Shown: positions 1-64,000 of the stretch, in pieces
How positions within the stretch are numbered: position 1 is the first letter of the stretch
Layout of the letters: every line of letters begins with the position of its first letter
Origin: Phototrophicaceae bacterium
GTDB taxonomy: Bacteria; Chloroflexota; Anaerolineae; Aggregatilineales; Phototrophicaceae
Reading direction: 5' to 3'
Length of the DNA: 64,000 bases
NCBI GenBank assembly: GCA_965214075.1
Contig: OZ243936.1
Span: 1,929,797 to 1,993,796 of the forward strand
Position numbers and translations under genes: made by a program
Notes under the pieces: generated by a model
The model's input: the letters and a program-made list of their open reading frames with translations, nothing else
Databases searched by the model: none
Told to the model about the DNA's origin: nothing

Positions 1-2
1 GC

Positions 3-800
<798 letters not shown>

Positions 801-939
801 CGCTATAAGCTGGCTGCTGTCGCCAGGACCCAGCTTCGGAAAGGAGGTGTTGACATGTCAGAAGATGGTCTCGTTGATCTTAGACGACGAATCAGCTGCG
901 AACTTGACCGAATTCAATTGACGAAAGGAACACCTCTCT

Positions 940-2589
940 ATGGCTATTCATTCGCTTGTACAGGCTGGTATACAAACAGGTATGCGAACATACGACGAAA
1001 ACACAGTCATCGTCTTTGACACAACGTTGCGCGATGGCGAGCAAAGCCCGGGCGCGACCTTGTCTAGCGCCGAAAAGCTGGAAATAGCCCGGCAGTTGTC
1101 GCGCCTCGGCGTCGATGTTATCGAAGCCGGCTTCCCCGCCGCTTCCCCCGACGACCTCAAAGCGGTGCAGCGGATTGCCCGCGAAGTTGGTACGCCCGAG
1201 GGGCCGACCATCGCCGGTTTGTCGCGCGCCTTGGAAGGTGATATTTTGACCGCTTGGGAAGGCGTGCGCGCAGCTGCCAAGCCGCGCATCCATACTTTCC
1301 TGGGCACCTCGCCCAGCCATTTGGCTATGCTGCGCATCGACAAAGACCAGGGATTGCAGCGCATTCGCGCGGCGGTCACCCTGGCAAAGAGCCTCTGCGA
1401 CGATGTCGAATTCAGCCCAATGGACGCGGGACGAACGGACACGGAATACTTGATTCAAGCCTGCGCTGTGGCAGTCGAAGCTGGCGCGACCACCTTGAAT
1501 ATTCCGGATACAGTCGGCTATGTCATGCCGACGGAATGGGCGGAAACGCTGGAGATGCTGATTAACGAGACGCCAGGTGCCGGACCCGGCAGCGGGATAA
1601 TCTGGTCGGTGCATTGCCATAACGATTTGGGACTGGCGACCGCCAATACCCTGGCTGGCTTGAATAAAGGTGTGCGCCAGGTCGAAGTAACTATCAACGG
1701 CATTGGCGAGCGCGCCGGCAATACCAGCTTGGAAGAAGTTGTGATGGCCATCCAAACGCGCAAAGCCTATTATGGCTTGCGCACCAATATCGACTCGACG
1801 CAGATTATGAAAACCAGCCGCATGGTGCGCAATTATATGGGCATGCCCGTGCAGCCCAATAAAGCGATTGTTGGTGCCAACGCCTTCGCCCATGAATCCG
1901 GCATACATCAAGACGGCGTGCTGAAAAACGCCGAAACCTTCGAAATCATGATGCCGGAAGATGTCGGCTTGACCCAGAGCAAACTGATTTTGGGCAAGCT
2001 AAGCGGGCGGCACGCGCTGCGCGTGCGCTTGCGCGAACTGGGATACGAGATTGATGGCGAAGAGCTAATCGAGATATTCAAGCGCTTCAAAGATTTGGCC
2101 GACCACAAAAAGACGGTTACCGACGCCGACCTGGAAGCCCTAGTCGCGGATGAAGCCGCGCATAAGCCCGAAGATCATTTTCGCTTGATTGACATTCAAG
2201 TCGCCTGTGGCACGATGGGCATGCCAACCGCGACGGTCAAGATGATCAATCAATTCGGCGAGGAATCGATTGTCGCCTCGGTTGGTGCCGGTCCTGTGGA
2301 CGCCTCCTACCGCGCCGTCGACGAAATTATCCAAGCGCCCAACGTCTTGCTGGAATTCAACGTGCACAGTGTTACCGAAGGCATTGACGCCCTGGGCGAA
2401 GTTACCGTGCGCATCTCGCCAGAAAACAGCAATCGCACCTTTGGCGGCTATGGCGCGGACAGTGACATTGTTGTTTCTAGCGTGAAAGCCTATGTCGCGG
2501 CATTGAATCGCATGATATCCAGCTTGGGCATCGGTGATGTCGTGGCGGAAGGCGAAGCGGCTACAGTGGGATTGACAGCGTCTTCCTAG
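940..2589 (+). CDS. leuA: 2-isopropylmalate synthase
   Basis: 549-aa ORF with [11 protein letters not shown] and [16 protein letters not shown] motifs and a C-terminal LeuA regulatory domain. AAAGGA lies upstream of ATG 940; ATG 982 is an alternative start. Confidence 0.9.
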
Positions 2590-2648
2590 GCGCGCAGGCA
2601 GAAATTTGCCCGGATGAATGGTAAGAAAAATTGCAAGAGGAATATGGC

Positions 2649-4079
2649 ATGACAAATAATGGCAGACCCCGCACCCTTTTCGAAAAGGTGTGGGATTCAC
2701 ATACCGTCCGCGACCAGAGTGCCGACAGCCCCGCAGTGCTCTATATTGATTTGCACCTGGTGCACGAAGTAACATCCCCGCAAGCCTTTTCGATGCTGCG
2801 CGAGCGTGGGCTCCTGGTGCGGCGGCCCGATCTCACCATTGGCACGATGGATCACAGCACGCCAACCACACCGCGCAACGAGCTGGGTATCATCCCCGTC
2901 GCCGACGCCATGGCCGCCAAGCAGCTCGATACGTTCACGCGCAATTGCGACGATTATGGCATTCCCATGTATGCCCTGGGCGACGAACATCAAGGCATCG
3001 TGCACGTCATCGGACCCGAAAAAGGGCTCACGCAGCCGGGCATGACCATCGTCTGTGGCGACAGCCATACCAGTACGCATGGCGCTTTTGGCGCATTGGC
3101 TTTTGGCATCGGCACCAGCGAGGTCGGCCATGTTTTGGCGACGCAGACGCTCTTGCAGAATAAGCCCAAAACCATGGCGGTCAATGTCGAAGGTAAGCTG
3201 GAAGAAGGCGTTACCGCCAAGGATATCATCCTGGCGATCATCGCCCGCATCGGCATCGGCGGCGGCACGGGGCATGTCTTTGAATACCGCGGCGAAGCCA
3301 TCCGCAGTTTGAGCATGGAAGGGCGCATGACCGTGTGCAATATGTCGATTGAAGGTGGCGCGCGCGCGGGCATGGTCGCCCCAGACGATACCACGTTTGA
3401 GTACATCAACGGGCGCGTACACGCGCCAACAGGCGCGGGTTGGGATGCCGCCTTGGCAAAGTGGCGGCGGCTGCCGTCTGATGATGGCGCGGCTTATGAC
3501 CAGGAAATCACTTTACGCGCGGACGAGTTAATCCCAATGATAACTTACGGGACAAACCCCGGTATGGGCATGCCCATCACAGCCGCGGTGCCCGCCCCCG
3601 AGGACGAAAGCGACCTCAACAAGAAGATAGCGCTGGATAAGGCGCTGGCATATATGGACCTGCGGCCGGGCCAGCGGCTGCTGGGCAAGCCGATTGACGT
3701 GGTCTTCATCGGCAGCTGCACCAATTCGCGCATCAGCGATTTGCGCCAGGCTGCCAATTTCATTGCGGGCCGCCAAGTGGCGGACGGCTTGCGCATGATG
3801 GTTGTGCCCGGCTCGCAACAGGTCAAGCGCCAAGCCGAAGCCGAAGGGCTGGACGAGGTCTTCCGCGCGGCTGGCGCGGAATGGCGCGAAGCCGGCTGTT
3901 CGATGTGCATCGCGATGAACGGCGACCAATTGCAGCCGGGCCAATACGCGGTTTCGACAAGCAACCGCAACTTCGAGGGCCGCCAAGGCAAAGGCGGGCG
4001 AACCTTCCTGGCTAGCCCACTGACCGCGGTCGCCTCGGCAGTTGCCGGCGTCGTCAGCGATCCGCGCGTCATGCTCTAG
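2649..4079 (+). CDS. leuC: 3-isopropylmalate dehydratase large subunit
   Basis: Aconitase-family motifs [17 protein letters not shown] and [11 protein letters not shown] 2649 has AGAGGA 8 nt upstream; the ORF-track start at 2631 is a TTG. Confidence 0.92.
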
Positions 4080-4119
4080 TCCAATTGCGGCCAGCTGCCC
4101 GCAAAACAAACGAGAAACG

Positions 4120-4743
4120 ATGGATAATACGATGGAAAAACTGAAACATATCCAAGGGTCGATTGTCGCCATCCCGGTAAATGACATTGATACCGACCAG
4201 ATCATTCCCGCGCGCTTCCTCAAAGTGACGGACAAGGCTGGCTTGGGCAAGGCGGCTTTCTGTGACTGGCGCTACTTGGAAGACGGCAGGACGCCCAACC
4301 CAGAGTTCATTTTGAACAATCCCGCTTATGCCGGTGCCTCTGTTCTGATAGCCGGCAATAACTTCGGCTGCGGCAGCTCGCGCGAGCACGCGCCTTGGGC
4401 GCTGATTGGCGCAGGCTTCAAGGCAGTCATCAGCACAGAATTCGCCGATATCTTCCGCAACAACTCGCTTAAGAATGGTTTGCTGCCCATCGTTGTTGAT
4501 GAAGAAACGCAGAGGCAATTGTTCAGCTTGGCGGCTGAAGACCCCGGCACCAGCCTGAGCGTGGATGTGGAAGCGCAGCGCTTGACGTTGCCCGATGGCC
4601 GCCAGGTCCAGTTTCCTTTGGACGGCTTTTCCAAATACTGTCTGTTAAACGGCGTGGATCAGTTGGGTTACTTGCTCAACTTGGAAAACGAAGTGAACAA
4701 GTTTGAAGCCCTAAATCCGCAGCGTGTGCGCACCACCGCCTAA
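4120..4743 (+). CDS. leuD: 3-isopropylmalate dehydratase small subunit
   Basis: [13 protein letters not shown] motif. ATG 4120 ([13 protein letters not shown]) was chosen because the upstream part of the ORF overlaps the leuC 3' end. Confidence 0.9.
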
Positions 4744-4787
4744 TCGGCTTGGCACCGGGGCAGGGGAGGAAAAAGGGAAGGTTCGGC

Positions 4788-6392
4788 TTGAAACAATCTG
4801 TGGCGATTTACGATACCACCTTGCGCGATGGCAGCCAGCGGGAAGGCATCTCCTTTTCGGTGGCGGACAAAATACATATCACAAAACTGCTCGACGAATT
4901 GGGCGTAAAATATATCGAAGGCGGTTGGCCCGGCTCCAACCCCAAAGATGCCGCCTACTTCGAGCAAGTCCGCGACTTGAACCTGCGCCATGCTCGGATT
5001 GCCGCTTTTGGCTCCACGCGGCGCAAAGGTGTCAAGCCCGAAGCGGACTTGAACATTCGCGCGCTGGTTGATGCCGATACGCCGGTGGTAACAGTTGTAG
5101 GCAAAACATCGATGCTGCACGTTACCGATGTCTTGCAGACCACCGCTGACGAAAACCTGAACATGATTGCTGACAGCCTCGCTTATCTAAAGGGCTTGGG
5201 CAAAGAAGTGATTTATGACGCCGAACACTTCTTTGATGGTGCCAAGCTGGACATGGAATACGGATTTGATACCTTGGCCGCAGCCTGCGAAGGCGGTGCC
5301 GACGTCATTGTGCTCTGTGATACCAATGGCGGCTCAACGCCCTGGGAAGTGGCGGAATTCATGCACAAGGCGCGCGAGCTCTTCCCCGAGCTGGCTTTTG
5401 GCATCCACACGCACAATGACAGCGAACTCGCGGTTGCCAATTCTTTGGCGGCGGTGCGGGCGGGCGCGATTCAAGTCCAAGGCACGATAAACGGTTATGG
5501 CGAGCGTTGTGGCAACGCCAATCTTTGCAGCGTCATACCGGACCTGATTCTTAAAATGGCTATGCCATGTTTGGCGCGCGATGGCAATCTCGCTACGCTG
5601 ACGAGCTTGTCGCGCGCGGTCGCCGAAATCGCCAATTTGGCACCGGACCGGCATCTGCCCTACGTCGGCAAGAGCGCTTTCGCGCATAAAGGCGGCATCC
5701 ACGTGGCGGCAATGCGGCGCAATGTGGATAGTTATCAGCACATCGATCCATCGCAGGTCGGCAACAAAACGCGGGTTTTAGTATCGGATTTATCAGGACG
5801 CGGCAATCTGTTGAGCAAGGCGGAAGAATTGGGCTTGGATGTCTCCAAGACCGAGGCGGTACAAGTCTTGAACGACATTAAGCGCTTAGAGAACGCCGGC
5901 TTCGCCTTTGAAGGCGCGGAGGCGTCGGTCGCGGTGCGTCTGCGGCGCACTCAAGCGGATTATAAGCCAATCTTCGAGCTGATTGATTTCAAAGTGATTG
6001 TCGAAGAAAGCAAAAATAACGAGCCGACTGCGGTGGCGATGGTAGAGATTGATGTCGATGTCGACGGCGATGTCATGCACACTGCCGCAAAAGGCAACGG
6101 ACCCGTAAACGCGCTCGACCTGGCGCTGCGCAAGGCTTTGCTTCCGAAATATCCCGAGCTAGAGGATATTCAGTTAGTGGATTACAAAGTGCGCATCCTC
6201 GATAGCCAACATGCCACCGGCGCGATGACGCGCGTCTTGATTGATTCTTACAATGGCAAAGAACGCTGGACCACCGTCGGCGCGGGCACCGACATCATCC
6301 ACGCGAGTTGGCTGGCGCTGGTCGACAGCGTCGAATATGGCTTGTCGCTCGCGGCGAAGAACGAGGTTCAGCCGGTCCTAAGCCGGTCCTAA
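4788..6392 (+). CDS. cimA: citramalate synthase-type LeuA-family enzyme (CimA-like)
   Basis: YDTTLRDGSQREG and HTHNDSELAVANSLAAV motifs plus a long C-terminal LeuA-dimer-type domain. The N-terminus KQSVAIYDTTLRDG fits the CimA branch. TTG 4788 has GGGAAGG 6 nt upstream; the ORF opens at TTG 4749. Confidence 0.72.
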   Translation: MKQSVAIYDTTLRDGSQREGISFSVADKIHITKLLDELGVKYIEGGWPGSNPKDAAYFEQVRDLNLRHARIAAFGSTRRKGVKPEADLNIRALVDADTPVVTVVGKTSMLHVTDVLQTTADENLNMIADSLAYLKGLGKEVIYDAEHFFDGAKLDMEYGFDTLAAACEGGADVIVLCDTNGGSTPWEVAEFMHKARELFPELAFGIHTHNDSELAVANSLAAVRAGAIQVQGTINGYGERCGNANLCSVIPDLILKMAMPCLARDGNLATLTSLSRAVAEIANLAPDRHLPYVGKSAFAHKGGIHVAAMRRNVDSYQHIDPSQVGNKTRVLVSDLSGRGNLLSKAEELGLDVSKTEAVQVLNDIKRLENAGFAFEGAEASVAVRLRRTQADYKPIFELIDFKVIVEESKNNEPTAVAMVEIDVDVDGDVMHTAAKGNGPVNALDLALRKALLPKYPELEDIQLVDYKVRILDSQHATGAMTRVLIDSYNGKERWTTVGAGTDIIHASWLALVDSVEYGLSLAAKNEVQPVLSRS

Positions 6393-6476
6393 AGACTAGC
6401 GACATTGTCCAGCATTATTCAACTGCGGCGCGCCGCTGAAGATTGCGCCGCCATTTGTTCAAGGGAGAAAGAAGCA

Positions 6477-7538
6477 ATGAAGGCAAGGATCGCCGTTTTG
6501 CCGGGCGATGGCATCGGACCCGAAGTCGTCCGCCAGTCGACGCGCTTATTGAGCGCCATAGCCGAGAAAAACGGGCATGATTTCACTTTTGTTGAAGGCA
6601 TGATTGGTGGCATTGCTATTGATGAAACCGGCCAAGCGCTGCCCGAAGCAACCATCAAAATCTGCGAAAGCGCCGATGCGATTCTGCTGGGCGCGGTCGG
6701 CGGACCCAAATGGTCGGACCCAACGGCGAGCGTGCAGCCGGAACGCGGGCTGCTGGAACTGCGCCAGCGCTTTGGTTTGTTCGCCAACCTGCGCCCGGTC
6801 AAGACTTATCCGGACTTGCTGGAACATGCGCCGCTGCGCGCCGATCTGCTGCGTGATGTCGACATTCTCTTTGTGCGCGAGCTGGTCAGCGGGATTTATT
6901 TTGGCGAGCGCCAAGAGCAGGGCAGCGGCGAAGCATCTTACGATACGATGCGTTATACGCGCGCCGAAGTTGAACAAGTGGCGAATGTGGCCTTCCGCGC
7001 CGCGCAGGGGCGGCGCAAAAAATTGTGCTCGGTTGATAAAGCCAATGTATTGGCGACCATGCGCCTATGGCGGCGCACGGTTGTCGATGTTGCGGAAGAG
7101 TACGCGGATGTCGAACTTGAGCACCTGCTGGTAGACGCCGCGACCATGCACCTGCTCACGCGCCCGGGCAGCTTTGACGTGATTGTCGCGGGCAATATGT
7201 TTGGTGACATTCTCAGCGATGAAGCCTCGGTATTGGCTGGCAGCCTGGGCATGCTGCCTTCAGCCTCGCTACGCTCGGATACATTTGGCTTGTACGAACC
7301 TGTGCATGGCTCCGCACCGGATATCGCCGGGCAAGGCAAAGCCAATCCCATCGGCATGTTTTTGAGCGCCGCCATGCTGCTGCGCTACAGCTTGGGCTTA
7401 GAAGCCGAAGCCGCGTCCATCGAGGCGGCTATCGACTCCGCGCTGGCTGATGGCTTGCGCACTGCCGATATCGCCGGCCAAGACGGCACGGCGGTCTCGA
7501 CCGACGTTTTTGCCGATGCCGTAATCGCCAAGTTATAG
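6477..7538 (+). CDS. leuB: 3-isopropylmalate dehydrogenase
   Basis: Motifs LGAVGGPKW, NMFGDILSDEAS and GSAPDIAG. ATG 6477 is preceded by AAGGGAGAAAG. Confidence 0.92.
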   Translation: MKARIAVLPGDGIGPEVVRQSTRLLSAIAEKNGHDFTFVEGMIGGIAIDETGQALPEATIKICESADAILLGAVGGPKWSDPTASVQPERGLLELRQRFGLFANLRPVKTYPDLLEHAPLRADLLRDVDILFVRELVSGIYFGERQEQGSGEASYDTMRYTRAEVEQVANVAFRAAQGRRKKLCSVDKANVLATMRLWRRTVVDVAEEYADVELEHLLVDAATMHLLTRPGSFDVIVAGNMFGDILSDEASVLAGSLGMLPSASLRSDTFGLYEPVHGSAPDIAGQGKANPIGMFLSAAMLLRYSLGLEAEAASIEAAIDSALADGLRTADIAGQDGTAVSTDVFADAVIAKL

Positions 7539-7662
7539 CTTGCGCTGCTTATGTTAGGGCTGGATTTACCGCAGGACCGCTGTCGGCGGCTTTTTAATGC
7601 CTGAGTAGAACCAAGTTAATGATGTAAAATTTGCGAAACATACCAACTTCATTGTCGAGCCA

Positions 7663-7688
7663 CCCTTCCCTGATGATTCGGGGAAGGG
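7663..7688. repeat. GC-rich REP-like hairpin (CCCTTCCC-N10-GGGAAGGG) in the leuB/murA convergent spacer
   Basis: The 8-bp perfect inverted repeat is read directly. It is followed by a G-rich tract GGCTGGGGATGGGG and then GGCGATTCACG, which resembles the GGGGCGATTC motif of the other repeats in this window. Confidence 0.45.
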
Positions 7689-7742
7689 CTGGGGATGGGG
7701 TAGAAAAGCGGCGATTCACGTATTTTCATTACTTTCTTGGTT

Positions 7743-9029
7743 CTACTTGTGCTGGCGTGTGATGTCTGCGCCAAGCTGGTTGAGCAAGATTTCGATTCCC
7801 TCGTAACCGCGGTCGATTTGATAGACGTTTTCGATGATGCTTTCGCCATCCGCGGCCAGGGCAGCCAACAGCACCGTTGCGCCGGCACGGATGCTTTCCG
7901 CCCGAATGCGCGCCGGGCGCAGTTTGCTGACGCCCTTGATTATACAGACATCGTTCTGGCTGATGATTATATCCGCGCCCATTTGCAGCAGCGCGTCGAC
8001 ATAGTCGTAACGGTTGTCGAAAATTCTTTCGCGGATATAGCTGGTCCCCATTGCCACGCTGGATAATGCCGCGAAGCAGGGTTGCAAATCCGTCGGGAAA
8101 CCGGGGTAGAAGTCTGTCTGGATATTTATCGGGTTCAGGTCCTGGTGCAATGGACGAAAAACGCGAATCGACTTGCCCGCTACTTCGATGCCAACGCCCA
8201 TTTGTTCCAGCTTTGCGATGACGATGCGCAAGTTATCGGGTTCGACATCGCGTATCGTGACATCGCCGCCGGTTATCGCGGTCGCCACCATGACCGTTCC
8301 CGTGACCAGGCGGTCGGGCATCGGCGTATACTCGATGGCGCGCAGCTTCTCGACGCCATTAATCAGCAGCGTATGCGAACCGAGTCCGCGTATGTCGGCC
8401 CCCATCGCAACCAGGAAATTGCCAAAATCCAGCACTTCTGGCTCGACCGAGGCGTTTTCCAAGATGGTCTGCCCCTCAGCCAGCGCTGCCGCGAACATCA
8501 GATTTTCGGTGCCGGTGTGGCTAGGCAGGTCCAGATAGAGCGACGTGCCGACAAATCGGCGTTTTTCGAGAGCAATCACCGTGCGGCCGTCATCAAAATT
8601 TTGCACTCTGGCACCCAAGCGCGCGAATCCGCGATGATGAAAATCAATCTTGCGCGTGCCGATATCACATCCGCCGCTGCCCGGCAATTCCACATAGCCG
8701 AGGCGAATCTGCAGCGGTGCCAGAAAAAGCACCGAGCCGCGAAATTGAGAGGCAATCTCGTCCGGCAAGATGCCGGTATGCACGCCCGAAGCGTCAATTC
8801 GCGCCGTCCCGTTCGCCTCGTCATGGTCGACGACCGCGCCGACCGCGCGCAACAGCTCGAATGCGCGCCGCACGTCCGCAATGTTGGGCACGCTATGCAA
8901 AACCGTTTCGCCTTCTTCGCAGACGATGGCTGCCGCGATCATCCCGAGGATTGCGTTCTTCGCCCGCTGCACTTGAACCGTGCCATGCAGGGCTTTTCCA
9001 CCCATGACGCGGAATGCTGTTGTCTTCAT
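7743..9029 (-). CDS. murA: UDP-N-acetylglucosamine 1-carboxyvinyltransferase
   Basis: N-terminus MKTTAFRVMGGKALHG and active-site loop GGCDIGTRKIDFHH, with two-domain EPSP/MurA periodicity. ATG at 9029. Confidence 0.9.
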   Translation of the reverse strand: MKTTAFRVMGGKALHGTVQVQRAKNAILGMIAAAIVCEEGETVLHSVPNIADVRRAFELLRAVGAVVDHDEANGTARIDASGVHTGILPDEIASQFRGSVLFLAPLQIRLGYVELPGSGGCDIGTRKIDFHHRGFARLGARVQNFDDGRTVIALEKRRFVGTSLYLDLPSHTGTENLMFAAALAEGQTILENASVEPEVLDFGNFLVAMGADIRGLGSHTLLINGVEKLRAIEYTPMPDRLVTGTVMVATAITGGDVTIRDVEPDNLRIVIAKLEQMGVGIEVAGKSIRVFRPLHQDLNPINIQTDFYPGFPTDLQPCFAALSSVAMGTSYIRERIFDNRYDYVDALLQMGADIIISQNDVCIIKGVSKLRPARIRAESIRAGATVLLAALAADGESIIENVYQIDRGYEGIEILLNQLGADITRQHK

Positions 9030-9224
9030 CAATCTGCAAGCTCCCCATCTCGGCAATCACCCTGCGCTAAGCATAGCATATTGTTTCTGATCTGATAATC
9101 AGAGGGGGAGCTGTTTCTGGGCTTTTGTATCCAGGGCAAGCGCATCAAATCATTTCAACACTTAGGCACCAAGGGGCGCGTAGGTCGCGTAGACACTGAC
9201 CGCCGACTCTGACCTCCAACTCCG

Positions 9225-9271
9225 AGAATTATCAAAAATATGCCAATAATGGCCGCAATGTAGGGGCGATT
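9225..9271. repeat. dispersed ~48-nt repeat module, copy A (AGAATTATCAAAAATATGCCAATAATGGCCGCAATGTAGGGGCGATT)
   Basis: By hand alignment about 43 of 48 positions are identical to 38422..38469. It is flanked by the short inverted repeat ACTGACCGCC (9195) / GGCGGTCA (9272). Confidence 0.65.
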
Positions 9272-9360
9272 GGCGGTCAAACGGTCAGTATCGCACCCGC
9301 GCTGTCTCAGTTTGATGATAAAATGCCATAGTTCTGAATATTGATGCAATTTGCCTTGGC

Positions 9361-9389
9361 TTGCAGTCCCTGCCCGCATGTGCTATGAT
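9361..9389 (+). promoter_or_regulatory. candidate sigma70-type promoter (TTGCAG-N17-TGcTATGAT) for the riboswitch-met transcript
   Basis: Hexamers were read directly and lie about 35 nt upstream of riboswitch P1. Confidence 0.4.
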
Positions 9390-9420
9390 GCGCGCAATTA
9401 ACAATCAAAGACTAAGTTTT

Positions 9421-9526
9421 ACGCTTATCCAGAGGTGGCGGAGAGACCGACTCGACGAAGCCACAGCAACCCCCAGATGGCAATGGGAAGGTGCTAATTT
9501 CGGCAGTTATTCTGGAAGATGAGGGT
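9421..9526 (+). promoter_or_regulatory. SAM-I (S-box) riboswitch
   Basis: The sequence CTTATCCAGAGGTGGCGGAGAGACCGACTCGACGAAGCCACAGCAACC...GGTGCTAATTTCGGCAG...GGAAGATGAG matches the SAM-I consensus. That includes the P1 pairing CTTATC/GATGAG, the GGUGCUAAUU segment and GCAACC. A methionine-pathway gene lies downstream. Confidence 0.85.
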
Positions 9527-9594
9527 AAATGCCTGCGCAGCATGCAGGTTATTCCGTAGACTGTGCCGCAGTCATTGTTTTTGTCAATTCACGG

Positions 9595-9640
9595 AAGCCC
9601 AAACGGCGCTTAGGCTTAAGCCAGTTTGGGCTTTTTGTTT
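9595..9640 (+). terminator. intrinsic terminator (expression platform of the SAM riboswitch)
   Basis: 10-bp stem AAGCCCAAAC/GTTTGGGCTT followed by TTTTGTTT, ending 16 nt before the ATG at 9656. Confidence 0.75.
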
Positions 9641-9655
9641 GCATGAGGCGAGACC

Positions 9656-10906
9656 ATGAAATCATCGAATAAAGGGCGTACAGCGAGTTTTGCGGGTGCC
9701 AGCACACAATCCGTCCATGGCGGTGCCGCGCGCGATAAGGGCTTCCATTCCATTACCACACCGATTGTGCAATCCGCAACTTATGCTTTTGAGAACACGG
9801 CAAAGCTCATCGAATTCCTCGACGCCAAGGTCTATGGCGGCGAATTAGATCGCGAGGAATACGCTCGCTATGGCAATCCCTCGGTCTGGGCGGTGGAGAA
9901 TCGCATTGCCGAGCTGGAAGGCGCGGAAGACGCGGCGATTTATCCCTCGGGCATGTCGGCTGTAACTTCGCTCTTCTTGACCACGCTGCGCCCGGATACC
10001 CATATCGTCATGACCGATGACTGCTATCGCAGAACGCGACAATTTTGCGATACGACCTTGCGGAAATTTGGCGTCGCCACAACTGTCGTCCCGATGGGCG
10101 ATTATGCAGCCTTGGAAGCCGCCATCGTGCCCCGCAAGACGCGCTTCATTTTCACTGAAACCCCCACTAATCCATATTTGCGCGTGGCGGACCTGGAGCG
10201 GCTGGTGGCCCTGGGCAAGCAATACCGGACGCTAACGCTATTGGATACCACCTTCGCCACGCCGGTCAACTTGCGGCCTTTAGAGTACGGCGTCGATTTT
10301 GTCCTGCACAGCGCCACCAAGTACTTCGGCGGGCACAACGATGTCTTGGCGGGCGTGATTGCCGGCAGCGCGGCGCGCCTCAAAGCGCTGAAAGACGCGC
10401 GCGGCATGCTCGGGAATGTGATTGACCCTCATCAAGCCTATCTAATCGAACGCGGCTTGAAGACGTTGGCGGTGCGTGTGCGGCATCAAAATGCTAGCGC
10501 GCTGGCAGTTGCGCGTTATCTGGAGCGCCATGCCAAGATTGAGCGCGTATATTATCCCGGCTTGCCATCGCACCCCGACTATGAAATTGCCAAGGCGCAG
10601 ATGAGCGGATTCGGCGGCGTCGTGAGTTTTCAAGTAGCGGGCGACTTAGGCGCTACCAGCGGTTTCATTGATCGCCTGCGCATCCCCTATATCGCGCCCA
10701 GCCTGGGCGGCACCGAAAGTCTCATCGAGCAGCCAGCTTATGTGAGTTATTACGACCTGAATGCAGAGGAACGCCGCGCGCTTGGCATTGGCGACAATCT
10801 CGTGCGCCTGGCGCTGGGTATCGAAGACGCCGAAGATATCATCGCCGACCTTGGTCAGGCTTTGTCCGCAGTTCCCGCTTCCTGGTCAAAATCTAGCGCG
10901 CGCTAG
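9656..10906 (+). CDS. Cys/Met-metabolism PLP enzyme (cystathionine gamma-synthase / beta-lyase / O-acylhomoserine sulfhydrylase family)
   Basis: PLP-lysine motif SATKYFGGHNDVLAG and family-typical N- and C-termini. It is controlled by the SAM riboswitch. The exact reaction cannot be read from the sequence. Confidence 0.8.
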   Translation: MKSSNKGRTASFAGASTQSVHGGAARDKGFHSITTPIVQSATYAFENTAKLIEFLDAKVYGGELDREEYARYGNPSVWAVENRIAELEGAEDAAIYPSGMSAVTSLFLTTLRPDTHIVMTDDCYRRTRQFCDTTLRKFGVATTVVPMGDYAALEAAIVPRKTRFIFTETPTNPYLRVADLERLVALGKQYRTLTLLDTTFATPVNLRPLEYGVDFVLHSATKYFGGHNDVLAGVIAGSAARLKALKDARGMLGNVIDPHQAYLIERGLKTLAVRVRHQNASALAVARYLERHAKIERVYYPGLPSHPDYEIAKAQMSGFGGVVSFQVAGDLGATSGFIDRLRIPYIAPSLGGTESLIEQPAYVSYYDLNAEERRALGIGDNLVRLALGIEDAEDIIADLGQALSAVPASWSKSSAR

Positions 10907-10907
10907 A

Positions 10908-12230
10908 TTATTCGGCTGAATATGAAGAGTGCCGCAAACTGGTCGCAGCCCGGTCTTGGAGCAGCGCGGCGATTTGCTCCAAGTCATCTTCAGATTGCAG
11001 CAGCGCGTTTTGATAAGCGGGATTGATCGCGGCTAGATTATCCGCATGGTAGCCCATGGTTGCTTCCGGGTCTTTGAGTACATGACCGGTCAAAACGCCG
11101 AGCACGGTGTCGCCGCGCGCGATGATACCGCGCTCCACCAGTTTCTTCGCGCCAGCGACCGAGCAGGCGGAGGCGGGTTCGCAGCCGATGCCGACGCCGT
11201 CGACGATGGCTTTGGCATCCATGATTTGCTGGTCGCTGACTTGCTCGACGACGCCGCCCGTCCATTCCAGCGTGCGAATGGCTTTTTGCAGGTTGACGGG
11301 GTTGCCAATCTTTATCGCGGTCGCGATCGTGCGCGCTTGCACCGCATGAAAATCTTTGAATCCACTGGCGAAATGCCGATATAAGGGATTAGCCCCTTCC
11401 GCTTGAATGATTGCCAGCCGCGGCATGCGCTCAATCAAACCGAGGTCCAGCATTTCCAGCAATGCCTTGCCAAAGGCGGAACTGTTGCCCAGGTTGCCGC
11501 CGGGCAGGACAATCCAATCGGGCGTCTGCCAGCGCAACTGTTGCAATGCCTCAAACATGATAGACTTCTGGCCCTCGAGCCGAAAGGGATTGACTGAGTT
11601 GAGAATATAAATGCGCAAGCGCTGCGCGACTTCGCGCACGAGCGCCATATTGCGGTCGAAATCGGCATTAATCTGAATACAAGTCGCGCCATAGGCGATG
11701 CCTTGCGCCAGTTTCCCAAGCGCAATTTGCTGATTCTGCAAGAATACGATGCCTTGCATGCCTGCGCGCGCGGCATAAGAAGCCAAGGATGCGGACGTGT
11801 TGCCGGTCGAGGCGCAAGCCACACGGTCCATGCCGAGAATCTTGGCTTGCGTCAGGCCCGTGGTCATGCCGCGGTCCTTAAATGAGCCGGTTGGGTTCTC
11901 GCCTTCGTGCTTGAGATAGAGCGAATCGACACCGATATGCGCGGCGACCCGCGGCAGATGATATAGATTGGTGTTGCCTTCGGCGCGGCTGACGATCTTA
12001 GCGGCGGCGATGCCGGGATATATCAATTCTTTGAAGCGCCATACGCCGCTGTTGTAGGGAAAGTCGAGCGTACCGAGCCGCTTGTCAAAGAACTTTCGCG
12101 TCAATTGCGCCGCGGATTCGCGCCAGTCATGCCGCACATCAAGCAATCCCGCGCAAGCCTCGCAGTTATAAATGACTCGGTCGATTGGGTATTGTTGCCC
12201 GCAATCGATACATTGTAGTATGCTTGGCAT
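10908..12230 (-). CDS. thrC: threonine synthase
   Basis: N-terminal Zn-ribbon-like CIDCG...CEAC and PLP-lysine motif NPTGSFKDRGMT. ATG 12230 (MPSILQC) has GAGGTCAAAGGA upstream. The longer ORF to 12338 is probably not translated. Confidence 0.88.
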   Translation of the reverse strand: MPSILQCIDCGQQYPIDRVIYNCEACAGLLDVRHDWRESAAQLTRKFFDKRLGTLDFPYNSGVWRFKELIYPGIAAAKIVSRAEGNTNLYHLPRVAAHIGVDSLYLKHEGENPTGSFKDRGMTTGLTQAKILGMDRVACASTGNTSASLASYAARAGMQGIVFLQNQQIALGKLAQGIAYGATCIQINADFDRNMALVREVAQRLRIYILNSVNPFRLEGQKSIMFEALQQLRWQTPDWIVLPGGNLGNSSAFGKALLEMLDLGLIERMPRLAIIQAEGANPLYRHFASGFKDFHAVQARTIATAIKIGNPVNLQKAIRTLEWTGGVVEQVSDQQIMDAKAIVDGVGIGCEPASACSVAGAKKLVERGIIARGDTVLGVLTGHVLKDPEATMGYHADNLAAINPAYQNALLQSEDDLEQIAALLQDRAATSLRHSSYSAE

Positions 12231-12408
12231 TCCTTTGACCTCTCGTCCCGCAAGCGCAGCCCTACGGCAGTCGCGCAAGTCGCGATGACACCGCCCGGCG
12301 ACACAGACATTTGGCAGTGAATTGTCTGATGCGCTCACATTTAATCATTAGCCCGCTCCTTGCGCGCGCAAGGGTATTGCGATGCCCGGATAAGAATAGC
12401 GAGCCTTC

Positions 12409-13350
12409 ATGTCATTTTCCAGAGCCGAAGCCTTTGCGCCGGCTACCGTTGCGAACCTCGGCGTTGGTTTTGATATTCTGGGGCTGGCGCTAGAAGGCAT
12501 GGGCGACCGCGCCATCGTCGCCTTTCAAGACAGCCCCGGTATCCACATCAGCAAGATTGAAGGCGACGCTGGCAAGCTGCCGCGCGCGCCAGAGCAGAAT
12601 GTCGCATCCGTTTCGGCTGCCGCTTTGCTCGAATATATGGGGGAAAAGCGCGGGCTGCGCATTGAACTGTATAAGGGGCTGCCGCTTTCCAGCGGGGTCG
12701 GCAGCAGCGCCGCCAGCGCGGTGGTAACGGTGGTCGCCCTAAACAAGCTGTATGGCGAGCCATTTCGCCGCGAGCAGCTGCTGCCTTTCTGTTTGGAAGG
12801 CGAAGCGCTGGTAAGCGGCTACCATGCCGATAATGTCGCGCCCTGTCTGTTGGGGGGCATCACGCTGGTGGCGGGAATAACAGTCGAAGCCATCCAGCCC
12901 TTGCCAATCCCCGAAAACTTGCATCTGGCTTTGCTTACGCCGGATATCGCGATTCCCACCGCCGAAGCCCGCGCGGTTATGCCCGCGCATGTCAGTTTGC
13001 CGACTCTCATCCATCAGACTGGGCAAGTTGCGCTGCTGATTGACGCTTTGCATCGCGGCGACCTGCAGGCGCTGGCAAAAGCGCTGGAAAGCGATCTGGT
13101 TGCCGAAGCGGCGCGCGCCAGCTTGATGCCGCAATTGCCGCATGCCCGCAAAGCCGCGAAAGCCGCCGGCGCTTTGGCGGTCTTTATTGGCGGGGCGGGA
13201 CCGACGCTCTGCGCGCTCTGCGACGCAAAAGCCGTAGCGGAGCAAGTTGCCGCGACCATGCAAAATGTCTACAGCGACAGCGGTATTCAATCCCAAGCGC
13301 TCGCCACCAAGGTCGACCGCCGCGGTGCTATTGTCATCCGCGCCGATTGA
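12409..13350 (+). CDS. thrB: homoserine kinase
   Basis: GHMP-kinase motif PLSSGVGSSAASAV and N-terminus APATVANLGVGFDILG. Confidence 0.88.
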   Translation: MSFSRAEAFAPATVANLGVGFDILGLALEGMGDRAIVAFQDSPGIHISKIEGDAGKLPRAPEQNVASVSAAALLEYMGEKRGLRIELYKGLPLSSGVGSSAASAVVTVVALNKLYGEPFRREQLLPFCLEGEALVSGYHADNVAPCLLGGITLVAGITVEAIQPLPIPENLHLALLTPDIAIPTAEARAVMPAHVSLPTLIHQTGQVALLIDALHRGDLQALAKALESDLVAEAARASLMPQLPHARKAAKAAGALAVFIGGAGPTLCALCDAKAVAEQVAATMQNVYSDSGIQSQALATKVDRRGAIVIRAD

Positions 13351-13418
13351 CTTTGGCGCGACTTGCTTCAAAACTTAAAATAGTTGATTGCGATTGCGGG
13401 AAGGCAATTGTGAAATTC

Positions 13419-13447
13419 TTGACAATCTCGCAAGCGCTCTTTATACT
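13419..13447 (+). promoter_or_regulatory. candidate promoter TTGACA-N17-TATACT upstream of the iscX-like/nuo operon
   Basis: Near-consensus hexamers read directly, about 135 nt upstream of the first start codon. Confidence 0.45.
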
Positions 13448-13579
13448 TGCTGAACGTTGGGCGGGTCGGCTGACAAATACCGATAGGCTAGCTTTCACAA
13501 ATTCCTGTTTGTCGCTTGACCGATTCCGCATTTGTCAATTTTTTGTGTAAACGTATGCGCGCTGCCGTGTTAAAATAGC

Positions 13580-13798
13580 TTGGTCATGGGTGGTCCGCGC
13601 TTGGATTGGGACGCGACCTACGAAATCGTTTTGGCATTATTGGAACATCATCCCAATGCGGACTTGGAAGACTTGTCCTTGGATGAGTTGAGCGCGACTA
13701 TTGTTGCGCTGCCCGGTTTTGCCGACGACCCCGAAATGGTCAATGACGCGATATTGCGAGCGATTCTGCGTGAATGGTACGAGGAGATCGGTGATTAG
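13580..13798 (+). CDS. IscX-like Fe-S assembly accessory protein
   Basis: A ~70-aa acidic protein. LDWDATYEIVLALLEHHPNADLEDL...LPGFADDPEMVNDAILRAILREWYEE is colinear with E. coli IscX ([22 protein letters not shown]...[26 protein letters not shown], recalled from memory). Start is TTG 13580 or ATG 13586. Its stop TAG abuts the nuoB ATG. Confidence 0.6.
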   Translation: MVMGGPRLDWDATYEIVLALLEHHPNADLEDLSLDELSATIVALPGFADDPEMVNDAILRAILREWYEEIGD

Positions 13799-14680
13799 AT
13801 GGACTTGAACTTGCAGGAGTTACAGAAAACCGAGTTTCCTGTTCCCGCCGAATTGGAAAGCAACATCGCGATTACAAGCCTCAGCCAGCTATACAATTGG
13901 GGGCGGCGCAATTCCATGTGGCCCATGCTCTTCGGCTTGGCTTGCTGCGCAATCGAGATGATCGCGACTGCTTCTTCTCGCTTCGACTTCTCTCGCTTTG
14001 GGTTCGAAGTCATGCGAGCCACGCCCCGGCAAGCTGATTTGATGATCGTTTCTGGCACCGTAACCAAAAAGATGGTCGTGCCAATCGTGCGCTTGTATAA
14101 CCAGATGCCAGAACCGAAGTACGTTTTGGCGATGGGTGCCTGCGCCAGCGGGGGCGGTCCATTCAAAGAAGGCTATAACGTGGTTTCTGGCATTGACAAA
14201 TATCTGCCGGTCGATGTTTATGTGCCTGGATGCCCGCCAACGCCGCAAGCATTGCTCTTTGGCATGATTGCGTTGCAACGGAAAATCGACGGGCAGAGCA
14301 TCGCCAATGGCGATGATGTGCCATGGTATGGGCTTGGACCTTCCGAGCCGACCCCGGTGCCGGTTTTGGGTCCCGACATTATCGACCCGCGCCAGATGGA
14401 TATGATTCGCCGTCAAGCCGAAGCGGCTGCGGCGGATATGACCTTGCTCGGGCAGCGCGACTTGCCCAGCCCGGCGCAGTTGGTGGCGGTCAATCCGGTC
14501 GCTGTGGAAACCGCCAGCGCTGCCAGCGTGGCGGTTTCCGACGATGCCCTGGGTTTTGTCTTGCCTACGGGCGGCAAGCCCTGGAGCGAAGCCGAAGACA
14601 TTCGTGAAAAGCGCCGCCTGCGCGCGCTGGCAAGGAGAGCGCTTCGCGCCTCGCGCAGGTCGGAAGCAGGAGAGGAATAG
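13799..14680 (+). CDS. nuoB: NADH-quinone oxidoreductase subunit B with ~125-aa C-terminal extension
   Basis: Cluster N2 ligand motifs [16 protein letters not shown] and GCPP. The canonical domain ends near aa 165. The rest is a low-complexity tail ending [27 protein letters not shown]. Confidence 0.9.
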
Positions 14681-14686
14681 CGTAAG

Positions 14687-16603
14687 ATGGCAGGTCCCGC
14701 TTTAGCCTCGCATGATGCTGCGCAAACAGCTGCGGAAGCAGTCTCGTCGGCAGCAGTATCGACAGTATCGATTGAAGACTCGATAGCCTATTTGAAGTCA
14801 AAACATCCTGATGCAGTCAGCGACGACGCGCGCGAAGGCTATTCCGGCCTGCTTGTGCAAGCGGACAAGCTGCTTGAGGTAGCCCGCGTGATACGCGACG
14901 AGCTGGGCTTCGACTATCTTTCCAGCGCGACCGCGGTCGATTATCTTGGCGCGGGCGATCACATGGAAATGGTCTACCACGCCTACCGCACGAGCGGCGG
15001 CGGCGCATTGGTCTTCAAAGCGCAGACCGACCGCGAAAAACCCGAGATTCCCTCACTGGTCTCGCTTTGGCGTGGTGCCGATTTTCAAGAGCGCGAGGCT
15101 TGGGATTTATATGGCATCAAATTCCCTGGGCATCCTAATTTGCGCCGCATTCTCATGTGGGATGGCTTCCACGGCCATCCGATGCGCAAAGACTGGCGCG
15201 AAGCCTACTATGAAGAAGAACTGAAACCATTTGACAATCGCTGGCCCGGCGGCCATGTCCACCGTTCCGAAGAAAAGAACGTCTTCGGCAAGAATGTTGC
15301 TTATCCGGCGGATATCGACCTCAACCGCTTGATGGACAAGTCGGAGAGCGAGGTCTACGCATCGCTGGGCTTGGGCGTAGATGTCGAGCGGATTCTGGAC
15401 AAAGACGGCTTCGAGACCAACGAGCTCATCGTCAACATGGGTCCGCATCATCCCAGCACGCATGGCGTCTTTCGCATGCTGCTGACGGTTGATGGTGAAA
15501 CCGTTACCTCCCTGGAACCGGTCATGGGATATTTGCACCGAAATCACGAGAAAATAGGCGAGCGCAATACCTATTTGCACAATATCCCCTTTACCGATCG
15601 CCTGGATTACATCTCCAGCATGGGCAACAACCACGGCTATGTGCTCGCCGTCGAGCAGTTGCTGAGCTTGGGCAGGAAATACAATCCGCCGACTTATCGC
15701 TGCGAGGCGATTCGCGTGATGATGGTCGAGCTTAGCCGTATCGTGAATCATTTGTGGGCGATTGGCTTCTGGCTGAATGACATTGGCGCTTTCTTCACGC
15801 CCGTTTTGTATTTTATCCAAGAACGTGAACGCATTCTCGATTTCTTCGAAGCGGTTGCGGGCAGCCGCATGATGTGCAATTATATGCGCTTTGGCGGTCT
15901 CTTTGGCGATTTGCCCGAGCGCATCAAAAGCGTCAGCAACCTGACAAACGACCGCGTCCGCGATTACAATACCATGCAATTTTTGACCGAAATGGTCAAC
16001 GAACGCATCCCGCGCACAATTGACGAATTGGAACAGCTCTTGACGCAGAACGAGATTCTGCTGGAACGCTCGATTGGCGTCGGCATTCTGAACGCGCAGG
16101 ACGCCATCAATTACAGCGCGGCGGGTCCCTTGCTGCGCGGCAGCGGTGTCGCCTATGATATCCGCCGTGCCGATCCCTATAGCATCTACCCAGAACTGGA
16201 TTTTGATGTCGCGGTGGAACAAGACGGCGATATGTACGCTCGCTACCGTGTGCGGGTAACAGAATTGCGCGAGAGCGTGCGCATACTCAAGCAGATACTG
16301 CCGCGCTTGGAAGCGACGCGAGGCGAATCAATTTGGGCGGACGGCAAGCCGGGCGCATACGCGCCGCGCGTTCCCTTTGGCGAGGCTTATGGCCGCGTCG
16401 AGAATGGCAAAGGCGAGTTAGGCTATTATATCGTATCGGCTGGCGGCCGCGGCGGCTCGTCCAATCCCTGGCGCTATCATGTGCGCGCGCCCAGTTTCAT
16501 CAATTTAACGCCGATGGGTTTGATGAGCGCCGGTTACAAAGTGGCGGATATCGTCGGCATTTTGGGCAGCATTGATATTGTGCTCGGGGAAACCGACCGC
16601 TAG
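14687..16603 (+). CDS. nuoCD: NADH-quinone oxidoreductase fused subunit C/D
   Basis: N-terminal NuoC part ([18 protein letters not shown]) is fused to NuoD ([25 protein letters not shown]-terminal [10 protein letters not shown]). No hydrogenase-type Cys motifs are present. Confidence 0.9.
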
Positions 16604-16667
16604 GGCGGGCAGCCATTAGCCGTCTTGCCTGTCAATAGCGGCGAACGAGGCAAGCCTAGGAGACAAA

Positions 16668-17513
16668 ATGTACGGAACTGGTTTGGCTAAAGGACTGATG
16701 CTGACATTGCGTCACTTTATCGACTCATTTGTCGATGACCTGCGCTATGGATTGCGGAAATATTCGCACGCAACCGACAATTTTGGCTTGCGCCAAGGCA
16801 CAGCAGCCAAAGGCGTCATCACCGTCCAGTATCCCGATGAGAAAGTGGCGGTGCCGGAACGTTTTCGTTTTGTGCCTTTCTTGATTGTCGAAGACGAAGA
16901 CCATCCAACCCGCAGCGGCAAAGACTGGTGCACCAGTTGCGGCATCTGCGCCAAAGTATGCCCGCCACAGTGCATTTGGATCGTGCGCGGCAATGACCCC
17001 AACACCGGCCGCCCCGTGCCAGAACCCGAGGCTTTTTTCATTGATATCGACATTTGCATGAATTGTGGCTACTGCGCCGAGTATTGTCCCTTCGACGCCA
17101 TCAAGATGGACCACGACTATGAATTAGCCAGTTACGACCGCACCACAAATCATATTCACGACAAGGAAAAACTGTCCAAGCCGGCTTCATACTGGCGCGA
17201 TATCGCTCCCACGCGCGCCTATGAAGAGATGCTGGTTCGCGGCACATGGGAACATAAAGACGCCGCCAAAGAAGCGCGGCGTGGCGCTGCCAGCCCCCGC
17301 GCGAGCGCTCCGCGTCCACAGCAAACACAAGCTGCGGCTGCTCCCGCGGCTGCCGCAACTGCGCAATCGGCGGAGGCAGCCGCTGCCCCAGCCGCATCCG
17401 CGCCGGCAGAAGGCGCGACGCCCTGGAGCGAAGACGATGCCAAGCGCGAAGAGCGGCGGCGCAAAGCGCTCGAGCGCAAAGCGCGGCGCGCCGCCAAACG
17501 CGGCGGTGCTTGA
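16668..17513 (+). CDS. nuoI: NADH-quinone oxidoreductase subunit I with Ala-rich C-terminal extension
   Basis: Two 4Fe-4S motifs, CTSCGICAKVCP and CMNCGYCAEYCP. A ~95-aa tail ends PWSEDDAKREERRRKALERKARRAAKR. Confidence 0.88.
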   Translation: MYGTGLAKGLMLTLRHFIDSFVDDLRYGLRKYSHATDNFGLRQGTAAKGVITVQYPDEKVAVPERFRFVPFLIVEDEDHPTRSGKDWCTSCGICAKVCPPQCIWIVRGNDPNTGRPVPEPEAFFIDIDICMNCGYCAEYCPFDAIKMDHDYELASYDRTTNHIHDKEKLSKPASYWRDIAPTRAYEEMLVRGTWEHKDAAKEARRGAASPRASAPRPQQTQAAAAPAAAATAQSAEAAAAPAASAPAEGATPWSEDDAKREERRRKALERKARRAAKRGGA

Positions 17514-17584
17514 TGCACTTGCCTGCGAATACGCTGGCGCGGACGCTTTAATCTAATTCTAGCTATTTCTGGCGCTTCATATAA

Positions 17585-17615
17585 CAAAACAGGCTCGCGA
17601 CGCGAGCCTGTTTTG
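17585..17615. terminator. bidirectional intrinsic terminator between nuoI and tRNA-Val
   Basis: AAAAC-AGGCTCGCG-A-CGCGAGCCT-GTTTTG: a GC-rich stem flanked by an A-run and a T-run. Confidence 0.65.
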
Positions 17616-17625
17616 TATCTGTGTA

Positions 17626-17698
17626 TGGGCGATATAAGACTCGAACTTATAACCTTCCAGGTGTAAACCGGATGCTCTGCCAATTGAGCTAATCGCCC
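17626..17698 (-). tRNA. tRNA-Val (anticodon TAC)
   Basis: Hand-folded 73-nt cloverleaf: acceptor GGGCGAT/ATCGCCC, D stem GCTC/GAGC, anticodon stem TCCGG/CTGGA with loop TTTACAC, and T arm ATAAG-TTCGAGT-CTTAT. No encoded CCA. Confidence 0.9.
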
Positions 17699-17707
17699 TC
17701 AGCTCTG

Positions 17708-17737
17708 ATTCTACGCAATTGGAACGAAGTCTGTCAA
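17708..17737 (-). promoter_or_regulatory. candidate promoter TTGACA-N18-TAGAAT for tRNA-Val
   Basis: Read on the minus strand. The -10 element ends 9 nt before tRNA position +1. Confidence 0.4.
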
Positions 17738-17749
17738 GGTGAATTTCGC

Positions 17750-18304
17750 TTACATGCGCGGCGGCGTAACCCCAGTCTGACCTTGATATTTGCCGTTTTT
17801 GTCGGCATAAGACTGCTCGCAAGTGTCGTCCGCTTCGAAGAACAATACTTGCGCTAGGCCTTCATTGGCGTAAACTTTGGCTGGCAAAGGGGTGGTATTG
17901 CTGATTTCCAGCGTGACAAAGCCTTCCCATTCTGGCTCAAAGGGCGTCACATTGACAATCAAGCCGCAGCGGGCATAGGTGGATTTGCCCAAACAGATGG
18001 TTAAGACATTGCGCGGGATACGGAAATACTCGACCGAACGCGACAAGGCGAAGGAATTGGGCGGGATGATGCAAACATCGCCGCGGAAATCTACAAAAGA
18101 AGCGCTGTCAAAATGTTTGGGGTCGACAACCGCTGAATGAACATTGGTGAAAATCTTGAACTCGTCCGAAACCCGCAGGTCATACCCATAAGAGGATAAG
18201 CCATAGCTGATTGAGCCAGCGCGCACTTGCCGGTCAACAAAGGGTTCAATCATGCGCTGCTCGCGCGCCATCTTCTTGATCCAGTGGTCCGGTTTCAAGC
18301 CCAT
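17750..18304 (-). CDS. dcd: dCTP deaminase
   Basis: N-terminus [22 protein letters not shown] and motif SYGYDLRV; 184 aa, typical of Dcd. Confidence 0.9.
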
Positions 18305-18319
18305 AAGCTGTCCCGAAGT

Positions 18320-20053
18320 CTACATGCGTTCGGGTGCCGACATGCCCATCAAACGCAGCACGCGGAAGAACACAACACTGGCTGCGCGATAAAAACGCAA
18401 GCGCGCCTTCGCCAGGTCGCTTGGCACGTCGCTGTGCAAAACGCGCGCCTTGTCATAAATCGGATGAAAGACCGCCGCCAGCTCCTGGGCGAAAAATGCG
18501 ATCTTGTGCGGCTCATAATTTGTCACCGCTTGTTCAATCACGTTGCCGAGTTCCAAAGCCTTGCGGATGAACTTGAGTTCATCCTTGCCCAGCAAGCTCA
18601 AGTCCGCACCCTCGTCGTTGAATCCGCGCTCCTGCGCTTCGCGAAAGATGCCAGCGCAGCGAACATAGGCATTCTGAATATAGTATACCGGATTCTCGTT
18701 GGATTGCTTGACGACTTGGTCGACATCGAAATCCAACTGCGAATTTGGGCTGCGCGCCAGCATGTGATAGCGCAAGGCGTCGGCGCTGGTCATGGCGACC
18801 AAATCATCGAGGGTATCAAATTCGCCGGCGCGTTTCGATTGCTTGACCGCCGCGAACATTCCGAGCGCTTCGTCCCAGCGCACCGCCCGCACCATCTGAA
18901 TGAAAATAACTTGAATCGGGTCCGGGTCCAAGTTCAGCGCGCGGATGCCGCGCTTCACCACTTGCGCCTGGGAAAAATGATCGCTCCCCAGCACGTTGAC
19001 CGCGATGTCATAGCCGCGCTCCAGCTTATCACAGTGATAGGCGATATCTGGCAAGGTATAAGTCGGGCTGCCATCGCTCTTTACCATGACGCGGTCTTTT
19101 TCGTCGCCAAAGGCGCTGCTACGCAGCCAGGTCGCCGCTTGGTAGCCCTTGGACTGGGCATCGGCGATTTCATCAGCGTCCGCGCCTTGCCAGTGCGGTG
19201 CCTCGTAGATATAGCCCTTGTCGCGCATCGCTTCCAGCACTTGCCAGATGCGCCCCGATTCAAAGAGCGATGTCTCGTTGAAGAAACGATCATGTTTGAC
19301 ATCAATCGCCGCCAGCGAACGATTTATCCATTGGAACATACGCGCTTCGGCAATTTCTTGGAATTTTTCCCAGCCCGCTTCTTTTAGGCTCGCGCCATGT
19401 TCTTCGGCAAGCTCAGTGGCGATTTCGACCAAGTACTGACCCTGGTAGTGGTCGGCGGGGAAGTCTATGTCCTCACCTAGCTGCTCTAAGTAACGCAGCA
19501 TCAGGCTTTTGCCCAGAATAATCATTTGTTGGCCGGCATTGTTGTAATAGTATTCGCGCTGGACTTCGTAGCCGGCTGCTTCCAGCAGGCGCGCCATGGC
19601 ATCGCCAACAACGGCGTTGCGCGTATGCCCGATTGTGATGGGTCCGCTGGGGTTGGCGCTGACAAACTCGACCTGTGCCTTCTTGCCCGCGCCAATGTCA
19701 AGCTGGAAGAAGTTTTCCCCCTCGGCGATGATGCGTTCAACCTGCTGTTTCAGGTAGGCTTCGTTGAGGAAGCAGTTGATAAATCCAGGCGGCGCGACCT
19801 CGACCTTGGCGATGAAATCCGCCTGCGCGAGCTTTGCGGCGACCAGATTGGCAATCGCCAGCGGGTTCTTGCGCGCCAGTTTCGCCAAGCCCATGCCCGG
19901 GTAAGACAGGTCGCCTTGCCCGGCGCGCTTTGGCGGGCTGACTGGAATGGCTGGTATCTCAAATTCGGGCAAGTCGCCCGCATCCATTAAGCGCACAAGC
20001 GCTGCTTCGATTAGCTTTTCCAGTTCTTTGTTCAGTTGTTTCAAGAGCGGCAA
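18320..20053 (-). CDS. argS: arginine--tRNA ligase
   Basis: 577 aa. Class I motifs SANPSGPITIGHTRN (HIGH-like) and the C-terminal anticodon-binding DALR domain ending GMSAPERM. The start is TTG 20053 or TTG 20044. Confidence 0.9.
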   Translation of the reverse strand: MPLLKQLNKELEKLIEAALVRLMDAGDLPEFEIPAIPVSPPKRAGQGDLSYPGMGLAKLARKNPLAIANLVAAKLAQADFIAKVEVAPPGFINCFLNEAYLKQQVERIIAEGENFFQLDIGAGKKAQVEFVSANPSGPITIGHTRNAVVGDAMARLLEAAGYEVQREYYYNNAGQQMIILGKSLMLRYLEQLGEDIDFPADHYQGQYLVEIATELAEEHGASLKEAGWEKFQEIAEARMFQWINRSLAAIDVKHDRFFNETSLFESGRIWQVLEAMRDKGYIYEAPHWQGADADEIADAQSKGYQAATWLRSSAFGDEKDRVMVKSDGSPTYTLPDIAYHCDKLERGYDIAVNVLGSDHFSQAQVVKRGIRALNLDPDPIQVIFIQMVRAVRWDEALGMFAAVKQSKRAGEFDTLDDLVAMTSADALRYHMLARSPNSQLDFDVDQVVKQSNENPVYYIQNAYVRCAGIFREAQERGFNDEGADLSLLGKDELKFIRKALELGNVIEQAVTNYEPHKIAFFAQELAAVFHPIYDKARVLHSDVPSDLAKARLRFYRAASVVFFRVLRLMGMSAPERM

Positions 20054-20384
20054 CTCTCTAATCTAATTTGCCGCGTCGCTCATGCGACGAGAATGCTTGA
20101 ATTCTTGTATGAGCGCGGCAGTACTTTTCGCTGCCGCAGTGCGGCTGCTTATGCGATACAAGCGGTTTCGGATTCTATCAAATAAGCCGCGCTTGGTTAA
20201 GCTCGACTTCGCGCCATGCAGTGAATTCGGAAGAGCAATTGCATCGATACAATCTGACATCATTGGCATCATTTCAAACTGAAAAACTACAGCCGCTTCG
20301 GCGGCAGTCCTTATTGCAGCCGCCGAGTCGCTGTACCGAGAAATTACTTGGATGCGAGGGACATGCAAACGAAGCCTAGTTTCA

Positions 20385-21101
20385 TTACGATTCTCGCGTT
20401 TTTTGCGATTCTTGCGAATCGGGCGCGCTTTTTTTGCGCGCCCAGACCTTGTCATAATCTTCCTGCCAGGCTTCATAATCTAGCAAGTATAAGTCGCAAG
20501 CATGGAAAATCTCGGTCAGGCGCGCGCGGCTGAGGGTTCGACCGGGCATCCAGCGCGTATCGACGCGGTTGCTCGTCAACAGCAATCCGCCTGGGCGCAG
20601 CACGCGCGCCAATTCCGCAATCGCCGCTTCGCAGTTGGGGAAGAACTCCAGCGCTTCTAAGCATGTAACCGCGGCGAAGGCGCTATCCGAGAAAGGCAAA
20701 TTCATGGCGTCGCCGCGCGTCAGGGAAATGAACTGCCCAAAGCGCTGCCGCTTGACCTTGACTGCGGCGACTGCGAGCATGTTGTGGCTGTGATCTAGCC
20801 CGATGACATGCCCAGTGAAGCGACCATTGCCAGCCATGAGCAGGGGAAAGCGCCCGCTGCCGGTCGCGACATCCAGAATCAAGGAATCTGCCTGCGCGCT
20901 GCGATCTAAGAGCGGCTCGGCAAGCAGGACTTGGTCCGAAAAATCATCAAATTGCTTGACCCGATCGTAGCGGCTGGCATAGCGGTCATAGAGCCAGACG
21001 ACAACGCGCTTGCCAAGATAAACCCCTTCAGTCTCGATGAGCAGCCACCAGAGCAGGAACCATGCGCTAGCGCCGCCCAGCAGCAGCAAAATAATGCTCA
21101 T
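20385..21101 (-). CDS. class I SAM-dependent methyltransferase with N-terminal TM helix
   Basis: Motif I LDVATGSGRF and post-I/II motifs, with a hydrophobic N-terminus SIILLLLGGASAWFLLWWLLI. Confidence 0.75.
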   Translation of the reverse strand: MSIILLLLGGASAWFLLWWLLIETEGVYLGKRVVVWLYDRYASRYDRVKQFDDFSDQVLLAEPLLDRSAQADSLILDVATGSGRFPLLMAGNGRFTGHVIGLDHSHNMLAVAAVKVKRQRFGQFISLTRGDAMNLPFSDSAFAAVTCLEALEFFPNCEAAIAELARVLRPGGLLLTSNRVDTRWMPGRTLSRARLTEIFHACDLYLLDYEAWQEDYDKVWARKKSAPDSQESQKTRES

Positions 21102-21324
21102 CAGTCGAGTTCACTAAGCTGGGACAGTCCAAGAATGAATTGAAAATAAGTGTGCATTGCGTTTTTCTCGGTTTTGCGCGGCTGACGGTCTGCGGCGAGG
21201 CGACCCGCCGAGCCGCCCAAGCTGTAGGATTCATGGAAATTTGGGCGAGCCGTGTCGAGTCCCTAGAAATCCATCATTAGTTAGATTGGCATTATATTAC
21301 TGGACAAAATTGCCAGCAGCATGC

Positions 21325-23124
21325 TTATGCCTGCGAAAACAGGTCCGCTTCACGGAATTGCATCTCGTAGAGCTTGGCATACAAACCACCTTGCGCCATC
21401 AACTGTTCATGCCGACCCAACTCGATTATGCGGCCCGCGTCAAGCACCGCAATGCGATGCGCGATGCGCACGGTACTCAAGCGGTGGGCGATAATCAGGG
21501 TTGTGCGATTCTGCATCAGCTTGCCCAGGGCGTCTTGGACCAATTGCTCGCTTTCGTTGTCCAGGCTGGAGGTCGCCTCGTCCAGGAGCAAAATGGCTGG
21601 GTCTTTTAGCAAAGCGCGCGCAATGGCGACGCGCTGTCTTTGCCCGCCGCTGAGTTTGACGCCGCGCTCGCCGACAATCGTTTCGTAACCCTTGGGCAGC
21701 GCGCTGATGAAGTCGTGCGCGTTGGCCGAGCGCGCGGCGGCAATCATTTCAGCTTCGTCGGCATCCAGCTTACCGTAAAGGATATTCTCGCGGATACTGC
21801 CGCCAAAGAGCAATGTCTCCTGCGGCACGACGCCGATATGCCCGCGCAGGCTGCTTTGAGTCAAATTGCGAATATCTTGTCCGTCAATCAAAATCGCGCC
21901 AGCCTCTGGGTCGTAAAAGCGTGGAATCAAGTTGAACAAAGTGCTCTTGCCAGCGCCGCTGGGGCCAACAAGCGCGATAATTTCACCGGCGGCGATTTCC
22001 AGATTCACGTTCGACAGCACTTGGTTATCGGCTTCATAGGAAAAGCTGAGCGCTTGTAGTGAGATGCTGCCATTCACTTGAGCCAGTTCTGTCGCGCTTG
22101 CAGAATCTCGGATATCGGGGCGCGTATCGATAATTTGGAAGACGCGCTTGGTCGCGCCCAGGGCTTCTTGGAATTGCGAATACAGGTTTATCAAGCCTGC
22201 CATGCTGCCGGCAACGGTCAAGCCATATATCAGGAAGGCGATCAGCTCGCCCGCGCTCAGCCTGCCATCGAGCACCTCGCGCCCGCCGAACCATAAGATG
22301 AGCGCCAAGCCGCCAAAGGCGAAGAAGCCGATTATAGGACCGAAGATAGAGCGCACGGTGAGCAGCTTAACCGCGGCGCGAAAAGCGACATCGATAGCCT
22401 GGTTGTAGCGTTGAATTTCGAAGTTTTCGCGCGCGAAGCTTTTCACTTCGCGGATGTTTTGAAAGACTTCTTCGGCGACAACGGTTGCGCCGGCAATTTC
22501 GTCCTGGACCCGTGTGCTCATGCGGCGTATTGCCGAACCCAGCACAAAACCCACACCGACAATGAGTGGCATCAGCGCCACGATAAACAGCGTGAGACGC
22601 CAATTGAGCCATAACATGACGGCGATTGCCCCCAGCAATGTCAGCGTTTGCTGCAAGAGGGTGCTGACATTGCCAGTCAATACCGTGCGCACAACGGTGA
22701 CATCGGACGAGATGCGGCTGACCAATTCGCCAACGCGCCGGTCGGAATAAAAACGAATCGAAAGCGATTGCAAATGGGCATAAAGCTCTTGGCGTATGTC
22801 CACGACAATCCGCTCGCCCACATAATTCAAGTTGTAGCTTTCCACGAAGGCGGCAAGGGAACGAACCAAAAAAACCAGCAGCAACAGCAAAGTAATTTCA
22901 TCAAGCAGGCCGAGGTTCGCTTCTTCAAATACCGAATCGACCACGCTGCTGATGACGGCTGGGAAGACCAGGCTCAAGCTGGCGCTGAGCGTCACACCGA
23001 TGATTGCCACAAATAGCCGCAGCTTGTAAGGGCTCAAATATGCAAGCACCCGCCGCCATTGCATCGGCGTATCCGGGACTTCTCTGGCTTCGTGGTCGGG
23101 CGCGCCGCGGCGGATTCGAATCAT
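21325..23124 (-). CDS. ABC exporter, fused permease/ATPase (MsbA-like)
   Basis: Six predicted TM helices followed by Walker A GPSGAGKST, signature LSGGQRQR and Walker B ILLLDEATS. Confidence 0.85.
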   Translation of the reverse strand: MIRIRRGAPDHEAREVPDTPMQWRRVLAYLSPYKLRLFVAIIGVTLSASLSLVFPAVISSVVDSVFEEANLGLLDEITLLLLLVFLVRSLAAFVESYNLNYVGERIVVDIRQELYAHLQSLSIRFYSDRRVGELVSRISSDVTVVRTVLTGNVSTLLQQTLTLLGAIAVMLWLNWRLTLFIVALMPLIVGVGFVLGSAIRRMSTRVQDEIAGATVVAEEVFQNIREVKSFARENFEIQRYNQAIDVAFRAAVKLLTVRSIFGPIIGFFAFGGLALILWFGGREVLDGRLSAGELIAFLIYGLTVAGSMAGLINLYSQFQEALGATKRVFQIIDTRPDIRDSASATELAQVNGSISLQALSFSYEADNQVLSNVNLEIAAGEIIALVGPSGAGKSTLFNLIPRFYDPEAGAILIDGQDIRNLTQSSLRGHIGVVPQETLLFGGSIRENILYGKLDADEAEMIAAARSANAHDFISALPKGYETIVGERGVKLSGGQRQRVAIARALLKDPAILLLDEATSSLDNESEQLVQDALGKLMQNRTTLIIAHRLSTVRIAHRIAVLDAGRIIELGRHEQLMAQGGLYAKLYEMQFREADLFSQA

Positions 23125-23223
23125 GTTCCCTGCTCGGATTATCGTGACCTAGGCTCAACAAATTCCGCCGTTGCCGCGCCGCTGGTTTAATCATGCTCGG
23201 CAGGACGGGGAAGCGTCGATGGT

Positions 23224-23255
23224 TAGGCGGCTAGGCGGCTAGGCGGCTAGGCTAG
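23224..23255. repeat. 8-nt tandem repeat (TAGGCGGC x3 plus partial) spanning the stop codon of the 918-aa gene
   Basis: Read directly. Confidence 0.7.
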
Positions 23256-26003
23256 CGGATTATGGTCTTCGCCGCCGCTGGCGTCGGCATAGTCGCCTTT
23301 GGGATCTGGCGTTGCGCCGGCGGACCTTGCCGCGTCGACTTCATCTTCAGCTTCGATTTCAGTTTCGATGTCTACTTCAATGTCAACTTTGATGTCAATC
23401 ACAGCCCGCTCGTCGGCGCTTTCCGAAAACAGATTGATGTCTGGCGGGGCAGGCAGCTGCGCCGCGACGACTTCTTCTTGTATCGCTGTTGTATCAGTCA
23501 GGACCTGCCATTCTAGCTGCGCGGCTAAAGACAGGCTGTAACCAGAAGGGAAGTCGATTTCAATTTTCTCGGCATTCCTTGTAACGATGACCCCGTGCTG
23601 CGCGATTTTGACTTCTTGCCCCCAGGTGAAGGGTCCGCCAACGCGAACTTTCAGCGGCGACAAGATATGAATGCCAAGCACGTCGGCAAGCAGTTTGAGG
23701 GGAAGGATGCCGCCGATATGGTTGACTTCGCCAAAACCTTGTATTGCTTCCGCGTGATAAAACTGCGACAGGCCTCCCTCGCGCGCCAGCACTTGGGAAA
23801 GGCTGCTTAATACGCGCTTTACCAAGCTTGTCGCTTCTTGCTGAAAGCCGGATTTGACCATGCCTTCGCCGATTAAGGACAAAAAATACATCCAGATGCC
23901 GCCGCCGCCGCGCGCATTGGAGGCGTCGTAATTCGCATCGCGGCGGCTGACCATGGTTATGCCATTGGGGCAGTAAAAATGCGTTTCATCCATCGCCAGC
24001 GCGACCAGCGCCGCCGCGCGCTCTTGCGCCAGCAGCCCAGTCCAGAGCGGCAGCAAGTGATTGATATCCAGACGACTGCTGTCTATTGTCTTGGCATAGA
24101 CTTTATAAACGCGGCTTAGTCCCTCAATTTTTATCGTATCAACATAGGATAGCGCTTGATGAGTAATATAGATGCCCTGGCGGTTATGCCAATCAAATTC
24201 GCCGACATCTGCCTCAATCACACAATTTTCGCCTTTAAGGTCCTTGCCGATGAGCCGCAGCTGTAATCGCGGCACCTGGCTGACACCGCCGACCACCCTC
24301 ACCAAGACGCGGTTCGGCGCAAGCAGCGAGCGCTTGATGATATGCCTTTCGTCGCCCGCGCCGCCGCGCAGCAGCTCTATCGCCTTGCCGCTATGGTGGG
24401 TATCGCGGTCGCGATAGGCATAGCGGCTGCCCTGCCAAAATTCTTCCAGATGCTCTTGCAGGTCCTTCAATTTATTTCGGAATTTATTTTCGGCTGCTTC
24501 GTCTTCCAGTTCGCGCGCAATCGCAGCCAGGGCATCGGCTTCCGAGATTAAATATGCCAGCAAATCGGGCGTCTCCATTTGCCGCACATTCGCGCCTTGC
24601 GCCCAGCCTTGGCTCGCGCCGAAGCTGGGAAAAGCCACATAAGCCATTTGCCGTTCCGATTGCCATTCGGGTAGGCCGTCGCCATCTTGGTCTTCTTGCA
24701 GCCAACGCTCGAAGAATGCAGTCAGCGGAAGAAAAACTTCGCCGAGAAATTCGCGGTCTTCGCGCAAGCTATTATTCAAGTCCTCATTCAAGTCCTCATT
24801 CTGGTCATCGTTCAGGTCATGATTCAATTGAAAGACATTCCATGCCAGCCGCGCTAGCAGCGGCATCATCAAGATCCCCTCAGTTTGCCCAGCTAGACCT
24901 GGCTGTCGGTCAATGAAGCCGCTGTCGTCCTGTGTGGACAAGTAGTTGCGGATGAGCGCCTTAGACCAATCCGGTACGATGCCAGCAGCGGCGCTCGCGG
25001 CGAGATAGACCAGCGTCGGGTCTTGGCCAGCCCAAGTGCGAATGTGGTCGCGGCCATCACCGCGCCGGCTCCAGCCACGGTTGATGGCGCGGTTGGCAAC
25101 CAGCGACGAATGGCTTAAATGACTTAGATTTACAGTTGGCTCCATGCGCGCTTGCAGCAGCAGATTATAGGACAGATCCAGCAGCAGGTCGCAATTATTG
25201 TCGCCGCTATGAATTTGCGGGACAACCAAAGCCAATCCATCAATTTTCTCGAAATAGACATGCCAGGGTCTTGCCAGCCAGTTCATGGCGACGCTATGAG
25301 ATTCGCGCATATCGGTCAAGCCAGCCACCACAAATGGCGCGCGGATTGTCGCGCCCGCGGGCAGCCGCAGCCCGCGACCGAGTTTGGGGCTAGAAATTCT
25401 GCCGCCATAAATATCATGGCTCGCCCCTTCTAGCGCCAGCACCGGGTGGATATTGCCTATCTGCCCTAAATGCAGCGCCAGGCTGTAATCTCCCATGGTC
25501 AAGACATTGAGCTTTTGCTGGCGTCCATTGATGACGACTTGCCCAAATAGCTCTAACTGGAGTTCGACGTCCGCTTCGCTGTGGTTCGTAATTGAAAACT
25601 CGCAGCCGGCGGCGCTTGATTCCATCGCCCAATAGCGCGCCCGCAATGCCAGCCCGGGCCGGATTTCCGCCTCTATTTCCAGGAAATTGGGGGCGAAATG
25701 CCTAAGAACGGGCGGCTGATGATAAGCCTGATATTGATAGACCTGCCGTCCGCCGGCCTGCCACCTGGGTACGATGCTCACTAAATCGGCGCGGCTGCCG
25801 TATTGAGTTTGAAAAGCCAGCGCCGCGCGCTTTTCCCCACCGAGGTCAAGCTTCCAGGCTTGGTCGTCAAGGTAATTCAAGCGGCTCATGCGGGCATCGG
25901 CGGCGATATGAAACTCGAACATCGAAGCGGCGTCAATCTCGTGGCTGCGCATGTTCCGCATACAAGTTAATCCTCTGCTGGCATTAATCGCTTTGACGGT
26001 CAA
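23247..26003 (-). CDS. large hypothetical protein, putative (alpha/alpha)6-barrel glycoside-hydrolase-like (GH63/MGH1-like) with acidic repeat inserts
   Basis: 918-aa ORF. The central and C-terminal region (DGDGLPEW..., ETPDLLAYLISEADALAAIARELEDE..., GGGIWMYFLSLIGEGM) resembles the six-hairpin glycosidase layout by eye only. The start is uncertain (several Met in the first 40 aa). Confidence 0.45.
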   Translation of the reverse strand: MTVKAINASRGLTCMRNMRSHEIDAASMFEFHIAADARMSRLNYLDDQAWKLDLGGEKRAALAFQTQYGSRADLVSIVPRWQAGGRQVYQYQAYHQPPVLRHFAPNFLEIEAEIRPGLALRARYWAMESSAAGCEFSITNHSEADVELQLELFGQVVINGRQQKLNVLTMGDYSLALHLGQIGNIHPVLALEGASHDIYGGRISSPKLGRGLRLPAGATIRAPFVVAGLTDMRESHSVAMNWLARPWHVYFEKIDGLALVVPQIHSGDNNCDLLLDLSYNLLLQARMEPTVNLSHLSHSSLVANRAINRGWSRRGDGRDHIRTWAGQDPTLVYLAASAAAGIVPDWSKALIRNYLSTQDDSGFIDRQPGLAGQTEGILMMPLLARLAWNVFQLNHDLNDDQNEDLNEDLNNSLREDREFLGEVFLPLTAFFERWLQEDQDGDGLPEWQSERQMAYVAFPSFGASQGWAQGANVRQMETPDLLAYLISEADALAAIARELEDEAAENKFRNKLKDLQEHLEEFWQGSRYAYRDRDTHHSGKAIELLRGGAGDERHIIKRSLLAPNRVLVRVVGGVSQVPRLQLRLIGKDLKGENCVIEADVGEFDWHNRQGIYITHQALSYVDTIKIEGLSRVYKVYAKTIDSSRLDINHLLPLWTGLLAQERAAALVALAMDETHFYCPNGITMVSRRDANYDASNARGGGGIWMYFLSLIGEGMVKSGFQQEATSLVKRVLSSLSQVLAREGGLSQFYHAEAIQGFGEVNHIGGILPLKLLADVLGIHILSPLKVRVGGPFTWGQEVKIAQHGVIVTRNAEKIEIDFPSGYSLSLAAQLEWQVLTDTTAIQEEVVAAQLPAPPDINLFSESADERAVIDIKVDIEVDIETEIEAEDEVDAARSAGATPDPKGDYADASGGEDHNPLA
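23340..23399. repeat. in-frame 12-nt minisatellite (5 units) encoding IDIKVDIEVDIETEIEAEDE near the C-terminus of the 918-aa protein
   Basis: Units TTCGATTTCAGT / TTCGATGTCTAC / TTCAATGTCAAC / TTTGATGTCAAT were read directly. Confidence 0.7.
24774..24833. repeat. in-frame 12-nt minisatellite (5 units) encoding NHDLNDDQNEDLNEDLNN inside the 918-aa protein
   Basis: Units ATTCAAGTCCTC x2, ATTCTGGTCATC, GTTCAGGTCATG and ATTCAATTGAAA were read directly. Confidence 0.7.
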
Positions 26004-26061
26004 TCAGATTACGGAAGTTTCGCCCGCATGGTTGCTTGATTTTCGCGAAGGCAACAGGCAA

Positions 26062-26712
26062 TCACTCGACGATTTGCCAAGTTGAGTCAAGCTCGATGAA
26101 GCGGAAGGTATCGCCGTAGAGGCTTTCCACTTGGTGATACCCAGGTCCGGCGATGTATTCCATGTCCTCGCCCAGCGCGCCACCGTGGTGATACTCGTAG
26201 CGCGTGGTATGCCCCAGCTCGTCTTCGACTGCCCAGCCAATCGCAGCGCGGACTTCTAGATTGTCGCGCCAGAGCTTGCCAAAGCCGCGGATTGGCTGTT
26301 GCATGCCTTCGGGCGCGACAATCTCGGGGTCGAATTCGAGATCGCCATCGAAGTAATCATCATCGTAGACCGACCAAAGGTGCTCATCGCTGTCATTGAC
26401 GGTCAGCAGCCAAATCTGCTGATTGGGTTGCAGCCAAAACATCCAGCCTCGTTCAAAGCGCTGTTCGGCGACATAGATTGCGCCAATCACCGGCGTCGGA
26501 AACGGATCAGGCGTGGGGCTGGAGCTTGGGGTCGCCGTTGGCGCGGCTTCGGTGGCGGCTTTGGCAGCCGCGAATGTCGCCGTGATGCTGATGTCGGGGG
26601 TCGCGGTAACAACGATTACACGCTCTGTGACGACCTGTTCCCGACAAGCGGCCAAGGTCGCAAGTGTGGCAAGGGTGGCGATGAGGCAGAACAAGCGTGA
26701 TAAGATTGACAT
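26062..26712 (-). CDS. lipoprotein, function unknown
   Basis: Signal peptide with lipobox-like LATLAAC, a Thr/Ala/Pro linker, then a W/F/D-rich globular domain. It lies 58 nt upstream of the 918-aa gene on the same strand. Confidence 0.6.
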   Translation of the reverse strand: MSILSRLFCLIATLATLATLAACREQVVTERVIVVTATPDISITATFAAAKAATEAAPTATPSSSPTPDPFPTPVIGAIYVAEQRFERGWMFWLQPNQQIWLLTVNDSDEHLWSVYDDDYFDGDLEFDPEIVAPEGMQQPIRGFGKLWRDNLEVRAAIGWAVEDELGHTTRYEYHHGGALGEDMEYIAGPGYHQVESLYGDTFRFIELDSTWQIVE

Positions 26713-26954
26713 ACAGTTGGCTCCATTGCTTGAACAGCGCGACTGATGATGCTATTGTATCAAAGCTATGCCTGGGGGCAAACAGCTCGAGTGTTGGCTT
26801 CATTCGCGCGGACAGCGCGCTTGAAAGCCTAATTGTATTATCGCATGCAAGCGCTATGGTGGCGCGCTGCGGCAATAAATCATGCAAAATATCACGTTGG
26901 AATATCCGCGCATGTCGCCTTGCCATATCGCCTTGCCAAGAAGAAAGATTGCCA

Positions 26955-27281
26955 ATGCCTTTTCGCCCGACAAGCATCACCTTGCGCAAGTCTGAAGAAG
27001 TTCTTGAGATCCTCTGGGATGACGGCTTAAGCAGCCAGTATCCTTTGTCGCAGTTGCGGGAAGCCTGTCCCTGCGTCGAATGCCGCGGCGGGCATGCCAA
27101 GATGGGCATGGCAAACGCGCCTGATGACCTGCTCTCGTTGAAGCCTATGCGCTCCTACACGATTACCGGCATCAGCCCGATTGGTAACTATGCCCTGCAA
27201 CCGCGTTGGGACGACGGCCACGAGACCGGCATCTACACTTGGGAGTACCTGCGTTTGCTTTCGCCGCAGCGCGAGGCATAA
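26955..27281 (+). CDS. DUF971 family protein (gamma-butyrobetaine-hydroxylase N-terminal-like)
   Basis: 108 aa with LEILWDDG...YPLSQLREACPCVECRG and ALQPRWDDGHETGIYTWEYLR, which is typical of DUF971. ATG 26955 was chosen. Confidence 0.65.
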   Translation: MPFRPTSITLRKSEEVLEILWDDGLSSQYPLSQLREACPCVECRGGHAKMGMANAPDDLLSLKPMRSYTITGISPIGNYALQPRWDDGHETGIYTWEYLRLLSPQREA

Positions 27282-27545
27282 TTTGCAAAATTAATAGCGG
27301 TGCGCCCATGCGTCGCGAAGGCTTGTTAGTTTGTGAGAGCGTGACATCCCTGGCTCATTAACTCTGCCCCCGAGCGGATGAGGAATATAAATTGTTCATG
27401 CGCTCCGCATTGATTTCTTAATTCATTTTGATGCCTTTGTCCCGATTGCCATTGGAACCGCACCTGGGCATCAATTTGACAGCCGCCGCCGGCTATTATA
27501 TGCTAAACTATGATAAAGACCTGATTAACCCTGTATACAAAGGAA

Positions 27546-28742
27546 ATGAGAATGAAGATGCTAAGAGCAATTTTAGCGGCATTGATGCTAATCACCGTCG
27601 CGCTGGGCGCGTCGGCGCAGGACGACAGCTTGGTTATTTGGGCGGATGATACGCGCGCGCCGATTCTTGAGGAGCTGGGCGAGCAATTTGAAGAAGAGTT
27701 CGGCATCGCCGTGCGCGTGGACGAGCTGGGCTTCGGCGATATTCGCGACCAATTCAAGACAGCCGCGCCAGCCGGCGAAGGTCCCGATATGATTATCGGC
27801 GCGCACGATTGGCTGGGCGAATTGACTGTCAACGGCTTACTGGCGGAAATTGACGTATCCGATGTCGCGGATCAATTCTTGCCGGCGGCGCTGTCGGCAT
27901 TTGTCTATGAAGGCGTCCAATACGGCTTGCCCTACGCCGCGGAAAATGTCGCATTCCTGCGCAATGTCGACTTGGTGCCAGACAATCCCGAAACCTGGGA
28001 TGACGTGCGCGCGCTCAGCGAGCAGTTGATAGCTGACGGCGCGTCGCAATACGGTTTTATCATGTTCGACAACAATCCCTATCACTTCTTCCCTGTTCAG
28101 AGCGCCTTTGGCGGCTATGTCTTCGGCTTGACGGAAGACGGCTACGACCCGCAAGACATTGGCATCAACAGCGAGGGCTCCATCGCGGCGGCGGCTTTCC
28201 TCGAGGCATTTGGCACGGATGGCTTGATGCCAAGCGGCATCGACTATGACGTGATGCATGCTATGTTCGAAAGCGGCGACGCCGCCATGATTATCACTGG
28301 GCCTTGGGCGATTCCGCGCATCGAAGAATCGGGACTGAACTTTGCGGTTAGCACGATTCCAGCAGGTCCAGGTGGCAGCGGCAAACCTTTCCTCGGCGTC
28401 CAGGGCTTCATGATTAGCTCATTCAGCGAAAATCAACTGCTAGCCGAAGCCTTCCTCTTCGATTACATCGCCACTGACGAAACAATGTCGTCGATTTACA
28501 GCGCCGACCCGCGTCCACCAGCGTTCATGGAAACGCGCGACAGCATAGAAGACGAAATTATGCTGGGCTTCGTCGCGGCGGGTACGGAAGGCTTGGCGAT
28601 GCCGGCTATTCCAGAGATGTCTTCGGTCTGGAGCGCCTGGGGCAATGCCATGCAATTGGTGCGGACTGGCGAACTAAGCGGTGCCGAAGCCTTCGCCAAC
28701 GCGGGCGAACAAATTCGCGCGCTTATCGCAGGCGAGGAATAA
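27546..28742 (+). CDS. sugar ABC transporter substrate-binding protein (maltose/maltodextrin MalE-like)
   Basis: Signal peptide followed by LVIWADDTRAPILEEL..., GPDMIIGAHDWLGEL and GPWAIP motifs in a MalE-like layout. The start could be ATG 27552 or 27558. Confidence 0.82.
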   Translation: MRMKMLRAILAALMLITVALGASAQDDSLVIWADDTRAPILEELGEQFEEEFGIAVRVDELGFGDIRDQFKTAAPAGEGPDMIIGAHDWLGELTVNGLLAEIDVSDVADQFLPAALSAFVYEGVQYGLPYAAENVAFLRNVDLVPDNPETWDDVRALSEQLIADGASQYGFIMFDNNPYHFFPVQSAFGGYVFGLTEDGYDPQDIGINSEGSIAAAAFLEAFGTDGLMPSGIDYDVMHAMFESGDAAMIITGPWAIPRIEESGLNFAVSTIPAGPGGSGKPFLGVQGFMISSFSENQLLAEAFLFDYIATDETMSSIYSADPRPPAFMETRDSIEDEIMLGFVAAGTEGLAMPAIPEMSSVWSAWGNAMQLVRTGELSGAEAFANAGEQIRALIAGEE

Positions 28743-28800
28743 AATGCGCTGCTGTTCACCAGGCACAACAATCAGGCGCAACAACTGAACTGCAATATGA

Positions 28801-28839
28801 CGGGGGAATGACCACGAACGGTTTCCCCCGTTTTTGTTT
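28801..28839 (+). terminator. intrinsic terminator/attenuator after the binding-protein gene
   Basis: Stem GGGGGAA/TTCCCCC followed by GTTTTTGTTT. Confidence 0.6.
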
Positions 28840-28936
28840 CTGGAAGAGGACATTGTGATTAAGACCTTGCTATTATGACACTGCATTGAAATTGAAAGGA
28901 AGGCGGTCTCGTCGCTGATGAGGCGCGCCGCAATTT

Positions 28937-30523
28937 ATGCAAACAGGCACAGAGAGCAGCAAAGCCAAACGTTCGGAATTCAGCGCTCGGTCTATCATGC
29001 GCCTAGCCGCGACTTACCTGGGATTGGCCATTCTCGACGCCATGGCTTTTTTCCTCGTCTATGTCTTTGCGACCGATGGCGTTTGGGAATTGGCCATCAC
29101 CATCGCGGTTATCACATTGATGGTCAATGTCATCAACCTGCGGCAGGGTCTCTATCCCTTGCGCTGGATAGCGCCGGCGCTGGCATTGATGGGGCTGATG
29201 GTGGTTTTCCCAATCATCTACACGGTTTATGTATCCCTGACGAATTACGGCGATGGCAATCTCTTGACCAAGCAGCAGGTGATAAAGCTGCTGGCGCAAG
29301 AGACCTATTTGCCAGAGGGCGGGGCGGTCTATGGCTGGGACCTGTATCAAAATGCCGCTGGCGACTTCGCGCTGTGGCTGACAGACGCCGACGACAATTA
29401 TTTCTTCGCGACGCGGGGCGCTTTCGCGGCGGTGCAGCCGCTATCCGCTGGCGCGGACTTGCCGAGTGAATATCAAGGCTATCGTCAGTTGGACCGCGGC
29501 GAAGCGCTGCGCGCCAGCCGCGCGGCGCAGGACTATGAATTTGGCAGGGATGAGATGCCAATTGGCATCGCGAGCCGCAATCAAGCGGGCGAATTCGCCC
29601 AGCGCTATTTCTACCGCGCCGACGAAGACGCGATAATTGATAACCAGACCGACACGTTATTCTATGCCAATTATGACACCGGGCAATTCGAAAACGAAAA
29701 TGGCGACACCCTGTTGACTGGGTTTATCAGCGTGGTCGGCTTAAAGAATTATATCCGCTTTGTAACAAGCCCCGCCATCAGCGGACCGCTCGCGCGCATA
29801 TTCGCTTGGACGATCGGTTTCTCGCTGGCGAGTGTGGTTTCAACATTTTGCGTCGGGCTGCTCTTCGCCTTGCTGATGCAGAATGAAAGGATCCCTTACC
29901 GCAAAGTCTTCCGCACCTTGCTCATCGTGCCTTATGCGATTCCCGCATTGATTTCGGTCGCCATCTGGAAGGGCATGCTCAATTCCAATCTCGGGGTCAT
30001 CAGCAATGGCATCGCCGCCTTTGGCATCGAGCCGCCGCCCTTCTTCATTGACCCTGGCTGGGCTAAGTTCGGCATCCTCCTAATCAATCTTTGGCTGGGC
30101 TATCCTTATTTCATGCTTGTTTGCAGCGGGGCGCTGGCAGCCATCCCATCAGACATGTACGAAGCAGCCGAGGTCGACGGCGCGACTTGGTGGCAGAAGT
30201 TCTACGCGCTCACCCTGCCCATGCTGCTGGTGGCGGTCGGTCCCTTGATAATTGCTTCTTTTACATTCAATTTCAACAACTTTGTCATCATCGAAGCCTA
30301 TAACGAAGGCGGTCCACCTATGGTCGAATCGGGCACCTTGCCGGCTGGTCATACCGATATTCTGATTAGCTACGCATATAGACTGGCATTTGGCGGCGGC
30401 CGCGGCGCGGACTTCGGCTTGGCTTCCGCCATCACCATCATCATTTTCTTCCTGGTCGCTGGTGTGACGCTGGCGCAATATCGTCTTACCAAGGATTGGG
30501 AGGAGACATCAGAAAATGTCTAA
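28937..30523 (+). CDS. sugar ABC transporter permease, MalF-like with large periplasmic loop
   Basis: 528 aa. EAA-type motif EAAEVDGATWWQKFYALTLP and multiple TM segments. The start could be ATG 28997. Confidence 0.82.
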   Translation: MQTGTESSKAKRSEFSARSIMRLAATYLGLAILDAMAFFLVYVFATDGVWELAITIAVITLMVNVINLRQGLYPLRWIAPALALMGLMVVFPIIYTVYVSLTNYGDGNLLTKQQVIKLLAQETYLPEGGAVYGWDLYQNAAGDFALWLTDADDNYFFATRGAFAAVQPLSAGADLPSEYQGYRQLDRGEALRASRAAQDYEFGRDEMPIGIASRNQAGEFAQRYFYRADEDAIIDNQTDTLFYANYDTGQFENENGDTLLTGFISVVGLKNYIRFVTSPAISGPLARIFAWTIGFSLASVVSTFCVGLLFALLMQNERIPYRKVFRTLLIVPYAIPALISVAIWKGMLNSNLGVISNGIAAFGIEPPPFFIDPGWAKFGILLINLWLGYPYFMLVCSGALAAIPSDMYEAAEVDGATWWQKFYALTLPMLLVAVGPLIIASFTFNFNNFVIIEAYNEGGPPMVESGTLPAGHTDILISYAYRLAFGGGRGADFGLASAITIIIFFLVAGVTLAQYRLTKDWEETSENV

Positions 30524-31625
30524 GCAAGGGAAACTTAAGCGCGGCAATGCCCGCGCGGGCTTCAGCATCGGCTTGGCGATTCAAATCGCGATATTGCTCA
30601 TCGCAGTGATATTCGCGCTCTTCCCCGTGATCTGGATTGTTTCAGCAGCGCTCAACCCCAGCCAGTCAATGAATTCACAATCCGTCATCCCGCCTTTGCC
30701 CGAAACGCGCGTGGTTCTGGCGGAAGAAACTGGTACATTGCTGGAGATCGCTTCACCAAACGGCAGCCGCGTCGAGCGCAGCGCCGGCACGGTTTTGCTG
30801 GTCGAAGTTGCCGGCGAGCGCGAAGAGCTGCGCGCGCCCAAAAACGGCTACGTGCAAAACATACGCATCGCCGTCGGCGACTCTTACGAGGCGGGCGCGG
30901 CGCTGTACGATATTGGCTCCAGTTACTTGATAAACTTCGACACGCTCTTCAATACCGAAAGAAAACCGTTCACGCGCTGGCTGCTCAATTCGGTCGCCAT
31001 CGCCAGCATCACCTCCTTCCTTGTGGTCATGGTCACGGCTTTAAGCGCCTATTCTTTTTCTCGTTTTCGCTTCAAAGGCCGGAGCAATTTGCTCGTGTTT
31101 ATATTGTTAGTCCAGGTCTTCCCCAATTTATTGGCGATGATTGCTATCTTCCTTATGCTGCAGCAAATTGGCAATCACGTTCCCTTCTTCGGCTTGAACA
31201 CGGCCGGCGGACTGATTCTGGTCTATATCGGCGGCGCGATGGGCATCAATATCTGGCTGATGAAAGGCTTCTTTGATTCCGTGCCGCGCGAAATTGACGA
31301 GTCGGCGCTGGTTGATGGCTGCAACCATTGGCAGACATATTGGCTTTTGATCTTTCCGCTGGTTCGCCCGGTGCTGGTTGTCGTCGGCATTTTGTCATTC
31401 GTTGGCGTCTACAATGAATTTGTGCTGGCGCGCGTGCTTTTGCGAGACAAAGATAGCTGGACCTTGATGGTCGGGCTTTGGGGCTATATCAGCGAAAACT
31501 TCGCCCGCGATTGGGGCGTCTTTGCCGCCGGCGCGATAATCGGCGCGCTTCCCGCCTTGATCATCTATCTGCTGCTGCAGGATCAAATCGTGGGCGGCTT
31601 GACGCAAGGCTCGGTTAAAGGATAA
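30516..31625 (+). CDS. sugar ABC transporter permease, MalG-like with ~70-aa insert in the first periplasmic loop
   Basis: EAA motif ESALVDGCNHWQTYWLLIFPL. It overlaps the upstream gene by 8 nt. The insert (aa 63-133) is described in the findings. Confidence 0.82.
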   Translation: MSKQGKLKRGNARAGFSIGLAIQIAILLIAVIFALFPVIWIVSAALNPSQSMNSQSVIPPLPETRVVLAEETGTLLEIASPNGSRVERSAGTVLLVEVAGEREELRAPKNGYVQNIRIAVGDSYEAGAALYDIGSSYLINFDTLFNTERKPFTRWLLNSVAIASITSFLVVMVTALSAYSFSRFRFKGRSNLLVFILLVQVFPNLLAMIAIFLMLQQIGNHVPFFGLNTAGGLILVYIGGAMGINIWLMKGFFDSVPREIDESALVDGCNHWQTYWLLIFPLVRPVLVVVGILSFVGVYNEFVLARVLLRDKDSWTLMVGLWGYISENFARDWGVFAAGAIIGALPALIIYLLLQDQIVGGLTQGSVKG

Positions 31626-31847
31626 TGCGGCGCAAACTGGGATTCTGACTTTGGCGCGGACCGCGAATTCCTTCATTCGCGCCTAGATTTCTGCCTTGGG
31701 AGTTTTTCCTGCGCATAGAAGAACCATGAGCAATTGCATAGTTCTGGATTATGATGCAATCGCCCTATGATGAACTAACTTCCTTTGCTTTGCTTCTGCG
31801 ACTTTATGCTGGCTGAAAAAATGCTTCGGACGCGAGGTCTTTGAGGC

Positions 31848-32732
31848 GTGAAGACTGAAATGCTGGATATCGTGAATCGCGCGATTGGCAGGGAGCTGCC
31901 TGCGCTCACATACCGCTATACAGAGCGCGATGCGGCGCTGTACGCGCTGGGCATCGGCGCGCCAGCCGACCCCTTGGACCCAGAAGAATTGAAGTTCGTT
32001 TACGAGCGCAGCAGCCGCGGCTTCGCCGTAATCCCGACTTTTGCTGTCATCTACAGCTCGGACTTGATAGCGGATTTCTTGACGGGAAGTTTTGCCGGCA
32101 TCAGATTCAAGCCCATGATGTTGGTGCATGGCGAGCAATATCTGGAATTGCGCCGTCCATTGCCGCTGCGCGCGACAATTCGCACTGCGCTCAAAATCAC
32201 GCGCATCAATGACAAGGGCAGTGGCATGCTGCTTACCATCGAGGGCAAAAGCGTCGATGAAACGGGCATGGACTTGGCATTGTCACGGTCATCGGTATTC
32301 ATTCGCGGCTTGGGCGGCTATGGCGGCGAACGCGGGCGCAGCCCCAAGCTGGAGAGGCCACAGTCCGCGCCCGATATCAAGCATGACGAGCGCACGGCGG
32401 CTAGCCAAGCGCTCTTGTATCGCCTTGTCGGCGACGCCAATCCCCTGCATGCCGATCCACAGATGGCGGCGCGGGGCAATTATGCGCGCCCGATATTGCA
32501 TGGGCTCTGTACCTATGGCTATGCGGCGCGCGCCATTTTGAAGCACTGCTGCGGCAACGAGCCGCGGCGCTTGGCTGCGATTGGGGCGCGTTTTTCTCAA
32601 CATGTTTTCCCGGGCGAAACGCTGCGAACCGAGATCTGGGCGCTTGACAAGCACGAATTGCATTTTCAAACCTGGGCGCTGGAGCGCGAGGCATTGGTCT
32701 TGAGCCAGGGGCGGGCGCGCCTGCAGGAGTAG
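31848..32732 (+). CDS. MaoC-like (R)-specific enoyl-CoA hydratase, double hot-dog
   Basis: An N-terminal hot-dog half plus a C-terminal MaoC motif, YRLVGDANPLHADPQMAARGNYARPILHGL. The start is GTG 31848 or ATG 31860. Confidence 0.72.
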   Translation: MKTEMLDIVNRAIGRELPALTYRYTERDAALYALGIGAPADPLDPEELKFVYERSSRGFAVIPTFAVIYSSDLIADFLTGSFAGIRFKPMMLVHGEQYLELRRPLPLRATIRTALKITRINDKGSGMLLTIEGKSVDETGMDLALSRSSVFIRGLGGYGGERGRSPKLERPQSAPDIKHDERTAASQALLYRLVGDANPLHADPQMAARGNYARPILHGLCTYGYAARAILKHCCGNEPRRLAAIGARFSQHVFPGETLRTEIWALDKHELHFQTWALEREALVLSQGRARLQE

Positions 32733-32735
32733 CAA

Positions 32736-33773
32736 ATGGCTTTAGACAAAAGTGAATATCCTCATCGCCGTTTCAATCCGCTTACTGGCGAATGGGTTCT
32801 GGTTTCCCCGCATCGCACCAGGCGCCCCTGGCAAGGCGGGCAGGCAATCGCGCCAGCCGCCGAGCGGCCCGTCTTTGACCCCGAATGTTACTTGTGCCCG
32901 GGCAACCTACGCGCGAATGGCGCGCGCAATCCCGTCTACAAAGACACCTTTGTCTTTGTGAATGACTTCGCCGCTGTATTGCCGGACGCGCCCGACAATT
33001 ACAGCGGCGGCGCGCCCCTGCTGCAAGCGAAGCCCGTGCAAGGGGAAGCGCGTGTCATCTGTTATTCGCCACGGCACGATTTAACCTTGGCGCGCATGTC
33101 AGCTGCCGAAATCGCCTTGCTTGTAGATTTGTGGGCGCAGCAAACGGCAGACTTGGGGCGTCGCTACCAATGGGTGCAGGTCTTCGAGAATCGTGGCGAA
33201 TTGATGGGCGCGTCCAACCCGCATCCGCACGGGCAAATCTGGGCGACTTCGGAACTTGGCAATATCCCCGCGGCTGAAGATCGCCATCAGCGCGCCTATT
33301 ATGAACGCCATGGCCGCGTCATGCTGCTGGATTATGCCGAGCTGGAAGCCGCTAAGCGCGAACGCCTGGTGCTAGCGAACGAGACTTGGGTGGCGCTGGT
33401 GCCATATTGGGCGATTTGGCCCTACGAGACCCTGCTGCTGCCGCGGGATCATTGCCTGCGCTTGCCCGATTTGGATGCCAAGCAGCGGTGTGATTTGGCG
33501 GGCATCCTCAAGCGCTTGCTTATCCGCTACGACAATCTCTTTGAAGTGTCATTCCCATATTCAATGGGTTGGCATGGCGCGCCATTTGCCGCGGGCGACC
33601 AAAGTCACTGGCAGCTGCACGCCCATTTCTATCCACCACTACTGCGCTCGGCTACGGTCAAAAAGTTTATGGTCGGCTATGAAATGCTGGCGGAAGCGCA
33701 GCGCGATATAACAGCCGAGCAAGCGGCGGCAAAGCTGCGAAAGCTGTCAGACCAGCACTATACGCTGCGCTAG
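32736..33773 (+). CDS. galT: galactose-1-phosphate uridylyltransferase
   Basis: Motifs [25 protein letters not shown] and the active-site HPHGQIWA. Confidence 0.9.
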
Positions 33774-33776
33774 CCG

Positions 33777-35540
33777 CTATTGATTCCAAATTGGCTGCAT
33801 GATGTCTATCACCAAGGGATGCCCGATGAAATTGCAGCTGCCGGCTTCTGGAATATAGCCATCGCGGATTTGCGGCTGCGGCTGCCCAGGATTGAAGTAA
33901 TTGTAGACGCGGCGGGAGACTTCGGCGATGAGCGGCAGCGATTCCTGGAAGTTCAGCCACTGCGGCTGATGCAGCATCATGGCAATAACATAGTCGCCAC
34001 CGGGTGTGAAGAATAGCGCCGCATTCCCATGCGTATCGGCGATCCAGCCGTGTTTATGCGCCACGCGGGTATCGGCGGGCACACCGGCTTTGAGCAAGGC
34101 GTCGACGGTATTGCCGCTCATCACATGTAACATCTGTCGGCATTCACGTGGATTGATGGCGTCGCCAAATGTCTCGATAAGCGCGCCCGCTTCGCGATAG
34201 GCGCATTGGTAAATGCCGCCCAGCAATGCGCCCGCTTCGGACACGGTCAATTGATTGGACAGGTCCGGCTTGGCTTTGGCTTGGTCGGCGCTCGTTTCTG
34301 GCAGTTTGATGGGTCCGGGCGGCGGCTCTGGCGTGCCAATGGTGGTGAATGGCGCGGTGATGAAGGACCGCGACCAGCCCAATTGCTGCATAAAACTGGT
34401 TACCGCTTCCGCGCCATAATAGCTGTTCCCGCCGCCGAGTGTGCTTAGCAGCCGGTTTGTGGCTACGTTCTCGCTGCAGATCATTGTATTGGCGATGTCT
34501 GTCGCCAGCGTGATTGCCGGCGGTCCTTCTAGTCGGCTGTAGAGCGCTGCCAGAATGGCAATTTTGTTTATGCTGGTGCCACTGAAGGCGATGTTTTCGC
34601 CGAAGCTGAATGACTCGCCGCTTTGCAAATCCAGCACAAACAAGGCGCCGAAGCGACTGGTTTGCGGGTCGAATCCGCTTTCCAATACCAGGTTCCAAAG
34701 TTGATTTGCCAGCGTCCGAAAACCGGCGCTGAGCGCTGCCTGTTCGCCGCTGCCGCTGTTAATCATTGGCGGGGTCGCGCTAAGCGGCGGCAGATTCAGC
34801 AACGTTTGCGAGATGGCAAAGGTGCTGGAGATATCGCCGCTGATGCGCAGCAAATCGCGCGCGATCCAAGCCTGTTGCTTGGGCGCGCTCTCGTATTGAA
34901 TGCGAACCCAAGGGAACTGGGTATGGTAGCCCGTGATTGGGAAGACTTGCCCGGGCCGCGCCACGCCCAGGCGCGGATATTCGATGCCCGGACCGTAGCG
35001 GATGTTCACTTCCCCGATGATTTCGCCGCTGACGTCGAAGCGCGCCGGGCTGGGCGTGGCGCTTGCGACTTGGCTTTGCGCCGGCGCTGGCGGCGGCGAC
35101 GGAGAGAACTGCGTCGTGGCGGTGGCAATGGACCATGAAGTGGGATTTGTAGTGGAACTTGTCGTGGAACTTGTCGTGGAACTTGCAGTGGCTGTTGCCG
35201 GCGCGCTAGACAAGACTAGCTGGGATAGCGCCACCTGATTGAGATTGCCCTTTACGGCGACCAGTGTCTCGTATACCCAGCCAATAGGCTGCCTTGTCCC
35301 GGGCGCGCCTAGCAAGAGCCATGGATAGAACTGGCTGCGCCCCAGCACGGGATAGTCGGTCCCAGCGATTATCTCGCCAATTTGCGCCGAATTGATATTA
35401 TCTTCTGCGCGCAAGTTGGCTTGCCCCAAAGCCTGCGCCGTGACCGCAGCTTGCTGTTGGGCAAAAGCGCCGCTGGCGAGCAGCAGAAAAATCATTAACG
35501 AACAAAGGAATGACTTGCGCATGCGCAGCCTAAGGGTCAT
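33777..35540 (-). CDS. secreted serine hydrolase (class A beta-lactamase-related) with two SH3b-like domains
   Basis: Signal peptide and two SH3b-like segments (NLRAEDNINSAQIGEI...YPVLG; VNIRYGPGIEYPRLGVARPGQVFPITG). The catalytic part has an SxxK motif (SINK) and a KHG triad-like motif. Confidence 0.55.
   Translation of the reverse strand: MTLRLRMRKSFLCSLMIFLLLASGAFAQQQAAVTAQALGQANLRAEDNINSAQIGEIIAGTDYPVLGRSQFYPWLLLGAPGTRQPIGWVYETLVAVKGNLNQVALSQLVLSSAPATATASSTTSSTTSSTTNPTSWSIATATTQFSPSPPPAPAQSQVASATPSPARFDVSGEIIGEVNIRYGPGIEYPRLGVARPGQVFPITGYHTQFPWVRIQYESAPKQQAWIARDLLRISGDISSTFAISQTLLNLPPLSATPPMINSGSGEQAALSAGFRTLANQLWNLVLESGFDPQTSRFGALFVLDLQSGESFSFGENIAFSGTSINKIAILAALYSRLEGPPAITLATDIANTMICSENVATNRLLSTLGGGNSYYGAEAVTSFMQQLGWSRSFITAPFTTIGTPEPPPGPIKLPETSADQAKAKPDLSNQLTVSEAGALLGGIYQCAYREAGALIETFGDAINPRECRQMLHVMSGNTVDALLKAGVPADTRVAHKHGWIADTHGNAALFFTPGGDYVIAMMLHQPQWLNFQESLPLIAEVSRRVYNYFNPGQPQPQIRDGYIPEAGSCNFIGHPLVIDIMQPIWNQ
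35152..35187. repeat. in-frame 12-nt tandem repeat x3 encoding (SSTT)n linker in the serine hydrolase
   Basis: GTGGAACTTGTC x2 plus GTGGAACTTGCA, read directly. Confidence 0.7.
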
Positions 35541-35765
35541 GGTGGACTGAAACGTGGCGCATTATAGCAAAGGCGGGCGGAGGTATAAAGCCGATGTCGT
35601 CCGATTGCCGCGCGCTTTGGCAATCGCCGCAGATATTATCTTCAAGCTGCGCGCCTCACCAAGTTGAATCTGTTGACACTGGCATTTCTAATTTTTTTAT
35701 CGGGTTTATTCTTGCCGATGGGTGCATTTCAATAATCTGAGATGCACCCCACTCCGATTCCCATA

Positions 35766-35793
35766 TTGACATTGCCCGCCGCGCGGGTATACT
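35766..35793 (+). promoter_or_regulatory. candidate promoter TTGACA-N16-TATACT for tRNA-Leu
   Basis: Near-consensus hexamers. The -10 element ends 22 nt before tRNA position +1. Confidence 0.5.
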
Positions 35794-35815
35794 AAACTTG
35801 GTAATTCGTACTTCA

Positions 35816-35899
35816 GCCGAAGTGGCGGAATTGGCAGACGCGCTACGTTCAGGGCGTAGTTCTCTTCGGGGAGTGTGGGTTCGACTCCCACCTTCGGCA
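35816..35899 (+). tRNA. tRNA-Leu (anticodon CAG)
   Basis: Hand-folded 84-nt class II tRNA: acceptor GCCGAAG/CTTCGGC, anticodon stem CTACG/CGTAG with loop TTCAGGG, a long variable arm, and T arm GTGGG-TTCGACT-CCCAC. Confidence 0.92.
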
Positions 35900-35904
35900 C
35901 AAGC

Positions 35905-35936
35905 AAGAACTCGGCCGGCTGGCTGAGTTCTTTTCT
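35905..35936 (+). terminator. intrinsic terminator after tRNA-Leu
   Basis: Stem AAGAACTC/GAGTTCTT followed by TTCT. Confidence 0.7.
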
Positions 35937-36039
35937 ATTACGATGCAACTCCTCCGCCGGTAGGTCGCATGAGCCAATGCATATTTTTCATTCTGTATTA
36001 TCATAGAGAATAATCTGGCAATGATGACAAAATTGCGCG

Positions 36040-36504
36040 ATGGCACAGGCGACGCCTGACACAGTATTGGATAATGAAAGCAGCGAGCGGCGCTATGTGG
36101 GTCGGCGTTTTTCCATCGCGCAGATTCTGATTGCAGTCATCTTGACGCTGGGTTTGCTCTTGTCGCTTAATTTCAGCAGTCGGATACAATTGGACCGCGA
36201 ATTGCAGACAATTCACGCCGAGGTCTTGGCAGAAATTGCCAATCTGGAAATAGAAAAACAGGCTTTAGGCGAAGAGCTGAAATATGTCAAAAGCGACGCT
36301 TATGTCGAGTACTGGGCGCGCGACGACGGCAAGATGATCCGCGAGGGCGAGGTTTTGATCGTTCCCCAAGGCTATCGCGCCAGCGATGTCGAGCCCGCAG
36401 CAGATCTGCAGTTGGTCGAATTCGTCACCACCGAAGCGCAGCCCGATAACTGGGAACTATGGTGGGCGCTGTTTTTTGATGGCGAGCCGCCGCAACTCAA
36501 GTAA
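36040..36504 (+). CDS. septum formation initiator family protein (FtsB/DivIC-like)
   Basis: A single TM helix (IAQILIAVILTLGLLLSL), then a coiled coil (LQTIHAEVLAEIANLEIEKQALGEELKYV), then SDAYVEYWARDDGKMIREGEVLIV, typical of the family. Confidence 0.55.
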   Translation: MAQATPDTVLDNESSERRYVGRRFSIAQILIAVILTLGLLLSLNFSSRIQLDRELQTIHAEVLAEIANLEIEKQALGEELKYVKSDAYVEYWARDDGKMIREGEVLIVPQGYRASDVEPAADLQLVEFVTTEAQPDNWELWWALFFDGEPPQLK

Positions 36505-36550
36505 TGCATCGGCGAATCCACTGACCGCGGAAATCGCGTCAAGCTAAAAA

Positions 36551-36582
36551 TTTTTCAATCGTTTTTCAATCGTTTTTCAATC
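36551..36582. repeat. 11-nt tandem repeat (TTTTTCAATCG x3) in the convergent spacer, overlapping the stop of the ygfZ-like gene
   Basis: Read directly. Confidence 0.7.
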
Positions 36583-37653
36583 AGATTTTCTCTCGGTGAT
36601 GAAGGCAGGCTGGACGCCAGCGTAGCCGCTCACGCGCGCCGATGCGCGCGCGCCGCCGACTTCTAGCGCGGTGCCAGGACGGGCTTGCGCCGTCTTCACG
36701 ACTGCCAAGGCGAAAATCTCACCATCAGGCGCGGCGGCGCTGCTGGTCAGCCTGCCACAGGCTTTGCCATCGGCGAAGACCGCTGCTGGCGCTTCCACAA
36801 GCTGCGACAGTTTTAACTTGACCATTACTTTGGCGAGCCGCTGTCTGCTTTCCATGCGCGCGATGATTTCCTGGCCCGTGTAACAGCCTTTATCGAAGCT
36901 GACCTCGTCCCATAAGCCCACTTCCAGGGGAATGTAATCGGCTGACAATTCCAGTCCCGCGGCTCTGCCATGGCGAATGCGCAGCAAATTATATGTGAGC
37001 GAGCCAGCGGGCAGCAAATCAAATGCGCGTCCTAAATTTAGCGTCCGCTGATATAGGGCCGGCGCGTCCTCTATATTGCAAATGAGGACCCAATGCGATC
37101 CGACGATGGATTTGCGCCGCGCTGCTGTCGCTGGACTTTTACCGAGCGCGATTGCATTTGCGTGGTAATGCGCTGGCGGCGGCATCTCACCGCCGACTTG
37201 AGCTATAATCGCTTCTGCCTTGGGTCCATGCAGCGCGAATTGCGCTGTCTTTGATGATAAGTCTTGTACCGCGGCTTTATCGCCAAAGAAGATGTTGCGC
37301 CGCAAATGCTGGGCGAGCGCTGGTCCTTGCCCTGGTTCGCTTATCATCAGCAAGCCATCGGGCAGGTTGTAAGACATCGCCCGGAACATGATACGCGCGT
37401 TGGCGGTGGTGAATACTGTGGCACGCCCTTCGTATCGGGACATGTCCAATAGTTTATTTGTCGACATGCGATTGACAAGATCGAAGAGGCTGTCCCCTTG
37501 CAGAAGGACGCGCCCCTCGTGCGAACGATCCAGCAGAATCGCGCTATGAAGCGCAGCCTGATATGCTGAAGGCTGATTGCCAAAATGCAAGGGGATGCCA
37601 TCCGCCGCCAGTCGCGCGCCCATGTTCTGATGCAATGCTGCAAGTTCATTCAT
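36577..37653 (-). CDS. folate-binding YgfZ/GcvT-family protein (aminomethyltransferase-like)
   Basis: Signature KGCYTGQEIIARMESR and a GcvT-like N-terminal half. Confidence 0.7.
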   Translation of the reverse strand: MNELAALHQNMGARLAADGIPLHFGNQPSAYQAALHSAILLDRSHEGRVLLQGDSLFDLVNRMSTNKLLDMSRYEGRATVFTTANARIMFRAMSYNLPDGLLMISEPGQGPALAQHLRRNIFFGDKAAVQDLSSKTAQFALHGPKAEAIIAQVGGEMPPPAHYHANAIALGKSPATAARRKSIVGSHWVLICNIEDAPALYQRTLNLGRAFDLLPAGSLTYNLLRIRHGRAAGLELSADYIPLEVGLWDEVSFDKGCYTGQEIIARMESRQRLAKVMVKLKLSQLVEAPAAVFADGKACGRLTSSAAAPDGEIFALAVVKTAQARPGTALEVGGARASARVSGYAGVQPAFITERKSD

Positions 37654-38276
37654 GACGGTGCTCCCGACAGCTCGCGCCGCGCCAGTTCTTTTTCAAGGAT
37701 GGCGCGCGTCGCAGCGATCGCTGCTTCTAGTTTGTCATTGACCACGACATAGTCGCACTCGCTCTGGTAAGGCAGTTCCAATGTTATGGCGCGCTCCAGG
37801 CGCTGCGTGATGTCTGTCGCGCCATCATCGCGCTGGATCATGCGCTGCCGCAATACCTCGCTTTGCTCATCAATTGTCGCGCCCGGCACCGTTACAAAGA
37901 CCTGAACGACATTGCCGGGGTAGGCGCGTGCCAGTTCCCGCGCGCCCAAGACCTCGATATCGGCGATGCGCGCTTCCGCGCGCGCCAAGTAATTCTCAAC
38001 GCTCTGTTTGGGAATGCCATAGAATTTGCTCGGCGTAACCTCTTGGTATTCCAACAATTCGTCTTTGGCAATCATGTTCTGAAATTCTTCCCGGTTGACA
38101 AAGAGATGTTCTCGCCCTTGCTGTTCGCCGGCGCGCATGTCGCGCGTGGTCGCCGTTGCCAACTGCTGGATATGGGCATATTGCGCCATAATCGCTTTCA
38201 TAATGGCGCTTTTGCCGGCACCGCCCGGTCCAATCATCACCAAGATCAAGCCTCGTGGATTCTCACTAGCTTTCAC
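37650..38276 (-). CDS. gmk: guanylate kinase
   Basis: P-loop GPGGAGKS plus TTRDMRAGEQQGREHLFV. Its stop overlaps the downstream ygfZ-like start (ATGA). Confidence 0.88.
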   Translation of the reverse strand: MKASENPRGLILVMIGPGGAGKSAIMKAIMAQYAHIQQLATATTRDMRAGEQQGREHLFVNREEFQNMIAKDELLEYQEVTPSKFYGIPKQSVENYLARAEARIADIEVLGARELARAYPGNVVQVFVTVPGATIDEQSEVLRQRMIQRDDGATDITQRLERAITLELPYQSECDYVVVNDKLEAAIAATRAILEKELARRELSGAPS

Positions 38277-38421
38277 TCTGTGCTATCCTTCTGTGCTATC
38301 CTTAGTTTCAGATGGCGCTTTGCCCAAGTGTAGCAGGCTGTCGGCGCAATCTCCATATTATTTGGAGGCAGATGGATTAATGGCATCAAATTATTTCAAC
38401 ACTGAGGAACCAAGAACTCCT

Positions 38422-38703
38422 AGAATTATCCGAAAATATGCCAATAAAGGACGCAATGTAGGGGCGATTCTGTGGGCTCTGTTGAAAAACACCCCCATCC
38501 CGAAGGTCTATGTCTACGTGGCCCCGGCCCCTCCTCGCCATCTCTATGGCGAGCATCCCCAAAATGAGGGAGGGGGAGCTTTCTGACCCGTAATGAGCTG
38601 TTAAAGCCCCTCCCTCTTTATGGGAAAGTTCGCCATAGAGATGGCGAACGGGTTTGGGGCGGGGGAAATCGAGTATTACAACAGAGTCCTGTGAATCGCC
38701 CAC
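38422..38703. repeat. ~280-nt intergenic element: repeat module copy B (38422..38469) plus a long imperfect palindrome (arms ~38457..38584 and ~38604..38703)
   Basis: The reverse complement of the right arm aligns with the left arm through GGGCGATTC, CTCTGTTG, CGCCATCTCTATGGCGA and GAGGGAGGGG. The left arm carries a ~25-nt extra insert. Confidence 0.7.
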
Positions 38704-38886
38704 GATTTTGCGCCCATTTCATGGGCGGGCATTGGCTCGCCCCAGCAATTCGTCAGTTATGGATTTTGCTGCAATTGCCTTAGGGGTTAGGAGATAGCGC
38801 CAGCGAGCGCAGGGCAAGTTGAATGTCGGATTCTTCGTTTGATAATCAGTTTGACGATGATAGTTTGACGATGAAAGGGAGAGCCT

Positions 38887-39765
38887 ATGTCAGCGCAAAT
38901 CATCGATGGCCGCGCGATTGCCAAGAAGATTCAGGGCGAGATTAAAGCAGGGTCCAGCGATTTCCACGCCCAGACCGGTGCCGCGCCCGGGCTGGGCGTG
39001 GTGCTTGTTGGCGACGATGCCGCCTCGGCCATGTATGTGCGCATGAAGCGGCGGGCATGCGAGCGAGTCGGCATCGCGTCCGAGGCGCGCCTGCTGCCCA
39101 GTTCGGCGTCGCAGCATGAAGTTGAAGAAGCTGTGCGCGGCTTCAATGACGACCCCAGTATTCACGGCATATTGCTGCAGCTGCCTTTGCCGCATCACCT
39201 CAACGAAGAAGCGGCGCTGAACGAAATCAGCCTGGGCAAAGATGTCGACGGCATCCATCCCATGAACCTAGGCAAATTGGGCATGCGCGGCCGCGAACCC
39301 AGCTTTACGCCAGCCACGCCAACCGGGGCGATGATTCTGATTGAAGCATCCGGCAAACCGATCGCGGGCGCACAAGCGGTCGTCGTCGGGCGCAGCAACA
39401 TCGTCGGCTTGCCGGTAGCGCTCATGCTCGCCAATGCCAACGCCACCGTGACCATCTGCCATAGTCGAACGCAAGATATTGCCAGTCATGTCGCCAGAGC
39501 CGATATCGTGGTCGCGGCTGTTGGCAAGCCCGAATTTGTCAAGGGTTCTTGGCTGAAGCCGGGCGCGGTCGTGATTGATGTTGGCTCCAACTCGGTTGCC
39601 GACCCCACAAGCGAGAAGGGCTATCGCTATGTTGGTGATGTAGAATATGCTGTGGCGCGGGAACGAGCTGGATATATCACCAAGGTGCCGGGCGGCGTCG
39701 GCCCGATGACCATCACCATGCTGCTTCAGAATACGCTCAAGGCGGCTTGGCGCGCTCGCAGATAA
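38887..39765 (+). CDS. folD: bifunctional methylenetetrahydrofolate dehydrogenase / methenyl-THF cyclohydrolase
   Basis: MSAQIIDGRAIAKKI..., YVRMKRRACE, VVGRSNIVGLPVALML and PGGVGPMTITMLL. Confidence 0.9.
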   Translation: MSAQIIDGRAIAKKIQGEIKAGSSDFHAQTGAAPGLGVVLVGDDAASAMYVRMKRRACERVGIASEARLLPSSASQHEVEEAVRGFNDDPSIHGILLQLPLPHHLNEEAALNEISLGKDVDGIHPMNLGKLGMRGREPSFTPATPTGAMILIEASGKPIAGAQAVVVGRSNIVGLPVALMLANANATVTICHSRTQDIASHVARADIVVAAVGKPEFVKGSWLKPGAVVIDVGSNSVADPTSEKGYRYVGDVEYAVARERAGYITKVPGGVGPMTITMLLQNTLKAAWRARR

Positions 39766-39887
39766 TATCAAGCCTTCTCGTCGCATGAGCGGAGCGTAAA
39801 AAAAATAGAACTGTAAAATCGCTTCGGATGACAGGCCTGTCAGGCGCAAAATTATATGCAAATCATCGGGATTGATTCGGAGAAACA

Positions 39888-41237
39888 ATGGCAACATTGC
39901 TGCTGAAGAACATCAGTTATCTGGCGACCATGGACGGCGCACGGAGGGAACTGCAAAATGCCGCTGTCTTTATCCGCGACAATATCATCGAAGCGGTCGG
40001 CGGGCTTGATGAAATGCCGGCCGATTGCGCCGACCGCGAGATTGACCTCTCTTGCCATGTCGCGCTGCCAGGCTTGGTGAATACGCATCATCACATGTTC
40101 CAGACATTGACGCGCGCGCTGGCGCAGGAAAATGAACTTTTTGATTGGCTCAAGGTCCTTTATCCCATCTGGCAGAACCTGCGCGGCGAGCACGTCTATA
40201 CCTCGGCTAAGCTGGCAATGGCGGAATTGATGCTGTCCGGTTGTACCACCAGCAGCGACCATTTGTATATCTTTCCCAATGATGTAAGGCTGGAAGACGA
40301 GATTCGCGCCGCCCAAGAATTGGGCTTGCGCTTTCACGCCGCGCGCGGCTCCATGAGCCTGGGCGAGAGCAAAGGCGGTCTGCCACCTGACGCCGTTGTC
40401 GAAGATGAAAAGCATATCATAGCCGATACCAGACGCCTGATTGAAACTTGGCAGGACCCAAATCCACAGTCCATGCTGCAGATTGTGGTCGCGCCCTGTT
40501 CGCCATTCAGCGTTAGCGTCGACCTGATGCGCGAAGCGGCCGACCTGGCGCGCGCCTATCAAGTCAATTTGCATACGCACTTGGCTGAAAATGACAAAGA
40601 TGTCTCGTATAGCCTGGAAACTTTTGGCCAAGCACCCGGCGCTTACGCCGAAAGTGTTGGCTGGGTTGGCGATGATGTTTGGCACGCGCATTGCGTCAAG
40701 CTCAACGCGGCAGAAATCAGCTTGTTCGGGCGCACAGGCACTGGCGTCTGCCATTGCCCGTCATCGAATATGCGCCTGGCGTCGGGTATCGCTCCCCTGC
40801 GCCGCATGCTCGACGAGCGCGTCAAAGTTGGCTTGGGCGTTGATGGCTCGGCTTCCAACGATAGCGGCCACTTGCTAGGCGAAGCCCGCCAAGCCATGCT
40901 GCTGCAGCGGGTGGCGGGGAATCCCGCGGCGCTCACAGCGCGCGAAGCGTTGGAAATGGCAACCATAGGCGGTGCCAAGGTCTTGGGCAGGCAAGACATT
41001 GGTCGCATTGAAGTTGGCATGTCCGCCGATATTGTCGCCTTCCGCCTGGATACACCGAGCATGGCCGGCGCTTTGGCGGATCCCCTGGCGGCGCTGGTCT
41101 TTTGTCAGCCGGCGCAAGTTGACCTGTGCATTATCAATGGCCGCGTTTTAATTGAAGACGGGGCGCTGCATTCGCTTGATTTGCCCGCTTTGATTGAAAG
41201 GCATAATAAGCTGTCGATACAATTGATAAACAATTGA
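39888..41237 (+). CDS. amidohydrolase, 8-oxoguanine deaminase-like (ATZ/TRZ subgroup)
   Basis: LPGLVNTHHHMFQTLTRA metal motif and HLAENDKDV. The N-terminal layout resembles the characterised Pseudomonas 8-oxoguanine deaminase as I recall it. Substrate is not certain. Confidence 0.65.
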   Translation: MATLLLKNISYLATMDGARRELQNAAVFIRDNIIEAVGGLDEMPADCADREIDLSCHVALPGLVNTHHHMFQTLTRALAQENELFDWLKVLYPIWQNLRGEHVYTSAKLAMAELMLSGCTTSSDHLYIFPNDVRLEDEIRAAQELGLRFHAARGSMSLGESKGGLPPDAVVEDEKHIIADTRRLIETWQDPNPQSMLQIVVAPCSPFSVSVDLMREAADLARAYQVNLHTHLAENDKDVSYSLETFGQAPGAYAESVGWVGDDVWHAHCVKLNAAEISLFGRTGTGVCHCPSSNMRLASGIAPLRRMLDERVKVGLGVDGSASNDSGHLLGEARQAMLLQRVAGNPAALTAREALEMATIGGAKVLGRQDIGRIEVGMSADIVAFRLDTPSMAGALADPLAALVFCQPAQVDLCIINGRVLIEDGALHSLDLPALIERHNKLSIQLINN

Positions 41238-41295
41238 TAAACCGCTGATAAACAGCGCGGCTTGATAGCTGAAATGACGGATTGGAGGCCTCAAT

Positions 41296-43008
41296 ATGAG
41301 CATAGTGGATCGTCTGATGGCGGCGCGCGGCGAGGTCCCCGCCGATTTGCTGCTGCGGAATGCGTCTCTGGTCAATGTCATCAGTGGCGAAATCTATGCC
41401 AGCGATGTCGTCGTTCACGACCGTCATGTTGTGGCGCTGGGCTCGGGCTACGCTGGCGCGCAAGAACTTAATTTGCACGGCAAGTACCTCACGCCCGGTT
41501 TAATTGACGCCCACGTTCATATCGAAAGCAGCCTGGTAAGTCCGGCAGAATTTGCGCGCGCGGCGTTGCCTCATGGCCTAACCACCGTCATCACCGACCC
41601 GCACGAAATCGCGAATGTGCTCGGGCTGGAGGGCATGCGCTATATGCTGGAGCGCGCCAAACAGGGTCCGCTCAATATGTTCGTGATGGCTTCAAGCTGT
41701 GTGCCAGCCACGGACATGGAAACCTCGGGCGCGCGCCTAGAGGCGGATGATTTGGCACAGTTGCTCGGTCATCGCTGGGTCTTGGGCTTGGCGGAATTGA
41801 TGAATTATCCTGGCGTCGCGCTGGGCGACGAGGGCATGCTGGACAAGATCGAGATGTTCCGCCATCTGACGCTAGATGGCCACGCGCCCGACATGAGCGG
41901 ACCCATGCTGAATGCCTATGTCGCGGCGGGCGTACAAAGCGAGCACGAATGCACCACAGTGGCGGAAGCGCGGGAAAAGCTGCGCCTCGGCTTGACGATT
42001 TTCATCCGCGAAGGCACAACCACGCGCAATCTGCTGCCGCTGCTGCCGCTGATAAGCAATGAAAATCAGGCTTCCATCTGCTTTTGCACCGACGACCGCA
42101 TCCCCGCCGATTTGCTGGACGACGGCTCGATCGATTATATGATTCGCCTGGCGATAGCCAATGGGCTCGACCCCGTTACCGCAATTCGCATGGGCTCCTA
42201 CAATACTGCTAAACACTTCGGCTTGAAGAAATACGGCGCGGTCGCGCCCGGCAAATATGCGGATATGCTTGTCGTCGCGGACTTAAATGACTTCAGACCA
42301 GAAATGGTCTTCCGCGGCGGCAAGCTGGTCGCCAAAGACGGTCTAATGACACTGCCCCGGCAAGCGCCGCGTAAAATGGACCTGCGCGGAACGGTAAATA
42401 TTTCTAGCGCAGAGCCCGACTTTTCGATCCCAGCCGCAGGCGAAATGATTCATGTTATCGCCACGGTGCGCGACCAAGTTGTAACAGAAAAGCGGCTGGA
42501 ACGAGCAAAAATCGTCGCCGGGCTTGCAGTCAGCGATGTCGAGCGCGACATTTTGAAGTTCGCCATGCTGGAACGGCACCAAGCCAGCGGCAATATCGGC
42601 AAAGCCTTCATACAAGGTTTTGGGCTGAAACGCGGCGCAATCGCTGGCACAGTCGCCCATGACCATCACAATCTGGCTGTGATTGGCGTCGACGACAAGA
42701 GCATGAAAGCCGCGGTGCGCGCTATTGTTGCAATGGGCGGCGGCTTGGTCGCGGTCGACGGCGAGCGGGTTATTGCGCGTCTGCCGCTGCCGGTTGCGGG
42801 TTTGCTAAGCGAGTCGCCCATCGAGGAGGTGCGACAGCAATATGACAGCCTGATTGCCGCGGCGCGCGGCTTAGGCAGTCAACTGCCCGACCCCTTCATG
42901 GTGATGAGCTTCATGGGCTTGGAGGTGATTCCGAAACTGAAACTGACGGATATGGGCTTGGTCGATGTCGAGCAATTCAAAATAATCGAGCTTTTTCATC
43001 AAAATTGA
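41296..43008 (+). CDS. ade: adenine deaminase
   Basis: 570 aa with LTPGLIDAHVHIESS, TTVITDPHEIANV and FCTDD motifs, plus the C-terminal Ade domain. Confidence 0.88.
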   Translation: MSIVDRLMAARGEVPADLLLRNASLVNVISGEIYASDVVVHDRHVVALGSGYAGAQELNLHGKYLTPGLIDAHVHIESSLVSPAEFARAALPHGLTTVITDPHEIANVLGLEGMRYMLERAKQGPLNMFVMASSCVPATDMETSGARLEADDLAQLLGHRWVLGLAELMNYPGVALGDEGMLDKIEMFRHLTLDGHAPDMSGPMLNAYVAAGVQSEHECTTVAEAREKLRLGLTIFIREGTTTRNLLPLLPLISNENQASICFCTDDRIPADLLDDGSIDYMIRLAIANGLDPVTAIRMGSYNTAKHFGLKKYGAVAPGKYADMLVVADLNDFRPEMVFRGGKLVAKDGLMTLPRQAPRKMDLRGTVNISSAEPDFSIPAAGEMIHVIATVRDQVVTEKRLERAKIVAGLAVSDVERDILKFAMLERHQASGNIGKAFIQGFGLKRGAIAGTVAHDHHNLAVIGVDDKSMKAAVRAIVAMGGGLVAVDGERVIARLPLPVAGLLSESPIEEVRQQYDSLIAAARGLGSQLPDPFMVMSFMGLEVIPKLKLTDMGLVDVEQFKIIELFHQN

Positions 43009-43081
43009 CCGTGTTTTTTGGCGAAATATCGCTAAAATACGGGCTATTTATTGAGCAAAGCGCACAAAAACGGGAAAAGAC

Positions 43082-44290
43082 ATGGAAAATCAAGCTCTAC
43101 TGGAGCGCCTGCGGGCGCGTGTCGAAGCGGACCGCGACAACATTATCAGTTTTCTGCGAGAAATCTGCGCCATCCCCAGCATGCAGAATCAAATACGAGC
43201 CTGTGGCGAACGCATCGCCGAAGAAATGACCAAGCTCGGCTATGACGAAATCTTCTGGGACAAAATGGGCAACATCGTCGGCCGCATTGGCTCTGGCGAC
43301 AAGATTCTGCTTTACGACAGCCATATTGATACAGTTGGCGTGGGCGACCCCGATGAATGGCAGTGGGACCCCTTCGAAGGCAAGGTCGAAGACGGTGTGC
43401 TATTCGCTCGTGGCGCTTGCGACGAGAAGGGCAGTACCCCGGGCATGATCTATGGCTTGGCAATCGCCCGCGAGCTGGGTTTGCTGGACGGCTACAGCGC
43501 CTATTACTTCGGCAATATGGAAGAATGGAATGATGGCCAAGCCCCGCATGCTTTTGTGCAGACCGAGGGCATCAAGCCGGACTTTGTTGTGATTGGCGAG
43601 CCGACCAAAATGCAGATTTACCGCGGCCACAAAGGCCGCGTCGAGTTCAAAATCGTCGCCAAGGGGCGCAGCTCGCACGCTGCCAGCAATTATCTGGGCG
43701 ACAACGCGATTTATAAGCTGCTGCCCATCATCGAGCGAATCAGCCATATCGAGCCGCAATTGGGCGACCATGACTTTCTGGGCCAAGGGCGCATAACCGT
43801 TACCGATATGGAAGTCAAAACGCCCAGCATCAACGCTGTGCCGGACGAGGCGGTCATCTACGTCGATCGCCGCATCACATTCGGCGAGGAGCCGCAAGCC
43901 GAGCTGGAGCGCTTGCAAGACATCATTGGCCAGCGCGACGATATTCACGCCGAAATCTTGCTCTATGACGACCCCAGCTATACCGGCTTTGTCTTTCCGC
44001 TGGAAAAAATCTACCCGGCTTGGGCATTTGATGAAGACGAGCCGATCGTGGCGGCAGGCTTGCGCGCAGCCGAGGCGCTTTATGGGCAAACCGATACCGG
44101 CAAATGGGATTTTTCCACCAATGGCATCTATTGGGCGGGCAAAGCGGGCATCCCCAGTATCGGATTCGCGCCCGGCAACGAAATCCATGCCCATACCGTC
44201 TTAGACCAGGTGCCGCTGGAAGATGTCGTGCGCTCGACCGAATGGTACGCGCTTTTCCCGACGATACTCTTGAGCACGATTCAAGGCTAG
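43082..44290 (+). CDS. ygeY: YgeY-type M20 metallohydrolase (selenium-metabolism-linked hydrolase family)
   Basis: Colinear with E. coli YgeY as recalled: FLREICAIPS, MGNIVGRIGSG, DSHIDTVGVGD...W.DPFEG and RGACDEKG. 402 aa. Confidence 0.78.
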   Translation: MENQALLERLRARVEADRDNIISFLREICAIPSMQNQIRACGERIAEEMTKLGYDEIFWDKMGNIVGRIGSGDKILLYDSHIDTVGVGDPDEWQWDPFEGKVEDGVLFARGACDEKGSTPGMIYGLAIARELGLLDGYSAYYFGNMEEWNDGQAPHAFVQTEGIKPDFVVIGEPTKMQIYRGHKGRVEFKIVAKGRSSHAASNYLGDNAIYKLLPIIERISHIEPQLGDHDFLGQGRITVTDMEVKTPSINAVPDEAVIYVDRRITFGEEPQAELERLQDIIGQRDDIHAEILLYDDPSYTGFVFPLEKIYPAWAFDEDEPIVAAGLRAAEALYGQTDTGKWDFSTNGIYWAGKAGIPSIGFAPGNEIHAHTVLDQVPLEDVVRSTEWYALFPTILLSTIQG

Positions 44291-44405
44291 GACTAGGCTA
44301 AGACTATTTATGCGGCTTGGCAGAACAATCAGGCGCTGTCCGGGATTGCCTTCCAGGCTCTTTGGCGCGCAATGCTCACATAAGTTTTTGTAAGGGGAGA
44401 ATAAA

Positions 44406-45386
44406 ATGCAAACGGACCTCCGAGGCCGTGACCTCATTAGTACGCAAGATTGGTCAAAAGAAGAAATTGAAACCTTGCTAGACGTGGCTTGGGATTTAAA
44501 GCGCAAACGCGCCCTGGGCGAGCCGCACGCGCTGCTGCGCGACAAAGTCTTGGCTATGCTCTTTTTCTTCACCAGTACGCGCACGCGCATCAGCTTCGAA
44601 GCGGGAATGGCGCAATTGGGCGGCCACGCTCAGTTTATTGACAGCACCACCACGCAAATCAGCCACGGTGATACCGCCAAGGAAATCGGCGAGATTGTCG
44701 GGCGCTACACTGACGGCATCGCCATCCGACAGTGCGATTGGGGAATCGGCAACAGCTATATCAATGACGTTGCCCAAGCCAGCCGCGTGCCAGTGCTGAA
44801 CATGCAGTGCGAGGTTTATCATCCTTTTCAGATTCTGGCTGATTTGATGACCATTCAAGAGAAATTCGGGCGCGATTTGCGCGGCAAGACCATCAATGTC
44901 AGTTGGGCTTACGCCTCTAGCTATCAGAAGCCGATTTCCGTGCCCCAGAGTCTGGTGCTGCTTATGACGCGCTTTGGCATGAACCTGCGCCTGACGCGCC
45001 CGCCTGAATATCAGTTAATGCCCGATATCGTCGAGCAAGCGCGCGAGAACACCCGGCGGCATGGCGGCTCCTTCGAGATTCTTGATGACTTCGACGCGGG
45101 CTTCGCCGGCGCTGATATTCTTTACCCGAAGAGTTGGGGCAGTTGGCTGACCACGGAAGATGAAGACGAATCAGCCGAGATTGGCGCAAAATACCGCGAT
45201 TGGATCACCGACGAGCGGCGCATGGCGCTGGCGAATGATCACGCCATTTACATGCACTGCCTGCCGGCCGACCGCAATATCGAAGTGACGGACAGCGTCA
45301 TTGATGGTCCACAAAGCGTTGTTTACGATGAAGCGGAAAATAGATTGCATGTCCAGAAGGCAGCGATGGCGCTCACGATGCGCTGA
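44406..45386 (+). CDS. ygeW: YgeW-type (knotted) carbamoyltransferase
   Basis: Carbamoyl-phosphate motif STRTR, plus HCLPA. The segment KTINVSWAYASSYQKPISVPQSLVLLMTRFGMNLRLTRPPEYQLMPDIVEQARENTRRHGGSFEIL...ADILYPKSW closely parallels E. coli YgeW as recalled. It is shorter than E. coli YgeW at both ends. Confidence 0.75.
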   Translation: MQTDLRGRDLISTQDWSKEEIETLLDVAWDLKRKRALGEPHALLRDKVLAMLFFFTSTRTRISFEAGMAQLGGHAQFIDSTTTQISHGDTAKEIGEIVGRYTDGIAIRQCDWGIGNSYINDVAQASRVPVLNMQCEVYHPFQILADLMTIQEKFGRDLRGKTINVSWAYASSYQKPISVPQSLVLLMTRFGMNLRLTRPPEYQLMPDIVEQARENTRRHGGSFEILDDFDAGFAGADILYPKSWGSWLTTEDEDESAEIGAKYRDWITDERRMALANDHAIYMHCLPADRNIEVTDSVIDGPQSVVYDEAENRLHVQKAAMALTMR

Positions 45387-45478
45387 CCAGCCCGCGCTAG
45401 ATTCCATTATGCTTGGTCGGCGTGTTAAGCGGCAGCAGCGTTTGCGAACCTGCCAATGCCGCGCGCTAAGCCTGCGGG

Positions 45479-45515
45479 CGATAGCCGCCCAGCGATAGCC
45501 GCCCAGAGATAGCCG
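45479..45515. repeat. 14-nt direct repeat (CGATAGCCGCCCAG x2 plus partial) just upstream of the carbamate kinase RBS
   Basis: Read directly. Each unit contains the small palindrome GGGCG-N5-CGCCC. Confidence 0.65.
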
Positions 45516-45528
45516 AAAGAGACTGAAG

Positions 45529-46482
45529 ATGATTGATAAACTGGTGGTGGTGGCGATTGGCGGCAATTCGCTGATTACCGACCCCAACAATCCAGAAATA
45601 GAGCAGCAATGGGAAGCTGTGCGCGAAACCTGCCGTCATATCGCCGACATGATCGCCGACGGCTGGCAGGTCGTCATCACCCACGGCAATGGACCGCAAG
45701 TCGGGTACATTCTCAACCGTTCCGAAATCGCCAAGCGCGAAGCCGGCATCCATGATGTGCCGCTGGACCTGGTGGTGGCGGATACCCAGGGCAGCATCGG
45801 TTATATGCTGCAGCAGGCACTGGACAATTCCCTGCGCCGCGTCGGCATGAATCATACCGTCGCCACCATCATCACGCAGATGCGCGTTGACCCCGATGAT
45901 CCCGCTTTTGACCATCCCGACAAGCCGATTGGCGGATTCCTGTCATACGAAGAAGCCATGGCGGCCCAAGAACATGGCTGGCACATGGTGGAAGACGCCG
46001 GGCGCGGCTGGCGGCGCGTCGTGGCTTCGCCCAAGCCCTTGGTTGTCAACGAAATCAACGCCATCCAAGCCATGGTGCTGGCTGGCTACATCGTGATTGT
46101 CTGCGGCGGCGGCGGCGTACCAGTGGTGCGCAACGAAGTCGGCAGCTTGCGCGGCGTCGACGCCGTCATCGATAAAGACCGCGCCAGCAGCTTGCTGGCG
46201 CAGACATTGCGCGCCGACTTGCTCTTGATTTCGACCGGCGTGGAGAAAGTCTGCCTGCATTTCAACAGTCCCGACGTATACGCGCTGGATGTTATGACCT
46301 TGCAAGAGGCGCGCCGCTATATGGAGCAGGGGCATTTCGCGCGTGGCAGCATGTATCCCAAAATTGAAGCGGCCGTCGATTTTGTGCACAATGGCGGACC
46401 GCGCGCCATCATTACCAATCCGGTAAATTTGACGCGGGCTTTGCATCACGAGACCGGCACCTGGATTGTGCCGGGCGGCTGA
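45529..46482 (+). CDS. arcC: carbamate kinase
   Basis: VVAIGGNSL, THGNGPQVG and the C-terminal GGGGVPV motif; 317 aa. Confidence 0.88.
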   Translation: MIDKLVVVAIGGNSLITDPNNPEIEQQWEAVRETCRHIADMIADGWQVVITHGNGPQVGYILNRSEIAKREAGIHDVPLDLVVADTQGSIGYMLQQALDNSLRRVGMNHTVATIITQMRVDPDDPAFDHPDKPIGGFLSYEEAMAAQEHGWHMVEDAGRGWRRVVASPKPLVVNEINAIQAMVLAGYIVIVCGGGGVPVVRNEVGSLRGVDAVIDKDRASSLLAQTLRADLLLISTGVEKVCLHFNSPDVYALDVMTLQEARRYMEQGHFARGSMYPKIEAAVDFVHNGGPRAIITNPVNLTRALHHETGTWIVPGG

Positions 46483-46777
46483 GCGCAAGCGCTTCGGCAA
46501 TTGAAAAAACTTGATTAAGCACATTCACAAAAAGAGTCGTATAGTCATAATGCAAGAGCATTAACTTGAAGCTATTCGGAAGCTATTCATGGCAAAAATC
46601 GCTGGCAAAATCTCTCCTATTTCTAGGCGCTGATACCTGCAAATGCCTATCATTGAATTGAAAGCAAGGCATCTTTTTTTTACAGGCTATTATCAGTGTC
46701 CTTTGTTTACTTTGTGTCCTTGCTGTGGCTTTACTGTGTCTTTGCGCAAAATGTGATGAAGAAGTGATGAAGTATTG

Positions 46778-48037
46778 ATGGCGGAAATAAAGCGACTGCG
46801 CTGTGTTGTCGGCGGCTGTTCTTATGCCCCAGAGGAGCTGACTTATACCTGCCCTCGGCATGGCGAATTAGGCACGCTGGATATTCTGTACGACTATGCG
46901 GCGCTGGGCGCGTCCCTGGACCGCGATGCGCTCTTGACGAACCGTCAAGCCAATGCTTGGCGCTATAAAGCGCTCTTGCCCATCGCGCTGGGAAGCCCGG
47001 TCCCGCCTATAGATGTCGGTTGGACGCCCTTGTACGATGCGCCGCGTGTGGCGGCGGCGCTAGGGCTTGAGCGCGCTTGCATCAAAGACGATGGTGCCAA
47101 CCCGACCGGCTCGCTCAAGGATCGCGCTAGCGCGCTGGTGCTGGCGCGGGCGCTGGAACTTGGCATCCCGACGGTTGCCGCCGCCAGCACCGGCAACGCG
47201 GCCGCGGCGCTGGCGGGTTTGGGCGCGGCTGTGCCAGAAATCGAGATTGTCATTTTTGTGCCGCATAGCGCGCCGCCGGCGAAGGTGGCGCAACTGCTGG
47301 TATATGGCGCGACTGTGCTGCTGGTTGAGGGCAGTTATGACGATGCTTTCGACCTCTGCATGGCTTATTGCGCCGAGGCCGGCTGGTATTCGCGAAATAC
47401 CGGTGTCAATCCCTTCACCACCGAAGGCAAGAAGACGGTCGCGCTGGAAATCGCCGAACAGTTGCGTTGGCAGGTCCCGGACGTCCTGGCTGTGAGCGTC
47501 GGCGACGGCAGCATCATCAGCGGCGTGCATAAAGGTTTTTTGGATTTGTACCGTCTCGGCTGGATAAATAAGATTCCGCGTTTGATTGGCGTGCAAGCGG
47601 CTGGCAGCGCTGTCCTGGCGCGCGCCTGGCAAGACGGGTTGGAGGCGGGCTCGATTCGCCGCGCCGCGGCCGAGACTATCGCCGACAGCATCGCTTCGGA
47701 ATTGCCGCGCGATCGCGCCAAAGCGCTGCGGGCAGCGCGCGCGAGCAATGGCGCATTTGTTACTGTCGCCGATGCCGACATCCTGGCGGCTATCCCGCAG
47801 CTGGCGCAATTGAGCGGCGTCTTTGCCGAGCCGGCCGCCGCCGCGACATTCGCCGGCGCGCGCCAAGCGGTCGCCAGCGGTCTAATAAACAAAGAAGAGC
47901 GCCTGTGCTTGCTCATCACCGGCAATGGATTAAAAGATGTCGCGCGGGCGCGGCAGGCGGTATCACAGGGCATTCGCATCGCGCCGACTGTCGCGGCGGC
48001 GCGCGCGGCGCTGCAGCGAGCGAGCGCCCATGCCTGA
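46778..48037 (+). CDS. threonine-synthase-like PLP enzyme (second ThrC-family paralog)
   Basis: N-terminal Cys-rich ribbon CVVGGCSY...CPRHG, PLP-lysine motif NPTGSLKDRASA and ASTGNAAAA. It is distinct from the housekeeping thrC at 10908. Confidence 0.7.
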   Translation: MAEIKRLRCVVGGCSYAPEELTYTCPRHGELGTLDILYDYAALGASLDRDALLTNRQANAWRYKALLPIALGSPVPPIDVGWTPLYDAPRVAAALGLERACIKDDGANPTGSLKDRASALVLARALELGIPTVAAASTGNAAAALAGLGAAVPEIEIVIFVPHSAPPAKVAQLLVYGATVLLVEGSYDDAFDLCMAYCAEAGWYSRNTGVNPFTTEGKKTVALEIAEQLRWQVPDVLAVSVGDGSIISGVHKGFLDLYRLGWINKIPRLIGVQAAGSAVLARAWQDGLEAGSIRRAAAETIADSIASELPRDRAKALRAARASNGAFVTVADADILAAIPQLAQLSGVFAEPAAAATFAGARQAVASGLINKEERLCLLITGNGLKDVARARQAVSQGIRIAPTVAAARAALQRASAHA

Positions 48038-49064
48038 GCAACCCCGCTATTCGATTGTCGCGCCGGTTTACAACGAGGCTGGCAATCTGCGCAACTTCTA
48101 TGAGGCGGTTCAGTTGGCGCTGGATTCAACCGGCGAAACCTGGGAGCTGCTGCTAGTCAACGATGGCAGCGTGGATGGCTCGCGGGAAATCATGCAGCAG
48201 CTGGCGGCGGACGATGGCCGCGTCAAAGTCATCCACTTTGCCCGCAATTTCGGTCACCAGATTGCCGTTACCGCCGGCATCGATTATGCCTCGGGCGCGG
48301 CGGTGGTGCTGATTGACGCCGATATGCAAGATCCGCCGGCGGTAATCCCGCAATTAATCGCCAAATGGAAAGAAGGCTACGATGTTGTCTACGCGGTTCG
48401 TTCCGAACGCAAGGGCGAGAGCTTCTTCAAAAGGACCAGTGCCAAATTGTTCTATCGCATGATTCACCGCATCACAGACATCAGCATCCCGGTTGATACG
48501 GGCGATTTCCGTCTGATGGACGCCAAGGTGGCCGCCGTGTTGCGGCAAATGCGCGAACATCATCGCTTCATCAGGGGCATGACCAGTTGGGTCGGCTACC
48601 GCCAGACGGGCGTGTTTTATGTGCGCGAAGAACGAAGCTGGGGCGAAACTAAGTATCCCTGGCGCAAGATGGTCGCCTTCGCGCTGGACGCCGTAACCAG
48701 TTTTTCGTTTTTCCCTTTGCAGGTCATGCTGTATATTAGTTTCATACTTGGCATCATGTCGCTGCTGGTAGGCATCGTGATTTCTGTTTTGCGCATCACA
48801 ATGGGCGAAGAATTTTTTGGCGGGCAAGCGACCACCATCGTCTTGCTGCTCTTGCTGAGTTCTTTCCAATTGTTCTTCTTATTCATCATCGGGCAATATA
48901 TCGCCCGCGCGTATGACGAAACGCGCAACCGGCCGCTCTATGTCGTGGCTGCGACGACTGGCATCAGCGCGCCGCGTGTCCCCGGCCCGGGCTCGCAAGA
49001 AACTGATATGTCCGCTGCCGTCTCGGTCGCGGGCGCGCGCGCCGCCGCGAAGGGCAGCGAATGA
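48030..49064 (+). CDS. family 2 glycosyltransferase (polyprenyl-phosphate glycosyltransferase, DPM1/GtrB/ArnC-like) with 2 C-terminal TM helices
   Basis: YSIVAPVYNEAGNL, LLVNDGSVDGS and IDADMQDPP (DxD). Its start overlaps the upstream stop (ATGCCTGA). Confidence 0.8.
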   Translation: MPEQPRYSIVAPVYNEAGNLRNFYEAVQLALDSTGETWELLLVNDGSVDGSREIMQQLAADDGRVKVIHFARNFGHQIAVTAGIDYASGAAVVLIDADMQDPPAVIPQLIAKWKEGYDVVYAVRSERKGESFFKRTSAKLFYRMIHRITDISIPVDTGDFRLMDAKVAAVLRQMREHHRFIRGMTSWVGYRQTGVFYVREERSWGETKYPWRKMVAFALDAVTSFSFFPLQVMLYISFILGIMSLLVGIVISVLRITMGEEFFGGQATTIVLLLLLSSFQLFFLFIIGQYIARAYDETRNRPLYVVAATTGISAPRVPGPGSQETDMSAAVSVAGARAAAKGSE

Positions 49065-49309
49065 GCCTGTCGCACGAATCGCAGCAGATGCGGCTGGTAC
49101 AACGATACCGGCAACTGGTCTTGGACTATGAAGCCTTGGACAAGCGCATTGACGAGCTGATTACGCGGCATGAGGGCGGCCGGGAGTTGATGTTGCCGGC
49201 TGATATTGCGTCTTACCGAGAATTGGCGCGTCAACGTACTGCGCTGCAAAACGACATGCGCATCTGCGAGCGGCAATTGAAGATTGAGGATTTCCGCGAC
49301 AATAATTAA
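49061..49309 (+). CDS. small hypothetical coiled-coil protein (82 aa)
   Basis: Its start overlaps the GT2 stop (ATGA). It has heptad-like charged sequence and no recognisable family. Confidence 0.45.
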   Translation: MSLSHESQQMRLVQRYRQLVLDYEALDKRIDELITRHEGGRELMLPADIASYRELARQRTALQNDMRICERQLKIEDFRDNN

Positions 49310-49333
49310 CTGAATGCGGCGCAAGGAGAGAAT

Positions 49334-50719
49334 ATGGTAACAGGACCGACCTTCGAAGAGATGCTGCACCCGCAGAAGATCGAGCCGGCGATTAGGGCGG
49401 ATGCGCTGGCGGCTTTGGAAGCGGATCCATTAAATCCGCTGAATCTCTACAACATAACCTGGCGCGACCCGAATAACGAAGTTTATCACATAGTGCTGCC
49501 CAAGGCATTGACCGGCGTCGATGCCGAGATTGTTTTGATTTACGGCGGGCGCTTTCCTTCGGGCAGCCACAAGGTCGGGGCGGCTTATTCCGTGCTGCTC
49601 GAGATGCAATTGATGGGCGAGGTGGACCCGGCTTTGCACACGCTGGTCTGGCCCTCGACCGGCAATTATGGCATTGGCGGCGCTTTTATCGGCTGTCGCA
49701 TGGAATACGACAGCATCGTGGTCTTGCCAGAGGAAATGAGCCAGGAACGTTTTGAGCGCATCACGCGCTATGGCGCGCGCATCATCCGCACAGCCGGCAG
49801 CGAGAGCAATGTCAAAGAAATTTATGACGAGGTCAAAAGACTGCGCGCCAGCGATGCCAATATCCGCATTCTCAATCAGTTCGAGGTCATGGGCAATTAT
49901 CGTTTTCATTATCACGTTACCGGCAATACCATCGTCGAGCTGGCGGATGAATTAAAGCGCCAAGGCATCGGCAAGGGGCGGATTTCGGCTTATGTTTCGG
50001 CAATGGGCAGCGCCGGCACGATTGCGGCCGGCGATCGTCTCAAGCAGGTCTGGCCCGAGCACAAGATTGTCGGGCTGGAGCCAATTCAGTGCCCCACCTT
50101 GTACAACAATGGCTATGGCGCTCATGAAATTCAAGGTATCGGCGACAAGCACGTAACCTGGATACACAATGTGCTGAATATGGATGCGCTGATGGCCATT
50201 GATGACATGGACTGTCTCGATGGTCTGCGCCTGCTGGCGGAAAAAAGCGGCCGACAAACCTTGAGGGACCGATTCGGAATCGACGAGGCTCTGGTGCAAT
50301 GCCTGGCAGAAACCTTGGGCATCAGCGGCATTTGCAATATCATCGGCGCTATCAAAACTGCCAAATTCTATAGCATGACTTCGGACGACATTGTGGTAAC
50401 AGTGGCAACGGACGCCATGGAACGATACGGCTCGGTGATGGCAAATTTGCGGGCTGAACAAGGGCCGCTGGACGCGGCTGCGGCGACGGCGATTGTCGAT
50501 GGCTGCTTCCACCGCGCCGGCAGCGACTGGGTACAAGAGGGCAGCCGCGAAGCGCGCGAACGCTGGCACAATCTAAAATACTATACTTGGGTCGAACAAC
50601 AGGGCAAAACTGTCGCAGAGCTTGATGCGCAGCGCGACCCGAATTGGTGGATTAGCCACCAGGAACGCATTGACGAGATTGACAAACGCTTGCTGGCGCA
50701 GCGCGGACGGGGGAATTAA
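49334..50719 (+). CDS. PLP-dependent enzyme of the Trp-synthase-beta/cysteine-synthase fold (PALP), long form
   Basis: PLP-lysine context FPSGSHKVGAAY, plus STGNYGIGGAF and the glycine loop SAMGSAGT. At 461 aa it has extra N- and C-terminal regions. Confidence 0.68.
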   Translation: MVTGPTFEEMLHPQKIEPAIRADALAALEADPLNPLNLYNITWRDPNNEVYHIVLPKALTGVDAEIVLIYGGRFPSGSHKVGAAYSVLLEMQLMGEVDPALHTLVWPSTGNYGIGGAFIGCRMEYDSIVVLPEEMSQERFERITRYGARIIRTAGSESNVKEIYDEVKRLRASDANIRILNQFEVMGNYRFHYHVTGNTIVELADELKRQGIGKGRISAYVSAMGSAGTIAAGDRLKQVWPEHKIVGLEPIQCPTLYNNGYGAHEIQGIGDKHVTWIHNVLNMDALMAIDDMDCLDGLRLLAEKSGRQTLRDRFGIDEALVQCLAETLGISGICNIIGAIKTAKFYSMTSDDIVVTVATDAMERYGSVMANLRAEQGPLDAAAATAIVDGCFHRAGSDWVQEGSREARERWHNLKYYTWVEQQGKTVAELDAQRDPNWWISHQERIDEIDKRLLAQRGRGN

Positions 50720-50771
50720 GCGCAAAGGCGCAAAGGTCCTAAAGAAGACAAAGAACACAAAGTACAGAAAG
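50720..50771. repeat. six phased copies of (C)AAAG with 8-9-nt period
   Basis: GCGCAAAG GCGCAAAG GTCCTAAAG AAGACAAAG AACACAAAG TACAGAAAG, read directly and starting immediately after the PALP stop codon. Confidence 0.7.
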
Positions 50772-50837
50772 CGCGCGCGGTTAATCTTGATATTGACCCT
50801 TAAGCGCAATTGGTTCATTAGAGCATCGAGAAGCGGC

Positions 50838-51281
50838 ATGTACGCGGATGACCGGGTTTTGGTCGGTGTTGTCAAACGCAAAAAAGACCTCGAAATCGCC
50901 CGACAGCGGCATTGGTATCGTATCCCGCGGCGGCGAATGCCCCAGGGCGTCGCCGCGGAATACATCTCGCTCTTCCTCAGCGCCAAGATTGTCGGGGAAG
51001 AATGTGGCGCAATCGCCGCTTTTGCGCGCATCACCGGGGTCGAGCTGGCGCGGCGGCGGGATTTGCTGCCGGAAGAAGCGACGCGCGCGGATGAGCTGTA
51101 TTACAAGGTGCAATTCCGTAATCTGATTGAAAAGGATCCGCCAATCGCCAACCAGCCCGCGCGCTCGATCAGTTTCATACGAACCACTTGGGATCGCTTC
51201 ATCAGCGCCGATGCGATACCCGATCTGTACAACGACGCCGGCTTCTATGTCGATAGGCTCTATTACGCGCTCGGCAACTGA
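50838..51281 (+). CDS. conserved-looking hypothetical protein (147 aa)
   Basis: ATG 50838 (MYADDRVLVGVVKRKKDLEIARQRHWYRIP...). The upstream part of the tracked ORF overlaps the previous gene and the AAAG array. I recognise no family. Confidence 0.5.
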   Translation: MYADDRVLVGVVKRKKDLEIARQRHWYRIPRRRMPQGVAAEYISLFLSAKIVGEECGAIAAFARITGVELARRRDLLPEEATRADELYYKVQFRNLIEKDPPIANQPARSISFIRTTWDRFISADAIPDLYNDAGFYVDRLYYALGN

Positions 51282-51459
51282 GACAGCGCATTCTCATCTA
51301 ATGTATACATTTCAATGAAATTCATATAAAGCTATATATCCACAGCCGCTCGGCGGCGGGACGATGCCCTGCAAAAGAGCGGCTGCGCAAAATCAATCAT
51401 TTGCTGTATTTGCCCTGGTTCCTCAGCGGCTGTCGCCGAGTAGAAGCGGAGAATCGAAT

Positions 51460-52812
51460 ATGCTAATCACCAATGCGCAGGTTATTACATTAGGCAAAGA
51501 CGCGACTGTGCTCGCGGATGGTGCCATATTGATTGAAGGCGATCGGATTGCGGCTGTCGGGCGCAGCCAGGAGCTGGAGCGCGACTATCCGGAGGTCGAG
51601 CGCTTGGACGCGCGCAATCAATACGTGATGCCGGGCAATATCTGCGCGCACACGCATTTTTATGGCGCGTACGCGCGCGGCATGGCCATTCCCGGCGCGC
51701 CGCCGAGCGATTTCCCGCAAATCTTGCAGCGCCTGTGGTGGCCCCTGGACAAGGCGCTTGACCGCGAGAGCCTGCGCAGCAGCGCCTTGGTCTGCCTGCT
51801 GGACGCCATCAAACACGGCACCACCAGCCTCGTCGACCACCACGCCAGTCCCAATTTCATCGCCGGCAGCTTGGATGTTATTGCCGAGGCAGTCGACCAA
51901 GCGGGATTGCGCGCGGTACTTTGTTACGAAGTAACGGACCGCGACGGCAGGGACAAGATGCAAGCGGGCATCGACGAGAATTTGCGCTTTATGAAAGCGC
52001 GCGCGCGGGATGCGCGCATACGCGGTACCTTTGGCTTGCATGCCAGTTTGACGCTTGACGAAGCCAGTTTGCGCGCTTGCGCGGCATCCGCACCGCCCGA
52101 TTGCGGCTTCCATATCCACGTCGCCGAGCACGAAGCGGACGAGCAAGACAGCCTCGAACGCAGCGGCAAACGCGTCGTCCAGCGCTTGGATGAGTACGGC
52201 ATCTGGCGCGAGAATACCATCGCCGCTCATTGTGTGCATATCGACCAAGCCGAAGGCGAGCGCCTAAGCGAGCGGGGCGTGTGGATAAGCCACCAGCCGC
52301 GCTCCAACATGAACAACGGGGTGGGCGCGGCTGACATCGACGGCTTGCTCGCGGATGGTCTCAAGCTCTGCTTGGGCAATGATGGCTTCAGCAACAATAT
52401 GTGGGCGGAATGGAAAGCTGCTTACCTGCTGCACAAAGTGGTCCAGCGCGATCCACGCGCCGCGAACGGGATGAACATCGCCAAAATGGCTTGGGAGAAT
52501 AACGCGCGCTTGGTCGAGCGATTCTTCCCCGGCCGCCAGATTGGGGAAATCAGCCCGGGCGCGACTGCCGACCTCATCTTCGTTGATTACCAGCCCTTCA
52601 CGCCTTTGACGGCCGGAAACCTGCCATGGCATTTGCTATTTGGTTTCGAGTCGTCGATGGTTACAACAACTATCTGCGCCGGCAAGCTGCTAATGCGCGA
52701 CCGAGAGATTCTGGTCCTGGACGAAGCGGAAATCGCCGCCGAGGCCCTGTCCCTGGCACCCAAGGTCTGGGAGCGCTATACGCGAAATGCCCAACTTGCA
52801 TTACAATCCTAG
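51460..52812 (+). CDS. ssnA: SsnA-type amidohydrolase (putative aminohydrolase of the selenium-linked purine cluster family)
   Basis: VMPGNICAHTHFYGAYARGMA...LWWPLDKALD...AIKHGTTSLVDHHASPNFIAGSL is colinear with E. coli SsnA as recalled. HVAEHEADE is also present. ATG 51460 has GAAGCGGAGAA upstream. Confidence 0.78.
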   Translation: MLITNAQVITLGKDATVLADGAILIEGDRIAAVGRSQELERDYPEVERLDARNQYVMPGNICAHTHFYGAYARGMAIPGAPPSDFPQILQRLWWPLDKALDRESLRSSALVCLLDAIKHGTTSLVDHHASPNFIAGSLDVIAEAVDQAGLRAVLCYEVTDRDGRDKMQAGIDENLRFMKARARDARIRGTFGLHASLTLDEASLRACAASAPPDCGFHIHVAEHEADEQDSLERSGKRVVQRLDEYGIWRENTIAAHCVHIDQAEGERLSERGVWISHQPRSNMNNGVGAADIDGLLADGLKLCLGNDGFSNNMWAEWKAAYLLHKVVQRDPRAANGMNIAKMAWENNARLVERFFPGRQIGEISPGATADLIFVDYQPFTPLTAGNLPWHLLFGFESSMVTTTICAGKLLMRDREILVLDEAEIAAEALSLAPKVWERYTRNAQLALQS

Positions 52813-52923
52813 CGCCTGCCGCATGCAGACGGCAAAATCTAGGCGGAATTTATAGGAGCAGAATTTTCCACAAACTAGGACCAAAGTGGACGGTTAAGTT
52901 TAACAAACTTGGAGAAATGCGAC

Positions 52924-53625
52924 ATGTCCGACAAGAATAACAGCCCGATGACGCTTGCTATCATTGGTGGGACTGGCAAAGAAGGTGCCGGGCTGGCGAT
53001 GCGCTGGGCGCAGAGCGGCTACCGCGTGCTTATCGGCTCGCGCGCGCCGGAAAGGGCGATTAAGCGAGCGGCTGAAATGAACGCTGAAATGAACGTTGAT
53101 ATGAACGTTGAAATGAAGCGGGACTTGCTGCGCGGGATGGGCAATGCCGCCGCGGCCGCCGTCGCCGATTTGATTGTGCTAAGCGTGCCATATTCCGCCC
53201 ACAAGCCGACATTGGAAAGTTTGCGCGCTGCCTGCCGCGGAAAAGTCGTGGTTGATCTCACCGTGCCGCTGCAGCCGCCGCAAATCATGGCGGTGAATCT
53301 GCCGGCCGGTACGGCGGCGGCTTTGGAAGCGCAGGCAATCTTGGGCGACGAAGCCACCGTGGTCGCAGCTTTTCAAAATGTCAGCGCGGTCAAACTGAAG
53401 CAATTGGATCAAGCCGTCGATTGCGATGTCTTGGTCTGCGGCGATGACGCGGCGGCCAAGGCAGCGGTCATCGCATTGGCGGAAGCGGCTGGCATGCGCG
53501 GCATTGACGCGGGTCCACTGAAGAACGCGGTGGCGGCCGAGTCGCTGACGCCCATCTTGTTGCATATCAATCGGCGCTACAAGGTCAAAGGCGCGGGAAT
53601 CCGCATCACCGGCTTGGATAGCTAA
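52924..53625 (+). CDS. npdG: NADPH-dependent F420 reductase
   Basis: Rossmann motif LAIIGGTGKEGAGLA and the C-terminal PILLHINRRY... typical of NpdG/Fno-like proteins. It contains a 16-aa repeat insert. Confidence 0.78.
   Translation: MSDKNNSPMTLAIIGGTGKEGAGLAMRWAQSGYRVLIGSRAPERAIKRAAEMNAEMNVDMNVEMKRDLLRGMGNAAAAAVADLIVLSVPYSAHKPTLESLRAACRGKVVVDLTVPLQPPQIMAVNLPAGTAAALEAQAILGDEATVVAAFQNVSAVKLKQLDQAVDCDVLVCGDDAAAKAAVIALAEAAGMRGIDAGPLKNAVAAESLTPILLHINRRYKVKGAGIRITGLDS
53071..53118. repeat. in-frame 12-nt minisatellite x4 (AEMN AEMN VDMN VEMK) inside npdG
   Basis: Units GCTGAAATGAAC x2, GTTGATATGAAC and GTTGAAATGAAG, read directly. Confidence 0.75.
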
Positions 53626-53627
53626 TC

Positions 53628-54395
53628 GTGGCGGCTTTTCCCGCTCTTTCCGCTTATGCGATTCCCGATATGCCTCTGATTCAAGCCGGCGACGACATTG
53701 CCGCCATCCTGGCGGATAAGACCAGCGCCGCGGGAATGGCTTTGCTGGACGGCGATGTCCTGGTCATTTCGTCAAAAATTGTATCCAAAGCCGAAGGCCG
53801 GCAAGTGGCTTTGGCGGCGGTGTCGGTGTCGCCATCGGCGGACGCGCTGGCTGCCAAAACTGACAAAGATCCGCGCCTGGTCGCGCTGATTTTGCAAGAG
53901 GCAGAGATGGTTTCACGGGCGCGCCGCGGCTTGCTGATAACGCAGCACCGCTTGGGCTTCGTTTCCGCGAATTCGGGATTGGATCAATCTAATATCAAAA
54001 ATGGCGACGACTGCGCCCTGCTGCTGCCTTTGGATCCCGACGCGTCAGCCGCCAAGCTGCGCACGGCCCTGCGCGCCGCGCTAGGCGTCGATGTCGCGGT
54101 GATAATCAGCGACTCGCATGGGCGGCCATTTCGCGTTGGCAATGTTGGGGTAGCGATTGGCCTAGCCGGCATCGCGGCTGTGAAGGACCTGCGCGGCAAG
54201 CGCGATCTTTATGGCAGACAGCTGGAAATTACCCAGCGGGCTTATGCGGATTTGGCGGCTTCGGCGGCGCATTTGCTCTGTGGCGAAGCGGACGAGGGTT
54301 ATCCAGCCATCGTAATTCGCGGAATTGATGTCGAGCCGCCGCATGGCGCTGCCTCCGACTTGAACCGCCGCCCGGAAAATGACGTATATCGATGA
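53628..54395 (+). CDS. cofE: coenzyme F420-0:L-glutamate ligase
   Basis: VISSKIVSKAEGR, GFVSANSGLDQSN and SDSHGRPFRVGNVGVAIG. GTG start lies 3 nt after the npdG stop. Confidence 0.85.
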   Translation: MAAFPALSAYAIPDMPLIQAGDDIAAILADKTSAAGMALLDGDVLVISSKIVSKAEGRQVALAAVSVSPSADALAAKTDKDPRLVALILQEAEMVSRARRGLLITQHRLGFVSANSGLDQSNIKNGDDCALLLPLDPDASAAKLRTALRAALGVDVAVIISDSHGRPFRVGNVGVAIGLAGIAAVKDLRGKRDLYGRQLEITQRAYADLAASAAHLLCGEADEGYPAIVIRGIDVEPPHGAASDLNRRPENDVYR

Positions 54396-54410
54396 AGCCG
54401 GAATAATGCT

Positions 54411-55022
54411 GTGGAAATCCATCCAAAAGACCTCTTAGGTTTCATGCGCGCGCGGCGTTCCTTGCGCCGCTACCAAGCGCGCGCGATTCCCCATCAGGAA
54501 CTGCGGCATTTGCTGGAAGCGGCGAATTGGGCACCATCAGCGCATAACCGTCAGCCCTGGCGCTTTGTCATCGTGAGCGAGCCAGCCAAGAAAGCGCGGC
54601 TGGCGCGGGCAATGGGGGAGAAGCTGCGCGCGGATTTGCAAGCCGACGGCGCGCCAGAATCGCTAATAAATGCAGATGTGGGGCGATCATTCGAGCGCAT
54701 AAGCAGCGCGCCGGTATTGATATTGCTCTGCATGACCCTGGCTGATATGGATGCTTATCCCGACGCGAAGCGCAGCGCGCACGAACGCACTATGGCGATC
54801 CAAAGCACAGCTATGGCGGGGCAAAATCTGCTGCTTATGGCCAGCAGCCTGGGCTTAGGCGCTTGCTGGATGTGCGCGCCGTTATTTTGCCCCGATCTTG
54901 TAGCGGCTGCGCTCGATTTGCCAGCGGATTGGCAGGCGCAAGGCATGATAACAGTCGGCTATCCCGCGCAAGCGCGGACACGCGATCGGGAACATTGGGA
55001 AACGAGAGTCCTGTGGCGCTAG
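54411..55022 (+). CDS. nitroreductase-family protein, stand-alone FbiB C-terminal-domain-like (candidate dehydro-F420-0 reductase)
   Basis: RRSLRRYQARAIP...LEAANWAPSAHNRQPWRF. It sits between cofE and cofD. Confidence 0.7.
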   Translation: MEIHPKDLLGFMRARRSLRRYQARAIPHQELRHLLEAANWAPSAHNRQPWRFVIVSEPAKKARLARAMGEKLRADLQADGAPESLINADVGRSFERISSAPVLILLCMTLADMDAYPDAKRSAHERTMAIQSTAMAGQNLLLMASSLGLGACWMCAPLFCPDLVAAALDLPADWQAQGMITVGYPAQARTRDREHWETRVLWR

Positions 55023-55957
55023 ACAAAAATATTGTCGTCCTGATAGGCGGTGTTGGCGGGGCAAAATTGGCAAGCGGTCTGGCGCAAATCGTACCAGCGC
55101 GGCGGCTGAGCTTCATTGTGAATACCGGCGATGATTTCTGGCATCTAGGTCTAAGAATCTGCCCCGACCTGGATACCGTGATGTATACGCTGGCTGGCTT
55201 GGTTAATCCGCAGATGGGCTGGGGCTTGCAGGACGACAGCTTCACCGCGCTCGAAACATTAAATAAATTTTATGGGCTGGATACATGGTTTCGGCTGGGA
55301 GATAAAGACCTGGCTACGCATCTGCGCCGCAGCCAGCTCTTGCGTGCCGGGCATTCATTGACCGCTATAAGCGAGCGCTTGTCCACGGCCTTGGGCGTCG
55401 AAGCGGCATTGCTGCCCATGTGCGATGAAGAAATGCCAACGATGATTGAGACAGTCGAATATGGCGAATTGGCATTCCAAGAATACTTTGTCAAACAGCG
55501 CTGGCAGCCCGTGCTGAAGTCAATCCGATATGTCGGCTGTGAGCGGTCCAGTCTGTCAGCCCGGGCGCGGGCGGCTTTAAGCGCAGCGGATATTGTTATA
55601 ATCGCGCCGTCGAACCCTTGGTTGTCGCTGGCGCCGATTCTGGCAGTCACGGGCATGCGCGACATTTTGAGCAGTCTCAACGTACCTATAGTAGCGGTAA
55701 CGCCACTCATAGGCGGCGCGGCAGTGAAAGGACCAACAGCCAAAATTATGTCGGAATTGGGGCTTGAAGCGACTGCGGCAACTATCGCTGACTTTTATAC
55801 TGGGATTATTAACGGTTTTGTGAATGACCTTCAAAACCAAACCATAAGGCGCGATGAGCTGCGAACGCTGCAAGTGAATACATTGATGAAAACAGAAGGC
55901 GACAAAAGATCGCTGGCGCGCGCAACGCTCGATTGGATAGAAAGTTGGGACGCATGA
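55013..55957 (+). CDS. cofD: 2-phospho-L-lactate (or EPPG) transferase
   Basis: IVVLIGGVGGAKLASGL, CPDLDTVMYTLAG and GDKDLATHL. GTG 55013 overlaps the previous stop by 10 nt. Confidence 0.85.
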   Translation: MALDKNIVVLIGGVGGAKLASGLAQIVPARRLSFIVNTGDDFWHLGLRICPDLDTVMYTLAGLVNPQMGWGLQDDSFTALETLNKFYGLDTWFRLGDKDLATHLRRSQLLRAGHSLTAISERLSTALGVEAALLPMCDEEMPTMIETVEYGELAFQEYFVKQRWQPVLKSIRYVGCERSSLSARARAALSAADIVIIAPSNPWLSLAPILAVTGMRDILSSLNVPIVAVTPLIGGAAVKGPTAKIMSELGLEATAATIADFYTGIINGFVNDLQNQTIRRDELRTLQVNTLMKTEGDKRSLARATLDWIESWDA

Positions 55958-56616
55958 GCCTCTGGGCGATTGTACCCGTCAAACCATTGAAGTACGCCAA
56001 GAGCCGGCTCTCCGCCGTCTTATCCCCCGAACAGCGCTATGAACTGGCGGGGGCGATGTTTAGTCATGTGCTTTCGGTTGTAACAAGCGTCCACAGCGTA
56101 ACTGGGGTTTTGGTCATCTCGCGCGATACCAAGGCTTTGGCGATGGCGCGCGAAATGGGCGCAAAGACGATACAAGAAAGCGCAATTTCGGACCTGAATC
56201 CGGCGCTGATGCGCGCCACGATGATCGTCAAAAGCTGGCGGTCGGACGCTGTTTTGGTCTTGCCAGCCGATTTGCCTTTTATACAAGCTGAAGATATTCA
56301 AGCGCTGATTGGCTTGGGCAAGAACCCTTCAATCGTCATCGCGACCGACCATAACAGCGATGGCACAAACGCTTTGCTGGCGAGCCCGCCAGGCTTGATT
56401 GATTATGATTATGGGCCGGGCAGTTATCAGCGGCATATCCGCAGCGCCGAACGCGCCGGTATCGAAGTCTTCACTTATCACTCCAACAATTTGGCATCGG
56501 ATATCGATGTGCCGGCCGATCTAGCGCTATACCAGCGCATGCGCGTGGCTGGCAATTACGAGCATCTGCCAGAATTGTCCTTGAATTCTAGTGGCGAAAT
56601 CGAATCGCTAGAGTGA
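55954..56616 (+). CDS. cofC: phospholactate/phosphoenolpyruvate guanylyltransferase
   Basis: WAIVPVKPLKYAKSRLS, LPADLPF and DGTNAL. ATG 55954 overlaps the cofD stop (ATGA). Confidence 0.8.
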   Translation: MSLWAIVPVKPLKYAKSRLSAVLSPEQRYELAGAMFSHVLSVVTSVHSVTGVLVISRDTKALAMAREMGAKTIQESAISDLNPALMRATMIVKSWRSDAVLVLPADLPFIQAEDIQALIGLGKNPSIVIATDHNSDGTNALLASPPGLIDYDYGPGSYQRHIRSAERAGIEVFTYHSNNLASDIDVPADLALYQRMRVAGNYEHLPELSLNSSGEIESLE

Positions 56617-56937
56617 GCCGTGCTTATAAATATGGCTGGAATTTTAGGCTTTGATCGGTCAAGGGCGCTGCCCGGCACGGCGAAAATGGCAATCGGACCG
56701 ATATGCGCAGCAATCGCGTCATAAGTGACATTCCGCCGCCAAGCGAAATATCACCGCCGGCGGTCGCCTTGACACTGAGCTTCAATGGATAAATATTGGA
56801 TAATATTTTGGACAAAATATCGATTAAAATAATGGTAAAGATAATCTGGCGCGATTGCCTTGGGTCGATATGTACATGCGCTTGATTTATGTTGATAATA
56901 TGCTAAATGCTGAACATATTTTTGGACCTGGAGTTGA

Positions 56938-57948
56938 ATGATGGCTGATCGAGTAGCGCTCTATTTACAAGACGCGCATGGCTTGCGCGACGCGATGGAA
57001 TATGTCAAATATGCCGAAGCAGCCGGCTTCGATGCGGTATGGCAGGCGGAAAGCCGACTGGTGCGAGACGCGATTGTGCCGATGGCGGCTTTTGCGGCTG
57101 TTACCTCGCGCATTAAAATTGGCTCTGGCGTCATCAATAACTGGACGCGCAACGCGGCGGTGATTGCCGCTACCTTCTTGACCCTGGATGATTTGGCGCA
57201 GGACCGCATTTATTGCGGCATTGGTGCCTGGTGGGACCCGCTGGCTGCCAAAGTGGGCATCAAGCGCTACAAGAACCTGCTGGCAATGCGCGAAGTCGTG
57301 ACGGTTGTTCGGCGCTTGCTGAACCGCGAGCGCGTCAGCTTCCAGGGCGAGTTTGTGCAGTTGACGGATGTCGAGCTGGATGTTGTGCATGGGCGCAAGG
57401 AGCCGCGCAATGTGCCCATCTATGTTGGTGCGACCGGACCAAAAATGATGGCGCTCACTGGCGAAATCGCCGATGGCGTGGTTCTAAATTATCTCGTTTC
57501 GCCCAAGTACAACGACTCGGCGATGGCGCAGTTGGAGATCGGCGCGCGCAAAGCGGGCAAAAGCGTTTACGATGTCGATCGCCCGCAGCTGGTCGTCTGC
57601 TCGGTGGATAATGATCGCCAGAAAGCGCTGGACGCGGCGCGCAAATTGGTAACGCAATACCTGGGTCAGCAGCCGCATATCATGAAAGCCAGCGGCGTCA
57701 GCCAAGATTTGCTGGATGAAATCGGTCAGGTCTTGACCTGGCCCGCCACCGAAGAACAGATTCTGGAAGCCATGAAATTGGTGCCGGATGATGTCGTGCA
57801 AATGATTACGGCATCGGGTACGCCGGCGGAAGTCAAAGCCAAAGTGCGCGAGTACATTTCCGCCGGCGCGACCTGTCCCATTCTTTACCCCTTGGGCGAG
57901 GACGTGCGCCTGATGATTGATACCTTCGCCAGCGGCTATTCCGACTAG
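56938..57948 (+). CDS. F420-dependent LLM-class (luciferase-like) oxidoreductase
   Basis: TIM-barrel LLM layout: [20 protein letters not shown]..., [35 protein letters not shown]. It is adjacent to the F420 genes. Confidence 0.75.
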
Positions 57949-57985
57949 GTGACGGGCGCGTCGGATAAAAGGCGGCGACCCAGGT

Positions 57986-58621
57986 TTGCGGGATCGAACC
58001 GTGAAGATTCTCTGCGTCAGCGATATCGAAGCGCCGCAGTTGCACAGCGCGGTCAACCTCCGTCGTCAATATAGCGATATTGATTTAATCATTAGCTGCG
58101 GGGATATGCCGCCTGGTTATCTTGATTTTATCAGCACCATCATCAGCGTACCGATGTTCTACGTGCGCGGCAATCATGACGAGATATACCGCGACGACCC
58201 GCCCGGCGGCATTAATTTGCATGAAAAAGTCGTTGCATACAAAGGCTTGACGCTGGCTGGGCTGGAAGGGTCCATCCGCTATAACGCGGGGGAAATCCAG
58301 TATACGCAGATGCAGATGCACTGGAAGGTCGTGAAGCTGGGCGCGAAGGTGCTTTGGAACCGCGTGATGGGCAGCCGCGGCATTGATCTTTTTGTGACGC
58401 ATTCGCCGGCGCGCAATATCCACGATGGCCGCGATGTCGCGCATCGTGGCTTCGACAGTTTTGTCAATTTCTTGAAGTGGTACCGCCCCCGCTATATGCT
58501 GCACGGTCATGTGCATACCTGGGATAGAAGAAAAGTTGTGCGCACGCAGTTCGCGTCCACCTGCGTTTTGAATATCAATCCATTTACGGTTTTGGAGTTG
58601 GAGCCGCAATCAGCCTCATAA
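57986..58621 (+). CDS. metallophosphoesterase
   Basis: ILCVSDIE, CGDM, RGNHDE, VTHSP and GHVH motifs. Confidence 0.7.
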   Translation: MRDRTVKILCVSDIEAPQLHSAVNLRRQYSDIDLIISCGDMPPGYLDFISTIISVPMFYVRGNHDEIYRDDPPGGINLHEKVVAYKGLTLAGLEGSIRYNAGEIQYTQMQMHWKVVKLGAKVLWNRVMGSRGIDLFVTHSPARNIHDGRDVAHRGFDSFVNFLKWYRPRYMLHGHVHTWDRRKVVRTQFASTCVLNINPFTVLELEPQSAS

Positions 58622-58649
58622 ACCAATGCCGCGGGGAGGTGGCAGCCTT

Positions 58650-60083
58650 ATGTGGCAAGCATATCATTCCGTCAGCAAGGTCGAAGAAGCCCTGGCATTG
58701 CTCCAGCAGCACGGTCGCGCCGCGCGCATAGTCGCCGGCGGCACCGACCTAATCATTGAAATGGAGCGCGGCCAGCGCCCGCAGCTCAAGGTTCTGATTG
58801 ACATCACAAGGGTCAAGGGACTGGATGAGATTTGCGCCCGCGACGGCATGGTGCATTTGGGACCCTTGGTCACGCATAATCATGTGCTTGGCAGCGCGCT
58901 GATACGGCAGCGCGGGCTGCCGCTGGCGCAAGCCTCCTGGGAAGTTGGCGCGCCCCAGATACGCAACCGCGCAACTATCGCCGGCAATCTCATCACCGCT
59001 TCGCCCGCCAATGACACCATCACGCCTTTGATTGCAATGGACGCCCAGGTGACCTTATCATCGCAGGCTGGCCAACGCGCAGTTGCCTTGCAAGACTTTT
59101 ACAGCGGCTACCGTCAGACGGTTATGCTGCCCAATGAAATGCTAAGCGCCATATCATTCCCGGCGCTACGAGACAATCAGCGCGGCTTATTCTTGAAGCT
59201 GGGTTTGCGCCGCGCCCAGGCGATATCCGTGGTTGACGCGGCGATTGTGCTTTCCTTCGCCGCCGATGAGACCGTCAGCGCCGCGCGCATCGCGCTGGGC
59301 AGCGTGGCCGCGACCATCATTCGCGCGCCAGCGGCGGAGGCATACCTGCTGGGCAAGCGCTTGAACCCAGAAAATATCGCGGCGGCGGCGCGCTTGGCTG
59401 GGCAAGCCGCCAGTCCCATCGCCGATGTCCGCGGCAGCGCCGAATATCGCAGCGAGATGGTGAAAGTCTTGGTAGCGCGGGCATTGCGGCGCTTGGCGCA
59501 TGAATCCGTTGACAGTGGCTTGCCCAGCGCCCCGCCCATGCTTTGGGGCAAAGACGAAGCCCGGGTGAAAAAAGTATTGCCGGCGCAAATTATACATCGG
59601 CCGGATACGCCGATAGCTTGCGCTATCAACGGCGAAAAGGCGCTGGTCGCCAGTGGACAGCAAAAATCGCTGCTGCACTGGTTGCGCGAAGATGTCAAAC
59701 TGCCGGGCACGAAGGAAGGCTGCGCTGAAGGCGAATGTGGCGCTTGTACCGTCTTCCTGGATGATGTCGCCGTCATGGCTTGCATGGTGCACGCGCCCAG
59801 GGCACATGATGCCGAGATTGCGACGGTTGAGGGACTCGCGAATGCCGATGCGCTGCACCCGATTCAGAGCGCCTTCATTGATGAAGCGGCGGTGCAATGC
59901 GGTTACTGCACGCCGGGCTTTTTGATGGCGGGCGCGAAACTGCTTGAGGAGATAGCGGAACCCAGCCGAGAACAAATCAATTACAGCATTAGCGGCAATC
60001 TCTGCCGCTGCACTGGCTATTACAAGATCGTCAAAGCCTTTGAAGCAGCGAGCAAAGCGAATCTAAAACAAAGCGAAAGCTAG
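58650..60083 (+). CDS. xanthine-dehydrogenase-family FAD-binding subunit fused to the [2Fe-2S] subunit
   Basis: N-terminal FAD part (IVAGGTDLIIEM, CO-dehydrogenase-flavoprotein-like). C-terminal Fe-S part CAEGECGACTV, CGYCTPGFLM and NLCRCTGYYKI. The ORF opens at 58626; ATG 58650 (MWQAYHS) is preferred. Confidence 0.85.
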   Translation: MWQAYHSVSKVEEALALLQQHGRAARIVAGGTDLIIEMERGQRPQLKVLIDITRVKGLDEICARDGMVHLGPLVTHNHVLGSALIRQRGLPLAQASWEVGAPQIRNRATIAGNLITASPANDTITPLIAMDAQVTLSSQAGQRAVALQDFYSGYRQTVMLPNEMLSAISFPALRDNQRGLFLKLGLRRAQAISVVDAAIVLSFAADETVSAARIALGSVAATIIRAPAAEAYLLGKRLNPENIAAAARLAGQAASPIADVRGSAEYRSEMVKVLVARALRRLAHESVDSGLPSAPPMLWGKDEARVKKVLPAQIIHRPDTPIACAINGEKALVASGQQKSLLHWLREDVKLPGTKEGCAEGECGACTVFLDDVAVMACMVHAPRAHDAEIATVEGLANADALHPIQSAFIDEAAVQCGYCTPGFLMAGAKLLEEIAEPSREQINYSISGNLCRCTGYYKIVKAFEAASKANLKQSES

Positions 60084-60087
60084 GCTC

Positions 60088-61839
60088 ATGGACAGGCAGG
60101 TGCCGACGACCGGCAGCGAAGAAATTGAACTATATATGCGCACATATTACTCGCTGCTGCGCTCTAGCGACGCCATCAAAATTGAGACATTGGTCGAGAG
60201 CCATATCGCCATGCGCTCTTCTTTGCACGAGTACGCCAGCGAGCTGCAGCCCGATGTTTCGGCATTGATGTACAGCGCATTGCGGCTGCCAGCCTGCATC
60301 ATCCAAGTTGAAGAAGTGCTGATTGGGCAGATGGACCGCGCCTTTGTGGCGGCCGGTTACAAAAACATCGCGCAATGGCGGCAAGTCTATGCGCCCGGGC
60401 GCAGGCGGCGAACGCATTTCAATGGCGGTCATACGATGGCGGTATACATCATCAGCCGCTCTGATATTGATGACCTCGTGCCGATTTTGACCGCCTTTCA
60501 AATCGAATGGAACAAACTGCATATTTTGTTGCAAAAGCAAGACTTGCAAGATTTGCTGCTGGCGCATGAAGACTGCGCATTGTCGGACCCCGATTTCGCG
60601 CATTTGGCGGCCGGCTTGTACATGGCGGTCAGCGACTTGCGTCGGCTGCGTTTGCTATGGAAGGACGATTTTGTCACGAATTTGTTGTCTATGAGCCGGC
60701 AGCGCAAAAGCATGAATTTGCGGCTGATATCCGGTTCCTTGGCCGATTACCGCCGCGCGACCGCGTCCTGGTGGGATTATTTGTGCGCCGAGCTGTCTGA
60801 TGTTGGCATCGAGCTCAATGAAAGACCCGTCTATTTCGTCTCCAGCAATACACATTCCCTAATCAACCTCTTGGCTGGCTTCGCCCGGCGCTACGAAGAA
60901 AGCCTGATTAGTTATATCGAGACATTTCAAGAAAAATCCCTGCTGACCGAATACGAGGACATCAAGCAGAGCTACCACAAAAGTATGGACAATTTTTTAT
61001 ACTTTGTGCTACGCCAGTATCTCTCCGAGCGCGGCAGCGAAGCCAAGCGCATCTTTCATGAAGAAGAGAATCGCTTAGGCATCCACCGCGTTCCCAGCCG
61101 CCAAGGTTTCGAAATCGAGACCCAGGTTATCGAATTGGGCAAGCTGGAAGCGCGCTGGTTCGACCGGCGTTTGGGGCGCGCCGATGACCTCGAGCCGCTG
61201 CGCCACAGCCAAGCCATCATCATCAATATCGACTATCCTTTGGGCATGGCTTCTTATGAATTGCTGAGCCGCATATCCGAGGGCGTCGGGCGTTTGGATG
61301 GTGTCTATGTCATGGGCAAGTCGGCCACGCTCAATGGGCGCATTGGCGATATGATGATTCCCAATGTCATCCACGACGAACATTCGCGGAATACCTATCT
61401 CTTCCGCAATTGCTTTACCGCGCGCCATGTCCGCTCTTATATGCGCCATGGCAATATCTTGGACAATCAAAAAGCGGTAACGGTTTTGGGTACCTTTTTA
61501 CAAAATCCCCATTATATGAGCGTCTTTTATAAAGAAGGTTATACCGATATCGAAATGGAAGGCGGTCCTTACCTATCCGCGGTCTATGAAGCCTTCCGCC
61601 CGCAGCGGCATCCCATGAACGAAATTGTTAATTTGCATTCGGTCAAATTTGATATTGGATTTTTGCATTACGCCTCGGACAGGCCAACCAAAGCGGGCCA
61701 GAATCTGGGCGCGGGCAGCCTCAGCTTCGGCGGCGTTGAACCGACTTATGCCGCCGCAATCGCCATCATCAGACGCATATTTTATAATGAGACCGAGAAA
61801 TTGATCGAAACAACATTTGAGGCAATGCCAGCCTTTTAG
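60088..61839 (+). CDS. uncharacterised 583-aa protein; C-terminal ~230 aa resembles a PNP/UDP-fold nucleosidase (AMP-nucleosidase-like)
   Basis: IINIDYPLGMASYELL..., GVYVMGKSATLNGRIGDMMIPNVIHDEH, TDIEMEGGPYL and HYASDRP follow the order of PNP_UDP-type catalytic motifs. I recognise no family for the N-terminal ~350 aa. It starts 4 nt after the upstream stop. Confidence 0.5.
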   Translation: MDRQVPTTGSEEIELYMRTYYSLLRSSDAIKIETLVESHIAMRSSLHEYASELQPDVSALMYSALRLPACIIQVEEVLIGQMDRAFVAAGYKNIAQWRQVYAPGRRRRTHFNGGHTMAVYIISRSDIDDLVPILTAFQIEWNKLHILLQKQDLQDLLLAHEDCALSDPDFAHLAAGLYMAVSDLRRLRLLWKDDFVTNLLSMSRQRKSMNLRLISGSLADYRRATASWWDYLCAELSDVGIELNERPVYFVSSNTHSLINLLAGFARRYEESLISYIETFQEKSLLTEYEDIKQSYHKSMDNFLYFVLRQYLSERGSEAKRIFHEEENRLGIHRVPSRQGFEIETQVIELGKLEARWFDRRLGRADDLEPLRHSQAIIINIDYPLGMASYELLSRISEGVGRLDGVYVMGKSATLNGRIGDMMIPNVIHDEHSRNTYLFRNCFTARHVRSYMRHGNILDNQKAVTVLGTFLQNPHYMSVFYKEGYTDIEMEGGPYLSAVYEAFRPQRHPMNEIVNLHSVKFDIGFLHYASDRPTKAGQNLGAGSLSFGGVEPTYAAAIAIIRRIFYNETEKLIETTFEAMPAF

Positions 61840-61893
61840 GCTTGGCAACGATTGCCAGTTATTTTCATCAGACATTAGATAGGGCTTAGACAA

Positions 61894-64000
61894 TTGACCG
61901 CAGAAGCAACTAGCGTAATCAGCCAGTCAGTCAAACGCATTGACGCCCGCGGCAAGGTCACCGGCGAAACCCGCTATCCCGGCGATATTGATATCGAAGG
62001 GCAGTTATGGATGCGCATCAAATTTAGCGAGCGCGCCCATGCCCGCGTCTTGCATGTGGATGCCAGCCGCGCGGAAGCGCTGCCGGGCGTCTTGCGCGTC
62101 TTCACCAGCCACGATGTGCCCGTCAACGAATACGGCTTGGTCATCAAAGACCAGCCGGTGCTTTGTGGACCGGGCGGCAAAAAACCGGGGAGCGATGTCG
62201 CGCGCTGCTACATGGACATGATAGCGACGGTGGTGGCCGAAACTGACGCTATCGCCCGCCAAGCGCTCGAGCTCATCGAAGTGGCATACGAAGACTTGCC
62301 GGCGGTGTTTGATGCGGATGCGGCTATGCAGCCGGGCGCGCCGCAGCTGCATCCCGACAGCCCCGGCAATTTAGTTACGCAGTACCGCATCCGCCGCGGC
62401 GATATGGCAGCCGGCTGGGCGCAGGCGGATGTCGTGGTCGAAGCGGAATACGAGACCACTTGGCAAGAACACGCCTACCTGCAACCAGAAGCGGGACTGG
62501 CCTACATCGACGACGAGAATCGGGTGACTGTGCTGGTGGCTGGGCAATGGACGCATGAAGACCAAGAGCAAATTGCTCATGCGCTGGACTTGCCGCCAGA
62601 GCAAGTGCGCGTGATATACCCGGCCATTGGCGGCGCATTTGGCGGCAGAGAAGATATGACCGTCCAGATTATTTTGGCGCTGGCAGCCTGGCAACTGCGA
62701 CAGCCCGTCAAAATCCAGTGGAATCGCGAAGAGTCGATCCTCTATCATCACAAAAGGCACCCGATAAAGGTCAAGGCGAAATGGGGCGCGACCAGCGCAG
62801 GCAAATTGACCGCTGCCGCCGCGACCATCATTGGCGATGCCGGCGCATACAACTATACGTCTAACAAGGTGCTCGGCAATGCGCAGCTCACGGTAACCGG
62901 ACCATACGAGATAGCCAACGCGCATGTCGATACCTACACGGTCTACACCAATAATATCCCCTCAGGCGCTTTTCGCGGCTTTGGCGCGCCCCAGGCTTTG
63001 CTGGCTGCGGAGGGTCAAATGAATCGGCTGGCAGCCGCCTTGAACATGGACCCGCTCGAGCTGCGCATGAAAAACACCATCAAAGAAGGCAGTATCGGCT
63101 CGGTAGGCAGTCCTTTCCCGCCCGGCGTGACGATGCCACAAGTCTTCGCGGCTTGCGGGCAGGAATCCTGGTGGCGGCAGCGCGACCAGGGCTGGCGGAT
63201 GCGCAAGGCGAGTCAGCCCGCCGACAGCAGCATGCGGCGCGGGCGCGGCATCGCCGGCGGGTTCAAAAATGTCGGCTTCAGCTTTGGTTTCCCCGAGCAC
63301 TGTTGGGCTGGTATCGAGATCCATGGCGAGGGCGAGATTGAGTCGGTAAGGCTTTATCAGGCTGGCGCTGAAGTCGGGCAGGGCGCGCATACCGCCCTCA
63401 GCCAGATGGCGGCGGACGCGGTCGGAGTGCCTTTCGACAAGGTGCGGATTGTCGCTTCGGACACGGCGACCTCGGGTTCATCCGGCAGCGCGTCGGCATC
63501 GCGGCTGTCATTTATGTCCGGCAATGCCATACGCGGCGCGGCCGAAATCGCCCTAAGAAAATGGCAGGACGAAGAACGTCCAGCCAAGGCAGAGTATATG
63601 TACCATCCGCCGCCGACCACCGCCTTTGACCCCGATACGGGAGAATGCGATCCCAATTTCGCTTATGGCTATGTCGCCGAAGCGGTCGAGGTCGAGGTTG
63701 ATATCGAAACGGGCCAGGTGCGGCTGCTGGAGGTGGTCTGTGCCAACGATGTCGGCAAGGTCATCAATCCACAGCAATTAGAGGGTCAGATAGAAGGCGC
63801 AATCGTGCAAGCCCAGGGCTACGCTTTGATGGAGTACCTCGTCTCGCGCGAAGGCAAGGTCTTGAACCCATTTTTGTCTACTTACCTCATTCCGACTTCT
63901 TTGGATGTGCCGCCGATCGTAAAGTCAGTTGTGCTAGAAAATCCCGATCCCATTGGTCCTTGGGGCGCGCGCGGCATGGCGGAGATGCCTTTCCTGCCGC
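61894..64000 (+). CDS. xanthine-dehydrogenase/aldehyde-oxidase-family molybdopterin-binding subunit (3' end beyond window)
   Basis: Not in the ORF track because no stop is reached. My own translation from TTG 61894 gives LTAEATSVISQSVKRIDARGKVTGETRYPGD...HAYLQPEAGLAY...IGGAFGGREDM...SGAFRGFGAPQALLAAE...GSSGSASASR. An in-frame TAG lies at 61876. Confidence 0.85.
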   Translation, partial: MTAEATSVISQSVKRIDARGKVTGETRYPGDIDIEGQLWMRIKFSERAHARVLHVDASRAEALPGVLRVFTSHDVPVNEYGLVIKDQPVLCGPGGKKPGSDVARCYMDMIATVVAETDAIARQALELIEVAYEDLPAVFDADAAMQPGAPQLHPDSPGNLVTQYRIRRGDMAAGWAQADVVVEAEYETTWQEHAYLQPEAGLAYIDDENRVTVLVAGQWTHEDQEQIAHALDLPPEQVRVIYPAIGGAFGGREDMTVQIILALAAWQLRQPVKIQWNREESILYHHKRHPIKVKAKWGATSAGKLTAAAATIIGDAGAYNYTSNKVLGNAQLTVTGPYEIANAHVDTYTVYTNNIPSGAFRGFGAPQALLAAEGQMNRLAAALNMDPLELRMKNTIKEGSIGSVGSPFPPGVTMPQVFAACGQESWWRQRDQGWRMRKASQPADSSMRRGRGIAGGFKNVGFSFGFPEHCWAGIEIHGEGEIESVRLYQAGAEVGQGAHTALSQMAADAVGVPFDKVRIVASDTATSGSSGSASASRLSFMSGNAIRGAAEIALRKWQDEERPAKAEYMYHPPPTTAFDPDTGECDPNFAYGYVAEAVEVEVDIETGQVRLLEVVCANDVGKVINPQQLEGQIEGAIVQAQGYALMEYLVSREGKVLNPFLSTYLIPTSLDVPPIVKSVVLENPDPIGPWGARGMAEMPFLP

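Follow-up and report, generated by a model that had tools for sequence, protein, structure and literature searches.

The 21 co-directional genes that run from position 39888 to the end of the window (the whole 64,000-nucleotide stretch analysed) are a real and strongly conserved set of Chloroflexota purine and uric-acid breakdown genes. We consider it likely that they encode the reductive urate (2,8-dioxopurine, 'yanthine') pathway in a Chloroflexota form with F420-dependent ring reduction. Family matches bear out the original prediction of a variant, in a distant lineage, of the ygeW–ygeY–ssnA–carbamate kinase–XDH purine pathway. Its description of that pathway as poorly resolved is outdated, since the route of E. 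coli and Clostridia was reconstituted biochemically in 2025 (PMC12507026; bioRxiv 10.1101/2025.04.24.650524).

Every credible coding sequence in the ORF list from 39888 onward lies on the + strand, as noted before, and the coordinates given below for these genes refer to that strand. The − strand ORFs between 39888 and 64000 are all nested inside + strand genes with strong family matches, and genes are spaced by −10 to +321 nt, start and stop codons overlapping in four cases. Of the eight gene identities originally proposed, seven hold, five through scores above curated NCBIfam cut-offs and the two XDH subunits through XDH-family Pfam domains; the eighth, at 44406, is YgeW-like and not a YgeW equivalog. 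Four genes had gone unlisted, namely a GT2 glycosyltransferase, ORFs of 82 and 147 amino acids and a metallophosphoesterase. Calling the region an 'island' is a misnomer, as its nucleotide composition is ordinary and relatives share the synteny of its flanks. The analysis turned up no purine riboswitch, regulator or purine transporter.

Using SsnA as an anchor, we collected 80 related loci with 10-kb flanks from 80 Chloroflexota species-level genomes, whose bearers come from many habitats. The order carbamoyltransferase–carbamate kinase–ThrC-like–GT2–CysK-like–orf147–SsnA–Fno–CofE–nitroreductase–CofD–CofC–LLM was retained in about 70–80 of the 80, over a range of 64–88% SsnA identity and across several orders (Aggregatilineales, Anaerolinea, Thermoflexus, Phototrophicaceae); because these genomes are independent, the arrangement is not due to chance. 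Over this range (SsnA down to 64% identity), the feeder genes and the type of XDH have already been swapped. Close relatives also share clearly unrelated flanking genes (gmk, galT), and part of the conservation thus reflects merely shared ancestry. The adjacency of folD, for which a role in the pathway had been suggested, belongs to this wider synteny, and the pathway yields no folate-bound one-carbon unit; the suggested role is not supported. In one relative (L057) the string ends after cofC, with no LLM or XDH genes in the remaining ~6.3 kb of the locus.

The cluster opens with two purine deaminases. The 8-oxoguanine deaminase (39888..41237; NF006055, 678.8 bits vs cut-off 532) keeps a constant position in relatives, and its MAG orthologs bear the same name. 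Adenine deaminase (41296..43008; TIGR01178, 610.5 bits vs 472.5), whose orthologs contain the Adenine_deam_C domain, was seen in 53/80 loci, a count in which the 10-kb flanks are sometimes too short to include the gene; the distant relatives L073, L076 and L078–L080 have no copy at their loci.

Three core enzymes exceed their family cut-offs: YgeY (43082..44290; TIGR03526, 456 vs 321.5; NF009555, 410 vs 321), carbamate kinase (45529..46482; NF009007, 402 vs 266; TIGR00746, 368.8 vs 358.25) and the SsnA amidohydrolase (51460..52812; NF005540, 507.5 vs 444; TIGR03314, 486.2 vs 455.5), which are 38%, 50% and 37% identical to E. coli YgeY, YqeA and SsnA, respectively. The product of 44406..45386, a compact, YgeW-like catabolic carbamoyltransferase of 326 amino acids, scores below every carbamoyltransferase equivalog cut-off (OTC 266.8 vs 306, AOTC 265.8 vs 288, YgeW 217 vs 453), and is 76–98% identical among the 80 loci. 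It shares with YgeW the loop motifs SYxKPxSVPQ, GNxY, QCxxHPxQ, YPKSW and HCLPAD and lacks the DxxxSMG motif of OTC, but it is also without three YgeW insertions and the YgeW C-terminal tail. In a small NJ tree it clusters with E. coli YgeW (77% bootstrap), and the wider AOTCase/YgeW 'KSW' group that holds it has 80% support, whereas the YgeW-sister node is weak in a 99-sequence NJ tree. It is thus YgeW-like without belonging to the YgeW equivalog family.

Directly downstream of ssnA lies a set of F420 genes that had been regarded as a non-canonical insert. It comprises Fno/NpdG, an NADPH-dependent F420 reductase (52948..53625; TIGR01915, 210.5 vs 149.8) found in 78/80 loci; the F420-0:γ-glutamyl ligase CofE (53628..54395; TIGR01916, 274.9 vs 180.65); a stand-alone protein of the nitroreductase fold that resembles the C-terminal domain of FbiB (54411..55022; TIGR03553, 142.9, under the cut-off of 249.55), whose orthologs contain PF00881 and which, by analogy, may be a dehydro-F420-0 reductase; the 2-phospho-L-lactate transferase CofD/FbiA (55013..55957; TIGR01819, 306.8 vs 257.45), for which a GTG start at 55013 gives 314 amino acids, matching orthologs; and the guanylyltransferase CofC/FbiD (55954..56616; TIGR03552, 164.1 vs 105). 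An FO (deazaflavin head-group) synthase is not present in the window. The block is followed by a Mer-like luciferase-like (LLM) F420-dependent oxidoreductase (56938..57948; PF00296, 228.9), which was found in 77/80 loci at 76–97% identity and is one of the cluster's best-conserved proteins. Its best 17 NCBIfam matches are all F420-class LLM families, with the first FMN-type family at 43 bits; no curated cut-off is reached, the Mer models scoring 187 and 183 bits, and Mer structures head its PDB matches (140 bits). Judged from sequence, the F420 block and LLM together are most likely the replacement for YgfK. The LLM is the best candidate for this step because it is the only substrate-level reductase candidate in loci that lack YgfK and UacX, homologs of which were found in none of the related loci.

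Between carbamate kinase and SsnA, the cluster carries two fold-type-II PLP enzymes, each a candidate for the role of YgeX (diaminopropionate ammonia-lyase). The ThrC-like enzyme (46778..48037; PF00291, 236 bits; TIGR00260, 190), present in 74/80 loci, is a specialised paralog, only 33% identical to the second thrC of the window (10908–12338), which adjoins a GHMP kinase. The CysK/CBS-like enzyme (49334..50719; PF00291, 88 bits), present in 78/80 loci, has a C-terminal extension of ~155 amino acids and lies far under cysteine-synthase cut-offs (125 vs 344), with cysteine synthases as its top PDB matches (at most 99 bits). They flank a GT2 glycosyltransferase of the GtrB/ArnC/PgfS type (48030..49064; PF00535, 121.7; PgfS 239 and ArnC 173, both under cut-off), which overlaps the ThrC-like stop with its start and was found in 77/80 loci, and a conserved 82-aa ORF with a predicted coiled coil (orf82, 49061..49309), which has no Pfam match and was picked up by tblastn in more than 60 loci (34–65% identity). 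The 147-aa protein orf147 (50838..51281) occurs in 80/80 loci, always immediately 5' of ssnA, and its 1120 homologs are all without a name or Pfam domain. Its AF2 model (pLDDT 72) suggests a PUA-like fold, with ASCH/EVE/YTH domains as top Foldseek matches (E = 2e-3, probability 1.0, TM 0.45–0.54). A calcineurin-like metallophosphoesterase (57986..58621; PF00149, 48.5) was present in 66/80 loci, invariably right before the XDH genes.

The XDH electron-transfer subunit (58626..60083) combines an FAD domain with two 2Fe-2S domains (FAD_binding_5, CO_deh_flav_C and Fer2_2; PF00941, PF03450, PF01799); it scores under the cut-offs of the XdhB and XdhC/PucE models, and translation from 58650 instead would yield 477 amino acids, matching orthologs. 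The PucD/XdhA-like molybdenum subunit (61894..64000; Ald_Xan_dh_C, MoCoBD_1, MoCoBD_2) ends at the window edge, with ~702 of ~741 residues present. A full-length ortholog (83% identical) scored 566 with pucD, 458 with XdhA, 436 with selenium-dependent XDH, 282 with the XdhD family TIGR03313 and at most 254 with CO dehydrogenase, all under cut-offs; the enzyme thus sides with xanthine dehydrogenases rather than CO dehydrogenases or aldehyde oxidoreductases, in line with its original naming. It has equivalents of bovine Glu802, Arg880, Phe914 and Glu1261, the classical xanthine-oxidase active-site residues, whereas Gln and Tyr stand in for Glu802 and Phe914 in E. coli XdhA and XdhD. In relatives, a YqeC–MocA fusion, a selenium marker, follows 3' of this subunit (TIGR03172, 125–127 bits vs cut-off 73), which bears out the selenium link proposed earlier, and the PucD-type XDH of the cluster is probably selenium-dependent.

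The two subunit genes enclose a DUF6909 protein (60088..61839; PF21850, 701.5 bits), which holds the same position in L082, L083, L086 and L087, while L076 and L079 lack it. Of more than 7800 homologs scored, few carry a name, and then only 'hypothetical' or 'DUF6909 family'; neither a PDB sequence match nor a significant Foldseek match was found. It had been read as AMP-nucleosidase-like, but hhalign detected no relationship to the AMP nucleosidase of E. coli or to a purine nucleoside phosphorylase (probability 0.2), which leaves the proposed funnel from AMP without support.

Searches by tblastn with the E. coli proteins agreed with the reported absence of hyuA, ygfK and ygeX: the first two gave no match, and ygeX matched just the ThrC-like gene, weakly and over 80 residues. 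In this clade HyuA is missing from ~45 kb around the cluster, which also lacks an XdhD-type enzyme. The molybdenum subunit is without the XdhD-type signature, including the residue aligned to XdhD Glu606, so the conversion of urate to 2,8-dioxopurine receives no enzyme assignment, and neither this step nor that of HyuA has a candidate at the cluster. Four bridging relatives (L073, L075, L078 and L080) combine the E. coli parts with the same LLM (76–79% identical) and the F420 genes. Of these, L073, L078 and L080 show HyuA, and L073, L075 and L078 have a molybdenum enzyme of the XdhD type (TIGR03313, 500 bits); YgfK and YgeX are there the sole canonical steps without a gene.

We chart a scheme whose steps are graded by curated family membership (family) or by context alone (context). 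Adenine deaminase (adenine to hypoxanthine), 8-oxoguanine deaminase (8-oxoguanine to urate) and the PucD-type XDH would act as feeders supplying urate from purines (family). Urate would enter as 2,8-dioxopurine, perhaps through the same XDH reversed via its FAD subunit or through an enzyme encoded elsewhere (context). Electrons may then pass from NADPH through Fno to F420H2 and the Mer-like LLM, giving dihydro-2,8-dioxopurine for SsnA (context), with the F420 tail predicted to be built by CofC, CofD, CofE and the stand-alone FbiB-C-like nitroreductase (family). SsnA would perform the first ring opening on the reduced 2,8-dioxopurine (family); for the second, the step of HyuA, the window offers no candidate. 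The YgeW-like carbamoyltransferase would phosphorolyse one ureido group to carbamoyl phosphate (substrate from context). Carbamate kinase converts carbamoyl phosphate and ADP to ATP, and is predicted to do so here (family). YgeY would hydrolyse the second ureido group, leaving 2,3-diaminopropionate (family), from which one of the two PLP paralogs, in YgeX's place, may release pyruvate and ammonia (context). The GT2 and several uncharacterised proteins have no role in this scheme.

An alternative is that the locus is a mosaic in which the purine genes are catabolic, while the F420 genes, LLM, PLP paralogs and GT2 are neighbours kept through shared ancestry, the LLM acting on another substrate (for instance by Mer-like reduction of a methylene-pterin or methylene-folate, or on an unrelated imine) and a yanthine reductase being encoded elsewhere. 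The LLM's best characterised relatives are indeed Mer enzymes, unrelated flanking genes are conserved too, nothing in the pathway calls for GT2, orf82 or the metallophosphoesterase, and the L057 string stops short of LLM and XDH. We nonetheless think this unlikely: the arrangement persists over several orders even though feeders and XDH type were exchanged, YgfK and UacX are lacking at every locus, the F420 genes are packed tightly between SsnA and LLM (gaps of 2–135 nt, overlapping stops), and the pathway offers a Mer-like enzyme no folate-borne one-carbon unit to work on.

It is rather improbable that the substrate is another oxidised N-heterocycle (such as a pterin, directly reduced xanthine or 8-oxopurines that arise from damaged nucleotides) that bypasses 2,8-dioxopurine. 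Such a route would explain the classical xanthine-type XDH without XdhD signature and a dispensable HyuA, and it accords with an 8-oxoguanine deaminase at the head of the cluster and with a carbamoyltransferase and two PLP enzymes non-orthologous to YgeW and YgeX. However, SsnA and YgeY exceed equivalog cut-offs based on E. coli-type proteins, relatives whose LLM, SsnA and carbamoyltransferase are near-identical do possess XdhD-type and HyuA genes, which speaks for shared intermediates, and the product of 8-oxoguanine deaminase is urate, the canonical entry compound. We regard as very improbable a biosynthetic cluster making a ureido- or diaminopropionate-containing glycosylated metabolite without purine breakdown. 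CysK-like and carbamoyltransferase enzymes do yield diaminopropionate and β-ureidoalanine in viomycin-type pathways, and the embedded GT2 is joined in relatives by a GT-C-like membrane protein; yet NRPS, PKS, ATP-grasp and export genes are all lacking, carbamate kinase adjoining the transferase is a catabolic, ATP-yielding layout, XDH and two purine deaminases would have no role, and presence in 80 species of many habitats is unusual for a specialised metabolite.

An F420-dependent reductive urate pathway thus remains our preferred reading. Li et al. 2025 predicted this F420-dependent variant, with the LLM enzyme in the place of YgfK, from genome-neighbourhood networks in one sentence, an independent prediction with which the present analysis agrees. 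New here are the embedded F420 tail-synthesis genes, the PucD-type XDH with its DUF6909 partner and, shortly 3' in relatives, YqeC–MocA, as well as the two PLP paralogs, the PUA-like small protein and the glycosyltransferase within the cluster. SsnA, YgeY and carbamate kinase, the core enzymes, share 37–50% identity with their biochemically characterised E. coli counterparts (PMC12507026; bioRxiv 10.1101/2025.04.24.650524), and the dearomatising step, carried out by YgfK in E. coli and UacX in Clostridioides, is proposed here for an LLM whose closest characterised relative is Mer, methylene-H4MPT reductase.

Using curated NCBIfam cut-offs as the test of gene identity, and Pfam for most of the genes that remained, we resolved window positions 39888 to 64000 into a cluster of 21 genes, all on the + strand, spaced by between −10 and +321 nt, with the stop codon of one gene overlapping the start codon of the next in four cases. 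All ORFs on the − strand of this stretch lie inside + strand genes with strong family matches, and the ORF list and family assignments together bear out the original prediction of a single-strand run of purine genes from 39888 to the window end. Curated cut-offs were passed by an 8-oxoguanine deaminase (39888; 678.8 bits against a cut-off of 532), an adenine deaminase (41296; 610.5 against 472.5), a YgeY-type M20 hydrolase (43082; TIGR03526, 456 against 321.5), a carbamate kinase (45529; TIGR00746, 368.8 against 358), an SsnA amidohydrolase (51460; NF005540, 507.5 against 444, and TIGR03314, 486.2 against 455.5), the NADPH-dependent F420 reductase Fno/NpdG (52948; 210.5 against 149.8), and the F420 tail-synthesis proteins CofE (53628; 274.9 against 180.65), CofD (55013; 306.8 against 257.45) and CofC (55954; 164.1 against 105). 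Pfam identified a ThrC-like (46778) and a CysK-like (49334) PLP enzyme, a GT2 glycosyltransferase (48030), a luciferase-like oxidoreductase (LLM; 56938–57948), a metallophosphoesterase (57986), a xanthine dehydrogenase (XDH) subunit with fused FAD and 2Fe-2S domains (58626), a DUF6909 protein (60088) and an XDH molybdenum subunit truncated where the window stops (61894), while NCBIfam identified a stand-alone nitroreductase-fold protein resembling the C-terminal domain of FbiB (54411). Two further ORFs that had not been listed before, of 82 (49061–49309) and 147 amino acids (50838–51281; orf147), are real genes because they are conserved in relatives.

Scanning one genome per species with SsnA yielded 80 loci, all of them (80/80) in Chloroflexota MAGs that carry the labels Anaerolineae, Aggregatilineales, Phototrophicaceae, Anaerolinea or Thermoflexus; SsnA identity runs from 64 to 88%. 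By tblastn with all window proteins, the order carbamoyltransferase–carbamate kinase–ThrC-like–GT2–CysK-like–orf147–SsnA–Fno–CofE–nitroreductase–CofD–CofC–LLM was recovered in 70–80 of the 80 loci, most blanks in the conservation table being due to short contigs or to the 10-kb flank limit. The cluster is thus real and well conserved, its most conserved products being the carbamoyltransferase (76–98% identity) and the LLM (76–97%), with CofD at 45–77%. Three arrangements could be distinguished. Type A is that of the window itself. Type B loci carry a GT-C-like membrane protein (823–869 aa) and an XdhC-family protein, weakly similar to E. coli YqeB, between the LLM and XDH genes. Type C (loci L073, L075, L078 and L080) has a HyuA-like D-hydantoinase (TIGR02033, 389.9 bits against 393) upstream of ygeY in L073, L078 and L080, and an XdhD-type molybdenum enzyme (500 bits with TIGR03313, scored on an incomplete sequence) in L073, L075 and L078; the L075 stretch stops short of the former position and the L080 stretch short of the latter. 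The sole clear exception to the gene string among the 80 loci is L057, in which it breaks after cofC and gives way to ~6.3 kb of unrelated genes (15077–21371), where no LLM or XDH gene was seen.

Two studies from 2025 reconstituted a reductive pathway of urate degradation (PMC12507026; bioRxiv 10.1101/2025.04.24.650524; commentary PMC12990295). In this pathway urate is converted to 2,8-dioxopurine by XdhD–YgfM or XdhAC, 2,8-dioxopurine is reduced by YgfK or UacX and its ring opened by SsnA, and a second ring opening by HyuA gives 2,3-diureidopropionate; YgeW then phosphorolyses one ureido group, allowing the carbamate kinase YqeA to make ATP, YgeY hydrolyses the other to leave 2,3-diaminopropionate, and YgeX converts the latter to pyruvate and ammonia (PMC12507026; bioRxiv 10.1101/2025.04.24.650524). 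The pathway has been described as limited to obligate and facultative anaerobes, mainly of animal guts (PMC12990295).

With E. coli proteins as tblastn queries, the window yielded matches to YgeY (38% identity), YqeA (50%), SsnA (37%) and YgeW (35%), and the molybdenum subunit matched XdhA (258 bits) and XdhD (217 bits) weakly and about equally. HyuA, YgfK, YqeB, YqeC and MocA found no match within the window, and the one YgeX alignment covered 80 residues of the ThrC-like gene at 27% identity. The original prediction had described a variant purine-catabolic pathway whose stretch lacks hyuA, ygfK and ygeX; these searches agree on the three missing genes, and the overall reading was right, SsnA, YgeY and carbamate kinase all passing their curated cut-offs. 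Furthermore, YgfK had no tblastn match in any related locus searched, the UacX family (PF01180) was matched by none of the cluster genes scanned, and HyuA was found neither in the window nor in the flanks of the close relatives searched.

In place of YgfK or UacX the cluster holds the LLM as candidate reductase, its gene coming directly after the string encoding Fno, CofE, the FbiB-like nitroreductase, CofD and CofC. The LLM has the TIM-barrel domain of its superfamily (PF00296, 228.9 bits), and its 17 best NCBIfam matches are all to F420-class families (46–187 bits), as compared with 43.5 bits for the best FMN-class family. It scores below the equivalog cut-offs for Mer (186.7 against 276; 182.9 against 348.7) and for Fgd (72 against 420), and among solved structures its best matches are Mer enzymes (140 bits to PDB 8qq8). 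The gene string as a whole can add the F420 side chain and glutamate tail, recharge F420 from NADPH and use it; FO synthase (CofG/CofH or FbiC) had no match among the window ORFs scanned and may lie elsewhere in the genome. The strongest argument that the LLM replaces YgfK comes from type C, in which E. coli-type HyuA and XdhD-like genes stand alongside the same LLM and F420 genes, so that, of the canonical steps, just YgfK and YgeX lack an ortholog, and the LLM is the only spare reductase candidate. The F420 genes, which had been taken for a non-canonical insert in the original prediction, are most likely a functional replacement for YgfK. By analogy with imine-type reductions carried out by F420-dependent LLM enzymes, F420H2 would donate a hydride to C6 of 2,8-dioxopurine, C5 would be protonated, and the product would be removed by SsnA.

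That an F420 enzyme replaces YgfK has been published before, as a prediction of one line. Using sequence-similarity and genome-neighbourhood networks, Li et al. noted that Chloroflexota SsnA occurs with a PF00296 luciferase-family protein instead of YgfK or UacX and read this protein as a putative F420-dependent yanthine (2,8-dioxopurine) reductase, giving the variant one sentence each in results and discussion (PMC12507026). The window falls exactly within their Chloroflexota SsnA group. A literature search for "F420" together with "ssnA" returned only that study, and a 2021 review of F420 contains neither 'purine' nor 'uric' (PMC8498797). Absent from Li et al. are the embedded CofC, CofD, CofE, nitroreductase and Fno genes, DUF6909 and the glycosyltransferase, the sub-types (PucD- or XdhD-type molybdenum enzyme, with or without HyuA), and the non-orthologous PLP enzymes, which a PF00291 neighbourhood filter would count as YgeX. 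New here, and open to testing, are the detailed make-up of the variant and of its sub-types, the two unfilled steps (from urate to 2,8-dioxopurine, and the HyuA step) and the conserved uncharacterised proteins.

The genes of the molybdenum enzyme supply the FAD, both [2Fe-2S] and the Mo-cofactor domains. Family models were scored on a full-length ortholog (83% identical), and all scores fell below the respective cut-offs: 566 bits for PucD, 458 for XdhA (NF043082), 436 for the selenium-dependent XDH model, 282 for the XdhD family (TIGR03313), at most 254 for CO dehydrogenase models and 246 for PaoC. The original prediction had named grouping with CO dehydrogenases or aldehyde oxidoreductases as the outcome that would speak against a purine hydroxylase; the XDH models outscore both the CO dehydrogenase and the PaoC models. 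The other reading, that of an XdhD- or XdhAC-type 2,8-dioxopurine dehydrogenase, would supply the canonical first step, and in type C loci an enzyme of this kind does occur; the window enzyme falls short of XdhD, at 282 bits versus 566 for PucD. The residues of the window protein that align with bovine Glu802, Arg880, Phe914 and Glu1261 are Glu, Arg, Phe and Glu, a set that includes the catalytic Glu and the substrate-binding Glu/Arg. In E. coli XdhA and XdhD, and likewise in the type C enzyme, Gln and Tyr stand in the places of Glu802 and Phe914. Moreover, the window protein has Pro where XdhD has Glu606, a residue that may help to orient the substrate, as Li et al. suggested (PMC12507026). 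Given the PucD-like scores, the Glu/Arg/Phe/Glu set and the missing Glu606 equivalent, the cluster enzyme looks, as far as its sequence goes, like a classical xanthine dehydrogenase feeding urate.

Beyond the window end, which falls ~40 codons before the corresponding point, the region was read from the loci of relatives, and there the molybdenum gene is directly followed by a fusion of YqeC with a MocA-like cytidylyltransferase (TIGR03172, 125–127 bits against 73), at 14194–15633 in L082, 19929–21278 in L076, 14192–15538 in L086 and 14039–15427 in L087. YqeC is a marker of the selenium-dependent hydroxylase trait.

Between the FAD/FeS and molybdenum subunit genes, types A and B carry the DUF6909 gene (60088–61839 in the window; 10001–11755 in L082, L083, L086 and L087), which is absent from L076 and L079. 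Over 7800 homologs were scored, and the few that are named are called only 'hypothetical' or 'DUF6909 family'; a literature search found no mention of the family. The AF2 model has a pLDDT of 66.5, with mostly 65–97 over the first ~400 residues and poor values over the C-terminal 140, and neither a PDB sequence search nor Foldseek against the PDB gave a fold match (no E below 0.88). Relaxed Pfam scans of each half, even at E = 10, returned only DUF6909. This protein had been described as AMP-nucleosidase-like, which would have provided a feed from AMP, and the likeness to PNP_UDP_1 was seen in neither Pfam, hhalign nor Foldseek: hhalign against E. coli Amn and against a PNP gave a probability of 0.2, and uridine and purine nucleoside phosphorylases appeared in Foldseek only at a probability of 0.15 or less, the C-terminal part of the model concerned having a pLDDT below 50. 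The AMP-nucleosidase reading is rejected as unsupported, with the shallow alignment (Neff 1.9) limiting the strength of this rejection.

The carbamoyltransferase (44406–45386) scores below every curated cut-off, including those for OTC (266.8 against 306), AOTC (265.8 against 288) and YgeW (NF005538 and TIGR03316, 217.3 against 453 and 203 against 500). In alignments, motifs that E. coli YgeW has and that ArgI and PyrB lack recur in it, namely SYxKPxSVPQ, GNxY, QCxxHPxQ, YPKSW and HCLPAD, its own residues being SYQKPISVPQ, GNSY, QCEVYHPFQ, YPKSW and HCLPAD; YPKSW stands where OTC has DxWxSMG, and no DxxxSMG is present. It lacks the three insertions and the C-terminal tail of YgeW. A neighbour-joining tree of nine sequences paired it with YgeW (77% bootstrap), with acetylornithine transcarbamylase next (62%). 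In a second neighbour-joining tree, of 99 sequences comprising the same nine and 90 full-length representatives from a search of 1.84 billion proteins, it fell with YgeW and AOTCase in a clade of 80% support, about half of whose members carry the KSW motif, and all 12 carriers of KPxSxPQ lay inside a 15-sequence clade with YgeW and the cluster protein; inner nodes were weak, and so was support for an exact sister relation of the two. Judged from its sequence, the protein falls outside the curated YgeW family and is probably YgeW-like in function, such that the YgeW-type assignment of the original prediction holds for motifs and tree position and not at the equivalog level. Public MAG records name this protein 'ornithine carbamoyltransferase' (a 323-member cluster at 90% identity), a name that motifs and context suggest is misleading.

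For the YgeX step, the cluster offers two PF00291 enzymes, neither a YgeX ortholog; the CysK-like protein reaches 22.9 bits with the diaminopropionate ammonia-lyase model NF006058. Either of the two would be a natural candidate replacement. The ThrC-like gene is unlikely to be the housekeeping threonine synthase, since the window holds a second thrC beside a GHMP kinase gene. This second copy (10908–12338, − strand; TIGR00260, 257 bits; 33% identical to the cluster gene), adjoined by the GHMP kinase, probably a homoserine kinase, and a cystathionine-γ-synthase family gene (12409–13350 and 9656–10906), is probably the housekeeping thrC, which makes the cluster gene a specialised paralog. As a stand-in for HyuA we considered the adenine deaminase and rejected it: it passes the adenine deaminase cut-off, and L076 and L079, whose stretches span the whole cluster from folD to past the molybdenum gene, have neither ade nor hyuA.

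Several further conserved genes accompany those of the proposed pathway. The orf147 gene lies directly upstream of ssnA in 80/80 loci and has no Pfam domain; its predicted structure resembles PUA-like ASCH/EVE/YTH base-binding domains, and some relatives carry a C-terminal extension of ~75 aa (forms of 223–226 aa). A GtrB/ArnC-like GT2 and the 82-aa coiled-coil ORF sit together within the purine cluster (48030–49309), the latter between the GT2 and CysK-like genes in >60 of 80 loci, and in types B and C the next gene after that of the LLM encodes a large GT-C-like membrane protein (L045 16186–18657, L086 3593–6064, L087 4116–6641). The GT2 and GT-C-like pair resembles polyprenol-phosphate sugar glycosylation, with no evident link to purines or F420. 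A calcineurin-like metallophosphoesterase (57986–58621) lies between the LLM and XDH genes in 66/80 loci. The proposed pathway assigns no role to the GT2, the 82-aa protein, the metallophosphoesterase or the relatives' GT-C-like protein.

The original prediction had further called the region an island and extended it to folD. Cluster genes have a GC content of 52–64% against a window mean of 56.5% (GC3 58–73%), no integrase or transposase is found among the 21, and the flanks are syntenic in relatives, so that the term does not fit this ordinary composition and setting. The folD gene does adjoin the cluster in close relatives, as it does in two that are more distant; synteny covers gmk, divIC, galT and a ygfZ-like gene just as well, and the pathway yields no folate one-carbon unit, so that folD is rejected as a cluster member. 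In 36–64 kb, the purine, xanthine and guanidine riboswitch models of Rfam had no match at E ≤ 1, the only two matches of any kind being at chance level. Terminator-like sites were not enriched (22 versus 23.4 ± 4.8 in shuffled sequence), and promoter-like sites were in modest excess (19 versus 12.0 ± 3.8), operon boundaries not being definable from such sites. No regulator is recognisable among the 21 genes, and E. coli UacT and XanQ queries found no urate or xanthine transporter. The rest of the window is unrelated to the cluster and carries leucine biosynthesis genes, murA, nuo subunits, argS, a maltose ABC transporter, galT and gmk. Also unrelated is a 918-aa protein with an MGH1-like/GH63 glycoside-hydrolase domain (23247–26003, − strand), which adjoins an ABC exporter near the maltose-type importer and is kept upstream in L089 and L090. 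In relatives, a purine nucleoside phosphorylase (NF006054, 366 bits; L082 17880–18719, L086 18111–18953, L087 17893–18849) and an unnamed ~265-aa protein lie ~4 kb past the cluster, both after an opposite-strand K+ channel gene; the phosphorylase may be a nucleoside feeder outside the window.

Combining these results, we chart a tentative model in which Chloroflexota have rebuilt the urate pathway around F420, with at least four steps carried out by enzymes unrelated to those of E. coli: YgfK would be replaced by an F420H2-dependent LLM, XdhD by a selenium-linked XDH of PucD type partnered by DUF6909, YgeX by a ThrC- or CysK-like enzyme, and HyuA by another hydrolase. Taken as one claim, the model is possible and rather unlikely to hold in all its parts. 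If it does hold, F420 synthesis in this lineage would exist largely for purine catabolism, which would give F420 its first defined physiological role among Chloroflexota, and an 'anaerobic' pathway freed of the Fe-S flavoprotein YgfK might run in aerobes. The cluster places the pathway in Chloroflexota that are environmental and possibly host-associated, with a hydride carrier predicted to differ. Should the LLM of the cluster be an F420H2:2,8-dioxopurine reductase, F420 would gain a role in central nitrogen and purine recycling, its physiological use in Chloroflexota would become testable, and engineered urate-degrading strains would acquire a reductase without Fe-S clusters. It also provides a defined biochemical context in which to test the roles of DUF6909, of orf147 with its PUA-like fold and of the compact YgeW-like transferase.

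Compared with the E. coli ygeW–ygeX–ygeY–hyuA–yqeA / ygfK–ssnA–ygfM–xdhD genes, the cluster has SsnA, YgeY and carbamate kinase orthologs in common (37–50% identity), keeps a YgeW-like carbamoyltransferase beside the kinase, although one 70 residues shorter, and includes an XDH-family molybdenum enzyme with an FAD partner and, in the window's relatives, a YqeC/MocA marker nearby. The expected product logic is also the same: the two ureido carbons are lost as carbamate and as carbamoyl phosphate, and the C3 core becomes pyruvate. However, the cluster has no homolog of YgfK, HyuA, YgeX, YqeB, the YgeV regulator or the purine transporters, its molybdenum enzyme is PucD-type with a separate FAD and FeS subunit where E. 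coli XdhD is a fused FeS–Mo protein, and it adds F420 synthesis and recycling genes and the LLM reductase after ssnA, as well as the conserved GT2, orf82 (the 82-aa protein), orf147, metallophosphoesterase and DUF6909. With Bacillus subtilis PucABCDE it shares PucD as the best family match of the molybdenum subunit, PucC-like FAD and PucE-like 2Fe-2S domains, and, in relatives, a MocA/PucB-like cytidylyltransferase downstream of the molybdenum gene; it differs in having a fused FAD–FeS protein, a DUF6909 gene between the subunit genes and, in relatives, a MocA-like protein joined to YqeC, and none of its scores reaches an equivalog cut-off.

The closest relatives of the LLM by sequence match, the F420-dependent methylene-tetrahydromethanopterin reductases (Mer), belong to the same fold family, and their transfer of a hydride from F420H2 to an imine-like carbon would fit reduction of 2,8-dioxopurine at C6; the context of the LLM, in contrast, is purine catabolism in a bacterium with no methanopterin genes in view. 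The clostridial variants, in which Clostridioides difficile and Clostridium sporogenes use UacX or YgfK, UacY and XdhAC, present the reductase and the ureido-cleaving steps as exchangeable modules, with the use of reductant fitted to the redox carriers of the host. Li et al. proposed ferredoxin as the reductant in C. difficile, whereas the chain proposed for the cluster would run from NADPH through F420, and where C. difficile uses the hydrolytic UacY instead of a transferase and kinase, the cluster keeps the ATP-yielding pair.
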